Origin: Mobula hypostoma
Lineage: Eukaryota
Direction: 5' to 3'
DNA: 64,000 nucleotides
Assembly (NCBI RefSeq): GCF_963921235.1
Contig: NC_086125.1
Coordinates: forward strand, 6,386,001 to 6,450,000
Shown: piece by piece, positions 1 through 64,000 of the stretch
Numbering within the stretch: the stretch's first letter is position 1
How the letters are laid out: every line of letters starts with the position of its first letter
The notes under the pieces: model-generated
The model's input: only the letters and a program-made list of their open reading frames with translations
What the model was told of the DNA's origin: nothing
The model's database searches: none
Position numbers and translations under genes: made by a program

Positions 1-89
1 AATAAACTGAAATCTTGGAATTAAGACTGCTTATCATTCCTGACTCCCTGAGAACCCTAAAGATCAGAAAATATACAAGAGATCCGACA
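1..89 (+). mobile_element. 3' end of an LTR (related to 7828-8238)
   Basis: AATAAA at 1-6 and terminus GATCCGACA at 81-89, same terminus and similar spacing as the solo LTR at 7828-8238; no primer-binding site follows. Confidence 0.55.
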
Positions 90-2244
90 GCACGGTCCAA
101 ATCATTTGATCCACAACTGGGTAGGGATATAATGCAGCCATAGGGCAGCGGAAACAAAATGGCTCTCCTCAGACTCAGCCACAGGTACAGGACGGTATCC
201 TACTGCATCAGTCCGTTACCTACTTCCTTTGACTGGCTGGGGATGTGCCCCCAGCAAAGGACAGTCACCCAGCCAGGATCACCTAACACTTCATACCACA
301 GGGAATCTGTACACCAATGGTCTTAAGGCTCCTGCCATTTACTCTACATATATTACCAGAATCATGCACCTTAACATATCAGATCATGGACTGTTTGACT
401 TTCTGCAGCCCGTGGTCTCCCTGCGGAACCAGCTACTGATCACAGGCCAGGGAGAAGGTCGGAATGGTGTATGGCACGCCCTTGTTCTGATGGAGTCCAA
501 CACACCTTAATGTCTCCTTACCACCCAGCATCTCAAGGTAGCTGGTAATCCACATGGTGAAGGAAATTTTGAATAAGCATTTTGGTACGGCCCAGTCTGG
601 GAAGGCAAGTGGGGGATGGAAAATCTAGAGGGGCAGCAGAAACTAAAGGGCTGAGAGAGCTGGTTTCTGGAGGGGGGTGGTCAGGGTGAGAGTACTCCAA
701 CTACTGAGCACGGAGGTCTAGCAAAGGGCAGCTTTTCTGTCTTGGACGTGATGAACAGGACGTACATTGTCATGTTGCTCAAGCGATACATTTATACAAC
801 ACTCAATAAAATGGTGATTGGAAACGTGTAGTACAGGATGATTTTGAGTTACGGTATTGGTACAATGGTGCAGCTGCTCCTGGGGGAATCACGTGCATTG
901 AAACATCAGGGACCCCAATCAGAGAACACACAGCCACCCTGACGAGGAATTCACCAGAACTGAAGCTGGAAATTTAACTGTCAAAAACACCTTTGCAGTT
1001 GAGAAGATCCATCTCAGAGATAAAGACAGCCCACAGGTGAACTGAATTTATAATTAATAATAGTGCATTTACACTTAGTCCCTTCACCCCAATCATTAAC
1101 CAGTTGGAGGCTCCAGCACTGACCTGTATATCACCCAACTAGTTACTAAATGCCAAACCAGCACTATCACATTTATCTCCAGTTGCCCCGTCAGTGGGAA
1201 ACCACCCAATGCCCGTATCAAAACCAAAATGCTAACAACATTTACTCTTATTTTCTAAGCTTCTACACAGCATTAGTAAATATCTTCTAGAAACCCAAAT
1301 ACACTGAATCTACTGTTTTTTTTCTTTGTTACTACAAACTTTTGCAAATTTGTCAAACATGGATTTCTCTTCCATCAAACCTTCATCTGCTTGATTATAT
1401 AATTTTGTAAATACCCTGCCACCGCACAATAGCTACGTTCCTAAGGGGCCTCAAGCTGTAGGAAGTTGGGTTTTAGCAGAACTAGCGCTGCAGCTGCCTT
1501 CAAAGCTCACAGTTGAACAGATCTTTCTGATAATGCTAGAGCCACTGCAGTTAACAACACGAGAAACAGTGTTTGCTAATCCATCAACAGACCGACTATC
1601 TGTACCTCGTCAATCACAGGCTTCAGCGTTTTGGACTAACTGAATATTATTTCCCAATCTCTATCTGGCTGCTTTCTTGAACAGTCGTCTTACAGCTTCA
1701 GTTTCCAAATCGTCTGGGACCTCTCCATAATGCAGGGAATTCTGGTTAATCACAACCAATGGACCCACTGTCTCGGCAGTCACTTCTTTTACCAACTGTA
1801 GGACGTGGGCCATCTTGTCTAGGAGACTTGGAAACTTTACACCTGTTAGTTTTAATTAATTGTTGTTTCTCTAATAACAGCAATTGCTTAAACTCTATCC
1901 TTCCCACCCCCTGCTTTTCTATCATCATTCGGGTTTTTTATGACTTTACTGAGAAGATGGTTACAAAATAATTAAATTTGAATCTCTGCACTTCTCCATT
2001 TCAGATTTTTAATTCCCCAGTCACACTTTCCAAGGCTCGTAGAGTCATAGAGCAACACAACAGGGATGCAGACCATTTGATCCATCCATGGTGCCCAATT
2101 TCCTGCATTTGGCCCACATCCTCTACGTATCTACCCAAGTCTTAAATTCTATTAGCCATTTAAAGTTTATTCTTAATTTACACTACTGGACCTGCCTTAA
2201 GCATTTACTTTAGCTATTGTCTGTAGAACTTAACTCATCGAGTT

Positions 2245-3560
2245 ATAGAACACTACAGGACAGAACAGGCCCTTCAGCCCATCTAGTCCATGTTGAACTA
2301 TTCATCTCACACCCCTCCCATCCATGTCCCTATCTAAACTTCTCTTAAATGTTGAAATCGATCCTGCACCCACTATTTCCACTGGCAGGTCGTTCCACAG
2401 TCGCACCACCCTCTGAGTGAAAAAGTTCCCCTTAAGCATTTCACCTTTCACCCTTAACCCATGAACTCTAGTTGTAGTCTCACCCAATCTCAATGGAAAA
2501 AGCCTGCTTGCATTTACCTCATCTATACCCCTCATAATTTTGAATACCTCTATAGAATCTTCTACGTTTTAGGGAATAAAGTCCCAATCTATTTAACCTT
2601 TCCCTCTAACTCAGGCCCTCGAGTCCTGCTAACATCTTTGTAAATTTTCCCTGTACTCGTTCAATCTTACTTATATCTTTCCTGTAGGTAGGTGACCAAA
2701 ACTGTACACAATACTTCAAATTAGGCTTCACCAACGTCTTATACAACTTCAACATAATATTCCATCTCCTGTCCTCAATACTTTGATCTATGAAGGCCAA
2801 TGTGCCAAAAGCTTTCTTTGTAACCCTATCTACCGGTGACACATTATGGATCAGTATTCCCAGATCCCTTTGTTCTATCACTCACTGTGCGAGTTCTGCC
2901 CCAGACGGTCGTACCGAAGTACAACTGCTTGCACTTGTTTGCATTAAATTCATACCCATTTTTCTAGCTGGTCCAGATCCTGCTAAAAGCTTTGTTAGTC
3001 TTCCTAACTGTCCACTATACCCCCAATCACCCATAAACTTGCTGATCTAGTTAACCAGATTATCATCCAGATTGTTGATACAGATGACAAACAACAACAG
3101 ATCCAGCACTGATCTCTGTGGTACACCACTAGCCACAGGCTTCCCATCGGAGGGGCAACCTTCTACTACCCACAGTCTGGCTTCTCATGCAAAACCAATG
3201 TCTAATCCAATCTACCATCTCATCTTAAATGCCAAGCGACTGAAATCCATGTAGACAACATCCAATGCCTTGCCTTCATCAACTTTCCTGGTATCTTCCT
3301 CAAAAATACTCTACAGGATTGGTTAGACACAACCTACCATGCACAAATCCACGTCAGTCCCATCTATCCAAATACTAATATATCTGGTCCTTCAGAAAAT
3401 CTTCCAATAACTTTCCCACAACTGATGTCAGGCGCACTGGCCTATAATTTCCTGGCTTACTCTCAGAGCCTTTCTTAAACGACAGACCAACATTAGCTAT
3501 CCGCATGTGACTAAGGATGCTTTAAATATCTCTGCCTGTGCCCTTGCAATTTCTGCGCTA
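2245..3560 (-). mobile_element. CR1 LINE fragment (RT C-terminus and 3' tail), degenerate
   Basis: ORFs with LYKTLVKPNLKYCVQFWSP and FFTQRVVRLWNDLP motifs; frameshifted. Confidence 0.9.
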
Positions 3561-4300
3561 GTCTCCTGTAAGGTGCGAAGGAGCTGTTTTTAGATTGTTT
3601 GGTACGTTACATTCATACTTTATTTTTGCTTTCTTTGTATTTTTATAGTCATCCCTTGCCGGTTTCTAAATATTTCCCAGCCGTCTCTCTAACTTTCAGT
3701 AATCTTCACAAACCAAATATCTTTTCTTTTAGTTTAATACAAACATTAATTCCTTAGCCAACCTTCAAATACAACCTTTCTTCTGCATTGATGTATACCT
3801 CCACTGGGGTCTAGGGCACGTCTTACTGTAAGTTCACTGCTAACACCCTGCCCAGCCACCACTGCTGATCACCACCTTGCTTAGGTAGGTGTAGCTTCTT
3901 AATGCATCCTCCGTCAGTTTTTAACCGACTGGGGTTTCAACTACAGCACCCTTTGCTGAGACTCCATCACTTTTAAGGAGCAGCCTAGAGGGAAGAGAGG
4001 ACAGGTTTTAGCGAGGACCTTGGCAAGTGGAAACACAGTCGCCAATGGACAACAAAAGCAATCAGTACTAGCAAGTGGTTGTCGTAATGTGCAGCTCAAG
4101 AGCCTGATTGTCTCCCTCTCTCTCTCTCGAAAAGGACACTTACTGATCCCAGTATCACTTCACAAAACCAACAACAATTCCAACTTCCAATTGCCTAATA
4201 AGCACCCCTGGCCTCTCTTCAGTAACCTCCTACCTTGCAGACATTAATCGTCAAGAACAAGCACCCCGGTTCGACTTCAAACCCTTCTGTAAGATCCTAC

Positions 4301-4471
4301 CTTGTAGACATTTATTGCCGGGAATAGGTTCTGGAACATGGTGGCCATGAGTTTGATGTGCATGCCATCCTTTCCAAAGTTGTTCAGCACCAGCAGAGGG
4401 TGGTGGGTAAACTGGCTCTCATGCATCCGGTGCCTCTTCAGTGACGACACAATATCCTTCACCAAAGAGTA
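4301..4471 (-). CDS. PPAN: PPAN coding exon 5 (YSLVKDIVSSLKRHRMHESQFTHHPLLVLNNFGKDGMHIKLMATMFQNLFPAINVYK)
   Basis: TTCCAG acceptor, GTAGGA donor, 171 nt; near-identical to recalled PPAN segment (PLLVLN.FG..GMH.KLMATMFQNLFP.IN). Later exons were not found in 1-4300 and presumably lie left of the window. Confidence 0.96.
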
Positions 4472-6442
4472 CTGGAAAACACAAGGACACGAGAAATCTG
4501 GGAAAACCACTCACTTTGGTAAATTTGTCTGTTATCACAGGTACAGTGAAAACCTTTGATTTGCATGCCATCGATACAGATCATTTCATTACAACAGTGC
4601 ACTGAAGCTGCACAAAGGAAAACAATAAAAGAATGCAGAGTAAAGAGTTACAGTTACAAAACGCAGTGCAAGGCCATTATAAGGTCCTCCAACCTTGTCA
4701 TGGCTTGGAGGCTTGTGTGCCTCAGTGACCCAGAGTTATGTTGGCTGCAGTCAAGGCAAATGCTTTGTACTCTTGGTAGGGTCACCCATGCCAGACAGGT
4801 CAAAGGGTAGAGGCCAGACCAAGAGTGGTCCACCGGTCCTCCAGGTCCGGGGGTTCAGCTCAGGGCTGATAGCCCTGACTGGTAAAGTACAAGTTGTTAT
4901 GGAAACTGCAAAGAAGAATCCTTCTACATCTGAGTGCGATGGTATTCCTGAGTCACCACCACACGTGACTGACTGTAGTGAAAACCGAGAGGAAGCTACC
5001 GACATGCTGAAGGAATCAGACCACCATCAGAGATGCAAGGATGCAAGGCCTTCATTACTGCCCTGAACTCCAGTGGCATAACAAGCAGCAACACCATTAC
5101 AAGCTAGTTTGTGAGGTTGAGTCTACGTTATCGTGAAATCAGTGACATGGGGCGACCTTATGAATTTTTGGCTTACCCCATCCCAGTTGGCCCTGTATGT
5201 TCGGTTGTGAAGTGTACTGAAAGTTGAAGTCAGTAGGTTATTGATACTGAGGGGATCAGAGGATATGAAGATTAGGCAGGAGAGTAAAAGATTATTGTGC
5301 AGCCATTGGGCGTATGGCAGTGCCAGCTCACACAAACTCCTTCTCAAGTTCCACGGGGCTGGGGGTTGCTCTTCCAAACAGCGAGAAGGAGTGAAGAATC
5401 AACTCCAGGAGCTTGCGGAAAGGCAAGCACTGGACAAGTTGGGTTTAATACTTGAACAGGTACTGCATAATTGGCTCAAGTAATAAAGATTAGATTAATT
5501 TTATCACACTTGTATTAAAGCATACAGTGAAATGTGTCGTCTGCGCCATTGTTTTGCAACGTGCTGGAGGCAGCCGCAAGCATCAGCACGCTTCTGCCGC
5601 CGAACTAGCAGGGCCACAGCTCAGTAACGTTAAACCATGGAGTGACCTTTCCTAAGGTTTCAGAATTGGGAGTTGGTGTGAGGTTAGGGGGAGTAGGGTA
5701 GGGTAGGAGGGAGGCAGGTGCAGTACAGAGAGATGAAACAGAGGGGGAGCATGAAGTTGACCCAGTGAGGAAAGCAAGAGCCTAGAGCGGGACGGGTGTG
5801 GTCAGCGGACTGGAGGCAGGGAAGAATAAAGGGTATAACAGAGGAAAGGAGTGGGTACAGTGTGGGGCAGGCAGCCGGACTGGATAAAATGGGCCCTGGG
5901 ACTGGTTTGCAGCTTGGGACGGGGGTGCCTGACCGTGTGGGAGATTCCTAATGCCCCTTCAATATTCATCTGGGCCAGCGGCAGAGGACGTTAGGGCTCA
6001 CTGGAACATGGGCAGAAATCAGAGGTGGTTACCTGGCAACGAGGCAGCAATCCTGGCAGCCCACAAACAGGGCTAAACACAGGCCAGACACAATAGTAGG
6101 GCTGGGTAATAAGACACAAAAAGAACATAACATGTTCATGTTCATTATCATTCAATTGTGTACATGTATACTGCCAAATGAGACAACATTCCTCCGAACT
6201 TTGGCCTACGTCAATGACCGAGATGCACTGAGTTCTGATTTGTCTCTCAGGGTAATTCTATTTTGTAGTCATAGGGCTGTAATGCAAAGCAGCACAAACC
6301 CAGCATCCTTCAGCCCAATGATCACAATGCACCCGCCGGTCCCTATTTACCACATCTGTAGAAATCCAAGAGAGCAACATAAAGTGACCACCTGAAAGAA
6401 ACTCTGAGCATGCAGAGTCCAACAAAACTGAGGCACACTCAC

Positions 6443-6493
6443 CTGGCAAACTCTGAACGTCAGCGTGGGACCTCTTGGTAAGCGAGCCAGTTT
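6443..6493 (-). CDS. PPAN: PPAN coding exon 4 (KLARLPRGPTLTFRVCQ)
   Basis: CCCAG acceptor, GTGAGT donor, 51 nt; RLP.GPTLTF Brix motif. Confidence 0.95.
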
Positions 6494-6727
6494 CTGGGAG
6501 TCGGGGGTGGAGAAGAAAGAAAATACCACTGAGTGATCTGAAAACAACACTGCCCGTTTATCAGTAAAGCCCACAGCCAATCCTCGCAACAAACTGTGCC
6601 CGAGAGGGGCGCAAGGCAACTTCTTCTCGAGGCTCCTGCTGATCTGTTTTTGTGAATGGATGCCCAGTTGGGGTGAACTCACTACATTCTGCTGTTTGAC
6701 AGGCTGGGGAGAAGGCAGTTGGAACTA

Positions 6728-7167
6728 CAGTACTGCACAAAAGTCTTAGCCACATGTATATCGCAAGAATGCCCAAGACTTTTGCACAGTGCTGTACTTG
6801 TTAATGTCAAGTTTGTAAATCCGGAGGGAGCAAAGGATGCAACCACACTCAGCCCTGAGACACCAGGCAAGGTCATTTGATTCCAAACGATTGGTTTATT
6901 GATCATTACAGATGTCTCTCTGGTGCTTCCTGCCGCCTCCCCTCTCCCTTTCTCTTTTGCCAACCGTGATTCCCCTCTCCTTGCCCCCTTCTCACTCTCA
7001 GTCCACAATAGAGACCCCCATCAGAACCAGGTTTATCATCACTCACGCATGTCATGATTTTTTGGTCTGGCAGCAGTACATGCAGTATGTAAAACTACTA
7101 CAGCACTGTGCAAAACACCTGGGCACCCTAGCCTTACACATGTGTCCAAGACTTCTGCACAGTACTG
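6728..7167. mobile_element. Tc1-type non-autonomous DNA element (MITE) with doubled ends
   Basis: TA TSD; termini CAGTACTGCACAAAAG...CTTCTGCACAGTACTG; each end is itself a TIR-spacer-TIR unit (6728-6794, 7101-7167); second copy at 14061-14517. Confidence 0.8.
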
Positions 7168-7317
7168 TATTCTGGGGCACTGAGCAGGAACAGAGGTTCT
7201 CCACAACCTCTCCGTTGGACTGGTCTCAGGTCACTCTCCTGCTGATAGGAGGGACAAGCATGACGTTTTGCAGAAGGGATCAGCGTGGGGAAAACAATTT
7301 GAGCTTCACCTACTCAC

Positions 7318-7419
7318 AAGGTTTACGCTTGCTGGCGATTTTGTAAAAATTAAGAAGTGCGTCACCCCAAGCGGTCCGGCCACCGAGACAAAATCTTTCA
7401 GCAAATTCTTCTTCCGTAC
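7318..7419 (-). CDS. PPAN: PPAN coding exon 3 (VRKKNLLKDFVSVAGPLGVTHFLIFTKSPASVNL)
   Basis: TTCAG acceptor, GTGAGT donor, 102 nt; matches recalled human VRKKNSLKDCVAVAGPLGVTHFLIL. Confidence 0.96.
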
Positions 7420-7827
7420 CTGAAAAACAATTTTAGGAAGGAAATGAATCTAAGTTGTTTTGTAACAGTATTGCTACTGGAAGAACACGGGCATTATTTT
7501 TTTTTTCCTTACAGTAAAATACCATTCCAACTTTTATATGCTGAGTAGTTTCCTGTGTGACCCACATCAACTTTTAATGAACTGTGATCACCTGTAGCTC
7601 ACTATGTAGGACATCGCTTTAACCTTCTTGGCAGACACTCGCCAAATCCGGCAGAAGGAGCACCCACCCCCCCCACCGGCTCCTGAACATAGCAGATAAA
7701 ATTTCAACCACTCACCGTCAGACCTCATCAATGCTGTTGCTCAGTAAGAAGAGCAGAGGGGTTATGGTACTAATTCGAGTAGGATACTAAACATCCATGA
7801 TCTAATGGTGTAAAGTTTGAATGGTGT

Positions 7828-8238
7828 TGTTGGAAACTGCTGTTCTTTATGCTTCTAATAAGATATTAATTGAATTAATGAGTTTTTAGCAAGACTGAAT
7901 TTGTAGTTTCACTCATATACGACTTGTATTTTTTTTACAATATGTAATGTTAGTCGGTTTATCATCTTTCTTTGTTCATTGGCTAAGTGTTAAACATCCC
8001 ATACCTGTACGTCTTCCAATAGGCCCCTCCCTTATCTTAGGAATTTACCCTCATCTTGGTATAAAAGTGTCTATATCTGCAAAAATCGCCATCTTAGTTC
8101 TCTGAGTTCCTGCTCATCTGTGCTCTGTGCCTGTTTCCTTGTTTTAAACTTTCAATAAACAATTATGCAGCAGCAATTTCCCAACTCATTCTTGTACTCC
8201 TAAAAGAACCTGTGCATCGAAAATCACAGGATCCGACA
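7828..8238 (+). mobile_element. Solo LTR in PPAN intron 2
   Basis: TGTTGG...CCGACA termini, 4-bp TSD GTGT (7824-7827, 8239-8242), TATAAAA at 8060, AATAAA at 8154. Confidence 0.85.
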
Positions 8239-9062
8239 GTGTTCTGCTGTGCCTATAATATCCTGGTAACAGTACTGGGCAGACCTCCATCGCTGGCATT
8301 GCCTAACCTGCTTCGTCATTGTCTGGTCACTGGCCAAATTGGATGACCATCTCACTTAACACAGGTTGTTGTTAGCCGATCAAGCTGTTTACTTCCCACT
8401 CTAGACTACAAACAGTGAGGTCTTAGCACCAATGCCAGTGGCACTCTCCAGCTAATGACCCATCTAATCTTATTACTTGCTTTCAGTGAGTTAACCAATC
8501 CCCTCAATCTGGTAGGTACGTCGCATCCGAAGTTTCTCCAGTTAGCGGACGATTTCCCTCCACGCCTCTCTGACGTAGTGGGGAACCGCGCACGAGGCAA
8601 GTTACAGCAGTGGTTTGTCATTGCCTTCTGCCGGGTGAGTTTCCAAAGAGATCACTAGCTTGTTACCCAGCACGGATGGAAAGCGTGCAGGGGAACCAGC
8701 TGGATTCAAGCTCGGGACCTTTCGTCCTAAAGTCCGGCACTAGTCGGGTCCCTCTCAATCTACATGGACCAGTTACACTCCAACCATAAACCCTTACTGT
8801 GTGCAGAAACTTTCTACGTGGGATCAAATATCTTTTGGAATTCCAACCACATTACATCCATTATCCACTCTACCTGGGACACCCTCAAGGAATGTTAAAA
8901 AATTCATCAAAAATGATTGCCTCTTCACAAAACCACGTTGCCCGCTTGCCTTGGGATTTTCCACTTACACAATAATGGATTCCAGTGTCTTTCCAGTGAC
9001 AGATATTCAAAATTCAAAGATTGAAAATACATTTATTATCAAAGAATATATAAATTACACAA

Positions 9063-9277
9063 AATACTCTGCAGATGCTGGGGTCAAAGCAACACTCACA
9101 ACACGGTGTAGGAACTCAGCAGGTCGGGCAGCATCTGTGGAAATGATCAGTCAACGTTTCGGGCTGGAACCCTTTGTCAGGAGTCCTTACGAAGGGTTCC
9201 AGCCCGAAACGTTGACTGATTATTTCCACGGATGCTGCCTGACCTGTTGAATTCTTCCAGCGTGTTGTGAATGTTGC
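9063..9277. mobile_element. Fold-back Penelope-like mini-insertion
   Basis: Inverted arms centred near 9182, each with a one-mismatch hammerhead motif; 14-bp TSD TATAAATTACACAA (9049-9062, 9278-9291). Confidence 0.85.
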
Positions 9278-9844
9278 TATAAATTACACAACTCTGGGAT
9301 TCGTCTGCTTACAGGTAAGCATAAGAAACCTGAAAGAACCCAATTAAATAAAATACAAGCCAACACCCAATGCGCAGAGAAAGAGAGAGAAAAAACACAA
9401 ATCACACAAAACAACAGAAGCGAGCTACAGCATTCCGAACCAATTCAAGTCCTCAGGTCCGAATCCCTGGAGCCGCCTGGAGTCGGCCCCAAGCCTCGGT
9501 CTTAGTTCATCATATTAGCGGGGCAAATCACAGCAGCCGGGGCTGTCTCACAGCCTCAGCGACGTGGGGAGAGGAGGATATGAAGCTAATTGTTGTACAG
9601 CTCTCTCCTCTCTGGAACAGTGACTCCAACTCATTGTCCAGAATCTTTGGGAAATTCACAATCAGTGCATTTGCTGTCTGTCGGCCACTTGCTTTCAAGC
9701 TGAGGGTTTCAACCGCCATCTCCAGGGGACTTGATCTCCCTTCTGTCCTATATCTCCACTGCCCATCCACGTGCAAGGATAGCAGCATATCTTCCAGCTC
9801 CTCTTCCTTCGTTACTGTTTATGAAAATCTCTTCGAAAAGCAGA

Positions 9845-10105
9845 AGCGTAGTGGTAAGCACAATGCTTTACAGTACAGGAGAACGGGGTTCAATTCCCAC
9901 CACTGACTGTAAGGAGTTCATACGTTTTCCCTGTGACGGCATGGGTTTCCCCCCCAAAGTCCATAGACGTACCAGTGGGTAGGTTGATTTGTCATTATAA
10001 ATTGTTCCGTGATTCGGCTCGGGTTAAATTGGGGGGTTTCTGGGCAGCGCAGCTCGAAGGGGCGGGAATGGCCTGTTCCACACTGTATCTGAATAAATAA
10101 ATAAA
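9845..10105 (+). mobile_element. tRNA-derived SINE (V-SINE-like)
   Basis: A/B-box-like GTAGTGG...GGTTCAATTCC, (AATA)n tail; related copies near 14590-14830, 21740-21975, 38825-39025, 40030-40350, 58310-58530. Confidence 0.7.
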
Positions 10106-10444
10106 TTTGCTAATCCTGAGTCAGAATGGGACAATTTCAAAATAAGAAAATGCTGACGTTGGAAATCTGAAATAAAATTCAGAGTGCAGAAATGGACAGC
10201 CAGCGAATGAAATACAATTCACTGTTCGGGTCAATGAGGAAACCCCTCAAAGGCCTAAGCAGTCTCTCCTGTTTCCTGGACACCCACATGGAAAAGGAAC
10301 ATGATCAGGCAGGAAAGTGAAGAAGATTGCAGAACATTTTTCTTCATGCCTCCCTAGTCTCCCATTTCTTATTGTCTTACCCATTCAAATGCTTGTAGCT
10401 AGTTGCTTCTCAAGGAAGTCTCCACATAACAGGATGAGACTCAC

Positions 10445-10615
10445 CGTCAGCGAGCGGGCAGTGTAAGGCTCCATCATCCGCCTCATATCCCTGATCAACT
10501 GCAGCACATTATGTCCAACCTGACCTCGGTTGAACACGAAGGAATGAGGGACGTTGGCATACTCCTCCTGTGCAAGGTGAATTGCATTTGCCCGAGCTTT
10601 CTTCTGGTTTTTAGT
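10445..10615 (-). CDS. PPAN: PPAN coding exon 2 (TKNQKKARANAIHLAQEEYANVPHSFVFNRGQVGHNVLQLIRDMRRMMEPYTARSLT)
   Basis: CAG acceptor, GTGAGT donor, 171 nt open; PHSFVF.RG and D.RR.MEP.TA motifs of SSF1/PPAN (start of Brix domain). Not in the supplied ORF track. Confidence 0.96.
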
Positions 10616-10864
10616 CTGCAGAAGGATATAAAGTAAAATTTACAGAGTCATTAAAACATCCAACAATTGCTGGTGTTTACCAGCAACAAATTATCACCAC
10701 AGAGCTTGACTAAACATATCCATCACTAAATCATCAGCAGTGCAACAGTCTTATATTCCATAATTACTTATGTAATTAATCGTGAAGAGCTTTAGAGTTA
10801 TGAAAACCTCAAAAAGAAACGCAATTCACGTGAGCAGAGAATTTCAGAGATTCACCACCCTCTT

Positions 10865-11325
10865 TATTGTGAGCAGTTTTGGGCTCTTTACCTAAGAAAG
10901 GATCTACTGGCATTGGAGAGGGTCCAGAGGATTTCATGAGTATGATCTTGGGAAAGATAAAAAGTTAACATATGAGGAACATTTGATGGCCCTGAGCCTG
11001 TACTCACTGGAGTTTAGAAGATTGGGGGGGGGGGGGGAATCTCATTGAAGTCTATCAAATATTGAAAGGCCTAGACAGAGTAGATGTGGAGAGGATGTTT
11101 CCTATAGTGGGGGAGTCTAGGAGTCCAGAGGGCATGGCCTCAGAATGCAAGGACTTCCCTTTAGGACAGAGATGAGTAGGAAATTCTTTATCCAGAGTGT
11201 GGTAAACCTGTGAAATTCAAATTGTGGAAGCCAAGTCATTGGGTATATTTAAAATGGAGGCTGATAGGTTATAGGTAATGAAAAGAAGGCAGGAGAATGG
11301 GGTTGAGAGGGATAATAAATCAGCA
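10865..11325 (+). mobile_element. CR1 LINE 3' fragment
   Basis: Degenerate QFW..YLRKD.LALERVQR and LYSLEFRR sequence, similar to 15147-15847. Confidence 0.85.
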
Positions 11326-13249
11326 GACCCAGTGACCTCACTGTGCTCTTACATGTTATTATCTCTGCAAGATAAAGAAATTTTGCATACCACAGTAACC
11401 TCCCTGTTAAAATTGTATCACTTAATTCAACAATCTCCCATTAGTGGAAACATCTTGACATTAAACTGTTGTGCCCCCTTAGGAACTTAAATGCTTGAAA
11501 AAAAATATCATCTCACATTCTTCTAATTCCAAAGAACACAGACCTAGCTAGATTAGCTTCACTTGATAGCCAGTCCTTTCATCACAAAAATTAATCTGCT
11601 GAATCTTCCTTGGCCTATCTGAACTCCAAAACCTCAAAGATGTAAACTCTCAGCTGAGACCTTCTTCCCTTTAGCGCTTATGTTTAAGAGTCAATGAAAA
11701 GTTTTTTTGGCTTCGGTTTTGATTTCTCCCATGTAAAATTCCCAAATGCACAGGCCTATGTTACATGCTCAGATCTACAGCTGACTATATCATATTCCTT
11801 ACTGAAGTCCAGCGTTTCTGATGTAACAGAACCTGGAGATTTAGATCTTTTTCCCTTCCCATGCCTTTCAGATGAAGTCGAGCTATGGCCTCCTACGATC
11901 ACTCACATCACCATGATCAGACTCAGCAGAGGCCAGTTCCCTATCACCCTTCTCTCATCAGACAGGCCTTCTCTCTAATCTAACCACACGCTCTAAAAGC
12001 TCTGCTTTCTCTACCAATGACAGGATTTTATCTGGGGCTGCATTTTACTCAAGAATGCAGTAAATCTCAGTCTGCGAGAGAAGGGGCAAGTAGTTCACCG
12101 TCCCTGTCACCATGTTGGAAGAGCACGGGATCAGGATTCACTGGGATCAAGCATTAGCCATTGCTCATTCGGCTGCAGCCTGACCCTTCTAAGTCAGGTG
12201 GACAAGAACCAGAGACCGAGGACAAAATTCAGCCCCGCTCTCCACAGGTGTACTGACAAGAGTGCTACATATCAGAGATGATGTGTTTTGAATGTGACAT
12301 TAAAAGGAGGTCACACCTGCTCTCTTGTGTGAGAAGTCCTAGATAACGAGGAAGCTCTTAGCTATTTTAGAACACAAGAGACTGCAGATCAGGTGCAAAA
12401 AGAAAATCAATTGCAGAGTTTCAGATGATGCTCAAAAAATGAGTTCCTCCAGCAGCTTGTCCTTTGCTCTTCTATGGCTAGGTATGCTGGACTTTTCATC
12501 TGAAAGGGTCCATACAGAGAAGGGTCACAGTTTCTCAGAATAAAGGGCAGAACACATCGAACCAAGAAGAAATTCCTTCATTCAGAAGGCGACAAACTAG
12601 CGGAATTCTCACCTCCAGGAGGTGATGAAGGACAAACCACTGAAAATACTTAACCAGCATGTACACAAAAATAAGGCATGAACACTGCGGGGAGAGCAAA
12701 AACATGGTAGCAATAAAGAGAGGTTGGAGAAACTTGGATCGATTTTATTTTCTGGGGCACTGGAGACCGAGGGAAGACCTGAAACTTTTACAAAATTACG
12801 AGTGAAAAGGAAAAGAAGTATTTTTTTCCAGCAACACGCACAAAATGCCGGAGGAACTCAGCAGGCCAGGGGGCATCTATGGGAAAGAGTAAACAGAAGA
12901 CTTTTCGAGCCAAGACCCTTCATCAAGACTGGAAAAAAAGATGAGAAGTTAGAGCAAACACATCATCAAACGAGAGGACACAGTTTTATAGTGAGAGGAG
13001 GGCAAGTATTTATAGAAAGGGTGCTGGGTCCTCCAGCCCGAAACGTCGACAGTTTATTCCCATCAATAAATGCAGCCTGTCATGCTGAGCTCCTCCAACA
13101 CATTGTGTGCACTGCTCTAGATTTCCAGTATCTGCAGTACCTCTTGTGTCTACAGAATACTGGGTGCTGCTGGTAGTGGAAGCAGATACGATGGTGGCAT
13201 TTAAAAGGAAATTAAGACAGGCATGAACGGAGCGATGTAGACAGCTAGT

Positions 13250-13480
13250 TGTAGTGGAGTCCGATGACCCGGCGTTCCTGTCCCCTCCTCACTCACCCGG
13301 CTGCGCTTCCCCATCCCGAAACTCCGGTCTCTCCCTTCCTCACACGCGGCTGCTGGGCAGCGCCATTAGCAAACCACGTGTCCAGCAGCGCACCGGCTCA
13401 GCGCTCCGGGTGCAACACACGCAGCTCCGGAATAAGGTTCCGCTCCGCTTCCAGTGTGCCCTTCTCTTGTCTCTCCTACA
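13250..13480 (-). promoter_or_regulatory. PPAN: PPAN CpG-rich promoter / 5' UTR region
   Basis: Local GC/CpG enrichment around the start codon; E-box CACGTG at 13375-13380, YY1-like CGCCATT at 13361-13367, ETS-like CCGGAA near 13427. Confidence 0.7.
13297..13314 (-). CDS. PPAN: PPAN coding exon 1 (MGKRSR)
   Basis: Minus strand ATG GGG AAG CGC AGC CGG followed by GTGAGT donor; 18 nt, phase 0, in a CpG-rich patch; joins in frame to the next exon; comparable to human N-terminus MGQSGR. Confidence 0.88.
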
Positions 13481-14060
13481 ACGACCATTCGTTGAACTTT
13501 AATTTTTTTTTTGTAGTGTAGTAGCCAAAATACGCACAAGATCCCACAAGGAGCATAAATTAATATAAAATTAAAAATTTAGGTGGAATCATGTGGCCCA
13601 TCCACACGGTTTTCCTCCAACAAGATCATGGTTGATGAGAACTTGGCGTCAGCTCCACATAACTTTCGACTCCTCCAACTACTCAAACTTTATTCTGGCA
13701 TTCACTATATTCATATTCTGGTCATCCTAGTTCCAGAGCCCCCCCCCACAAGCAGAAGCAGCTCATTAAAAAAAAAGGGTCTTATCATAAAATGTTAAAT
13801 CTGGTTTTCTTTTCACAGATGCTGCCTGACCTGTTGAGTATTTCAAACTTTTCCCACACTCCATCACTAGCGCAGGTTGTTGGCAGATTTTTGGAAAACA
13901 AGCAGTGAAAGGTTTTGACTCACGGATCAAGATAAAGCTTTTGTTTGTGCGTCATCCAGACAGATCAGCCCATACATTGAATCGGTAGAAAAGGGGTAAA
14001 CAAAACTGAATGCAGATCGTGTCACAGTTACAGTGCAGGTAAACATAACAGGAGAAGGTA

Positions 14061-14517
14061 CAGTTCTGCGTAAAAGTCACAGGCACATATATACACTCCA
14101 GCTAGGGTGCCCAAGACTTCTGCACAGTATTTGTAAACGTGGAGCGGAGAGCGAGTTTCTAAATCTGGGGGGAGCTAAGGATGTTGGGAATGGCGAGGGT
14201 GGTGAGCTGGGGGAGGGATGTGGGGCAGGGCACTTAGACACACCCAGCCCTGAGACACCGGGCACGGTCATTTGATTCCAAACAATGGATTTATTGATCA
14301 TTACGGAATGTTTCTCGGGTGCTTTCCACTCCCTTCCCTCTCCATTCCCCTCTCCCTGCCCCTTTCCCACTCTCAGTCCACAATAGACCCCCCCCCCTCA
14401 GGTTACCATCACTCACATGTCATAAAATCTGTGTTTTTACGGCAGCAGTACAGAGCTGTACAAAGGTCTTAGGCACCCCAGCTAAACACATATGCTTAAG
14501 ACTTTTGCACAGCACTG
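14061..14517. mobile_element. Tc1-type MITE, second copy
   Basis: TA TSD, same doubled TIR ends and internal sequence as 6728-7167; about 0.7 kb upstream of the PPAN start. Confidence 0.8.
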
Positions 14518-15146
14518 TAAATTGAGAGATTAAGAGATCCATTCACGTGAGATCCATTCAAGAGATGTATAACAGCTGATTATTTTGAATATTTTATTTA
14601 TTTAGCAAAACATCACAAGTAGGCCCTTCTGGCCCTTCAAGCTGAGCCACCCCTGCAAACCCTCACAACCACAGTTTAATCATGAGACAATTTACAATGA
14701 CTAATTAACCTACTCATTACATCTTTGGACTGTGGGAGGAAACTGGAACTCCCAGGGAATAGCGGCTCACTCCAAGGGGAGGACATACAGCGACTCCTTA
14801 CAGACGGCACCAGAATTGAATGCAGAATTCCACCTGTAACTTTCCCCATGACAGATGTTAAGTTATGGTCTGTAGTTTCAGGATTTCTTGAATAAAGGAG
14901 TTATGTTTGTCATTTTCCCATAATTAGAACTTTCCTTAATGGAGAGAAAAGTAAAACCAATGTATCAGCTATCCCTCCACTTACCCCCCTCATTTAAAAC
15001 CCATGGATGAAATCCATCAGGAACTAGGCACTTCTCCGCAGTTCCAACAATTACTAAGATCATTGTCCTAGTGACTGTAATTTGTCCCAAGTTTCTCCCT
15101 CCCTTCCAATACCATCCTCTCCTATGGCTTTACGGGCCAGTCAGTA

Positions 15147-15847
15147 CACCAGTCATTGAAAGTGGGCATGCAGGTACAGCAGGCGGTGAAAAAGGCGAAT
15201 GGTATGCCGGCATTCATAGCAAGAGAATTCGAGTACAGGAGCAGGGAGGTACTACTGCAGTTGTACAAGGCCTTGGTAAGACCACACCTGGAGTATTGTG
15301 TGCAGTTTTGGTCCCCTAATCTGAGGAAAGACATCCTTGCCATAGAGGGAGTACAAAGAAGGTTCACCAGATTGATTCCTGGGATGGCAGGACTTTCATA
15401 TGATGAAAAACTGGATCGACTAGGCTTATACTCTCTGGAATTTAGAAGATTGAGGAGGGATCTTATTGAAATGTATAAAATCCTAAAGGGATTGGACAGG
15501 CTAGATGCAGGAAGATTGTTCCCAATGTTGGGGAAGTCCAGAACGAAGGGTCACAGTTTGAGGATAAAGGGGAAGCCATTTAGGACCGAGATGAGGAAAA
15601 ACTTCTTCACACAGGGAGTGGTGAATCTGTGGAATTCACTGCCACAGGAAACAGTTGAGGCCAGTTCATTGGCTATATTTAAGAGGGAGTTAGATATGGC
15701 CCTTGTGGCTAAAGGGATCAGGGGGTATGGAGAGAAGGCAGGTACAGGGTTCTGAGTTGGGTGATCAGCCACGATCATACTGAATGGTGGTGCAGGCTCG
15801 AAGGGCCGAATGGCCTACTCCTGCACCTATTTCTTATGTTTCTATGT
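15147..15847 (+). mobile_element. Young 5'-truncated CR1 LINE
   Basis: Open 199-aa ORF 15156-15755 (LYKALVRPHLEYCVQFWSP...FFTQGVVNLWNSLP) plus 3' UTR and TTCTATGT-type tail. Confidence 0.95.
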
Positions 15848-16019
15848 ATCACCCCGACCTGCTCAGTTTTCTCGTAAGACAATGTCTTCATCCTAGTTAT
15901 CAATGTGGAGAACTCCCTTTAACACAATCATATCCCTCCTCAACCCCATCAGCCCTTTACTTTGTACTTTATCAAATGCCTCATTAAGATCCAAACTAAC
16001 CACATCTACCAGTTCCCCA

Positions 16020-16380
16020 AGGGTGGCAGGGTGGAGATACGTCTCTACCAAAGGAGGTGTAAGATGCTCCTTCCCTCTGCTAGCCTGTGGGTCACCCTTG
16101 GGTAAGGTGTAGACTTGCTTAGGCCCTCGATCAGAGTCACATGAGGCCACGGGAGCAGGTGGTGGATGGTCGTATGAGCAGCTGGTGCACATCACAAGTC
16201 CTGGTTATGTGACCACTGATGCCAGTCAGTCTCTGAAGAGTATTGATAATCGCTGGTGTCATCTTTCCTGTAAAGACACTGCCCAGAAGATGACAATGGC
16301 AAACCACTTCTGTAGAAAAATTTGCCAAGAACATTCATGGCCAAAGACCATCATATGATGCAGCACGTTATGACGATGAC
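16020..16380 (+). mobile_element. Interspersed SINE-like repeat (RTE-type tail)
   Basis: Similar copies at 38440-38785 and 58075-58265; shared AATGGCAAACCACTTCTG motif. Confidence 0.65.
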
Positions 16381-16670
16381 CAGTTCCCTTGACTGCTGGA
16401 TGTTGAATTTCATGTCTGACATTTACCATTCTGTGCCAGAAGAGGGTGTCGTGGTCTGAGTTTGATTGTAACTGGCGATCTGACCTCTCCAGTACCTAGC
16501 AGAAAGAATCAGGTTGATTGTCACTGACGTGTGAAATTCATTGTTTTGCAGCAACATGACCATAAATAAATAGTGCAAAGGAGGAAATAATGAAGTAGTG
16601 TTCATGACCCATTCGTAAATCTGATGGCAGAGAGGAGACTGTTCTTAAAAGACACTTGCAAATTTCTATT

Positions 16671-17554
16671 AACACACATCAAAGTTGCTGGTGAACACAG
16701 CAGGCCAGGCAGCATCTCTAGGAAGCGGTACAGTCGATGTTTTGGGCTGAGACTCTTCGTCAGGACTAACTTAAGGAAGAGGTAGTAAGAGATTTGAAAG
16801 TGGGAGGGGGAGGGGGAGATCTGAAATGATAGAAGAAGACGGGGAGGAGGGGGGATGGAGCCAAGAGCTGGACAGGTGATTGGCAAAAGGGATATGAGAG
16901 GATCATGGGACAGGAGGCCCAGGGAGAAGGAAAAGGGGGAGGGGGGAAAATCTCAGAGGATGGGCAAGGGGTATAGCGAGAGGGACAGAGGGAGAAAAAG
17001 GAAAGAGAGAAAAAGAATGTGTGTATATAAATAAATAACGGATGGGGTACGAGGGGGAGGTGGGGCATTAGCAGAAGTTAGAGAAGTCAATGTTCATGCC
17101 ATCGGGTTGGAGGCTACCCAGACGGAATATAAGGTGTTGTTCCTCCAACCTGAGTGTGGCTTAATCTTTACAGTAGAGGAGGTCGTGGATAGACATATCA
17201 GAATGGGAATGGGATGTGGAATTAAAATGTGTGGCCACTGGGTTCCCCCCTCCCCCTTTTCCTTCTCCCTGGACCTCCTGTCCCATGATCCTCTCATATC
17301 CCTTTTGCCAATCACCTGTCCAGCTCTTGGCTCCATCCCTCCCCCTCCTGTCTTCTCCTATCATTTCAGATCTCCCCCTCCCACTTTCAAATCTCTTACT
17401 ACCTCTTCCTTAAATTAGTCGTGACGAAGGGTCTCGGCCCAAAACGTCGACTGTACCTCTTCCTAGAGATGCTGCCTGGCTTGCTGCGTTCACCAGCAAT
17501 TTTAATGTGTGTTGCTTGAATTCCCAGCATCTGCAGAATTCCTCGTGTTTACAT
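16671..17554. mobile_element. Penelope-like element with inverted arms
   Basis: Minus arm encodes a GIY-YIG C-terminus (LRLEEQHLIFRLGSLQPDGMN); inverted second arm from about 17241; degenerate hammerheads at both ends; 15-bp TSD TTGCAAATTTCTATT (16656-16670, 17555-17569). Confidence 0.9.
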
Positions 17555-18123
17555 TTGCAAATTTCTATTGATGTACCGTGGAGAGCATTGTAACAGACTG
17601 CATCACTGTCTAGAATGGGGGGAGGGGGCTCTGCGCGGGATTGAAGTAAGATGCAGAAAATCGTAATCTGAGTCAGCTCCTTCATGGGCACTAGCCTCCG
17701 TCCATAGTATCAAGGACATCTGCGAGGAGTAGTGCCTCAAAGAGACGGCATTTGTCATTAAGGACCACCCCCCCCCCAAGTTCTTATTGCTACCATCAGG
17801 GGGGAGGTACAGAAACCTGAACAAATTTTGCAACATATGCGGTTGATATGAAACTCGATTCTGAAATGCTGAGTCTGGATCTTCAGGCTCCTGTGCCTCC
17901 TCTCCAGTGGGGGTAACGAGGAGAGGGCATGTCCCAGTTAAGTGGTGGTTCCTAGGGCAGACGTCCCTCCCTGCAAAGACTCATTTCAGTGAGGTAGCAC
18001 CCCCGCCCCCCCACAACCCCATATCCCCCCCCCCGCCCCGGTTGACCTCCAAGGGTGCATGTATACGGGATATTTGATTAGGAAAGAACACAACAATTTA
18101 TTTGATCACATGTTGAAACTATT

Positions 18124-18124
<1 letters not shown>

Positions 18125-18189
<65 letters not shown>

Positions 18190-18205
18190 TATACATATAT
18201 ACATA
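18125..18205. repeat. (CA)n(TA)n compound microsatellite
   Basis: Seen directly. Confidence 0.95.
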
Positions 18206-18974
18206 TGTTGAGTATTTTGTTGGCAATCTGAATGTTAATAGCTAAATGCTAATGCAAATAACTTTTCTATTTCTTTTGCAAACTTTCCTTGTACTGTGAT
18301 GTGGCTTGCCTGGCAGATTTGAGCATTTTGTCGGAAGTTTCAACCCCATAGCAGTCTGTGTCAATGAATTTGTTAATTTCGCAAGACATCAGATTCGCAA
18401 GTGTTTTGTGAGACAGCTGACTTCTGAATTCTGTCTTGATGTGACGCACCATGCTGAATGTCCTTGCTACATCACAATTAGAATTTGGCAGCACCGAAAA
18501 CAGCTTCATCAACTGGCAGAACTCTTTGAATCTCAACTGCCCTGTGCTCACAGATTTTACTTTGGACAGCTTCCCCTAGAACTCATCAACTGGCAAACTT
18601 TTGTAGTTTGGCACCAGTCCTTCAAGGTTACTTGAGACATAACCCTGGACTTCCAGGTGGAGCTGTTCTCTTGCATCTGCCTTGATCACATTTGGAAATC
18701 TCTCTGCCAAAGTCAGAATCTGGTCTGGATTCACCTCATCTTGGCTCTCTGTATTGACCACTGACAGATTTTTCAAGATTTGGTCTCTCATTGGGAACTT
18801 CTCCAAGATTTTTTGAAAGCACCTGACATATTCAACTGCATTCTATGTTTTCAGCTTTGGCATCATTGCATGTCTACAAATCCAACTGTTACCTAATCCT
18901 GTGTTTCATTCCAGTACCTGGCTAAAATGGCACATGATATCGTTGCTTTCATCAACCAAAATACTGTATGGCCT

Positions 18975-19386
18975 CACGCACAACACGCTGGAGGAACTCA
19001 GCAGGTCGGGCAGCATCCGTGAAAACGATCAGTCAACGTTTTGGGCCGGGACCCTTCGTCAGGACTGTAGGGAGGGGGCAGAGGCCCTATAAAGAAGGTG
19101 GGGGGAGGGTGGGAAGGAGAAGGCTGGTAGGTTCTAGGTGAAGAAGGAATAGGGGATAACACAATGGGTAGTAGAAGGAGGCGGAACCAAGAGGGAGGTG
19201 GTAGGCAGCTGGGGGAGGGGGCAGAGTGATATAGGGATAGGGGAAGGGAGGGGGAGGGAATTACCGGTAGTTGGAGAATTCTATGTTCATACCAAGGGGC
19301 TGGAGACTACCTAGACGGTATATGAGGTGTTGCTCCTCCAGCCTGAGTTTAGTCTCATCATGGCAGTAGAGGAGGCCATGTATGGA
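18975..19386 (-). mobile_element. Penelope-like fragment inside the hAT element
   Basis: GIY-YIG C-terminal remnant (LEEQHLIYRLGSLQP) and degenerate hammerhead at 19031-19066. Confidence 0.8.
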
Positions 19387-19798
19387 TGGGACTTTTTTCT
19401 GTCCGGGTGAACTTGTACAAATCCTCTGAACATTCAGGTGCCGGTGCCATGTTCACAATTGCTGCTGTCTTGGTTGATGAGCAGGCATAGTTTTTTGCTA
19501 TTTCTGTACTTATACAGAATACAGAATATATACTATATTATATTATCAATAGACAATAGGTGCAGGAGTAGGCCATTCGGCCCTTCGAGCAAGCACTGCC
19601 ATTCACTGTGATCATGGCTGATCATCCACAATCAGTACCCCGTTCCTGCCTTCTCCCCATATCCCTTGACTCCGCTATCTTTATCATGGAGTCGTTTTTT
19701 TATTCTATTACAACTTTAAGCACGTCTGCAGGGAGTTTGGCCTCATCACGTGGGACTTCAATAGAGTGGCTCCTTAGCAGCTAGCCAGCTAGTTCAAA

Positions 19799-19891
19799 GG
19801 GAGTTAGATATGGGAAACAGTTGAGGGAGTTAGATATGGGAAACAGTTGAGGGAGTTAGATATTGGAAACAGTTGAGGGAGTTAGATATGG
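19799..19891 (+). repeat. 26-bp tandem repeat (about 3.5 copies) at the 5' edge of a CR1 tail
   Basis: GGGAGTTAGATATGGGAAACAGTTGA repeated; built from two CR1 segments seen at 15647-15699. Confidence 0.9.
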
Positions 19892-19947
19892 CCCTTGTGG
19901 CTGAAGAGATGAGGGGGTATGGAGAGAAAGCAGGTACAGGGTTCTGA

Positions 19948-20084
19948 CGCAAACAACAGGAATTCTGCAGATGCTGGAAATTCAAGCAACATACATCAAA
20001 GTTGCTGGTGAACGCAGCAGGCCAAGCAGCATCTATAGGAAGAGGCGCAGTCGACGTTTCAGGCCGAGACCCTTCGTCAGGACT
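19948..20084 (-). mobile_element. 137-bp Penelope-like terminal unit inserted in a CR1 tail
   Basis: TSD ACAGGGTTCTGA (19936-19947, 20085-20096); one edge coincides with hammerhead stem I. Confidence 0.85.
20049..20084 (-). ncRNA. Minimal type-I hammerhead ribozyme motif
   Basis: Reverse complement AGTCCTGACGAAGGGTCTCGGCCTGAAACGTCGACT; cores intact, G-U at the base of stem II. Confidence 0.75.
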
Positions 20085-22099
20085 ACAGGGTTCTGAGTTG
20101 GATGGTCAGCCATGATCATACTGAATGGCAGTGCAGGCACGAAGGGCTGAATGGCCTACTCCTGCACCTATTTTCTATGTTTCTAAATAACGTTAGTTAT
20201 GCTAATGAACGAATGACACCTATTAAACTCACATCAACATATCTTTTAGTCTTAACCCACCATGGGCAATAGAAAAGTCATTGTTGCAAACAGTGCAGCG
20301 AGCAACACTGTCATTATTTTTGACCCCTATTAGGCAGGGGTACACTTTAGGGTAGTCTGGGGTGACGTATGTTTTATATTTTTTTTTGAAACACTCTGCC
20401 ATGGCGGTGCAGGACACGAAACTGAACTGATGGACAATGAGAGAGAGACGGAGGTCGACAGTAAAGCCCGCCCACAGAGAAAACTGATAGGTCTACTTAG
20501 CACAAAGAGAGACCAATCAGGATGCTCGCTCTCGATCCTGCTCTCCCTCTCAAAAAAAATCAATTTCCGGGTATTGTATATAATTTGCGGGTGTCAGGGA
20601 GCCGCTATCAATATGCGGTGGGGGGGGGGGGACTCCCGGAACTTCCGGGAGAGGTGGGATGTCTGCTCGGGATGAATGCCACCTTCTTGAGGCATCAGCT
20701 CCTGCAGATGTCCTTTATGGTGGACCATTAACACTTTACAAACAGTTGAAACTTTTTTTGTAATGCAGGAAACATGGCAGTAAGTGAGTGATAATTGCTG
20801 GATAATCTGCTTTGGTGATGACATTGATTGCAGAATAAAGCACAGGCGCTCTCCAATTCCCATCACACAGAAGGCCATTTGGCCCATTAAGATGGTTCTT
20901 GGAGCAATCCCATTTCCCCGTTTACTTCTCACTAACCTATTCTCTCTCACACACGTACCCATCAACTCTGCTCTGATTCTCCCACATTCATCTCTGCTGC
21001 AGTACTTTGACATAGCCGATTAGCCCACAGGCAGAGGAAAGCTACGCAATAACTGCAAACGTGAACTCCAGACAGACAGCGCTGGAGTTGTAAAACCCAC
21101 TTAGCAGCTAATCCCTCTTTTTCCACACCCCACACCAGACACTGCTTCATTTCATCACAGGGAAGTGTAGAGTGGAGCCTACGGTATAGCACTCAACATA
21201 CCGGACTCACTGAGGACACGTGCGGTTCAATTTCTCCTCCATGATGCAGTGGTCCAGAGCCAGCAGCCAACTCTGCACAGAACGGAGATGGTCCTACCAC
21301 AGCACTTCAAAGCACAACGTTGACAATCTCCCCACCCCACCGATGATACTTGACTCTCTAGGTTCCTCCATCAGTTGGTTTTTCTTTCTTGCTTCACATT
21401 CCAATATCATCTGTCTCTTGCATCTCCATGGAGATCAAATCAAAATCCAGTTTAATTATCATTCAACCATACATGAATACAGCCAAATGAAACGTTGTTC
21501 CTCTGGGGCCAAAGCTACAAAACTTACACAGCACATTCAAAATAGTGAGCACACAGAGTCAAGAAAAAAAATATAAGTAATAAAAACTAAATAAATATAC
21601 AGCAGGCAAGCCCACGACATGAGGCCTAGTCTTTGCTACAACTAAGGCCATGCAGCACCCCGCCCTCCCCCCCCCCACCGGCTCTGTTGTGCCACCAGAC
21701 AACGGAAACAGCCCTGCAGCAGATGAAATTGCAAGGCAGAATGGTGGCATGGTTTGTTAGCATTTTTTTTTTAAAACAGTACCAGCGACCCAGGTTCAAT
21801 TCCTACCACTGCCTGTAGGAGTTTGTACGCTCTCCCTGAGTCCACGTGGGTTTCTTCCAGGTGCTCCAGTTTCCTCCCACGGTCCAAAGACGAACAGGTA
21901 GGTTAATTAATCATTGCAAATTGCCCTGTGAGTAGGCTAGGGTTAAATCAGGAGTTGCAGTGCAGCACAGCTCAAAAGTGCACACGAGTTTGTGTCTGTA
22001 TGTGCGCCTGTGTTTAGAGTAGGTCATGAGTTTACCCACTGAAATGGCGGGGCACAGGAACAAAGCAGAGGACATTCCATTAAAAATAATAAGAGTCAA

Positions 22100-25039
22100 A
22101 TGTAAGATTCCATCACAGATTTATTTTTTATTCTAAAAATCACAGATTAATAATTACCGATACATGTCAAAGACAAATGAGAATACATTATTAATTTTAT
22201 TGTGATAAGAGACAAGGTAATTAATATTATTGCATTTTTATTCTGCAACTTATTAAAACTAAAATCTAAGAAAGGTCAGATTATGTTCTGCATCTCCTTT
22301 ATCTGAGACCCTGCTGGTATTTGTACAGTTTTAACCAGTGCAACCCCTCTGCAGGACAAAACTCCCATATTCCCTGCAGATCTGATGAACCAATCTAACT
22401 GAGGAGCCGGGAATATTTAGAGTCCCTCATTCCGTCTGGTCGAGCAGTGTCTGGATTCACAGATGTCAGTAGGTCAGTATCTGTACATTGCATTTCCTGT
22501 GCACGTCAGCCTCGAGCCACGGGTCCTCAGAGAACTGGCGGTGGTGATGACCCCGCACCAATTCACATGCCAAGCAAACATACCCAATTATCAACACCCC
22601 ACCTGCACACAAATCAATTACCCCACAAGCACGATCATCCCCAATTCATACTCCACTACTGCCACAGAGTTTTTTTTTCTGGGTGGAAATTCCCTAATTT
22701 GGGAATTGCGGAGGTGGCTGTGGGGGAGAGGGAAAACGGGAACAAAGGTGGAATTGGACACTGGGAAGCACTGATCTTTGTCACCAGTGCAGGAGTATTC
22801 AATACTATGTTGTGATAAGAGATCAAAAAAATCTGTCATGCCCATTACAGCCAGTAGATAGCAAGGAGCCACCCATCTGAGAGGGACATAACTGAAATAA
22901 TATTGAACAGGGCAAGATATGCACTGTCGAAACAGGTCAGGCAATTTGAAGAGATTCAAATAAATTACCGCTTTCCAATTGCATCCTTAAGTGCACAGCA
23001 ATACAATGAATAAAATCAGTGCCCCATTAAAAGCAGCGTCTCCTTCACCACAAGCAGTAAAGTGGTGCCACATACCTGCTGTCAGGAGGTTAGGTGTGGG
23101 AAGAGCACAGTGAGTGAGCGGTGTGCGGGATGAGTGAACTTACAAAGTGATGAACATTGGACAGCATGTAGAAAAAACACAGAGGCTTCATGTGGAATTA
23201 CATCGTGCCACACAGCCGGTGCAGGGCTGACACCCACAAGCAAGGGCGCACCCAATCCAACACATGGTGGGGCCAAACCTACCCCTGGGCAAAGCATGCC
23301 ACTGAGAAAAGTTAAACCAAATGCAGAGTACAGGTCGTCTCTCCAGTAACCAAAGGGAATTTCTAAAACTTATCTGCCAAATAAATCACTGGGGTATAGC
23401 ACCTACTTTCATTTTAAACACATATTTGAGATGGGGGAAAAGTGAGGGCTCGCAGACGTCTGTGTAATGAAAGGGAACTCGCTCTCCAAGAACTGGTTGG
23501 GCTTATTAGGTGAATAATGACAGGTGAGGAGGCAAAGCATGGCTTCTCCCAGTAGGAAGGTCATGCAATTAAAAAAAATCTCCAGAGGTATGCCCAACCA
23601 GTGTTAGCAACTACGACTCGCTAACAGAGGAAACACCAGATTTGTCTGGATCTCACAATGTTTCCTTGTGCTCTGACACTTGGCTCTGTGATGCTACAGC
23701 AGGGGTCAGTGTGAGACCCGTAAGACATCTGGATTCAATCTCATGTATAACAACAGCAACTTACAAAATCAGCCGTGGGCGGCTGAGGTGGAATTCATGT
23801 TCAGGGAGTTGTGGCTAAAGTAGGATTTGCTTGGCAGTAACATGCCAGTTGGAATTTTGAAGCCCTGAGGCAGCAAGATTGTAGCCTGGGTTTGTAGCTG
23901 AAAAATGACCTTCTCACACCCCACCCATCCACTTAATATAATTCAGGCAGGGATATTACAAGTTTGTACCTTTGGTTATTTGGTGTAGGAAGGAAGCTTG
24001 AGGCTCACAAACAATAGACAGTGGGAGCCCGTTCACATTTAGCAGCAACAGAGTCATCAAACAAACTGGAGAACTCATTGCGGCCTTTTTACTGGGGTAA
24101 AAACAAGAGTTAACTGAAAAAGCATTAAAACTGCATTAAAAAAAGCATCAAGGACTTCCTTGTTTTGAGTCTTTCCACCAGTGCTTTATGCAAAATATAA
24201 CTCTTCTGTTATTCTACCATGCTAAAAGTTTTTAAAAAAAACTTTGCACTGTAATCTTTCCAAGGTGCTTTGACAGATGCACAATCAGCTCCTGTGTTTC
24301 AAGAATCAGCAGATCCAGTTTGTCAATGCCCAGGACAGCCAAGACTTGTAAAGTGCTGACAGGATATGTTCATGTCAGCTCACTGTCTGGGGTTTCTGAT
24401 AAATATTCCAAGTCTGAGGTGTTCCACTGTTTGAACAGTAACAGAGAGGAAGGTGACTCCTTAACATTGACATTCTCCAAGCACACAGCAGCATTATGAT
24501 TGAGGCTCAAGGGAACGTTGCGTTTCCTTCGAGCAACTCAAGGTTGGAGAAAAGGACAAAATAATTTTACTTTAAAGATGACAGCCAAGTTACCCCAGCG
24601 TGCCCACACTTAAACCATTTGTGCAACACGGACTCAACCCACAGATGAGCAAGGATTATCAACAGGAAATCCTCAATGCAGTGGCAAAGTTCCAAAGACT
24701 GCAAAATATCTTCACAGTCCCTGAAGAGATTGGCAAACATTTCTTCCAGCCATACACAAAGTCAGAAAGCGTGTGCTGTATGTTGCCGCTAGTCAGTATC
24801 TTCCATCAGCACTTCGTCAGACAGTGGCAACCTAGGACAGTTTTACCTTAGCCTGCTCTGCTTGAAGCATCACTGTCACTCCAGTCTCTGGTTGTGCTCC
24901 ACAAATGAAGATTCGACAGGCTGAGAAACCCATGTGGGCCGAAGATATCATTAGCACATTTGCACATCGAGCAGCCACCCTCTATTTAGATCTATTAATT
25001 GCAACACGATCTCCATCTCTCCCTCCAGTCTTCCTGATC
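22100..25039 (-). other. Probable 3' UTR of the RALGPS-like gene
   Basis: About 3 kb nearly free of recognisable repeats directly after the stop, ending in an AT-rich patch with several minus-strand AATAAA hexamers (22120-22245). Confidence 0.45.
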
Positions 25040-25069
25040 TCATTCAAAAGACATCAAGTTTGTGGGAAG
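25040..25069 (-). pseudogene. RALGPS-like terminal coding exon (LPTNLMSFE*)
   Basis: Poly-T tract plus TGCAG acceptor, then CTT CCC ACA AAC TTG ATG TCT TTT GAA TGA; RALGPS1/2 end in P.NLM.FE*. Confidence 0.92.
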
Positions 25070-25529
25070 CTGCAACAAAAAAAAAGTAAGGTCATGAGAA
25101 AGAAGATCGGGGCTAGGCCATTCAGCCCATTGAGCCTGCTCTGTAATTCTATATGATCGTGGCTGATCTAACTTTTGTCCATTATCCATAGGCTCCTTTC
25201 TTACTGATTAATGATCTCAGTTTTGAATGTACTCAAGGATTGAGCCTTCACAGCTTTGAAGTAAAGAGTTATAAAGCCCCTCAAACTTCGGAAGCCAGTC
25301 CTGATCTTTGTTATAAACACAGACCCCTTCATTCTGAGGCTATTCCCTCAGGTCCTTAATACCCCTGTGAGGGAAACATCTTCCCCAGCATTTACTTCAT
25401 CAAGCTATGAAGAAACTTTTGTTTCAATATGATCACCTTTTTTCAAAACTCTCAACTTTCCTTGCAAGACTGCTCCGTAATCCCTCTCAGTGAACCTTCT
25501 CTGAAATGCCTCCAACAATAATACATCCT

Positions 25530-26200
25530 TCCTGTGGAGAGAGTGAGCAATTTCAAGTTCCTGGGCCTGGACACCTCTGAGGACCTAGCCTGGACCCAAC
25601 ATATCGATGCAGCTATAAAGGAGGCAAGATGGTGACTGTATTTCATTCGGAGTTTAAGGAGATTTGGTTGTCACCAAAAACAATCTCAAATTTCTACATC
25701 TGAACCATGGAGTGCAGTCTAACTGGCGGCATCACCAGCTGGTATTAGGGCGTAGGGGGCTACTGTACAGGATCGAAGTAAGCTGCAGAAAGTTGTAAAA
25801 TTAGTCAACTCCATCATGGGCACTAGCCGCTGTAGTATCCAGGACATTGTCAAGGAGAGATGCCTCAAAAAGGCAGTGTCCATCATTAAGCATGCCCATC
25901 ACCCAGGGCATGCCCTCTTCTCATTGCAAACATCAGAGAGGAGGTACAGAAGCCTGAAGGCACACACACAACAATTCAGGAACAGCTTCTTCCCCTCTGC
26001 CATCTGATTTCTGAATGGACATTGAACCCATGAACACTACCTCACAATTTTCCCTATTTGTTACACTACTTATTTGACTATGTAATATATATACTGGCTG
26101 GAATTCATTGTCCCTCTATTATCATGTATTGCATTGTACTGCTGCCGCAAAGTTAACAAATTCCATGATATATACTGGTGATGTAAAACCGGATTCTGAT
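25530..26200 (+). mobile_element. Rex1/Babar-type LINE 3' fragment
   Basis: VERVSNFKFLG and HPGHALFSL...RRYRSLKAHT..FRNSFFPSAI motifs. Confidence 0.8.
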
Positions 26201-26424
26201 AAACTTCCCATACTATTCTAGACATGGTCTCACTAGTTAATTGTACAGTTGTGGTAAGGCCTCCCACTCCCTACGTTTATAGTCTAACCCACTTGAGATA
26301 CAACCCAACATTCCATCAGCTTTGCCAAATACCAACTTGCACTTTATGGTGGCTTTCTGTGTATTATATACAAGGATCCCCAAATCCCTTTACGCTGGAG
26401 CTTTCTATAGTCTTCCTATTTATA

Positions 26425-26630
26425 CAAAAGTTGCTAGCGGGCCAGGCAGCATCTCTAGTAAGAGGTACAGTTGACGTTTCGGGCCGAGACCCTTCGTCAG
26501 GTCCTGACAAAGGGTCTCGGCCCGAAACGTCGACCGTACCTCTTCCTAGAGATGCTGCCTGGCCTGCTGCGTTCACCAGCAACTTTTATGCGTGTTGCTT
26601 GAATTTCCAGCATATGCAGAATTCCTCGTT
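26425..26630. mobile_element. Fold-back Penelope-like mini-insertion
   Basis: Inverted arms centred near 26502 with back-to-back hammerhead motifs; 12-bp TSD TTCCTATTTATA (26413-26424, 26631-26642). Confidence 0.88.
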
Positions 26631-27809
26631 TTCCTATTTATATACTGTTTTACTATTGTTCTTACTGAAGTTAACTTCACATTTCCTGAGCTGTATTTGA
26701 AAGGTGCGAAGTTCAAAGGTGCATGTAATATCAGAGCATGTATACAGTATACAATCTGAAATTAATCTTCTTCGCAGACATCCATGAAACAAAGAAATCC
26801 CAAAGAATGGATGATAGAAACATCAAAGCCCTGAAGCTCCCTCCCACCCTTCCTTCGCACAACCAGTAGCAAAATCATCAGCACTTATTCCCCCCCAACC
26901 GCAGAAGCGCCAATCCCCCCCCCACCCCAACCCACTCCCCACCATGCAAGCAACCGCAGAAGCCCCAAAGAGTCCTTGATCCAGGGTCCACCAACCCCCC
27001 CCACCCCCCCCCCCGGCACCCTGTCTCAAGGAACAACAAGCTCTCACTCTCCATCGAAAGATTTATCAGCTTTTTCCCCATCACTTAACCCAATTCTCTG
27101 AAATTAATTGCTTACATCTTCTCAGCTTGCTCGCTCCCATATTTTGAAACCATCAATCTTTTGGCTATTGTACATTTCCCAACCTGAGGTCCATGGTTAA
27201 CGGTAGTAGGGGTCCAAGGCATAAAATATATTGGGAACCCCTGATTTAAAGGAAAGATGACTATATATTGCCAACAGCTGGAAGTCCAGCACTGATTCCT
27301 GCAACACCTCACTGTTTACAAGATGTCAACCTGAAAATTACGCCAGTATCCCTACTGTGGCTTCCTGCTAAGTTTAGTAGCCTTCTGACCTCATCATACA
27401 ATCTTCGACTCCATGAGGTATTGCAAAGAAACTTTTTGTCGAATGAGGGGCAAGCTTTAAGACGGGAAGCAAGCCAGGGAGGGATGGCAACCTGTGACAA
27501 TGGTGAGGGTGGAGTGACAAAGGGAGAGGGACTTGCCTCGTCTGTGGTGTCCGGGTGGTCAGTTGATTCACAAAGCACTGTCACTTGATAGAAAGAGTGC
27601 AGGGCATGAAGGAATTGCCTAGCAAGACCAAACTTCAAGGATATTTCATGAGCTGTGAAGCACTCAGGGTCTCAGATGATATGAAAGGCACTATGTAAGT
27701 GCAAGTGTTTCCTTCTGAATCAACACAACGGACAGAATGGGCCACCTCATTCACAGAAAGCATGAAAGGCACATCCTGAGTGTCAAGGCATACTCTGGAG
27801 TTAGGGTAT

Positions 27810-29250
27810 AGAAAAGGATGTAGGCAAAAGGCGGGCAACTATAGGCCAGTTAGCATAACATCTGTAGTCGGGAAAGTGCTTGAAGCTGTCATTAAGGAAG
27901 AAATAGTGAAATATTTAGAAAGGAGTGGTTCCATTAGACAGACGCAGCATAGATTCAGAAAGGGCGGGTCCTGTTTGACAAACTTACTGGAGTTCTTTGA
28001 GGACATAATGAGTGCAGTGGATAGAGGGGAACAGTTGGATGTCGTTTACTTGGATTTCCAGAAGGCATTCGATAAGGTGCTGCACAAGAGACTTATAAGT
28101 AAGATACAGATGCATGGAGTCGGAGGAAGTGTATTGGCATGAATAGTGGATTGGTTAACCAATAGAAGGTAGAGAGTTGGTATAAATGGGTGTTTCTCCG
28201 GTTGGCAGTCAGTGGTGAATGGGGTGCTGCAGGGGTCGGTGCTGGGCCCGCAGCTGTTTACCACTTACATTGATGATCTGGAAGAGGGGACTGAGTGTAG
28301 TGCAGCAAAATTTGCTGATGACACTAAACTGAGTGGAAAAGCAAATTATACAGAAGATGTGGAGAGTCTGCAGAGGGATATAGATAGATTAAGTGAGTGG
28401 GCCAAGGTCTGGCAGATGGAATACAATGTTGGTAAATGCGAGATCATCCACTTTGGAAGGAATAATAGAAGAGCAGATTATTATTTAATTGGTGAAAGAT
28501 TGTAGCATACTGTTGTGCAGAGGGACATGGGAGTGCTTGTGCATGAATTGCAAAAAGTTGGCTTGCAGGTACAACAGGTTATTAAGAAGGCAAATGAAAT
28601 GTTGGTCTTCATTGCTAGAGGGATTGAATTCAAGAGCAGGGAGGTCATGTTGCAACTATACAGGGTACTGGTGAGGGCGCACCTGGAGTACTGTGTGCAG
28701 TTCCGGTCTCCATACTTGAGGAAGGATATACTGGCTTTGGAGGCAGTGCAGAGGAGGTTCACCAGGTCGATTCCAGGGATGAAGGGGTTAACCTATGAGG
28801 AGAGATTAAGTGGCTTGGGACTATACTCTCTGGAATTCAGAAGAATGAGAGGGGATCTTATAGAAACATATAAAATTTTGAAAGCGATAGGTAAAAATCG
28901 AAGTTGGAAAGTTGTTTCCATTGGTAGTTGAGACTAGAACTAGGGGACATTGCCTCAAGATTCAGGGGAGAAGATTTAGTACGGAGATGAGGAGAACTGT
29001 TTTTCCCAGAGCGTGGTGAATCTGTGGAATCCTCTGCCCGGGGAAGCAGTTGAGGCTTCTTCACTAAATATATTTAAGAAACAGTTAGATAGGTTTTTAC
29101 ATAGTAGGGAATTAAGGGTTATGGGGAAAAGGCAGGTAGATGGAGCTGAGTTTACGGACAGATCAGCCATGATCTTATTGAATGGTGGGGCGGGCTTGAT
29201 GGGTCGGATGGCCTACTCCTGCTCCTATTTCTTATGTTTTATGTTCTTAT
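27810..29250 (+). mobile_element. CR1 LINE, RT domain to 3' tail, with stops and frameshifts
   Basis: NYRPVSITSVVGK, YLDFQKAFDKV, QGSVLGP, KFADDTK motifs across ORFs 27780-28931. Confidence 0.95.
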
Positions 29251-30134
29251 TAAAGTATACAGCAGATATTAATTTCAACAGTAATCAGCCTTCAGCTCTG
29301 AACATTGATTGTAGATTGAATTTAAAATGCAACAATAGTCTTCCTGAAGCTGCATTTTAGAGTAAATTTTAGAACAGGAAACTCCCAATTGACTGATATA
29401 TCGGCATATGCATGAATGCAATCAACACCCATTGACCCAAGATTCTGCACAAACATGAATATGACGCTGAGTCAACGATAATTAACACTCATTTTGGGTG
29501 CGTTGGTGGGAAGATCCCGATACTTGAAGCATTACATGCAACTCAAAAGCAGCATTGTAACTATAGAAAATATCCTGTTACCTTTGCTCTTTAACATATA
29601 AAAATGTGCTGTAATATTGGATCAGGAAGCCTCTCTCTCAAGTGACTCCAAAGGCTGTCAAGCTTTAGTGTGTGTCCCAAATAAAGGCTCTTATGTTATC
29701 AGCTGTCTCTCTCTCTGGCGGCTTCGTTCACAGTCACAACCAGCCTAGCATGCAAGACTTTGATTGCCTTACTAAAGTCCATACAGATAATGTACATCTC
29801 CTTTCTTTCAGGCGTCTTAGTGACCTCCTTAGAAACTCAAATTAATGAGTAAAGATTTCTGCCTCAAAGCTATGTTAAATGTGTGTGATAAGCCCCTACC
29901 TTCCAAATCCCCTTGGTTCAGATAGCATTAATGTTTCCGGCATGAAATTATATGGCTTATCTCTGGTATCTTATCTTCTTTAGTAACATTGGTTGTCCTT
30001 CAACCTTCACATACCTCAGTTGTAGTGAACAAACCTATAAAAATAGCAACTTGAGATACATCTCGATGGGCCGTGGGTTAATCAAGCCTCAGGTATCCCA
30101 CAATTTACAACACCTTCTCCTCAAGGTGGGAGGA

Positions 30135-31042
30135 GAAGATGCTGGCGTGACACAGCTCACAGCGGCCACTCTGGTGGTGATGTCTGTTATGTGTCAAGTA
30201 GGGTGCCGTGCACAATCCTGATTTGATGGAGACGGACGTGAGAGCACGGAGGAACATCTGGTGAAACTTTTGAAATGCCTGCTTCGCTGTTGCTGCTACT
30301 GTGTGGTCCAGAATCTCCGGAGGAGAAGGCCCCGAGTCCTCGGCTTTGCTTGTTGCTTGGCAGCCGGGGCGGGGTCGAAGCGCTCGGCAGAGGATGGTGC
30401 TTGTGGTGATCTATACATATATATATATGTTGTGACTGGTTACCTGTCTGGACACGCCCCTCTGCTGACTGTTCCTGTGGCTCCTTCCATAGACCCCTGA
30501 ATAAAGGCGATTGTGTCACTGCTCCTCCCCTCAGTCCAGGGCAGATACTCAGCATGGTCGAGGTCACATTTTACTGCTAATAAAAGCCTTTCAGTATTTA
30601 CTCTACTTCCAGTCTTTTGGAGTAATTGATAGTGCATCAGTGCTCGAAGGGGCTGGTTGGAGGCTTGAAGTTTTCGGCCGGACGCAGAATTCGCTGCGGT
30701 TCGGTGCTTCCAATGGTGCTGCATCGGCAAGTTGGCAGCGCTTGGAGGTTCATGGCAGGGAGAGTTCCTCCCTTCTGCCATCTGCGTGAGATGATGGGGC
30801 TATCGGGACTTTGAGACTTTTCTTTTTACCATGCCCATGGTCTGCTCTTTATCAAATTATGGTATTGCTTTGCACGGCTGTAACTATATGTTATAATTAT
30901 GTAGTTTTGTCAGTTTTAGTCTTGGTTTGTCCTGTGTTTTCTTGTGATATCATTCTGGAGGAACGTTGTATCATTTTTTTAATGCATGCATTTCTAAATG
31001 ACAATAAACGAGGACTGGGTGTCCTCATAATCTAAAAAAAAT
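30135..31042 (+). mobile_element. Non-autonomous LINE-related repeat with poly-A end
   Basis: Homologous to 48255-48921; starts AAGATG, ends GTCCTCATAATCT(A)n; interrupted by a solo LTR. Confidence 0.75.
30402..30639 (+). mobile_element. Solo LTR (238 bp)
   Basis: TG...CA termini, 5-bp TSD GTGCT (30397-30401, 30640-30644), internal AATAAA; the empty site is visible in the paralogous copy near 48546. Confidence 0.85.
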
Positions 31043-31357
31043 ACTCATATACCCTTCCGTGAACTTGCATCCTTCTCTTTGGTGAATACAGATGAGAAGG
31101 ACTCATTCTGGACCTCATCCACATCACCCAGCTCCACACATAGATTAACCCTTTGATTCCCAATGGGACCCACTCTTTCCCTGCCTACTCTCTTGTTCTT
31201 GATATAAAAAATCTTGAGATTCTTCTTAACCTGTTATTCTTAACCAAGGAGAATTCATGTGCTTTTTCATTTTGTCCTCTTAACCTGCAAAGCTTGATAT
31301 TTATCTTTGGCGGGGGACTAGAGGAAACCTGATAGACTTGGATTGGGATGTACTTGC

Positions 31358-31447
31358 CTGTCTCCAGTTGGTCTTGCAAGTTCTGCTCAGATGCTTGAAC
31401 CACAGCGTAGCATTCATTCTGCTGCCTGCCAGAAACTTGTAGGAATT
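31358..31447 (-). pseudogene. RALGPS-like PH exon (NSYKFLAGSRMNATLWFKHLSRTCKTNWRQ), acceptor lost, GC donor
   Basis: Strong match to NSYKFQAGNRMNAMLWFKHLS; no AG|GN at the expected position (CTTCCT-AAT); donor CAG|GCAAGT. Confidence 0.92.
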
Positions 31448-31569
31448 AGGAAGCTCAAGGCAGCGTTGAACCACAATTACACAGCACAACACAAAGAAGA
31501 GCAGCAATAATTTGCAAAACAGATAATTGCACTGGTGATAAAAACTAAAAGAGCTCTATTGTGCCCTAT

Positions 31570-32098
31570 GCTCCTGACTCTACATTGGTGAAGCTCGTCA
31601 TAAATTGGGGGAGAACTTCGTCAAGCACCTCAAAAGGGATCCACCAAAAGGGAAGTTCCTGGTGGCCAAACATTTTAACTCCAGTTCCCATTCTTGGTCC
31701 AACACGTTGGTCTACGGCCACCTCTTGTGTCAAGATGAAGCTATCCTCAGGGTTGTAGAACAACACCTTATATTCCATCTGGGAACCCTCCAACCTGATG
31801 GTACGAATTTCCCTCCCCCTCCCTTCTTCATCTATTCCCCACTCTGGTCTCTTACCTCTCCTCACCTGCCTTATCACCTCTCCCCCTCCTTCGCTTTCTC
31901 TATGATCCACTCAGCTTTCTTCCTCCCCAGCCCTTTAACCATTCTGGCTTCACATCACCTTTCAGCCATTCCCCTTCCCCCCCACCCTTTTCATTCTGGT
32001 GCCGTTCCCCTTCTTTCTCAGTCCTGAGGAAGGGTCTCAGCCCGAAACAGCGACATTCATTTCCTTAGATGCTGCCCAACCTGCTGAGTTCCTCCAGT

Positions 32099-32102
<4 letters not shown>
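31570..32102 (+). mobile_element. Older Penelope-like fragment
   Basis: VAKHFNS...EQHLIFHLGTLQPDG; variant hammerhead near 32020-32055. Confidence 0.8.

Positions 32103-32184
<82 letters not shown>
32103..32184. repeat. (TG)n microsatellite
   Basis: Seen directly, one interruption. Confidence 0.97.
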
Positions 32185-32186
<2 letters not shown>

Positions 32187-32689
32187 GCTAAACGAACTTT
32201 AATACTGCTTTGTGCAGCCGAATTTGCAGATGATACAAGATAGGCAGAGGGGCAGGCAGTGTTGAGGAAGCAGGGAGTCTGCAGAAGGACTTGGATAGAT
32301 TGGGAGAATAGGCAAAGAGGAGGCAGATAATATAGATTAGGGAAGTGTATGGCCATGCATTTTGGTAGAAATTTACAAGTTCAAAGTAAATTTATTATCA
32401 AAGTACTTATATGTCACCATACACGACCCTGAGATTCAGTGTATTGCAGGCATACTTAATACATTTATAGAGTGATCGCCAAAACAGAATCAATGAAAGA
32501 CCGCACCAACTTGAGCATTTAACCAGTGTGCAAAAGACAACAAACTGCAAATACAAAAAAAAACTAATAATGAACAAATAAGCAATGAATATTGAGAACA
32601 CGAGATGACAAGCTCTTGACAGTGAGTCTATAGGTTGTGGGAACGTTTCAACGATGGGACAAGTGAAGTTGAGTGACGTCATCCCCTTT

Positions 32690-33360
32690 GGCTGAGGGGT
32701 AATAACTGTTCCTGAACCTGCTGGTGATAATCCTGAGGCTCCTGCACCTTCTACCTGGTGGCAGCAACGAGAAGAGAGCGTGTCCTGGATGGTGGGGGTT
32801 CCTGATGATGGACGCTGCTTTCCTGTGACAATGTTTCATGCAGATGTGCTCAATGATGGAGAGGACTTTACCCATAATGGACTGGGCCATATCCACGACT
32901 TTTAGTATGATTTTCCCATGGTGTTTCCATACAGGGCTGTGATGCAACCAATGTACTCTCTATTACACTTCTGTAGAAGTTTGTCTTGCTGACTTTGAGT
33001 AAGAGGTTGTTGTTATGGAACCCTTCAGTCAGATTTTCAACCTCCCTCCTGTATGCCGATTCACCACCACCTTTGATTTGGTGTATGACGATGGTGTCGT
33101 CAGCAAACTTGAATATGGCATTGGAGCTGTGCTTGGCCACACAGTCATAAGTACAAGGCAAGTAGAGCAGAGGGCCAAGTACAGAGCTCTGTGGGGCACC
33201 TCTTCTGGTGGAGATTGTGGAGGAAATATTGTTTTGCCAATCTGAAATGAATCAGGTCCACAAGCGAGGAAATCAAGGATCCAATTGCACAAGCAGGTAC
33301 TGAAGTCAAGGTCTTGGAGCTTGTTGATTACTTTTGAGGGATGATAGTACTGAAGTGTTC
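32690..33360 (-). mobile_element. Rex1/Babar-type LINE fragment
   Basis: LCNWILDFL, KFADDT and HPGHALFSLLPPGRR motifs. Confidence 0.82.
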
Positions 33361-34435
33361 TTAAAGTTGTTACAGCTGGGAGCGATAATGGGGACAAGCT
33401 CCCAATGCCCATTAAATGGCGTGTGCCTCAAATAGCCTCCGACGACCAAGTCCAGCTCCTGCCCTTCAGGTGTGGCTTAGCTACCAAGAATGGTGGAACC
33501 GTTTCTGCTGACAGGAGGAGAGGCAAAGGCTGGTTACTGGTGCCTTAAAACCAGTTGCTTCAGGAGGCGGATGGGGCTCGGTCAGGCGCGGTTGGCGGCT
33601 CATCGAGGAGAAGGAAAAATCCGATCTCAAATTTCCGCCACCTTGCAGCTATACCCACTCATGGGGAAGGCTTTGGGAGTCAACCCCGAGGAAATAATCC
33701 AGAGCTGGAGTCCCTAAGTCTCTCCGGAAGGCTGCTTGCATGGCGGCCTCAGAGACTGAAATCACAGGATCCTCAGGGGGCTGTGGGAGTTTGCGATGGC
33801 TCCTCCACGTTTTTACGGTCAAAGCCAGCATAAAGGCATTGGGTTCATCACGAAGTGAAGTCCTGCTGTCACCTACGTTGTCTGAAGGGATGGTGGATAA
33901 TATCATGGTATCCATTCATTATCTTTTTTTTTGGGGGGGGTGAGATGAATGTGTGGGGAAGAGTATTTATTTCCCCTCTGGCCTTCACAGTTGCAGAGAA
34001 AATGTTAAATAAAGTATGATAATCAAAACACTAAAAAAAACACTAGGTCTAGTTTTAGACGGGTTACTGCATTGTATCTCTCTATGAGCAAGGAAGGACA
34101 TAGATTTAAGTTAAGGAGTAAAAGACTTAGAGGGTGGATCAGGCGTGAAATGCACCACTTACTTAAATGTAAAAATATACATACTCACTGTAATCCAGTG
34201 TTTTATTGTTATGTATTGCAATGCACTGCTGCCACAAAGTTAACAAATTTCACGACATACGCCGGTGACATTAAATCTGATTCCGAATCCTACTAAGGGT
34301 TCTATGCCGGACTTGAAGCAAGAAGAGAAGGGTCGGATTGAATGGATGAAATACCCAGCACTGAGAACTACTCTTCGTACTGATAAAGAAGCAGGATCCA
34401 GGTTTAAACAGGAAACAAAGGTAGCTATGACTCAC

Positions 34436-34541
34436 CGTGTTCGGGGTCCGTGAGCTGGAACACGTCCTCGCTCTCTGGATCTTCAATCAGGAGAGGTATC
34501 CAACCCACAATCGACAACCTCTTGCAGTAACTCGACTTAAA
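34436..34541 (-). pseudogene. RALGPS-like PH exon (FKSSYCKRLSIVGWIPLLIEDPESEDVFQLTDPEH)
   Basis: ACAG acceptor, GTGAGT donor, 106 nt; FKS...S..GW....DPE..D.F.LTD motif. Confidence 0.92.
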
Positions 34542-35924
34542 CTGTCCCACAACACCAGTAGATAAATTCAATAATTAAAAATAGTTTAAGGTGCCTTCAC
34601 TTTGGACTGAATTAAATAAAATCTTTCTGGTGCTTCAAACTCCAACCTCTGCTCTTTTCCCACCCACCACCCACATACAGTATATATTTTTGAGTGACTG
34701 TATGCTTATTTGCTGTACTCTACGTGTCCTGTGCTGTGTATGACTGATGGCAGTGGGTTTTGCCCTGGAAAAACGGTGTTTCGTTTGGCTCCATTTGTAC
34801 AGGATGGTTGAATGACAATTAAACTTCAACTTGAACACCCAGATACACCAAAAGGGAGATGAACCCAATGTATTTGGGAAAGGGAAAACACAAGGGAAAA
34901 GCAGGATCAGAGAAGTGCAGGAATTGAGGGATCTCGGGAAGCTTGACAGTGTATGGTTAGGAGGCAGTTCAAGTTATTTGACTTCATTTGCCAAGAGCAA
35001 GGACCTGCTTGTGATGACAGCAAGGATACTCATTACAGCTCCTGACACCACACCGTTGGAAGGATGAAGTACCATTGGTGCAGAGATTTATGAGTGAGCT
35101 GTCAGGGTTAGAAAGGTCAAGAGACCAGCTAAATTGGGGCTGTTTATTTTGGAACAGAGGACATGGGAGATATGATTGTGGCATTTAAAATTATGAGAAG
35201 CCAATGTAATTAAGGGACATAAGTTTAAGGCCATCGGACAATGAATTAATGGGGAGGTAATAAAAACTATTTTTCCCCCACTCAAGGGTGGTGGAGGCCT
35301 GAACAAGGTAGAAGCAGAAACATCTAACCCTTTGAAAAGTGATCATGAAAACTCAAACCTATAAACCACTTAATGAACTGTAATCTAAAACACAAAGGAC
35401 AAAGGGCTGGGAAGTAGAATTATTCTGAATAGGTCTCTGTCAATTTGCAGGGATACAATAGACTGAATAGCCTCCTGTGGTACGTGTGCTGGAAGCAGTT
35501 CAGACCCTCGCTGACCCTTCAACAGCGCCTCCCTAGCTAGAAACCTTCACTCAAAGGACATGGCCAAAAGAATGTGATCATTTCTGGTTGTCCCTTCCCG
35601 AAATGGATTCATCCCGACACGCGGGACAGAAGCAAGGTCGCATTGTGTATTCCACGGACCAGCAAATCCCAGCCGGCTTAGCTAACAGAGCGGCGGACAC
35701 CCCTGCTGAAATCCAGAGGAAAACACACAGAGGATGCAGAGGGGGATCACAAAGCCGAGGAAAGAGGACTGGGTCGACACAACAGAGACCTTTGGAGAAG
35801 AGGAATTCGGTGGGTAATACCATTCCGGCTGACCGGAAGTGCACCGAGTGTGGTAAGCGTAAAGGAGTTGCGTGCTTACTGATCTGGTTAACAACGGATC
35901 GTGCAATCTGGGGTATATTATAAA

Positions 35925-36446
35925 GAATGTGTGTATTCACATCCCATTCCCATTCTGATTTGTATATCCACGGCCTCCTCTACTGTAAAGATGAAGCCAC
36001 ACTCAGGTTGAAGGAACAACACCTTATATTCCGTCTGGGTAGCCTCCAACCTGATGGCTTGAACATTGACTTCTCTAACTTCCGCTAGGCCCCACCTCCC
36101 CCTCATACCCCATCCGTTATTTATTTATATACACACATTCTTTCTCTCTCTCTCCTTTTTCTCCCTCTGTCCCTCTGACTATACTCCTTGCCCATCCTCT
36201 GAGTTTTCCCCTCCCCCTTTTCTTTCTCCCTAGGCCTCCTGTCCCATGATCCTCTCATATCCCTTTTGCCAATCACCTGTCCAGCTCTTGGCTCCATCCC
36301 TCCCCCTCCTGTCTTCTCCTATCATTTCGGATCTCCCCCTCCCACTCCCACTTTCAAATCCCTTACTCACTCTTCCTTCAGTTAGTCCTGACGAAGGGTC
36401 TCGGCCCGAAACGTCGACTGTACCTCTTCCTAGAGATGCTGCCTGG
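35925..36446 (+). mobile_element. Young Penelope-like 3' fragment with intact hammerhead
   Basis: GLLYCKDEATLRLKEQHLIFRLGSLQPDGLNIDFSNF, pyrimidine-rich UTR, hammerhead at 36384-36419. Confidence 0.9.
36384..36419 (+). ncRNA. Minimal type-I hammerhead ribozyme motif (Penelope-like element)
   Basis: AGTC-CTGACGA-A-GGGT(CTCG)GCCC-GAAA-CGTC-GACT: stem I AGTC/GACT, conserved cores CUGANGA and GAAA, stem II hairpin, palindromic ACGT stem III, GUC cleavage triplet. Confidence 0.8.
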
Positions 36447-37398
36447 TCTCATTGTCACACTGATAGTTTTTTTGAATTTCCTCTGTACAAGTTACTGTTG
36501 GCTCTCCCACATTACTACAGGAACAATGATATAGAAAACTTTCATTGGCTGAAGATTACTTTAAGATATCATAAAATGTTTAGAGAAATGCAATTATTTT
36601 CCTTCTCATCCTTATCACAAAGTTAGCAGGCGATGAGGTACAAAGCCTCAAATGCTGGCTGTTCATCTCAGACCAAAGCCCAACATGGAAAATATTCCAC
36701 CCACAGCACAAACTAACTTTAAAGAACGTAAATTTGCAGAATTATGTTCTTTAAACCTAAACCTGAAATTGAAAGGGTCAAAATAGCTTCAAACCGAAAC
36801 ATTAACTCTTCCCAGATACCACCTGACCTGCTGCGCGCTTCCAACATTTTGTTAGTATTTTAGATTCAAATTAAATGGTTCAGTTTAATACCAGAGAATG
36901 TATACAGTACACAGCCTGAAATTCTTCCTCTTCTCAGACATCCACAAAAGAAGAAACCCCAAAGAATGAATGATAGACACATGGTTGAATGAGAGATTTT
37001 CAGTGTCTGTGGCTTTTTTAAAAAGTGAGTTTCATTTTGTATGGGGAGGGGTCACTCTTGCTCTCTGGTCTAAAATCAAATGCTGCTGCAAACAGTCAGC
37101 AGGTTGGGCAGCACCTGTGGAAAGAGAAACACTTAACCATTTCAGGTCCAGGATCATTCAACAGAACAAAGAGAGAAAAACAAGTTAGTTTTTTTAGTAT
37201 CAGAGAAGTGAGGAAGGGCTGAGTAGAACAAAGGGAATGTATCCCGGAGGGGAAGCCCATTTGTGCAAGCACATTATGTCTTTGCGTCTATAATGTGGTT
37301 AATAGTATCAAGTCATTCAGTACCCAACTCTCTCTGATAACTGGCCAACAGAAATAAAAGACTGTCAACGAGAGGCAGTGTGAGGACCGATTCCCTAC

Positions 37399-37486
37399 CA
37401 GAGGTTTCTTGCCATTCTTCAGGATAGTTTTCCTCTGCAGAAGACTTTCAATGGTTGCACATCCTTGAACATCAGGCAATACGAGT
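37399..37486 (-). pseudogene. RALGPS-like exon, start of PH domain (LVLPDVQGCATIESLLQRKTILKNGKKPL)
   Basis: CTCTTAG acceptor, GTAGGG donor; matches TIQGVLRRKTLLKEGKKP. An upstream acceptor (exon extending to 37506) would be out of frame. Confidence 0.88.
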
Positions 37487-39262
37487 CTAAGAGGAGAAGA
37501 GCAGAGCTAGAAACATTACTCTCGACTCAATGACATAACCTCTGTTATCCAACACCCTGCAGCTGACATCCCAAATTCCACTCATCTGCCATCAATGCTA
37601 TGCCCGCAAACCGATATTGGCTCTTGCCTGAGTAATGTCTTGATATTAAAACAACTTCCACATTTTCACAATTACTTATTTTTATTTCCATGACTGATTT
37701 TATTTCCATAACATAGGAGAATGCTCATCTCATTGAGTCTGGCTGGCACACAGAATAGTACAATCTCATTCCATATAACCTATTCTCCCAGCAATCCCGT
37801 CTACTTGCCCTAGGTTCCTACATATATACTAGGGATAATCTACAAAGGCCAATTCACCTCCCAGTCCACACATCTCTGGGACACGGGATGAAACTGGAGC
37901 ACCCAGGGGAAACCAACACAGTCATAGAGAGGAACTGAAAGTTCCACACACAGATAACACCGGTTAAGATTGAACTGCACCATCAGCACTGTGAGATAGC
38001 AACTTTACTGAATGTGCCTTGGTGGCATACTCAAAACATTAGCTGCTAGCAGTGTTTAGAAATCCTCAGCTTCTCAGAGTACCCATGATGCCAACAGAAA
38101 CTGATGGCAGCATGGGTACATGTCCACATTTGGTAGGTTAAGTGGGACTCTTATTCCAAAAAGTTGGGCATCACTACGCTATGATTTTGACCTTTACTAT
38201 CACTAAATACTCCTCTAGCAACTCTGCATTCTGTAACTCTATCCTCATGCTCAAATTTAATCGCTCTACCATTGGCTTCAATCCAGAAGCAGATGGAAGT
38301 GTGTGGAGATTTGGTTACAAGGAAAATGAATGAGGCAATGGGGTGGTTCTGTGTGCTGTTCTGAAGAAATCCTTGCCAGCTTTGACCCACACCCAGCACT
38401 TGACCTGTAGGTTATGACACAAATATTCGCGCAAATTTGGGAGGCGGGATGGAGATACATCTCTACCAAAGGAGGTCCGCTGGCCTGCAGGTCACCCTTG
38501 GGTAAGATGTAGCACCTACTTAAATCCCCTGATCAGGGTCACATGTAGCCATGGGAGCAAGTGGTAGATGGTCATATGAGCAGATGGTGCACATCACGGA
38601 TCCTGGTTATGTGATCAGAGACGCCAGGCAGACGGTCTCTGAAGAGCATTAATTAATAATGGCTTGGGTCACCCATCTTGCAAAGGCACAGCCCAGAAGG
38701 CAATGGCAAACCACTTCTGTAGAAAAATTTGCCAAGAACAATCATGGTTATGAGACCATGAATGAAACGTCATACGACACAGCACATGTCAAACAAAGAG
38801 TAAATATAGAATTCAGGTTTGGCATTCATTTATTTTATTGAGAAACAGGCCCTTCTGGAACTTTGAGCTGTGCTGCCCAGCAAGTACCCCACTTAACCCT
38901 AGCCTAATCATGCGACAATTTACAATGACCAATTAACCTACTAACCAGTACGTTTTTGGACTGTGGGAGGAAACCAGAGCACCTGGAGGAAACCCACACA
39001 GTCATACAAACTCCTTACAGGTGGGTGCTCGGTGCCATCGGAGCTGAATGCCAAAGGCTATGTAAACCAAGAGCACCAACGAAACCTCATTGCCCTCTCA
39101 CTGAAATTTTCCTTTCCAGACCTTGGAACACAAAAGCAAAACATCTGCATTCTACCCAGATACCTGAATAGTCCAAATACAGGCTCTCTCTAACATTACC
39201 ACTGACTAAAATCAAGGGCGTTGACCATCAGTGTACCAGTCCTCTCACTGAGGATTACATAC

Positions 39263-39331
39263 CCGACTACATCCCTGCTGCAGCTCTGCGTTTTCCGTGC
39301 CATGGTACCCAGAGAATGATACAGTCGAGTC
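39263..39331 (-). pseudogene. RALGPS-like exon (TRLYHSLGTMARKTQSCSRDVV)
   Basis: CACAG acceptor, GTATGT donor, 69 nt, phase 2 to 2; RLYHSLG motif. Confidence 0.88.
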
Positions 39332-39653
39332 CTGTGCCAGAAACAAATCCCTGTCAACATACACTCAAGGGATGTGGTGGTGGGCGAGAGAGACAAACGA
39401 CTATACACCTCTTGGCCTGCTCCACCACCATGAACACAGTCAATCTCTATTTTATCTACCACATTGGCACTACATCTCCTAAAACTTCTAGTTATCACAC
39501 ACCAATGGCCTTGGGTTTTAAAATATCAAGTTCAAGTTTATTGCCATTCACGCATATACAAGTATACTGCCTCTGGACCATGATGCACAATACAGTACAT
39601 ATAATTCACCCATCACAAAGTAATATTATCACAAATGAAATGGCAAATAATAA

Positions 39654-39852
39654 CAACAGGAATTCTGCAGATGCTGGAAATTCAAGCAACATACATCAAA
39701 GTTGCTGGTGAACGCAGCAGGCCAGGCAGCATCTATAGGAAGAAGCGCAGTCGACGTTTCAGGCCGAGACCCTTCGTCCTGAAACGTCGACTGCGCTTCT
39801 TCCTATAGATGCTGCCTGGCCTGCTGCGTTCACCAGCAACTTTGATGTATGT
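39654..39852. mobile_element. Fold-back Penelope-like mini-insertion
   Basis: Long near-perfect inverted arms with a centrally deleted hammerhead pair; 13-bp TSD TGGCAAATAATAA (39641-39653, 39853-39865). Confidence 0.88.
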
Positions 39853-40763
39853 TGGCAAATAATAAAATGCATTTCAGAAAACTGAGATTTGCAATAAGGC
39901 GCATTTACAAGTTTAAGAAGTAAACAGCAAGACCCTACCGGGCTTCAGAAGTGTTGAGAGCTGGGTGGTAGCAGGGCGTTTAGTCTTGCGGCCTTGGGGT
40001 GGGGGGAGGCTAGGGAAAGAAGAATTCGGATATTTATTCATTGAGATACAGTATGGAATAGGCCTTTCAAGCCCAGGAATCCCACAATTTAACCCTAATC
40101 ATTGGACAATTTATAAGGACCAATTAACCTACTAACTGGTACATCTTTGGACTGCGTGAAGAAACCGGACCGCCCAGAGGAAACCTATGTGCTCACAGGG
40201 AAAACATACAAACTCCTTACAGGCAGCAGCGGGTATTGAACCGCAAAGTGCTGTGCTGACCACTTTTAGAACCGATACGAGTTCAATTCCCACCACTGCC
40301 TGTAAGGAGTTTGTACGTTTTCCCTGTGACTCTGTGGGTTTCCTCTAGTTACTCAGGTTCAGAGTTTTAGTGTACAAGAAATGACTGGCCTTTCTGCTTT
40401 CTATGCACAAGATCAAGTCATCACCACCCTATATCATCGGCCTTCCACCCTTCATGTGAAACGTTTCCCAACTTCTTTTCTGAATGGATTTACTTCAGTT
40501 TTATAATTATACCCCATCCCACCAGCAGAGTTGTGCTTTTTGTCTGCCTAGGAACAATATTAAAAGACAAAGACCTCAAACCACTCTTAAATTCCACGGG
40601 CCATGGAACATGGAACCTCTTCATAATACGTGGTCTAAATATTGATCCTGATCCACTTGGGACACTGAATCTGAGCACATCACAAGGCCTTACGCTTAAC
40701 ACCGGAACATCCCGTCTACACAATGTGACAAACCCAACCTCATCCAATTGTGCAGTCTCTCAC

Positions 40764-40821
40764 CTTTCAAAAGTTGGCCGTGTGCTCTGCTCACTATCAT
40801 CACTACTTTCTTCTTGGGTAG
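40764..40821 (-). pseudogene. RALGPS-like exon (TQEESSDDSEQSTRPTFE)
   Basis: TTCTTACAG acceptor, GTGAGA donor, 58 nt, phase 1 to 2; acidic/Ser-rich, ends P.FE(R) like RALGPS SWPAFER. Confidence 0.75.
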
Positions 40822-41508
40822 CTGTAAGAAATGAGAGTTTCTCACAAAATAGAAGTCCTGCAGTAGGAGTTTGACCCAAAATGCTGTCTATTTCCTCACA
40901 TCCCCCCCCCCCCACACCAACTAGAGATGCTACTTCACCCTCTGAATTCCTCCTGAAGATTATCTGTTATTCCAGATGCTGGCATCTGCAGTCTCCTGAC
41001 TCCATGTCTGTCTGCATTTCTCCCCAGGCATTCACCAGTTCTGCAGGCAACTGGGGGACAAGTGTGCTGGAGATCTGGGAGTAAGGGGACCGTGCCCAAG
41101 GATGGCAGAGTGGTGCAGCTGGAAGTGCTGACGCCTCTACACCAATGATCTGGGTCCAATCCCGTGTGAAATTTCCACACGCAAGGTGGGATGGAGGTGC
41201 CTATGACATCAGAGACGAGGAGGAATTTCTTTAGCCAAAGGATGATAGGTCTGTGGGATTCATTGCCACATGACTGTGGAGGCCAAGTCAGCAGGTATAT
41301 TTAAAGCAAAGGTTGCCAGGTTATTGATTATTCAGGGTGTCAAAGGATACAGGGAGAAGGCAGGAGAACGGGGTCGGGGGGGGTGGGGATAATAAATCAG
41401 CCATGCATGAATGGAAGAACAGACTCAATGGGCCAAAAACTCTATGTCCCCATGTCTTATGGACATAGTTCTCTAGTGTCCCAAGATATGAAATGTGACC
41501 CTGGGGCC

Positions 41509-41647
41509 ATTCCATTTGATACTCACGGCAAACCACAGAATTTAACACCTGAAACCACACCCAGAAAGGTGGTAAAGCTATTCCATTTGATACTCACTGC
41601 AAACCACAAAATTTAACACAAGAAACTACACCCAGAAAGGTGGTAAG
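41509..41647. repeat. 71-bp imperfect tandem duplication
   Basis: ATTCCATTTGATACTCAC...CACCCAGAAAGGTGGTAA present twice. Confidence 0.85.
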
Positions 41648-42199
41648 GTGCTTCCACTGGGTCACAAAACTATCCCATGGCAGTGGACTTCCTGTGAATT
41701 TCACACTTGGTGATGGGGGTGGGGGAAAACAAGAGCTACAAGGCTGGAAAGGAGTACTCAAGTCTTGTGGGATTGCTGTGGATTGTTATGTTGAAATACG
41801 TAACCTGTCTTCAGAAATTCACAAGCAGCATTAAACCAAAAATGGTGTTCTTTTGAAGTGATGAAGAAACCATAGTCAATGAAAGATTATCTGTTTTAGC
41901 TTTGAAAGGTAAATGTTAATGTCAGGCCACCAAGATAAACATCCTTGCTCTTTGAAATACTGCTATGAGATCTTTCTGCATCAGCCTGTGAACGTAGACA
42001 GGATCTTGATTTGATGTTGCATTCAAGAGATGTCAGCTGATAGGAAATATCTAATCTATCAGTGCCAGATACAAGCTCATAGGTGAAGTTCCTCCAGAGG
42101 CTTAAATGCACTTCAATGTTGTACTGAGGGACTGCTGCATTGTTAAGAGTGTTGTATTTCAAATGGGATATTAATGAGGTACTGACCCTTGCAAGTAGA

Positions 42200-42975
42200 A
42201 CACATGCCACACCTGACCCTACACCTCCTCCCCCCACTACCATTCAGGGCCCCAAACAGTCCTTCCAGGTGACGTGATACTTCACCTGAGAGTCTGTCGG
42301 GGTCACCTACTGTACCCTGTGCACCGGTGAGACCTGACGTAGATTGGGAGACTGCTTCGCCAAGCACCCACCAGAAAAAGCGGGATCTCCCAGTGGCCAC
42401 CCATTTCAATTCTACTTCCCATTCCCATTATGACATGTCAGTCCATGGTCTCCTCTAATTCGTGATGAGGCCACATGCAGGTTGGAGAAACAACACCTTG
42501 TATACCATCTGACGGCATGAACATCGATTTATCAAACTTCCAGTAATTACCCCCTCCTCCTCTCCTTCAACATTCCCATTCCTGTTTCCCTCTCTCTCCT
42601 TATCTCCTTACCTGTCCATCATCTCCCTCTGGTAGTCCTCTCCCTTCCCTTTCTTCCATGGGTCTTCTGCTCTCATCTACCAGATTCCTCCTTCTCCAGT
42701 CCTTTATTTTGTTTGCAAATCAACTTCCCAGCTCTTTACTTCACCCCTCACCTCTCCTGGTTTCACCCATCACCTACCACCTTCTATTTCTTCCTCCTGT
42801 CCCTCCACCTTCTTACTCTGACCTTGCCTCTTTATTTCCGCAGTCCTGATGAAGGGTCTCGGCCCAAAATGTCAGTTGTTGACTCTTTTCTATAGACGCT
42901 GCCTGGCCTGCTGTGTTTGTCCAGAATTTTGAGTGTGTTACCTTGATTTCCAGCATCTGCAGATGCTCTCCTGCT
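42200..42975 (+). mobile_element. Penelope-like fragment (GIY-YIG region)
   Basis: IQGPKQSFQV..., GET.RRLGD.FA.H, VATHFNS remnants; degenerate hammerhead near 42842. Confidence 0.82.
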
Positions 42976-43689
42976 TGAGATCTGACTCCAAGCGGATGCA
43001 AAAGATCCCATGACACTTTCCTAAACAATTGTACGAGTTGGAGTTGCATAACATAGAAACAGGTCCTTCAGCCCATTACCTCTATGCCAACCATCACACC
43101 TAGCCATAGTAGTTCCACTTGCCTACATAAATCCCACATCCCTGCTCGTTCACCTACTTATTAAGATGCAGGGAAAGCTTCTGGATGTTACGATGCACCT
43201 TAAATGTTATTACTTTTCCTGCCTCCCCTACCTCCGCTGGTACCTCATTCCAGATACCATCCACTGTTTAAAAATTTACCCTTCTGATCTCCTTTAAGCC
43301 TCCTCCCTCTCACCTCATGCAATCTAGTTTAAACACTTTTACCACGGGAAACAGACACTGGCTATCTACCGCATACTGACCAATTAATCACGACTGATGA
43401 CTTGTGCCTTTTTTTTGTTTCCCACGGGCTGCTGAACTGTTGAAAGATGCTTCCCTTGGTGTTCAACTGCAAGTCCTTCTGACAAAGATAATCAACTCTG
43501 ACAGAATGTGAGGTACGAACTTCAGTTTGTGGAGCTTCCAATAAACAATAACACTTGTGTTAAAGCAATCTTGTGAAAGTATTCAAAAATGATAAACAGA
43601 AGTGATATTAAACAAAATTTAATATATTTTTATATGAGAAATAAGGACATATAGGAATATACTTGATCTATAGAGCAACCTCGGACCAT

Positions 43690-44280
43690 AAGGTGTAGGA
43701 GCAGAATTAGGCCATTTGGCCCATCGAGTCTGCTCCACCATTTCATCATGTTTCCCTCCAGCCCCAATCTCCCGTCTTCTCCCCGTGTTCCTTCATGCCC
43801 GGACCAATCAAGAACCTATCAACCTCTGCTTTAAATATACCCAGTGACTTGGCCTCCACCGCTGCCTGTGGCAATGAGTTCCCCAGATTCACCATTCTCT
43901 GGCTAAAGAAATTCCTTATCTCCATTCTAAATGGATGTCCTTCTATTCTAAGGTTTTGTCATCTGGTCTTAGGTTTCCCCCACCAAAGGGAACATCCTCT
44001 CCACATCCACTCAATTGAGGCCTTTCAATATTCAATAGGTTTCAATGAGATCCCCCTCCCCCCAGATCATCTGAATTCCAGTGAGTACAGACCCAGAGCC
44101 ATCCAATGCTCCTCTTCTGACAAGCCTTTTAATCATGAAATCATTTTCGTGAACTTCCTTTGAGCCCTCTCCAACGGCAACACATCCTTTCTTTGTTAAG
44201 GGACCTAAAACTGCTCACAATACTCCAAGTCAGGCCTCAGCAGTGCCTTATAAAGTCTCAACATTACATTCTTCCTTTTA
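43690..44280 (-). mobile_element. CR1 LINE 3' fragment
   Basis: Reverse complement of CR1 C-terminal region and tail. Confidence 0.85.
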
Positions 44281-44479
44281 TACATTAGTTAAAAGTGTGC
44301 AATTTTTAATCACTAATAAGAAAGCATGTTTCTACTCGTTACTACAAGGAACTTGCTATGCACAAATTGGTTGTTAGCTCTCCTATTCCAGTGACTACCC
44401 TTCAGGGAGCATTTCATTGGTCAAAACCGTGAAAGGTTTATAGATGGAAATATGAAACTGAAGATCTGTAGCAAAGGTT

Positions 44480-45012
44480 GGGCCACACCCGGAGTGTTGC
44501 ATACAGTTCTGATCACCCCACGATAGGGAGAACGCCGAGGCTTTGGAGAGGGCGCAGAAGAGGTTTACCAGGATGCTGCATGGTTTAGAGGGCTTACGGT
44601 ATCACGAGAGGCTGGACAAATGGGTTGTTTCTCTGGAGTGGTGGAGACCGAGGGGAGATCTGATAGAGGTTTACAAGATTATAAGAGGCTCAGATAGAGT
44701 AGACAGAGAGTATTTTTTGAGCTGGGTAGAAATGTCTAGTACCAGAGGGCATGCATTGAAGATGAGAGGGGGTAGGTTCAAGGGGGATATGAGGGGCAAG
44801 GGAGTGGTGGATGCCTGGTATGCACTGTCTGGTATGGTCGTAGAGACGTACATTTGAGGCTTTTAAGGGATATTTAAACAGGCACATGGATACGAGGAAG
44901 GTGGAGGGATATGGACATTGTGTAGGTAGGAGCGATTAGTTTTCAGATTTACTTTCAGCTGGTTCACCACAACACTGTGGGCCCAAGGGCCTGTTCCTGT
45001 TCTATGTTCTAT
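44480..45012 (+). mobile_element. CR1 LINE 3' fragment
   Basis: LERAQKRFTRML...RGDLIEVYKI; TTCTATG tail ends 37 bp from a RALGPS-like exon donor. Confidence 0.88.
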
Positions 45013-45048
45013 GAAATCATTCAAGCAGACAGTGCTCCCATACAGTAC

Positions 45049-45209
45049 CTGGCCATGACTCATCTGGAGAGTGGTCACAGGCCGGCTGGTGTTCGGCCTG
45101 CATCGCCCACGGCAAACTACCTTCGATCACACTATCATCCAAGAGGCTCTGCGGTCGACTGCCGAGGAACGTGGCCCCCTCGGGATCCGTGGTGCTCGCC
45201 CGTCTACTG
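45049..45209 (-). pseudogene. RALGPS-like exon (SRRASTTDPEGATFLGSRPQSLLDDSVIEG...SWP)
   Basis: GTACAG acceptor, GTACTG donor, 161 nt, phase 2 to 1; ATF....P..LLDDSV.E motif. Confidence 0.85.
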
Positions 45210-46187
45210 CTGTACAAAGTAGGAAGGATACACTGAGGACACTTAATCTGCAGCCACCTATAAAACAGGACTAGAAGAGTCAGCGACGCAAAGATAGGAA
45301 CACAGCTCGACCTTCACGTTCTGCTCAGCGTTCGCCAGCTCCCTCCACGACTAATATCTGAGGTACAAAGCAACTGCAGGAAATTAAACAGATTGAATAA
45401 AATTAAAGACTCATGGCAGAACTGTCCAGTCCACCAGAACGTACATGACTTTCAAAGAGAACTCCCCCACACCATCAGTGTGGGACAGGGGCACCCCGAC
45501 CCCCAGCAAGGCGCCAGCTGGAGATGGGAGACCCCAACCACAGACCCCAAGGAAGCAGCAGTGGGAAGGAGTGGAAACCCCTGCTGCCTTCAAGGACTCA
45601 GTGGTGATCGGTGGAGCCCAGGTTATCTAATTAATAACCACAGACGTGGGCTCAGGACAGAGTTCAAATCATGGTGGCTGTGCGATTATAAATCTGGATA
45701 ATGTCCTGGAATTTAAAATTGTCATTAGGAACGATGATCACACAAAACCACCCAGATGCCCAAACGTACAACTCTAATGGGTTTCAGATGTGAAAATCTG
45801 TTACTCTTACCTTGTGGGGTCTAAAAATTATTCAATTAAGTTAATGAAGTTAAATAAACTACTCACAGGAGCAGATGGCGTCCTTTCACATCATTCAAAG
45901 CTTCTCTCAATGTCGTTCTGAATCAGATGGTAGCTCAGAATGGTTCTCTTTCCCCTTGGCCAGGTTGAACTGCACTGAAGATGCAGCAGATGGTGCCCTC
46001 TGTGCCAAAGTGCCAGCTCAGGTGTGCCACTGAAGGCTGGTTTTGTCCAGACACCTGCAGTCCCATTTAGCAGCCGTTCATGGTTGACAGAATCTGAATC
46101 AGGTTTAATCACCAGCACGTGTCGTGAAATTTGATGCACAGTGACACATACTTGCCCAACGCCCTCAGAGTGAAGTCCATCACTTAC

Positions 46188-46293
46188 TGGTAATCAGCGC
46201 TCTGCCACTTCCTGTGACCACGCAGCAGGCACAGACACGAGGCTGTGGCATCGCCATCAGAATATTCAACTGCTTCAGTGGAGGACAGTGGAC
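46188..46293 (-). pseudogene. RALGPS-like exon (GPLSSTEAVEYSDGDATASCLCLLRGHRKWQSADY)
   Basis: TCTCAG acceptor, GTAAGT donor, 106 nt; GHRK..S..Y matches GHRKCHSLGY. Confidence 0.8.
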
Positions 46294-46409
46294 CTGAGAC
46301 AGAGGGGTAGCTAGAGTTTAGACAGAACTTGTCACTCTGTTCAATAGGAATAGCCTCCTCCTGCCAGAACCAATCTTACTTCCCTCCTCACTCATCCTCA
46401 TTCATAGGT

Positions 46410-46717
46410 GTCAACATAAAAGGCATCCGTTAGTCTTGCGAGACCATGGATCTGCGCCTGGAAAGTCTTCACTCTCCAGGGTGCAGGCCTGGGCAGGGTT
46501 GTATGGAAGACCAGCTGTAAGTCTCCCCTCTCCACGACACCAATGTTGTCCAAGGGAAGGGCATTAGGAACCATACAGCTTGGCACCAGTGTCGTCGCAG
46601 AGCAATGTGTGATTAAGTGCCTTGCTCAAGGGCACAACACGCTGCCTCGGCTGGGGCTCAAACTAACGACCTTCAGTTCGCTAGTCCAATGCCTTAACCA
46701 CTTGGCCACATGCCCAT
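46410..46717 (-). mobile_element. tRNA-derived SINE
   Basis: Reverse-complement copy of 53475-53775. Confidence 0.8.
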
Positions 46718-47335
46718 GGGTGTCAACAGCTCCTTAGGAAATAAAGAATTTTAATGCAGTGCCATTCTACCATGGTGCAAATCACTCCCCACAATAAAAT
46801 CATTTTCAGTGGCTGAGTGGATGGCATCCCTTTCACCCCCTAAGGCTGTGGATTCAATTTTCCATTCCAGAAATACCAGTACAAAAGTGTGAGCTAATAC
46901 TCCAGCATGTCACCAGGAGTACGGCATCTTTCAGGTGTGATGTTTAATCAAGGCCAATCACAAAGACCTCCAACATCATACCAAAGTGAAGCAAAAGCTT
47001 TCCCTGGTATCTTACCCAACCTTTATCCATGTTCAACGTTACTAGATGATCTGGTGAAAACCATCTTGCTTATGCAAGCTATAATACAATAGCGGGGTAC
47101 ACTTCAAAAGTACTTTGTTAGCGGGAAGGTGCTTTAGGGCTTTTGAACGTCATGAAAAAATACACTGATAACAGTTCCTCGGAAAGCACAAGGCTCAAGG
47201 ATAGCTTTCTGGTTATAAAACTATTGAACTGTCCACTAGTACGATAAGGCTCTTGACCTCACAATCTACTTCCTTATGGCCATTCACCTGATTGCCTGCT
47301 TGCACTACAGTTTTGCACAAAGTTGGAGCCCTCAC

Positions 47336-47386
47336 CTTCAGCTTCGATGTGGAGGACATGACACAGGTTCAAGCAATAGAGAGAGT
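47336..47386 (-). pseudogene. RALGPS-like exon ([15 protein letters not shown]), premature stop and phase shift
   Basis: TTCCACAG acceptor, GTGAGG donor; LSL..EP motif; in-frame TGA at 47340-47338; ends in phase 2 while the next exon starts in phase 1. Confidence 0.8.
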
Positions 47387-47581
47387 CTGTGGAACGCTGT
47401 CAAATCATATGTGAGCCTCGTGGAATAACTCTGGAATTCCGCAAATCTCAAGTGAATCAATGTTTCGGAATGCAGCCAGTGTTTATTTTTGCAGGAAAAG
47501 GCGCAACCTCCTCCTGTCGAATTCAACAGTAAAAGTAAAAACAAAAATAACCTTGGAGAACCAAACTGGAGACGATGGCAG

Positions 47582-47672
47582 CTGTAGTTGTCTTGCTCCA
47601 AGAAGGATTGTAGCTCCTCAATGTATCGTGCAGAGTCCAGATACATCTGGACATGAGGCAATGATGGAAGAT
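47582..47672 (-). pseudogene. RALGPS-like exon ([30 protein letters not shown]), donor lost
   Basis: TTTATAG acceptor; matches LPHVQKYL.SV.YIEELQKFVEDDNY; expected GT donor reads CT (TAC AG|CTGCC). Confidence 0.9.
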
Positions 47673-48254
47673 CTATAAACAATGCAAGTTAGAATAGTAA
47701 CACATAGTTCAGACATCACATGTGGAGATAGAGGAAAAGAATTAATGTGAAATGTCATCAACCCAGCCGGAGAAGTCCCAGGCCAGATACTCAGATTGTC
47801 AGTGTTGCCAAGTTCTTTGGATCACTGAATGCCCTTTCCAATGCCTGCATGGTCTTCTTCAGTTCCTCAAAAGACCCAAAGCACTTTGTGCCTTCTGGAT
47901 GCTTCTATAGTTTCAGCAGGTATGGCCTTGGGATGCCCAAAAGCTGATATTGTTTCATGATTTCTCCCCAGAGAGGCCTTGTAATCAGTCTTGAAGGATC
48001 TTCTCTGTGCTCCCTGAACTGGCTGACGTGACAAAGCGTAGAGTGGAGTACCTCTTTTGGGGGATTTAGCGTCAGGCACGCAGACAGTGCCGAGCCTTGG
48101 TGCTGAGGATTCTGGCCTGAGGGAAGATACTGATATTGGCTCATTTATCCTACTAATGGATTTGTATAGAACTCTAACATTACAGGACTTCAAATGCAGT
48201 ATTCCTTGTCCTTTATTATTCAGTCTTGTAAAGGAGCTTCTTCTACTCCTGCCA

Positions 48255-48921
48255 AAGATGGCTGAGAGGCAGCAAGTGTGGTCTTGGTCTGGAGAAAGAC
48301 AAAGAAGGATGAACAGCGTGCGCGGCCATTCCGAATGATATTGTACGTGGTAACTAGGGAGTCGTGCACAATCCTGATTTGATGGAGACAGTCGTGAGAA
48401 GCACGGAGGAACACCTGGAGAAACGTCTGAAATGCCCGCTTCGTTGCCGCTGCTACTATGCGATTGAGAATCTCCGGAGGGGAAGGCCCCAAATCCTTGG
48501 CTTTGCCTATTGCCGGGGCCGGGGTTGAAGCGCTTGACAGAGATGGTGCTCGGTGTCGGAGAGCTGGTCAGAGGCTCGGAGTTTTTGGACGGACTCAGAG
48601 TCAGACTGTGGTCGGATGCTTCCAGGATGCTGCATCGGCAAGTTTGCGGTGCTGGAGGTTCACTGTCTGCGTGAGATGATGGGACTTTTGAGAGACTTTG
48701 AGACTTTTTACCGTGCCCATGGTCTGCTCTTTATCAAATTACAGTATTGCTTTGCACTGTTGTAACTATATGTCATAATTATGTGGTTTTAGTCAGCTTT
48801 TAAGTCGGTTTGTCATGTGTTTCTGTGATATCATTCTGGAAAAACATTGTATCATTTCTTAATGCATGCATTACTAAATGACAATAAAAGAGGACTGTGT
48901 GTCCTCATAATCTAAAAAAAA
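48255..48921 (+). mobile_element. Non-autonomous LINE-related repeat with poly-A end
   Basis: AAGATGGC start, same body and tail as 30135-31042. Confidence 0.75.
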
Positions 48922-49104
48922 CTTGAATATAGTATTCTGGTTACGATTCAGAAGTAGATCTCTGCACGACAAGCTCCAAGATATTCAGTAGAATGAAATG
49001 ATTTGTTGCTTTGCTGAATAGTTAAGATCAGGCGTAGTACAGCAGGCCACAGGTCCTTGATGTCAGCCATGGAATCAGAGCATGCAAACAGATCATTCTG
49101 CCAG

Positions 49105-50301
49105 GCATATAGATGAGGGTAGTGCAGTGGATGTGATCTATATGGATTTTAGTAAGGCATTTGACGAGGTTCCACACGGTAGGCTTATTCAGAAAGTTAG
49201 AAGGCATGGGATCCAGGGAAGTTTGGCCAGGTGGATTCAGAATTGGCTTGCCTGCAGAAGGCAGAGGGTGGTGGTGGAGGGAGTACATTCAGATTGGAGG
49301 ATTGTGACTAGTGGTGTCCCACAAGGATCTGTTCTGGGACCTCTACTTTTTGTGATTTTTATTAACGACCTGGATGTGGGGGTAGAAGGGTGGGTTGGCA
49401 AGTTTGAAGATGACACAAAGGTTGGTGGTGTTGTAGATAGTGTAGAGGATTGTCAAAGATTGCAGAGAGACATTGATAGGATGCAGAAGTGGGCTGAGAA
49501 GTGGCAGATGGAGTTCAACCCGGAGAAGTGTGAGGTGGTACACTTTGGAAGGACAAACTCCAAGGCAGAGTACAAAGCAAATGGCAGGGTACTTGGTAGT
49601 GTGGAGGAGCAGAGGGATCTCGGGGTACATGTCCACAGATCCCTGAAAGTTGCCTCACAGGTGGATAGGGTAGTTAAGAAAGCTTATGGGGTGTTAGCTT
49701 TCATAAGTCGAGGGATAGAGTTTAAGAGTTGCAATGTAATGATGCAGCTCTATAAAACTCTGGTTAGGCCACACTTGGAGTATTGCGTCCAGTTCTGGTC
49801 ACCTCACTATAGGAAGGATGTGGAAGCATTGGAAAGGGTACAGAGGAGATTTACCAGGATGCTGTCTGGTTTAGAAAGTATGCATTATGATCAGAGATTA
49901 AGGGAGCTAGGGCTTTACTCTTTGGAGAGAAGGAAGATGAGAGGAGACATGATAGAGATGTACAAGATAATAAGAGGAATAGATAGAGTGGATAGCCAGC
50001 GCCTCTTCCCCAGGGCACCACTGCTCAATACAAGAGGACATGGCTTTAAGGTAAGGGGTGGGAAGTTCAAGGGGGATATTAGAGGAAGGTTTTTTACTCA
50101 GAGAGTGGTTGGTGCGTGGAATGCACTGCCTGAGTCAGTGGTGGAGGCAGATACACTAGTGAAGTTTAAGAGACTACTAGACAGATATATGGAGGAATTT
50201 AAGGTGGGGGGGTTATATGGGAGGCAGGGTTTGAGGGTCGGCACAACATTGTGGGCCGAAGGGCCTGTACTGTGCTGTACTATTCTATGTTCTATGTTCT
50301 A
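49105..50301 (+). mobile_element. Young 5'-truncated CR1 LINE with long open RT frame
   Basis: ORF 49082-50302 (406 aa): YMDFSKAFD, GVPQGSVLGPLLF, KFEDDTK, LVRPHLEYCVQFWSP; (TTCTATG)n tail. Confidence 0.96.
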
Positions 50302-50619
50302 GCTTGTGCGTGCCAGAGCCCTCCGAGACCAACGCTCTAATTTGTGTTTTCTTCAGTAGGACAGCTTCCACTAACGCCTTCCGTTTCCAACACGAATCAA
50401 TATGGAAAATTCTCAGATCGCCAATCAGAAACAAATTCCTTCAAGCTTGGAACTTTGTGACCATACATGACATTAATCCCCTCAAAGTGTCTTGTCAGAT
50501 TAAATGTACAACCTGCCAAATCCATTGTACTGTTGAGCACTTGGAATTTATTTTATATAACCACTTTAACATAACTTTTAATTCCCTGGCTCTGACCACC
50601 TCATTTTCACCATGGATGT

Positions 50620-52310
50620 TCAGTCCTTATACACTTCTATTCCCCCAGCGAGGCGGCCTCAAAGCTCTCCGCTTCTTTCTTAACAACAGAACCAACCAAT
50701 CTCCCTGCGCCGCCACCACTCCCCTTTGGCTCCTCCCACTTTCTCCAGACCCAAGGGGTAGCCATGGGCACCCACGTGGGACCCAGCTATGCCTTCTTTT
50801 TGGCTGGCTACGTATAACAGTCCATGTTCCAAGCCTTCCCCGGTAATACTTCACAATTCTTCCTCCACCACATTGATGACTTCATTGGCTTTCCTTTCCA
50901 GGACATCATAGATGTTTTCTTTCCTCCACTATTGATGCTGTCCTCGTCCTCATCTCCTTCATTTCCCAAACATCCACACTCATCTCATCTTCCCACTGCT
51001 TTGCCAGTGATAGAGTTCCTCTCATCCTTGCCTACCACTCCATCAGCCTCCATATTCAACAATCATTCTTGACAGCTTCCGCCACCTCAAGGGATCTGAC
51101 CACTGAACATACCTCTCCCATCTCCTCTGCTTTCTGCAGGGATCACTTCCTCCACGACTACTTTGCCCATTTGTCCCTCCCCACTTGTCTCCGTTCCAGT
51201 ACTTCTCCATGCAAGTGCCCCAAGTACTGCGCCTGCCCATGCACCTCCTCCCTCACCTCCGTTCAGTCCTCAAACTGTCAGTCCTTCCAGGTGAGGCGAC
51301 ATCTTACCTGAAAATCTCTCGGGTCCGGTGCTCCTGATGCAGCTTCCTCTACAATGGTGAGACTCATTGTAAACTGGGGGCCCCACTTCATCGAGCACTT
51401 CTGCTCCATCCACTAAAAGCAGAACTTCCTAGTGGCCAAACATTTTAATTCTGATAACAAGCAACACACATCAAAGTTGCTGGTGAACACAGCAGGCCAG
51501 GCAGCTTCTCTAGGAAGAGGTACAGTCGACGTTTCAGGCCGAGACCCTTCGTCAGGACTAACTGAAGGAAGAGTGAGTAAGGGATTTGAAAGTGGGAGGG
51601 GGAGGGGGAGATCCAAAATGATAGGAGAAGACAGGAGGGGGAGGGATAGAGCCAAGAGCTGGACAGGTGATTGGCAAAAGGGATATGAGAGGATCATGGG
51701 ACAGGAGGCCCAGGGAGAAGGAAAAGGGAGGTGGGGGGAAATCCCAGAGGACGGGCAAGGGGTATAGTCAAAGGGACAGAGGGAGAAAAAGGAGAGAGAG
51801 AGAACTACGATTTTAATTCTGATTCCCGTTTTGACATGTCGGTCCACGAGGAAGCCATCCTCAGGGTGGAGGAGCAACACCTGATATTCCATCTGGGCAG
51901 CCTCCAATCTGAGGGCATGAATATCGATTCCTCCTTCCAATAATTTTCCCCTCTCCCTCCTCTCCTTCTATTTCCACACACTGGCATTTGACCTTCTCTC
52001 ATCTGACTTTCACTCCCCTGGGTCTCCTCCCTCTTCCCATTCTCCTATCCTATCAGATTCCTTCTTCTCCAGCCCTTGACCTTTCCCGCCCACTTGGCTT
52101 CACCCTTCACCTTCCGGCCAGCCTCTTTCCCCTCCCCCCCACCTTTTTATTTTGCCATCTTCCCCCTCCCTTCTCAGTTCTGAAGAAGGGCTTTGGCCTA
52201 AAATGTTGACTGTTTATTCCTTTCCATAGATGCTGCCTGACCTGCCGAGTTCCTCCAGCATTTTGTATGTGTTGCTTTTGATTTGCAGCAAATGTCAAAT
52301 CTCTCGTGTT
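50620..52310 (+). mobile_element. Old Penelope-like element (RT and GIY-YIG remnants) with a younger antisense copy nested at 51456-51809
   Basis: GVAMGT..GPSYA RT motif, EEQHLIFHLGSLQ; nested copy flanked by 14-bp TSD ATTTTAATTCTGAT (51442-51455, 51810-51823). Confidence 0.85.
51524..51559 (-). ncRNA. Minimal type-I hammerhead ribozyme motif
   Basis: Same 36-mer as 20049-20084 on the minus strand. Confidence 0.75.
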
Positions 52311-52671
52311 TAACATAACTACTTCATCTCGTGGATTAAATACCAATCCAAGCTTCCATCTCACTCGCTGTTAATGATCACATGGCACCACTTTAAAAGG
52401 GCAATATTTATCTGACAGATTCACAGACCAACTTCTGAAAGTTGGTGTGCTCAAAATTGGCTGCTGCATTTCCAAAATTACAACAGCATCCCCAATTTGA
52501 ACTTCAACAGCTGTAAAGCACTTTGATATTTCCTTAAAGAGACACACACAAAGATCAATCCAAATCTTTTTCTCTGATGGTTAAATTGTGCAAAACAACA
52601 GTGTATTTAAAAAGACCTGTCTTCGGCCATTCTGACGGACAAATTACATCAATGGGATTCTATCAGCAAAC

Positions 52672-52790
52672 CTCATCACTGTAGACTTCTGAGCAATCAC
52701 TGACATTCGAGGAAATGTTTCTGTATAACCTTTGAACATTTTCCAATGCAATCTTTAAACATTGAGAGTGCTTGTAGGAGAAAATAAAAT
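52672..52790 (-). pseudogene. Candidate degenerate RALGPS exon (GEF domain; ...ALENVQRLYRNISSNVSD...)
   Basis: CCTTTCAG acceptor; LENVQR..NI....SD resembles LENEQR...NNILRIISD and lies in the expected order. Similarity is weak, and the CR1 motif ALERVQR is an alternative source. Confidence 0.4.
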
Positions 52791-53243
52791 CTGAAAGGTT
52801 TATCCCAATGATAGCAATCAGGAAATACAATTTTAGATATCATTCTGGCTGCTGGCCAGTGTCATCTGTCCTCTCATTGGCCCTGCTTTAGATCTCTTCC
52901 TCCCATCACCAGTAGAAAAATCCAAACCATCTGCTCAGCCACAAAGCAATCCTGAAGGGGCTGGTGATGAACTTCAATGTTTCCAGCAGAGAACATGGAA
53001 GAAGACAGATACCTTCACAGCAAATAGACCTTTATAGCAGGGTAATCCCTAGTATTTCCCAGCCCATCAGCAATGCCTATAAATTCCTTGCATTCGATTC
53101 CATGTTGACTAGTCACAGAGTGAATGAAAAATTCATACGCCACCCTTCCACAAAGTATTTTGACATGTAATTACTGCTCAAATGCAGAAAAGCCCTGAAC
53201 TTTCTGACAAATTCCTAAAAGCCGCAGCATTATAGGACAAAAC

Positions 53244-53980
53244 TGTTGGGGCATATTCTGGAGTGTGGGGTATATAGCAAGTTTTAATTTCAATAGTAAC
53301 AAATCTTCAGATTCGAGCGTGGATTGCAGATTGAGTTTAAAAGACAGCTCAGAACAATTAGACCTCAGATGTCTGCAAGTGCATGAATACAGCCCAGAGT
53401 CAGTGACAATTAACAGACATTTTGGGTGCCTGGAGTGTGGGTGTGAAGGATGTGTTTGAAAACTGCATTGTGTTGGCGCATGGCCAAGTGGTTAAGGCGT
53501 TCGTCTAGTGATCTGAATGTTGCTAGTTCAACCTCAGCTGAGGCAGCGTGTTGTGTACTTGAGCAAGGCACTTAATCACACATTGCTCTGCGACAACACC
53601 GGTGCCAAGCTGTATCGGCCCTAGTGCCCCTCCCTTAGACAACATCGGTGGTGTGGAGAGGGGAGACTTGCAGCATGGGCAACTGCTGGTCTTCCATACA
53701 ACCTTGCCCAGGCCTGCGCCCTGGAAACTTTCCAAGGCACAAATCCATGGTCTCATGAGACTAACAGATGCCTAATTGTAGATATGTTGTAACTGCAGAA
53801 TTATCCTGTTACCGTTGATCTTTAGCTCAAAGATACCATGCAATATTGGGTTGAGCAGGCCTCTTCTTCCCAGACTGTCTCGAGTTATGAGGCCAGCTGC
53901 TCATTTTTTTGTTGTTGAGTAAAAAGTTTTATATCCACCCATTTCAGTGTTTCTCTGGTGACTTTGTTTACGTCACAACA
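53244..53980 (+). mobile_element. Old solo-LTR-like repeat interrupted by a SINE
   Basis: TGTTG...CAACA termini; diverged homologue at 27781-27809 plus 29255-29741 (split by CR1); TSD not clear. Confidence 0.55.
53475..53775 (+). mobile_element. tRNA-derived SINE
   Basis: A box TGGCCAAGTGG, B-box-like GTTCAACC, then CTTGAGCAAGGCACTTAA; second copy at 46410-46717. Confidence 0.8.
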
Positions 53981-55619
53981 AAGATGATCTGTTTTGGTGA
54001 AGTTGGTGGACCACTTTAAGGGACAGAAAGAAATGAAGTCATCCACCTTGGCTGGCTAAGTATCTCTATTATTGCTGAGAGACAGAATGATGCTAGAATG
54101 GAATTGGGAACAGGTTTTGAAGCACAAAAGAGGAAGAAAGATTGGTCATTTTCCAACATCTCCTTTGAAAGGACATTCATTTCAATGCAAAAAAGTAAAT
54201 CAAGTCTGATCAGCACCAGCAATTCCAGTGGACTTCAGTTACCAGATGTGGCAACAGTCAGCAGATGTCAGCAATCTGGCTCTCATCACCAAGTGTGATA
54301 TCAGTTAAGGGGGAGGTGAGATGGATGCCATGCTGAAGATACAATACACAGGAAAGCTGCTTATCATAACAAATAAATTCTCCAAGTCTGTCTATTCATC
54401 TCTGGGGGAACCAGAACTCCTCTAATTCTGGAATTTTGCCCAAATTTAATCAAGTCACGTGAGGCTGTGTCTCCTGCTCCCAAGACCCTCAGCTCCTGAG
54501 TGCTCTCCCTGCACCTCTCCACTTCTCCTTCGTGCAGGGTGCTCTTTAAAACCTTCATCCCTGAACAAATGTTTGTTCACATGTCTGAATATAGCCTCTA
54601 CTATCATTCTGATAACCATCTTGTGGAGTACCTTCAGGAGGCTGTCTTCCCCATGTTAAAACTGCTCTACAATGCATCTTCATTCTTAAACCAAACTAAG
54701 TTCGTCAGCAGTTTAACAGTGGAGTTAGCGAACGGATTGTGCACCACACTCACCATGCATATTGTAACATTCAGACTACTCATTTTCTCAGCAACCACGT
54801 ACCAGCTCCAAGCTCACCAGCAGGTCTGGAACTTCTCAGCTCTGTGAATCCTTTGATAAAGTAAACAAACACACTATCTCAAGTTCTTAATTTAGTGAGC
54901 TACTGTTTAGACTTAATGGCCACTGACCTGAATGTATACATTAACATCTGCTCTCTTATCCATTTATGGAAGCCCATCCACAGACTAGCTCGGAAAAAGA
55001 ATTCACTGGCATTTGCAAATTCCTTTCCCTACCCCCTTCCCAACCCACTGCCCTCCCTGCTCCACCTTGTATCCATTTCAGGGAGAATGCAAAAGGCTGG
55101 TAGGAAAGGGCAAAAAAAAACATCAAAATAATCAAATTCTTTAGTCTGAGGCCTATTTAATAAGAGAACAAGTAGGCCTGGGGATTATTGTTCATCTTTC
55201 AACCCTAGGAATCTGGGGCCACTGACCAGGATCAGCATGGACCAGGAAACCTCCAGGGAAACAGAAAAACTCCACTAACCGGGCTTCTAATCATTTCGAA
55301 ATCCTGATGGCCTGGAACCTACCTCATTCACTTGGTCTGACACCACCAAGTAACCTGAAAGTATCAGATCGACGTTTTACTATAATAACCTTCTACTTAG
55401 TTACTAGTGCATTCCAATCAAACAGAAAAACAGAAGTCCTTCACGATTTTACAGTGCTATCTCAGGTTTTAAGCTGATGAAACAGTGAGCAGCATCCCTT
55501 TGATATATTAAACACACTTTTTAAGCTTTCTCAACAGATTGGAGACTCATGGGACTTGAGAGGAAAACCTGATTCATAACCTGGGCCGTGGATCTCAGCT
55601 AATACAGCAGCTGGTCAAC

Positions 55620-57140
55620 TGGTTGAGTGGGGTCACAGCAACAACAATTCACTCTGTGCCAGCAAGATCGAGGAAATGATTGTGGACTCTAGGAAGGAGA
55701 AGTCAGCAGACCACACACTAGTCCTCATTGAGGGGGGCAGTATTGGAAAGGGTGAGTATTTTCAAGTTTCTGGGTGTCAACATCTCAGAGGACCTGACCC
55801 GAGTTCAACATATCGAAGCAATTACAAGGGCACACAAGTGGCTGTACTTTGTTTTGGTGTTTGAGGAGATTTGGTCTATCAGTAAAGATTCCTGAAAATT
55901 TCTGCAGATGTTCAGTGGAGAGCATTCAGTCTGGTATGGAGGCAGGTTCACAGAGGCTGCAGACTTAGTCAGCTCCATCATAGGCACAACCCCTCCCCAC
56001 CATTGAGGACTCCAAGAGGTAGCACCTCAAGAAAGCAGCACCCATCATAAGGGTGCTCTCTGCCTCATTCTCATTACTACATCAGGGAGTAGATATAGGA
56101 GTCTGGACACCCATACTCAATTTGGGAACAACAACTTCTCCTTCACCATCAGATGGTCCATGAATCCAAGCACATTAGCTACTTCATTACTCTTTAAACT
56201 ATTGATTTACTTTTATTAATTAGATTCTTATGCTTTTTGTACTGTTCTACTCTCTCTACAACCATGACTGTGCGGCTAGGCCCAGCTCAAACGCCCTCTA
56301 TGAATTTGCTGACAACACAACTATTGTTGGCAGAATTTCAGTTGGTGACGAGAGGGCGTGCAGGAGCGAGGTATATCAGCCAGTTGAATGGTATAGCAAC
56401 AACGACTTTGCACTCAATGTCAGCAAGACTAAAGAACTGATTGTGGACTTCAGGAAAGGTAAGATGAGGGAACACACACCGCAGTCCTCATACAGGGATC
56501 AGAGGTAGAGAGAGTGAGCAATTTCAAGTTCCTGGGTATCAATATCTCTAAGGATTTAACCTGCACCCAATGTATTTATGCAGCTACAAAGAAGGCACAA
56601 CAGCATCTATACTTCATTAAGAGTTTGAGGAGATTTGGTGTGTCACCTAAGACACTCAAAAATTTCTATGGTTGTACACGGAGAAAATTCTGACTGGCTC
56701 CATCACTGTCTGGTATTGCGGGGGGGGGGGTTACTGTACAGGATCAAAATAAGCCACAGTGAGTTGTAAACTTAGTCAGCTCCATCATGAGCACCTGTCT
56801 TTATAGTATACAGGACATCTTCAAGGAGCAACGCCTCAAAAAGGTGGCATCCATCATTAAGGACCCCCATCATCCAGGTCATGCCCTCTTCTCATTGCTA
56901 CCATCAGGAAGGAGGTACAGAAGCCTGAAGGCACACACTCAGTGATTCAGGAACAGCTTCTTCCCCTCTGCCATCCAATTCCTGAATGGACATTGAACCC
57001 ATGAACACTACCTCACTACTTTATGTTTCTCTTTTTTCATTAATTTAATTTAACTATATATTTGTAGGAGTACCACAGGAAAAAACTGAATTGCAGTAAA
57101 GGCAACAAGTTTCACAACATATGCTGGTGATATCAGGTCT
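55620..57140 (+). mobile_element. Two tandem Rex1/Babar-type LINE 3' fragments
   Basis: FADNTT, LNVSKTKELIVDFRK, HPGHALFSLLPSGRRYRSL motifs; similar to 25530-26200. Confidence 0.82.
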
Positions 57141-59199
57141 TATTCTGAACTCTACAGTTGCCTCAAAATAATAAAATTCATGTCATATGTCTGAGATAAT
57201 AAATCCAATTTGGATTCTGAGCTAGAATCTATTAGCCTCAACCAAGCTCAGTAAATTAAGGGTTCAAACCCTACCACAGACAACTCAGCACAAGATCCTG
57301 GCTCCATCTGTGTCTTTGTTGCCCCAAACTTGACGATGCCAGTGCAAAGTGGCTCCCACTTCTACCCTCTAAAAATGGAGGGCATTCAAACTCTGCTTCC
57401 TCTACCCCAACTCCTGCAATGTTCTATTCACCAGTTATCCAGTCTTCAGTGACCTACACTTGCTCCCTGCTATTCAATGCCTCTCGCTTAAAATTCTAAA
57501 CTTTGTTTTCAAATTTCATATCACTAATTTCTTCTAAGGTGATAATCCTCAGATTCCTGCCCTCCCCCTTAGATTCGGGCCATGTTAACCCCCACATTTA
57601 ATCACATTCAGCTGCAAAGGCCCTCCTGGTACTCCTTACTGGCAGAGGCTCCTTTAAGACATGTTATAAATCTATTCCAAGTGGTCATACCACAAAAGGA
57701 GCACCTTGCAGAGAATGGTAAAGGTTGCTGAGACAAATGGAAAGAAACGGTGGAGTTTCCTGGGATCTTGAGCTTTTTTCCTCCCCACTTCTAGAGTTAT
57801 GGAACAGTACAGTTTAGCAAAACAGTGTTCCAGTTCACAGTCCGTTTCCCTGCTTACATCAGTCATGCTGTGACATAGTACGAATCAAGATGGCTGGACA
57901 TCACGATTCTCTCAGTCGAACACGAATTGAGTAAGTAGAAGCAATGGGCAGTGCAAAAGGAAAGAAACCATTCATTCTGTTCATGCCTGTAGGTGCTAAG
58001 TCATGCAGGTTCATAAAAGCTGATGCCAAGAAACCAGGAGTCAAGAATTAATTAAAGATTTGATAGGGAAGCACAAGTCCTGGTTGTGCGACCGCTGACG
58101 CCAGGCAGACAATCTCTGAGGAGAATTGATAACGGCTGGGGTCACCTGTCTCGTAAAGGCACTACTCAGAAGGCAGCAATGGCAAACCACTTCTGTAGAG
58201 AAGTTGGCCAAGAACAATCACGGTCACGGAAAGGGACCATGATCGGCCACGTCATACAAAACAGCACCTAACAAACGAGGGACGCACATGGTGAACGTTG
58301 AGTGTTATTATTTATTTATTGAGGTACAGCACTGAATAGGCCCCTCCAACCCGTTGAGCCACGCTGCCCAGCAATCCCCTGATTTAACCATAGCCTAATC
58401 ACAGGACGATCTACAGTGAACAATTAACGCCAACCGGTACATCTTTGCACGCTAGGAAGAAACCCAGGTGGTCACGGGGAGAACGTAAAAACTTCTAACA
58501 GGCAGCAGTAGGAATTGAACTGGGGTTCCTGTTTGCATACTGATTACCACTATTCTGATGTCCTTAAGGGTGACAATTCACTATATTTATATTTCCTCTT
58601 TATCATTAAAACCTCTCTTTGACTAAGTTTTTTTTGATCACCCCAGTGTCTCCTCGTGTGGCGACTGTTAGCTTTACTTTGATACTGCCTATGGAACTTT
58701 CTAAGATATCCTTACTGCAATAAAGTGCTATACAAATGAAAACTGCTTATTTACTTCACCTCTCCCTTATCGAGATGGCCTGGTGTTCCAGACTGCTGCG
58801 CGGCCTTGCCAGTCAGACAGAATGCCAAAACTCAGTCCTACTTCGCAAGGGAGAAGTGGCGAAAAGCAATCAAATGTCGAGAGGGAGGCCATGCTTTTGC
58901 AAGAGGATGCAGACATGATAACAAATCTCCATGCGTGTGAGCACACTTACACAGATGTATATACACACATTCACTTGCTCCCTGAACAAGTCTAGGTTCT
59001 CCCCCCACCAGCTGACTAATTTCTATTCACTTTCAGACAGGATATGCAACTGTTTTCAGAGGTTCAAAAACTTCAGTTTACAAGAGAAAGGTAAACTCAA
59101 ATCAGAGGACAGAAATTTTGAGGCAACAGGATTTACTGCCCGAATCAGTTGGATTTTGGTTAGGAGTTCACTGCTCTTTGGGGAGGAGTCAGAATAGCT

Positions 59200-59628
59200 A
59201 TCTCGACTCGTTACAAGGAGAGAGCACTGAGGCTTTAATCTACCAAACCAAGCCTCTAATGGGCGGGGAGATGAGAGGCTGCTGCTGCTTTGAGCAAGAC
59301 CATTAGTGCGAAGAGGAGCTGCCTCTCTTCACTGTCCCACACACAGTCACTGACAAGTTACAACTGCTCTCAGCTGCCTCACTCCAGCATGGGACGACCA
59401 GGCACCCAGTACTAACTCAACAGAGAGGACGATAATCTAAACCCAGAGAATTCACCTGCCCAGCCTGTTCAAGTACAGCCAGGAACCCAGTTAGAAGTGA
59501 ACTGCTGAAGTGGGATCTACAATGGTTTGTTTTACACAAATTCTTCCCCTTGTTGGAAGCTGAGAACATCGAGGGCTGACAGATATTCACATTGCAGCTA
59601 CTGAAAAGTCTTCTAAACATAGGTAAGG
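59200..59628 (+). promoter_or_regulatory. Candidate promoter and non-coding first exon of a nested antisense gene (ANGPTL6 predicted)
   Basis: Repeat-free stretch with GC box GGGCGGGG at 59261-59268, TAATGG/CCATTA sites and a strong donor TAG|GTAAGG at 59622/59623; gene identity is inferred from synteny only. Confidence 0.35.
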
Positions 59629-62583
59629 GTGCTGCAAAGTTAGCATCAGAACAGTCTGTTATAAAGTCTGAATGCATTTTAGGATTTTAGAGTTTTTAAA
59701 AAGAATATTTTTTCTCTAATAAAAAAATTAGTTTGTTGCTTTTAGCAATGGATGCACTATAATTTCTCAAAGAAATTTAAATAAGTTATTTTCTGGTCAG
59801 TGAGCACAAATGATTCCTTGCGTTTTTTTAGGCTGACATTAAACATCCTGTAACTTTCGAAGAGGCCAGAGAATAGTCATAGGTAACCAGGCAACCCATC
59901 TTTCACTGAATCTAAGTCACGTATATACATCTCATCTCAGTCCTGATCCCATTTAGGTTAAGACCCTTCCCCACTATTCACCCCTCCCTTTCTCTGTAAC
60001 CTTTTCCAGCACTACAAAGTGAAATTTTACTCCAATTCGAACTTCATCTTTAAATTTGATTGCTGCACTGTTAATAGCCATTCCCTCAGCTGCCAAAGCC
60101 TTACAACTCACTGCATCTGACCCATTGACTTTATGTAACTCAGTATCAATTTTGTTCCGCCATAGGCCTGTGAAATTCCTCGAGATGGATTACACATTAA
60201 AAAGTGTTTTATAAATACAAATTCTTGTAAGAACGGATGTGGTGTCTGCAAAAGATTTTGTACTTCAAGAAATAATATCTCAGCTGTTAAAAGTTAGTCT
60301 ATTAACACAAGACACTTTTGTCCAAATTATTTTATGCAAACTATTTTTATCTGTAAGCAACTTTGCACCTACAAGTAATATTATGAATGGTGATATTTCT
60401 GATGACAAGAAACAACGGATAGATACTCATCCAGGTTAGGAACGATACATTACTGGAGAACAGTACAGTGGGAAGTTGGGGGGTGTGCAGGGTACTTGCG
60501 TCCTGTGGCAGCTGTTTTGGCACACAAAAGCAATGTGCACAAAGCCCAAGCCACACAAGGTTCTTTCTTCTGCTCTGGCAACTGTGGAGAGCTAACAGAG
60601 GAAGTTCGGAAATCTGTGAAATGTGGGAATGTTGGTGGGAAGAGGAATTGCGGCAAGAATCAGAAGACGGAGGATTAAGAAATCTGGAATCAAATATACA
60701 ATCAGGGCAGAGATAAGGACTGGGAGGCAGGATCGGTGACAAAAGCCAGAGGATTCAGGGAGTAGTGAGCAGGGCCTCCTTCAAAACCCTCATGGTAGGG
60801 AAAGTGTACACCAAGGAATGTACTTAAAGGAGGCTTGTCTGCAAGATTTGAATTCCATAGCAGCAAAGCAGGTAAAAGTTAACTTCCTTCAAACATCCTT
60901 CAGCACATATGGCCTGTGTCTTTTGGAATCTCCAGTGCAGATTAATTTTGTGCTCATGACATTCACCATACATGCATGGGAGTCCTCAAAGCACTCCCTT
61001 CTCATTACTGAATAACCTTCCCTCCTCAAAGAGATATTAAGAGACCTCTTAGACAACTGGGAATTTAATTTCATTCATTTTAACACCAATGTCCTCTTCT
61101 TAATGGAATTCATACGATTGAATTTGTCAAATTATTACAAATTACAAGGATGACAAAAAGACATTGGTATCATCAAAAAGGTGATGGGGAAGATTTTGCT
61201 TCTAAACAAAATTGCAGATACTGTAATGCTGTATTTATATTCTTCACAACCCAAACAGTGACAGCACAAGATCACAGAAAGACCAGTAAATACCACAACC
61301 ACAGACTTGTTGCAAAACTGTTGGAAGCCAGAGAGGACCGGCAATATTCCAAGAGGTTTAAATCAGGAAACAGCTCAGAGAGGCAGGAAAATGGGCAAAA
61401 CTCTAATGCCCTACCCACCAGCAATCAAAATCAGTCCCAAGCACTAGGTGTTATCTGTAAAGACTCTTGCATGACAGAGTCGTAGCAGGGAACAAGGGCA
61501 GACAAATAGGACTACAACTGATCGGCATGGAGCTCAAACTTCTGCTGAGAGCAGTGCTCACCTTGAAGATTTAAGCATTTCATGGTCTGTGAACTAAACA
61601 ATTCACGGTTTTCTCATGCATGTCTACTGCACGCTCTGTTCTACAGTTTCCATCAACCCACATGGCAAAGAAGCAGAATTAGGCCATATTGTCCATCAGG
61701 TCAGCTTCAATCATGGCTAATTTATTATCCTTCTTAACCCCATAACCTTTGATGCCTTTACTGATCAAGAACCCATCACCCTCTGCTTTAAAATATCTAA
61801 TGACATGGCTTCCACAGTCATCTGTGGCAATGAATTAGTTATAGTCATACTTTATTGATCCCGAGGGAAATTGGTTGCACAGATTCATCACTTAGGATGG
61901 ATCAGTAGGTATGTTCAAAGGTCCAGATTCTCTGCTTTTCGATAGATTATTCCAGTCTAATTGCAGGTAGGACCATAGAGACAAAATATAAAGAGACCAA
62001 ATGCTAGTGATGGTTCCCCGCCCCCCCAGAATACATCGTTGGGATAGGGTGTTGTCCACTTGTCTTCTGGAGGAGAGACCTTGTCATGCAAGTCTTTACA
62101 GATGGCTCTCAGTGGACCAATTTTAGCTTCCGGAAGTAGGGTTTGGCCCTGGACATTTTCATCTCCCAGGATACTCTGGACTTTTCGAAAGAGGATGGGG
62201 GTAATATGCACTCCTGAGGTGGGTTGAGTTGGGGTTAACGAAGACCATGCTCCAGGCAAGTCTTGCTGGACAAGCTGCACTGTTCCTGGCCCACATTTTC
62301 AGGAGATTGGAAGTTTCACTGTGGGACTTTTCATTGCTTTGCTGGCCTTCTTGTACTTCAATACATTGCAATTGATAGACCAGCACTCTTAGAACTAGGA
62401 TTAAGCTGCAACTACCCGACTCAAACCTGAAGGTAATAAAAAAACAATTGTTCAATCATAACATGCATCTCATCTGGAAGCACAATTCTTTTCTGAGATC
62501 TGTGCACATGCATTCCAGGAGTATGTCTAGATTGTGAGGAGCCAAAGAGATATTTCCCACTCTCTGGGTCACTGGGCTACCTG

Positions 62584-63138
62584 CACTTAGTGGCCACTTT
62601 ATTAGGTACACCTGCACACCTGCTTGTCAATGCAAATTTCTAATCAACCAATCATGTGGCAGCAACTCAATGCATAAAAGCATGCAGACATGGTCAAGAG
62701 GTTCAGTTGTTGTTCAGACCAAACATCACAATGGGGAAGAAATGTGACCTAAGTGACTTTGACCGTGGAATGATTGTTGGTGCCAGATGGGGTGGTTTGA
62801 GCATCTCAGAAACTGCTGATTCTCCTGGGATTTTCACACACAAGTCTCTAGAATTTATGGAGAACGATGTTTAAAAAAACACAAAAAAAAACCCATCCAG
62901 TGAGTGGCAGTTCTGTGAGCAAATACGCCTTGTTAATGAGCAAGGTCAGAGGAGAATGGCCAGACTTGTCCCAGCTGACCAGAAAGCAACAGTAACTCTA
63001 ATAACTATGTGTTACAACAGTGGTGTGCAGAACAGCAACTCTGAATGCACAACATGTCGAACTTTGGAGTGGACGGGCTACAGCAGGGGAAGACCACAAT
63101 GTTTTCCACCAGGTACCTAATGAAGTTGCCACAGAGTG
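62584..63138 (+). mobile_element. Tc1/mariner deletion derivative
   Basis: TIRs CACTTAGTGGCCACTTTATTAGGTAC / GTACCTAATGAAGTTGCCACAGAGTG(TA); transposase N-terminus MGKKCDLSDFDRGMIVGAR..GLSISETA, frameshifted; no DDE domain. Confidence 0.88.
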
Positions 63139-63434
63139 TATAGTTATACTTCCTGTTGTAAACCTGGTGTGTAATGCAGCATTTCCCATATTACAACTAC
63201 TGTGGCATTCAGAAAAGGCACTATATAAAAGCACATCTGTTCCTGCTTCTAAAGAGCTTTCAAAGCATTTTGGAAAAATGTAGTAATAAAAGCTGCCCTC
63301 GCCAACAACATCATACAAAATAACAAAACCAAACCACAAGGTAAAATTCCACCAAAATATGTCAACCTGTTTCAACAAAGGGAATAATCTCCGTCAAACA
63401 AGCAATGAAGCTTTAAAGTACTTCTGCAAATTTT

Positions 63435-63875
63435 CCATAGGAGCAGAAGACTATTTGGCCCATCGAATCTGCTGTGCCATTCCATCATGGTTGATTTATT
63501 ATCCCTTTCAACCCCATTCTCCTGCCTTCTCTCTGTAACTTTTGACACTGAATAATCAAGAACCTATCAATTTCTGCTTTAAATATACCCACAGTCCTAA
63601 CCTATATAATCTTTCCTTATAACTCAGGTCCTCCAGACCCAGCAACATCCTTGTAAATTTCCTCTGTACACTTTCCTGTAGATAGGTGACTTAAACTGCA
63701 CACGATACTCCAAATCAGGCCTCACCAACGTCTTACACAATTTCAACATAACATTCTATCTCCTGTACTCAGTACTTTGATTTATGAAGGCTAAAAGCTT
63801 TGTTTACAACCCTATCCATCTGTGACACCTCTTTCAAGGAATTATGGGTCTGTATTCCCAGATCCCTTTGTTACA
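63435..63875 (-). mobile_element. CR1 fragments
   Basis: Similar to 2580-2880 and 43690-43850. Confidence 0.75.
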
Positions 63876-64000
63876 TCCGTTGAGCCCTCTGGAGACATTG
63901 TGGGCTTATCAATGAAATGTCAAAGAAGGAGGGTGCCCACCTGATGACCCTGATGACATACCTACCCTCCCTCTTTGTCACCACTCCAAACCCACTGCCA

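Follow-up and report, generated by a model that had tools for sequence, protein, structure and literature searches.

Known RALGPS genes

In humans, RALGPS2 (1q25) hosts ANGPTL1 and RALGPS1 (9q33) hosts ANGPTL2 (PMC6371847). In both RALGPS1 and RALGPS2, the ANGPTL1/2/6-type gene lies antisense in an intron of its host. We analysed a 64 kb stretch of DNA, the window, and suggest, with a probability of about 0.78, that it contains the 3' half (exons 9-19) of a third gene of this kind, RALGPS3, which in this genome is a recently inactivated unitary pseudogene. RALGPS1 and RALGPS2 share their domain plan with RALGPS3 and the exon phases match. In brief, an intact RALGPS3 is predicted to have a RasGEF domain of the Cdc25 type, then a linker rich in proline and, at the C terminus, a PH domain that targets it to membranes; judging from its family, it would act on Ral GTPases as an exchange factor that does not depend on Ras. 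The gene is not new to databases: for at least nine elasmobranchs, RefSeq already lists orthologues under the names 'RalGPS1-like' or 'RalGPS2-like'.

Exons in the window

Ten collinear RALGPS-type exons, e9-e15 and e17-e19, are encoded on the minus strand of the window from 47672 to 25040 (Table 1), and the stop codon of e19 terminates precisely at the latter position. The exons were located by tblastn with RALGPS proteins from the database, which recovered 9-10 of them in order, and by blastn with exons of skate and sawfish. To the latter exons, nucleotide identity is 74-91%, and the best protein E-values are 1e-22, far beyond chance. For e9, the tblastn matches are 80-93% and the blastn matches 89-91% identical. 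Searching 1.84 billion proteins with e9 only gave 114 matches at E<=0.001; all 20 of these that were looked up are either of RALGPS type or entries with no name or a generic RasGEF name. The reading frame from e11 to e17 is intact. Pfam found no PH domain in single-exon open reading frames, which are so short that the absence is uninformative.

Table 1. Coordinates of exons, exon sites and neighbouring features in the window.
Feature	Position	Strand	Description
Intron DNA	52311..63441	-	collinear with the sawfish e7-e8 intron (Pristis 56282-65384)
e8 site (GEF exon, PYLG...LSDLTYID)	48257..50382		sawfish 66262-67641 without counterpart; LINE fragment instead
e9	47582..47672	-	last 30 codons of RasGEF domain (DLPSLPHVQ...EQDNY); acceptor AG intact, donor lost
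e10	47336..47386	-	51 nt vs 65 ancestral; frameshifted
e11	46188..46293	-	linker; acceptor and donor intact
Cryptic exon, 62 nt (AG/.../GT)	45312..45373	-	spliced to e12 in run X14 contig; in-frame TGA and frameshift
e12	45049..45209	-	linker; downstream donor in use, adding DESWP, like stingray proteins
Cryptic acceptor at 43534	43433..43534	-	spliced from e12 donor in run X26 contig
e13	40764..40821	-	intact; tblastn, blastn, alignment
e14	39263..39331	-	intact; TRLYHSLG motif
e15	37399..37486	-	intact; PH domain begins here
e16 site (PH exon, 93 nt = 31 codons, WTTYW...)	35534..36448		sawfish 77824-80425 without counterpart
e17	34436..34541	-	intact; PH domain, SIVGW
e18	31358..31447	-	PH C-terminal helix, RMNATLWFKHLS; acceptor lost
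e19	25040..25069	-	intact; LPTNLMSFE and TGA
PPAN (Brix-domain gene), first coding exon	10431..10636	-	open reading frames; blastn to skate Brix+7tm_1 gene

PPAN starts 14.4 kb downstream of e19 on the same strand. Its first coding exon and window positions 7433-7234, the second, are 83% and 77% identical, respectively, to a skate Brix+7tm_1 gene, and PPAN-like open reading frames are found at 10639, 7449, 6724 and 4510. The tblastn and blastn matches together with these reading frames bear out the original prediction of collinear RALGPS-type exons directly upstream of PPAN on the same strand.

A further GEF exon ('LSD...') had been proposed at 52.7 kb, in the open reading frame 52839-52666. 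It has no tblastn match even at E 100 and lies in DNA that corresponds to a sawfish intron (window 53243-52311, Pristis 64394-65384), and we reject it. The 5' limit of 52790 originally given to the gene depended on this false exon; no exon is found from 47.7 to 52.79 kb.

Lesions of the window copy

Orthologues for comparison came from Hypanus sabinus (P0245), Hemitrygon akajei (P0164), Pristis pectinata (XP-model P0162), Leucoraja erinacea (P0163) and Scyliorhinus canicula (XP_038640831-36). Compared with intact orthologues in syntenic position, the window copy has five disabling lesions, affecting e8, the e9 donor, e10, e16 and the e18 acceptor.

In skate and sawfish, e8 sits approximately 1 kb upstream of e9. 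A blastn and tblastn search across the window gave no match to e8, and the LINE found in its place carries a reverse transcriptase reading frame at 49082-50302 on the plus strand (Pfam RVT_1, E 2.8e-22). The same searches across the window gave no match to e16; this deletion is in frame and the flanking splice sites are intact. Both exons are kept in 9/9 relatives examined, e8 coding for the PYLG/LSDLTYID core of the RasGEF domain, e16 for about one third of the PH domain. The segment at the e16 site is mostly a dispersed repeat, which recurs at 16.7-17.5 kb and at 51.5-51.8 kb in a self-blast.

The e9 donor (bases 47581-47580) is changed from GT to CT, the window reading AG/CTGCCA vs AG/GTGTGT in skate and sawfish. 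A weak GT lies 8 nt past the dead donor and, combined with the deletion in e10, would restore the frame. Alignment with Leucoraja and Pristis showed that e10 has a 14-bp deletion with its junction at 47346/47345, giving a frameshift and a TGA in the ancestral frame. Directly upstream of e18, a 19-bp deletion (junction 31448/31447) has removed the acceptor AG together with the polypyrimidine tract and two bases at the start of the exon, and the closest AG leads straight into a TAA. The lesions of e8, e16 and e18 are read from the assembly alone, and those of e9 and e10 also from contigs of other samples of the species. One contig, from run X14, spans 47389-47780 with 0 differences, and one from run X25 spans 47143-47407 without gap or mismatch.

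The window holds neither domain complete. Of the Cdc25-homology RasGEF domain it has only the part in e9, with e8 gone and exons 1-7 beyond the window; of the C-terminal PH domain e15, e17 and e18 are kept, with e16 deleted and the e18 acceptor lost. We infer a loss of RALGPS3 function in this genome. In the window species, a batoid that is the sister of dasyatid stingrays, RALGPS3 would have been inactivated recently through the loss of e8 where the LINE now sits, the deletion of e16, the e9 donor substitution, the e10 frameshift and the deletion that took the e18 acceptor. With these lesions, neither the GEF nor the PH domain could be complete in any protein made from the locus.

Transcription and selective constraint

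The runs behind the contigs (X14, X25 and X26) are presumed, as a guess, to be RNA, and we refer to the contigs as RNA-like. They use the acceptor (joint 45209) and donor (joint 45049) of e12, joined to cryptic exons with stop codons, and read unspliced through the e9 donor and through e10. Transcription of the locus probably continues at a low level, with splicing that goes partly through these stop-carrying cryptic exons.

On the window branch omega is 0.25, vs 0.20-0.27 in skate and sawfish, showing that constraint on the surviving exons is not relaxed. The window copy has 14 specific amino acid changes vs 13-16 on the sister stingray lineage, i.e. no excess, and its terminal tree branch is not long. 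As constraint is not relaxed, the inactivation must be recent. Five lesions beside so little coding drift are somewhat surprising and demand that it is very recent.

These observations could also be read as a RALGPS3 that is still functional in the window species, either via lineage-specific splicing, with an alternative e9 donor, in-frame skipping of e16, another e18 acceptor and an e8 located elsewhere, or with the lesions being assembly errors or confined to one null haplotype. The low omega and lack of surplus amino acid changes, the unbroken frame from e11 to e17, the good splice sites around e16, the frame preserved by the alternative e9 GT together with the 14-bp deletion, and a locus that is transcribed and spliced in the RNA-like contigs all agree with this. 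However, e8 and e16 are nowhere in the window, the sole AG near e18 leads to an immediate stop, the contigs are unspliced over the e9 donor and e10 and the spliced form upstream of e12 has a stop codon, and the e9 and e10 lesions recur identically in other samples. We consider a functional gene unlikely, and a recently inactivated RALGPS3 the better reading.

A third RALGPS lineage

The window copy falls among the RalGPS-like genes of elasmobranchs, a clade with a support of 100/100 outside RALGPS1 and RALGPS2, and within this clade is the sister of Hemitrygon and Hypanus (100/100). The RALGPS2 clade (99/97) unites cartilaginous fishes, i.e. chimaera and elasmobranchs, with bony fishes and does not include this third clade. 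RALGPS1 is represented by four rows, all from bony vertebrates and most without the PH domain, with no chondrichthyan RALGPS1 in the tree. Per-exon tblastn identity is 66-90% to the 'RalGPS2-like' proteins of Hypanus and Hemitrygon vs 35-73% to elasmobranch RALGPS2. Scyliorhinus and Heptranchias both have RALGPS2 and the third gene, and Pristis holds three loci: RalGPS2 (P0222), the host of ANGPTL2b (581 aa) and the host of ANGPTL6. The tree and the AU tests support the locus as a third RALGPS lineage, separate both from RALGPS2 and from the RALGPS1 of bony vertebrates.

In Hypanus, Leucoraja and Pristis, one intron of the RALGPS3 host contains an antisense Fibrinogen_C gene, and a Brix/7tm_1 (PPAN-P2RY11) gene lies downstream of the host; in Scyliorhinus the host and its nested antisense gene were seen. 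A tree places this nested gene in one clade with the ANGPTL6 of coelacanth, lungfish, axolotl and sturgeon (100/100) and separates it from ANGPTL2. In Pristis, ANGPTL2b is nested in the different 581-aa RasGEF+PH gene, and this gene and RALGPS2 are on other chromosomes. The ANGPTL6 of sturgeon is located head-to-head with PPAN and has no host. Human ANGPTL6 likewise lies beside PPAN without a host. Since the ANGPTL6 clade includes bony vertebrates and adjoins PPAN in sturgeon, the host-plus-guest unit, and with it RALGPS3, would predate the divergence of cartilaginous from bony fishes. The intron that holds the antisense ANGPTL6 in sharks and rays is e7-e8, and in the three batoids examined RALGPS3 is located just upstream of PPAN-P2RY11. 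No fibrinogen-domain motif was found in the window; from collinearity, the nested ANGPTL6 is expected approximately 2-4 kb beyond its right end.

A different origin would be a fast-diverging duplicate of RALGPS2 (or RALGPS1) that was born within cartilaginous fishes and landed beside PPAN. The third clade is found in elasmobranchs only, with none in any bony vertebrate examined, and its long stem (0.47) and high rates are able to mislead tree placement. The AU test gave only borderline p-values against the clade as a duplicate of chondrichthyan RALGPS2 (p 0.043) or together with bony RALGPS1 (p 0.049), and the RALGPS1 sample is limited to the four rows mentioned above. Against such a young duplicate stand the RALGPS2 clade joining cartilaginous and bony fishes with the third clade outside, a nested gene that is an ANGPTL6 orthologue from a clade spanning bony vertebrates and located beside PPAN in sturgeon, and the RasGEF+PH gene with ANGPTL2b, which shows the same host-guest arrangement. 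We regard this origin as improbable. That the exons are the plain RALGPS1 or RALGPS2 orthologue of the window species, as the names given to the relatives by NCBI might suggest, is very improbable and for RALGPS2 refuted by the per-exon identities, by the separate RALGPS2 in species with the third gene (and the separate ANGPTL2b host in Pristis), and by a tree that keeps the clades apart.

The original prediction of a third paralogue that hosted ANGPTL6 holds because of the separate clade, the nesting in four relatives, the RALGPS2 and the ANGPTL2b host that sawfish also has, and the hostless ANGPTL6 in sturgeon; the AU tests and the position of the exons outside the RALGPS2 clade agree with it. 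It missed the five lesions, and the copy is best read as a pseudogene. The mixture of RALGPS1-like and RALGPS2-like residues used in its favour is a weak argument; NLMSFE also terminates elasmobranch RALGPS2.

A placement of the third clade as sister to all RALGPS2 is not rejected by the AU test (p 0.50), and RALGPS1, RALGPS2 and the third clade form a trichotomy. The data fit the proposed origin by whole-genome duplication, which such a trichotomy leaves unproven. We give even odds to RALGPS3 being the sister of RALGPS1/2 from the vertebrate whole-genome duplications, duplicated together with its guest (RALGPS1/2/3 with ANGPTL2/1/6). Bony vertebrates would then have lost the host, leaving ANGPTL6 beside PPAN, and the ray lineage would independently repeat this loss, the guest presumably surviving. 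If true, this would be a natural replicate for studying what a nested gene requires of its host.

Comparison with known systems

The closest known genes are the elasmobranch RalGPS-like genes, to which the window copy is orthologous, with the same exon boundaries. The window protein is 85-87% identical to those of stingrays over 231 shared columns, PPAN-P2RY11 is the common downstream neighbour, and collinearity with the Pristis locus extends over the entire window, with a nucleotide identity of 66-79%. The elasmobranch genes encode complete RasGEF and PH domains, whereas the window copy is without e8 and e16 and has three splice or frame lesions.

RALGPS3 forms a clade separate from RALGPS2, with approximately 50% identity, and differs from RALGPS1 and RALGPS2 in having ANGPTL6 as guest and PPAN as neighbour. 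It also evolves much faster, with 58-66% identity across elasmobranchs, whereas the RALGPS2 branches are several-fold shorter.

The window copy shows no sign of retroposition, as its introns are retained. It differs from known unitary pseudogenes in that a rise in dN/dS is not yet detectable, which is compatible only with a recent inactivation. Like them, it has an intact syntenic orthologue in relatives, several independent disabling lesions, and residual transcription with aberrant splicing.

Exon structure and the neighbouring PPAN gene

The window holds vertebrate DNA that is gap-free and contains many LINEs and other repeats. We searched 1.84 billion representative proteins with one candidate exon (47688-47581, minus strand) and obtained 114 matches at E<=0.001; all 20 matches that were looked up are RALGPS-type proteins or unnamed or generic RasGEF entries. 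With long database matches as tblastn queries, minus-strand matches were found in order from 47673 down to 31346. Two additional exons of the linker, at 46.2 and 45.1 kb, are matched best by two shark proteins; NCBI names the one from Scyliorhinus canicula 'RalGPS2-like' and the one from Rhincodon typus 'RalGPS1-like'. Pfam searches with single exon ORFs gave nothing useful, the exons being too short.

We took the exon structure from the genomic loci of skate (Leucoraja, L001) and sawfish (Pristis, L002), where the gene, here called RALGPS3, has 19 coding exons each. The donor of e12 lies 15 nt downstream of that in skate and sawfish. We take this shift to be no lesion, because the added residues, DESWP, are also present in both stingray proteins.

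Features of the RALGPS3 locus and its surroundings (window coordinates)
Feature	Position	Strand	Remark
e9	47672-47582	-
e10	47386-47336	-
e11	46293-46188	-
e12	45209-45049	-
e13	40821-40764	-
e14	39331-39263	-
e15	37486-37399	-
e17	34541-34436	-
e18	31447-31358	-
e19	25069-25040	-	stop codon ends at 25040
PPAN-like ORFs	10639, 7449, 6724, 4510	as RALGPS3 exons
LINE reverse-transcriptase ORF	49082-50302	+	Pfam RVT_1, E 2.8e-22; 406-aa open frame
LINE reverse-transcriptase ORF	27780-28931	+	Pfam RVT_1, E 1.4e-12
Dispersed repeat copies	35938-36448, 16705-17479, 51497-51804		92-94% alike
Transposase-like open frames	18270-18842	-	two, adjacent, 88 and 102 aa; between RALGPS3 end and PPAN
(CA/TG)n microsatellite, long	32070-32190		RALGPS-like gene intron
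(CA/TG)n microsatellite, long	18125-18245		intergenic

Positions 10636-10431 and 7433-7234 align to the skate gene encoding a Brix+7tm_1 protein. Together with the exon map and the PPAN-like ORFs, this bears out the original prediction of collinear RALGPS-type exons upstream of PPAN on the same strand. The predicted upper limit of the locus, about 52.79 kb, did not hold. An exon proposed at 52839-52666 was rejected; it gave no tblastn match even at E 100, and the ORF sits in a 930-bp block collinear with a sawfish intron. We did not find an ANGPTL exon in the window in a scan for fibrinogen-domain motifs. A search of the 25-53 kb region gave no Rfam match at gathering score, and the 102-aa transposase-like frame (18270-18575), the one piece of that element scanned, gave no Pfam match.

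Relationship to RALGPS1 and RALGPS2

A database search with the catshark protein retrieved similar proteins, annotated as '-like', from Heptranchias, Chiloscyllium, Pristis, Leucoraja, Hemitrygon, Hypanus, Rhincodon and Stegostoma. Identity to the catshark query is 51-66% for this set and only about 50% for bona fide RALGPS2. The window exons are 66-90% identical per exon to the stingray members and 35-73% identical to elasmobranch RALGPS2.

We built a maximum-likelihood tree (LG+C20, 35 rows), in which RALGPS1 of mammals is represented by isoforms that lack the PH-domain end. Bony-vertebrate RALGPS1 forms one group (100/97), joined by lamprey at 98/97, and RALGPS2 of chimaera, seven elasmobranchs and nine bony vertebrates forms another (99/97). 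The window exons fall outside both, in the clade of the '-like' proteins (100/100), where Hemitrygon and Hypanus are their sister (100/100). It should be noted that the tree includes no chondrichthyan RALGPS1 row, because the query P0271, itself a RALGPS2, retrieved RALGPS2 again. This XP model, 'RalGPS1 isoform X1 [Xenopus laevis]', is a misnamed RALGPS2 homeologue; it shares 96% identity with X. laevis RalGPS2 isoform X4, and its best database matches are all RALGPS2.

The branching order among RALGPS1, RALGPS2 and the third clade is not settled by the tree. In AU tests, grouping the third clade with chondrichthyan RALGPS2, as a lineage-specific duplicate, is weakly rejected (p-AU 0.043), as is grouping it with bony RALGPS1 (p-AU 0.049), whereas a position as sister to all RALGPS2 is not rejected (p-AU 0.50). 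For identifying the locus, synteny is more telling than these tests.

Synteny and the nested ANGPTL6 gene

In Hypanus, Leucoraja and Pristis, RALGPS3 hosts an antisense gene for a Fibrinogen_C protein of about 494 aa, and a Brix+7tm_1 (PPAN-P2RY11) gene is located 7-8 kb downstream on the same strand. The exon maps of Leucoraja and Pristis place the nested gene in the e7-e8 intron. In Scyliorhinus, an ANGPTL6 gene lies antisense within a 566-aa RasGEF+PH gene. In a tree, the nested proteins group with ANGPTL6 of coelacanth, lungfish, axolotl and sturgeon (100/100), separate from an ANGPTL2 clade (99/98) that holds the elasmobranchs' own ANGPTL2b. By raw similarity to human structures the nested gene would be ANGPTL2 (427 bits vs 353 for ANGPTL6). 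However, the annotated ANGPTL6 of axolotl is biased in the same way (412 vs 359 bits), so this measure is uninformative and we used tree and synteny.

The sawfish ANGPTL2b is nested in a different RasGEF+PH gene on another chromosome, and sawfish RALGPS2 is found on a third. In sawfish, two loci besides the ANGPTL6 host were seen, RALGPS2 and the ANGPTL2b host; no host exon was found in the sawfish locus around ANGPTL2b (L003), and this host is known by its existence, length (581 aa) and RasGEF+PH domains only.

In the sturgeon Acipenser ruthenus (L004, 1-26558), ANGPTL6 is head-to-head with PPAN-P2RY11, without a host, and the gene after it is of the ICAM-like immunoglobulin type. Human 19p13.2 has the same gene order and no host. 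In human, ANGPTL1 is located inside RALGPS2 and ANGPTL2 inside RALGPS1, and ANGPTL6 stands alone beside PPAN. The lungfish ANGPTL6, with a gene range of 540 kb, has no called host.

Tree and synteny support the existence of a third RALGPS lineage that hosted ANGPTL6, in agreement with the original prediction, and they support that this lineage arose before cartilaginous and bony fishes separated and was then lost in bony vertebrates. The predicted origin by whole-genome duplication is the natural reading, though the data do not prove it.

Probable inactivation in Mobula hypostoma

Collinearity with the sawfish locus extends over the whole window, introns included, at 66-79% nucleotide identity, and absences in the window are therefore meaningful. 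The window copy carries five lesions relative to both skate and sawfish. The e9 donor reads AG/CTGCCA, where skate and sawfish have AG/GTGTGT. A 14-bp deletion shortens e10 from 65 to 51 nt, shifting the frame, with a TGA in the old frame. At e18, a 19-bp deletion has cost the exon its first two bases together with the AG and polypyrimidine tract ahead of it, and the nearest AG gives an immediate TAA. Exon e16, 31 PH-domain codons present in all relatives, is absent; sawfish 77824-80425 has no counterpart, and window 36448-35534 is mostly dispersed repeat, one copy of which fills the gap. Finally, e8 is also absent; in relatives this exon is found about 1 kb upstream of e9, and it codes for the core of the RasGEF domain (PYLG/LSDLTYID). 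Here sawfish 66262-67641 is replaced in the window by a LINE fragment (50382-48257) with an ORF that matches RVT_1. This ORF sits exactly at the missing e8, which suggests an insertion-associated deletion.

Since e8, e10, e16 and e18 are all complete in the stingray proteins, the lesions are restricted to the lineage of the window. Judged from the sequence, with e8 and e16 lost, a functional GEF or PH domain is very unlikely.

Some database models of the relatives have oddities of their own. P0245 (Hypanus sabinus, RalGPS2-like) lacks the 31-residue GEF exon e6 (KL..NLNNLHGLMAV...), which is kept in Hemitrygon, and has a 20-residue insert after FRSIQPE; this may reflect a minor isoform or a workaround in modelling, or hint at erosion of the gene in other stingrays. 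In P0164 (Hemitrygon akajei, 928 aa) the N-terminus is extended by 360 residues that are absent from other members, possibly through fusion with an upstream gene. In the model from Pristis, P0162, e14 with its TRLYHSLG motif is skipped.

Transcription of the locus

Four small runs from the same species, which we guessed to be RNA, were aligned to 41800-47780 and gave low-depth contigs over both exons and introns. Two contigs, 47389-47780 and 47143-47407, differ nowhere from the window, and the e9 donor and e10 lesions are thus present in other samples; between them they run unspliced across the dead donor and e10. A cryptic 62-nt exon (45373-45312), flanked by AG/GT and with an in-frame TGA, is spliced to the e12 acceptor at 45209, and one run shows the e12 donor (45049) spliced to a cryptic acceptor, 43534. 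Two other contigs continue past the e12 donor with a single mismatch, and would fit continuation of e12 into e13. Based on the e12 splice joints, and taking the runs as RNA, the locus is transcribed and spliced in this species, and the forms seen are non-productive.

Timing of the probable loss

We found no acceleration of protein evolution on the lineage of the window, either in omega or in private amino-acid changes. Over 233 codons, NG86 omega is 0.25 on the window branch, compared to 0.20 for skate and 0.27 for sawfish, and the window has 14 private changes vs 13-16 on the sister stingray lineage. We read the inactivation as very recent; up to about one-tenth of the terminal branch spent under neutrality would leave just a few extra substitutions. 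Since the remaining exons do not look relaxed and the e11-e17 frame is intact, some product may instead still be made, or the damage may in part be an assembly or haplotype artefact. We consider this improbable, as the missing e8 and e16 count against either domain working. Under the preferred reading of recent inactivation, the annotation in this genome should be a transcribed pseudogene and not a protein-coding RALGPS.

Comparison with known genes

RefSeq already contains RALGPS3, under inconsistent '-like' names only; isoforms of a single catshark gene are named both RalGPS1-like and RalGPS2-like. Our literature search found no paper naming 'RALGPS3' or describing a third RALGPS gene, and among the papers listed none tied RALGPS to sharks or to ANGPTL6 synteny. 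By term count, a study of the teleost ANGPTL family does not mention RALGPS (PMC5237311).

The third lineage accounts for a small oddity in the order of human genes, namely that ANGPTL6 has no host while ANGPTL1 and ANGPTL2 sit in RALGPS2 and RALGPS1. Sharks and rays keep the missing host of ANGPTL6, and sturgeon, like human, is without it. The finding is a new member, here dead, of a known family, with a neat and modest evolutionary story. It brings no new kind of biology, and is a tidy case of a nested gene losing its host.

What the first reader, a model, noticed from the sequence alone, without database searches (positions are those of the whole stretch)
31352..47672. The RALGPS-like gene appears to be a pseudogene caught mid-decay
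Several independent lesions occur while exon sequences stay well recognisable and most splice sites remain canonical: donor GT absent at 47581, in-frame TGA and phase mismatch in 47336-47386, acceptor lost at about 31448, one PH exon not found, GEF exon degenerate. This pattern suggests recent lineage-specific loss of an ancient gene, independent of the mammalian loss (inference).
Basis: partly seen in the sequence, partly recalled or inferred. Interest (0 to 1): 0.75.

Follow-up and report, generated by a model that had tools for sequence, protein, structure and literature searches.

The report
Decaying RALGPS-like gene, still transcribed
The 3' half of a RALGPS-type Ral exchange-factor gene next to PPAN has several real reading-frame and splice-site defects and lacks a core PH-domain exon although it is still transcribed, so it is most likely an ordinary pseudogene in early decay.

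Summary
I mapped the minus-strand gene against the 19-exon structure of a fish RALGPS2 gene. The window holds homologues of exons 9-12, 14, 15 and 17-19. Four of them match the fish exons in length to the base, and 241 in-frame codons outside exon 10 carry no stop.

- The exon 9 donor reads CT (47581-47580).
- Exon 10 has an in-frame TGA (47340-47338) and a +1 phase error.
- The PH exon 16 homologue is absent from the window.
- The exon 18 acceptor position reads TC (31451-31450). The nearest AG, 4 nt upstream, gives a frameshift and an immediate TAA.

The "degenerate GEF exon" near 52.7 kb is no better than chance. I add an undetected exon 13 and a corrected exon 11 (46293-46188).

Contigs from two likely RNA runs of the same species, and DNA contigs, match the window exactly across the exon 9 donor and the TGA. 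These two lesions are therefore not assembly errors. The RNA also shows spliced ends at exons 11 and 12, so the locus is transcribed.

Most lesions have an in-frame bypass, but every bypass leaves a PH domain without strands β2-β4. Verdict: transcribed decaying pseudogene, confidence about 0.8. The timing of the loss, whether it is lineage-specific, and "third paralogue" status were not tested.

The scan noted this same locus once before as a probable third RALGPS paralogue (s1-142108).

The parts
47582..47672 (-). Exon 9 homologue (end of the RasGEF region, DLPSLPHVQ...QDNY). It is 91 nt, the same length as in Denticeps RALGPS2, with an AG acceptor.
   Evidence: tblastn 70% identity to turtle RALGPS2, E 7.6e-9; family HMM 31 bits; exon table
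47580..47581 (-). Lost donor of exon 9: CT where GT is required.
   Evidence: Sequence. DNA contig X1 and contig X5 are identical to the window here, and the X5 contig runs through the site unspliced.
47550..47551 (-). Alternative GT donor (AAG|GTTATT) 30 nt downstream, in the same phase. A weaker GT (GTCTCC) lies at 47573-47572, 8 nt downstream.
   Evidence: Sequence and phase arithmetic. Use of either donor is not shown.
47336..47386 (-). Exon 10 homologue (LSLLLEP...), 51 nt, with an in-frame TGA at 47340-47338 and a +1 phase error relative to exon 11.
   Evidence: Contig X10 (47143-47407) and DNA contig X1 are identical to the window.
46188..46293 (-). Exon 11 homologue (…LLRGHRKWQSADY), 106 nt, with a strong acceptor and a GTAAGT donor. 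The GHRK motif is kept and there is no PxxP motif.
   Evidence: An X5 contig ends its match at 46294 with 27 foreign letters beyond it, at a ...ctgtctcag| acceptor. Phases fit Denticeps exon 11.
45049..45209 (-). Exon 12 homologue (…SLLDDSVIE…), 161 nt, spliced on both sides in RNA contigs.
   Evidence: HMM hit. X5 and X10 contigs match only 45045-45209 and 45045-45138 and carry foreign sequence beyond. Sequence.
39263..39331 (-). Exon 14 homologue (TRLYHSLG…), a 69-nt cassette that needs a 2-nt overhang before it.
37399..37486 (-). Exon 15 homologue (PH strand β1, …LLQRKTILKNGKKPL), 88 nt, ending in phase 0.
34542..37398 (-). Interval where the exon 16 homologue (PH β2-β4, 93 nt in RALGPS2) should lie. 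None was found. It contains a Penelope-like repeat at 35935-36449.
   Evidence: Motif scan, tblastn, family and exon 16 HMMs, repeat map
34436..34541 (-). Exon 17 homologue (FKSS…SIVGW…FQLTDPEH), 106 nt as in RALGPS2, with donor G|GTGAGT in phase 1.
31358..31449 (-). Exon 18 homologue (NSYKFLAGSRMNATLWFKHL…), 92 nt as in RALGPS2. The acceptor position 31451-31450 reads TC. An AG at 31455-31454 gives +4 nt and a TAA. An in-frame cryptic AG lies at 31427-31426. The donor is GC (31357-31356).
25040..25069 (-). Exon 19 homologue (LPTNLMSFE plus stop), 30 nt as in RALGPS2, with a strong pyrimidine tract and a CAG acceptor.
52680..52805 (-). The frame is open and a phase-1 GT sits at the expected place, but TG stands where the acceptor AG should be and the similarity is at chance level.
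   Evidence: tblastn E = 12; sequence; no Pfam hit; not among exon 8 HMM top hits

Best explanation
[quoted passage not shown] It lies on the minus strand upstream of PPAN and is a transcribed pseudogene at an early stage of decay. The ancestral exon-intron plan is still readable. The canonical mRNA, however, can no longer encode the protein. The exon 9 donor is gone. Exon 10 carries a +1 phase error that creates a TGA. No exon 13 links exon 12 to exon 14. The exon for PH strands β2-β4 (exon 16) is missing. The exon 18 acceptor is displaced by 4 nt, which gives an immediate TAA. Shown here: the lesions in the sequence, two of them in independent contigs, and transcription with some splicing. 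Inferred: loss of function, and that the loss is evolutionarily young.
For: The exon map was made against Denticeps RALGPS2. Exons 9, 17, 18 and 19 have identical lengths, and phases match except at the lesions. Lesions: CT donor; TGA and phase error; TC at the acceptor and a downstream TAA. Exons 13 and 16 are absent by family HMM and by exon-specific HMMs on both strands. No RasGEF exons 6-8 are recognisable in the 16 kb upstream. DNA contigs and contigs of two other samples of the species are identical to the window over the exon 9 donor and the TGA, and they run unspliced across them. At sites invariant between turtle RALGPS2 and amphioxus RALGPS in exons 15, 17 and 18, the window keeps 38 of 53. 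This is my own hand count, and it suggests relaxed constraint. Every in-frame bypass I could construct still lacks PH β2-β4.
Against: 241 codons outside exon 10 are open, and 14 of 17 splice sites are GT or AG, plus one consensus GC donor, so the decay is slight. The locus is transcribed, and the exon 11 acceptor and both ends of exon 12 are spliced. ORF-preserving paths exist: exon 9 extended by 8 nt plus exon 10 in its other frame; or exon 9 extended by 30 nt joined to exon 12, which resembles a known RALGPS2 isoform (P0012); exon 16 skipping is in frame; and a cryptic in-frame acceptor lies at 31427. The exon that follows exon 12 in the RNA begins with GTAC and was not identified. The 5' half of the gene is outside the window. 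The lesions at 31.4 and 34.5-37.4 kb were not checked against reads.
Confidence: 0.8

Rival explanations
1. The gene is still functional. It uses alternative or cryptic splice sites and exons that homology searches miss, and makes a protein with a divergent linker and a usable C-terminal domain.
For: In-frame bypasses exist for the exon 9/10 defects and for the exon 18 acceptor. The RNA is spliced at exons 11 and 12 and continues into an unidentified exon that starts with GTAC. The conserved exons hold no internal stops.
Against: No exon 16 equivalent exists anywhere in the window. A PH fold without β2-β4, and without β7 if the cryptic acceptor is used, is not expected to form; this rests on general knowledge of the PH fold. 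The needed donors are weak (GTCTCC, GTTATT). The RNA contigs run unspliced through the exon 9 donor.
Confidence: 0.07
2. The locus encodes a truncated, GEF-only protein that ends at the TGA in exon 10 or in the retained intron after exon 9. Only the downstream PH exons are decaying.
For: An open frame runs from exon 9 through the retained intron to the TGA (116 codons, 47688-47341). RNA contigs cover this stretch colinearly.
Against: No recognisable RasGEF exon lies in the 16 kb upstream, and the only candidate for exon 8 is at chance level and lacks its acceptor. Exon 11 and exon 12 are still spliced downstream of the TGA.
Confidence: 0.06
3. This is an older or partial duplicate, and an intact copy of the same paralogue exists elsewhere in the genome. 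It would then be a duplicated pseudogene, not the loss of a gene.
For: The 5' exons are not seen in the window.
Against: Unique parts of the stretch have single-copy-like contig depth (about 5-7) in the DNA run at 90% likeness. The conserved PPAN neighbour argues for the ancestral locus. The scan holds no other RALGPS note in this genome.
Confidence: 0.04
4. The untested lesions (missing exon 16, exon 18 acceptor) are assembly or haplotype artefacts.
For: They were not checked against reads. A repeat lies in the exon 15-17 interval.
Against: The two lesions that were checked are real in three independent sets of contigs. The window has no N.
Confidence: 0.03

Closest known systems
RALGPS2 (and RALGPS1), Ras-independent RalGEFs with a PH domain and an SH3-binding motif
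   Same: The exon-intron plan matches exon by exon, with identical lengths for exons 9, 17, 18 and 19. Identity in the conserved exons is 48-78%. The C-terminal ...PTNLMSFE end is the same. The domain description of the family comes from PMC4858283.
   Different: This gene is far more diverged than fish and tetrapod RALGPS2 are from each other (82-88% over the C-terminal half). The exon 11 homologue has no PxxP motif. Exons 13 and 16 are missing, two splice sites are lost and one exon is frameshifted. It lies next to PPAN rather than at the RALGPS1 or RALGPS2 locus. The human locations of those genes are from my own knowledge.
Unitary (non-processed) pseudogenes, ancient genes lost in one lineage
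   Same: Introns are retained, the lesions are scattered small mutations plus an exon loss, and transcription continues.
   Different: Unitary status requires that no functional copy exists elsewhere and that orthologues are intact in relatives. Neither could be tested here.
Processed (retro)pseudogene
   Same: Both carry disabled coding sequence.
   Different: This locus keeps all introns at the ancestral positions and phases, so it is not a retrocopy.

Membership tests
RALGPS family (RalGEF with PH domain) | CDC25/RasGEF catalytic domain | tested here: inconclusive
   Only the last RasGEF-region exon (exon 9) is recognisable. Exons 1-8 were not found in 47673-64000. The candidate at 52805-52680 is at chance level. 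The 5' part of the gene may lie outside the window.
RALGPS family (RalGEF with PH domain) | C-terminal PH domain | tested here: not met
   Exons for β1 (exon 15), β5-β6 (exon 17) and β7 plus the helix (exon 18) are present. The exon for β2-β4 (exon 16) is absent. The exon-sized pieces are too short to reach Pfam thresholds. The strand assignments are my own reading of the PH fold.
RALGPS family (RalGEF with PH domain) | Proline-rich SH3-binding (PxxP) motif in the linker | tested here: not met
   The exon 11 homologue (46293-46188) keeps GHRK but has no PxxP.
RALGPS family (RalGEF with PH domain) | Family-specific exon structure and C-terminal motif | tested here: met
   Exon lengths and phases match Denticeps RALGPS2. 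The gene ends in LPTNLMSFE plus a stop.
Third RALGPS ohnologue ('RALGPS3') | Separate from RALGPS1 and RALGPS2 by phylogeny, and in the PPAN/ANGPTL6 paralogous region | tested here: inconclusive
   PPAN-like Brix exons lie on the same strand downstream (Pfam Brix, 3.5e-8). No RALGPS1 sequence or orthologue was obtained for a tree. No fibrinogen-type nested gene is in the window. No paper uses the name.
Unitary pseudogene | Disabling mutations in an otherwise orthologous, intron-bearing locus | tested here: met
   Two lesions were verified in contigs.
Unitary pseudogene | No functional copy elsewhere in the genome, and intact orthologues in related lineages | not testable with these tools
   No eukaryote genome search was available. 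The protein searches returned only RALGPS2 and fragments.

The most novel reading that the evidence does not exclude
The locus may be a surviving third RALGPS ohnologue, lost in mammals, that this lineage is dismantling step by step. It remains transcribed and spliced, possibly into repeat-derived exons, and may still give a PH-less or truncated product. That would make it a datable natural series of domain-by-domain gene death across rays and sharks.
Probability: 0.12. Interest if true: 0.5.

Novelty: new member of a known kind. Interest (0 to 1): 0.3.

Why it matters
On its own this is an ordinary pseudogene. It has some value as a well-preserved example of early gene decay: exon lengths are intact, most splice sites are intact, and it is still transcribed. 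The gene family has only two members in humans (PMC4858283). If the third-paralogue reading holds and relatives keep an intact copy, each lesion could be dated and the order of domain loss read off. For genome annotation, the practical message is that a homology-based gene model here should be flagged as a pseudogene rather than patched into a protein.

Tried and rejected
- **Orthologue retrieval failed.** A search of 1.8 billion representatives with exon 18 gave only RALGPS2, teleost fragments and amphioxus RALGPS. Word-index searches with the exon 18 ORF and the exon 12 ORF found nothing. A search with turtle RALGPS2 listed only RALGPS2 proteins.
- **A mixed alignment did not work.** Aligning amphioxus RALGPS with the window exons, to bias a profile search, came out misaligned and I dropped it.
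- **My first exon 11 guess was wrong.** I had placed it at 46054-45976. The RNA contig boundary at 46294 and the GHRK match moved it to 46293-46188.
- **Exon 16 is not hidden in the read-through after exon 15.** I considered that the sequence there (VGNRSSHCLSL..TVFYF) is a decayed exon 16. The exon 16 profile gives no hit there.
- **The 'GEF exon' is unsupported.** The candidate at 52.7 kb was treated as unsupported.
- **The exon after exon 12 could not be identified.** AG|GTAC occurs on the minus strand downstream only inside repeats (43243, 36423, 26539).
- **No ANGPTL-type nested gene.** tblastx with the Denticeps nested fibrinogen gene found none in the window.
- **One contig look-up missed.** The first look-up of encoding contigs (Seriola) had no record.
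- **The related species gave nothing at the lesions.** Organism B's contigs yielded no listed differences at any lesion.
Full report
**What is there.** tblastn with a turtle RALGPS2 protein (P0022, obtained through) and a profile of 71 RALGPS2 proteins find a series of minus-strand exon matches between 47.7 kb and 25.0 kb. To judge exon boundaries and phases I fetched the compact RALGPS2 gene of the fish Denticeps clupeoides (L001). I mapped its protein exactly onto the DNA, which gave 19 coding exons with known lengths and phases.

**Exon map against that plan:**

| Exon homologue | Window coordinates | Length | Note |
|---|---|---|---|
| 9 | 47672-47582 | 91 nt | same length as in the fish |
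| 10 | 47386-47336 | 51 nt | in-frame TGA, phase error |
| 11 | 46293-46188 | 106 nt | corrected position |
| 12 | 45209-45049 | 161 nt | spliced at both ends in RNA |
| 14 | 39331-39263 | 69 nt | |
| 15 | 37486-37399 | 88 nt | |
| 17 | 34541-34436 | 106 nt | same length |
| 18 | 31449-31358 | 92 nt | same length; acceptor lost |
| 19 | 25069-25040 | 30 nt with the stop | same length |

Amino-acid identity to the fish exons runs from 32% in the linker exons to 51-78% in exons 9, 17, 18 and 19. Outside exon 10, 241 in-frame codons are free of stops. Random sequence would do this with probability about 1e-5, by my own arithmetic, (61/64)^241. The locus therefore coded for a protein until not long ago.

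**The lesions.**
- **Exon 9 donor.** CT follows the exon at 47581-47580 instead of GT.
- **Exon 10.** In the frame delivered by exon 9, exon 10 reads LSLLLEP..., matching LSLKIEP of RALGPS2, and then hits TGA at 47340-47338. With either possible donor (47335 or 47287) its length is a multiple of three. The plan needs 3n+2, so there is a +1 phase error before exon 11.
- **Exon 13.** Exon 12 ends with a 1-nt overhang, as in RALGPS2. The 55-nt exon 13 that should restore the phase for exons 14 and 15 was not found.
- **Exon 16.** This exon is 93 nt and encodes VASWTKYWAAL...; by my reading of the PH fold it carries strands β2-β4. It is absent. The motif scan, tblastn, the family profile and an exon 16-only profile all give only noise on both strands of the whole window.
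- **Exon 18 acceptor.** Exon 17 ends G|GTGAGT in phase 1. Exon 18 must therefore start at 31449, but the two bases before it are TC. The only AG nearby (31455-31454) adds four bases and gives G|CT TCC TAA. ORF fragments from other vertebrates read ...ILGNSYKF, which shows the normal ...ttag|GN AAT acceptor at exactly this place.

The exon 18 donor is GC in a perfect CAG|GCAAGT context, a known functional variant, and I do not count it as a lesion. It has an open frame and a phase-1 GT at the expected spot, but TG where the acceptor should be. Its tblastn E-value is 12, it has no Pfam hit, and it has no place among the top hits of an exon 8 profile. I treat it as unsupported. No RasGEF exon upstream of exon 9 is recognisable in the 16 kb up to the window's end.

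A DNA contig from the probable source sample matches the window with no differences over 46691-47750. Two small runs of the same species from other samples (X5 and X10) are labelled 'RNA?' by the tool. They hold far more of this stretch than DNA runs of that size could, in my estimate. Their contigs are identical to the window over 47389-47750 (X5) and 47143-47407 (X10). The CT donor and the TGA are therefore not assembly errors. The lesions at 31.4 kb and 34.5-37.4 kb were not checked.

**Transcription.** The same runs show that the locus is expressed and partly spliced.
- Contigs from X5 (382 nt) and X10 (175 nt) match only 45045-45209 and 45045-45138 and continue into sequence that does not lie next to it. 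The upper limit is exactly the exon 12 acceptor. The lower limit is the G|GTACTG donor plus four ambiguous letters.
- The DNA contig stays unique down to 44986, so a repeat-induced chimera does not explain this boundary.
- A 956-nt X5 contig matches 45366-46294 and carries 27 foreign letters beyond 46294. That is the ...ctgtctcag| acceptor of what turned out to be the true exon 11.
- This contig then runs unspliced through the exon 11 donor. Other contigs run unspliced through exon 9, its dead donor and exon 10.
- Spliced and intron-containing contigs have similar depths. That could mean poor splicing or simply nuclear pre-mRNA. I cannot tell which.
- The exon that follows exon 12 in the RNA starts with GTAC. 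AG|GTAC occurs downstream only inside repeats (43243, 36423, 26539). It is neither exon 14 nor exon 15.

**Can a protein still be made?** I looked for in-frame escapes.
- Exon 9 extended by 8 nt to a weak GT (GTCTCC, 47573), plus exon 10 read in its other frame, restores the phase into exon 11.
- Exon 9 extended by 30 nt (AAG|GTTATT, 47551) can join exon 12 directly. This mirrors a RALGPS2 isoform that skips exons 10 and 11 (P0012).
- Skipping exon 16 is in frame by design.
- A cryptic AG at 31427-31426 restores the frame in exon 18 at the cost of eight codons (NSYKFLAG).

The reading frame could thus survive by chance-level routes. Every route yields a PH domain without β2-β4, and with the cryptic acceptor also without β7, which should not fold. 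At positions identical between turtle RALGPS2 and amphioxus RALGPS in exons 15, 17 and 18, the window keeps 38 of 53 (10/13, 15/25 and 13/15). This is my hand count. Changes such as V to P and L to Q fall in exon 17. That points to relaxed constraint or to long paralogue-specific divergence.

**Identity and context.** Fish and tetrapod RALGPS2 share 82-88% identity over the C-terminal half. This gene shares 50-70% in its best exons, so it is not an ordinary RALGPS2 orthologue. On the same strand downstream lie PPAN-like exons: Brix domain, E 3.5e-8, at 4280-4510, with further matches to my recollection of PPAN at 7309-7449 and 10388-10639. Denticeps RALGPS2 carries a fibrinogen-domain gene nested in intron 7. 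From my own knowledge, ANGPTL1 and ANGPTL2 sit inside human RALGPS2 and RALGPS1, and ANGPTL6 lies beside PPAN on 19p13. That would fit a lost third ohnologue there. I obtained no RALGPS1 sequence and no orthologue, no nested fibrinogen gene is in the window, and no paper uses the name RALGPS3. Humans are described as having two RalGPS genes among six RalGEFs (PMC4858283).

**Verdict.** 'Recent', 'lineage-specific' and 'independent of the mammalian loss' remain inference. The related species in the read data is about 2.5% diverged (580 and 1037-nt contigs with 13 and 26 differences) and gave no listed information at the lesions. As a biological result this is an ordinary kind of object, a non-processed pseudogene that is still transcribed. 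Its interest lies mainly in the unusually legible state of decay and in the possible third paralogue.

Noticed in passing
window 4280-4510, 7309-7449, 10388-10639 (minus strand): PPAN-like exons downstream of the RALGPS-like gene, in the same orientation. The first gives a Pfam Brix hit (3.5e-8). The other two match PPAN only by my recollection of its sequence.
   Followed up: partly
window 36423 and 26539 (minus strand), inside repeats 35935-36449 and 26436-26639: Penelope-like repeat copies carry ...ggaagag|GTACAGTCGACGTTTCGGGCC, an AG|GTAC junction. The copy at 36423 followed by AGA|GTGAGT would make a 53-nt exon that is in frame between exon 12 and exon 17. The RNA contigs leave exon 12 for an exon that starts with GTAC. 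Exonisation of the repeat is possible but untested.
   Followed up: no
window 45366-46294: A 929-nt colinear stretch in the likely RNA run X5 starts at the exon 11 acceptor and retains the intron after exon 11. Similar colinear contigs cover 47143-47750 and beyond. This could be heavy intron retention or pre-mRNA.
   Followed up: partly
L001 8959-13988 (Denticeps RALGPS2 locus): A fibrinogen-domain gene on the opposite strand is nested in intron 7 of RALGPS2. No counterpart is present in the window (tblastx). If one exists, it would lie upstream of position 64000.
   Followed up: partly
window 47870-48730 (minus strand): A 287-codon open frame just upstream of exon 9, with related copies elsewhere in the window (30.1-30.8 kb). 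It looks like a transposable element. The X5 contig that covers exon 9 runs up into it.
   Followed up: no
window 32060-32200: A long (CA)n/(TG)n microsatellite in the exon 17-18 intron.
   Followed up: no
window 47257-47328 (plus strand): A weak match (PHNLLPYGH...) to the RALGPS2 PxxP/GHRK region on the wrong strand, overlapping exon 10. Judged to be chance (3.3 bits).
   Followed up: yes
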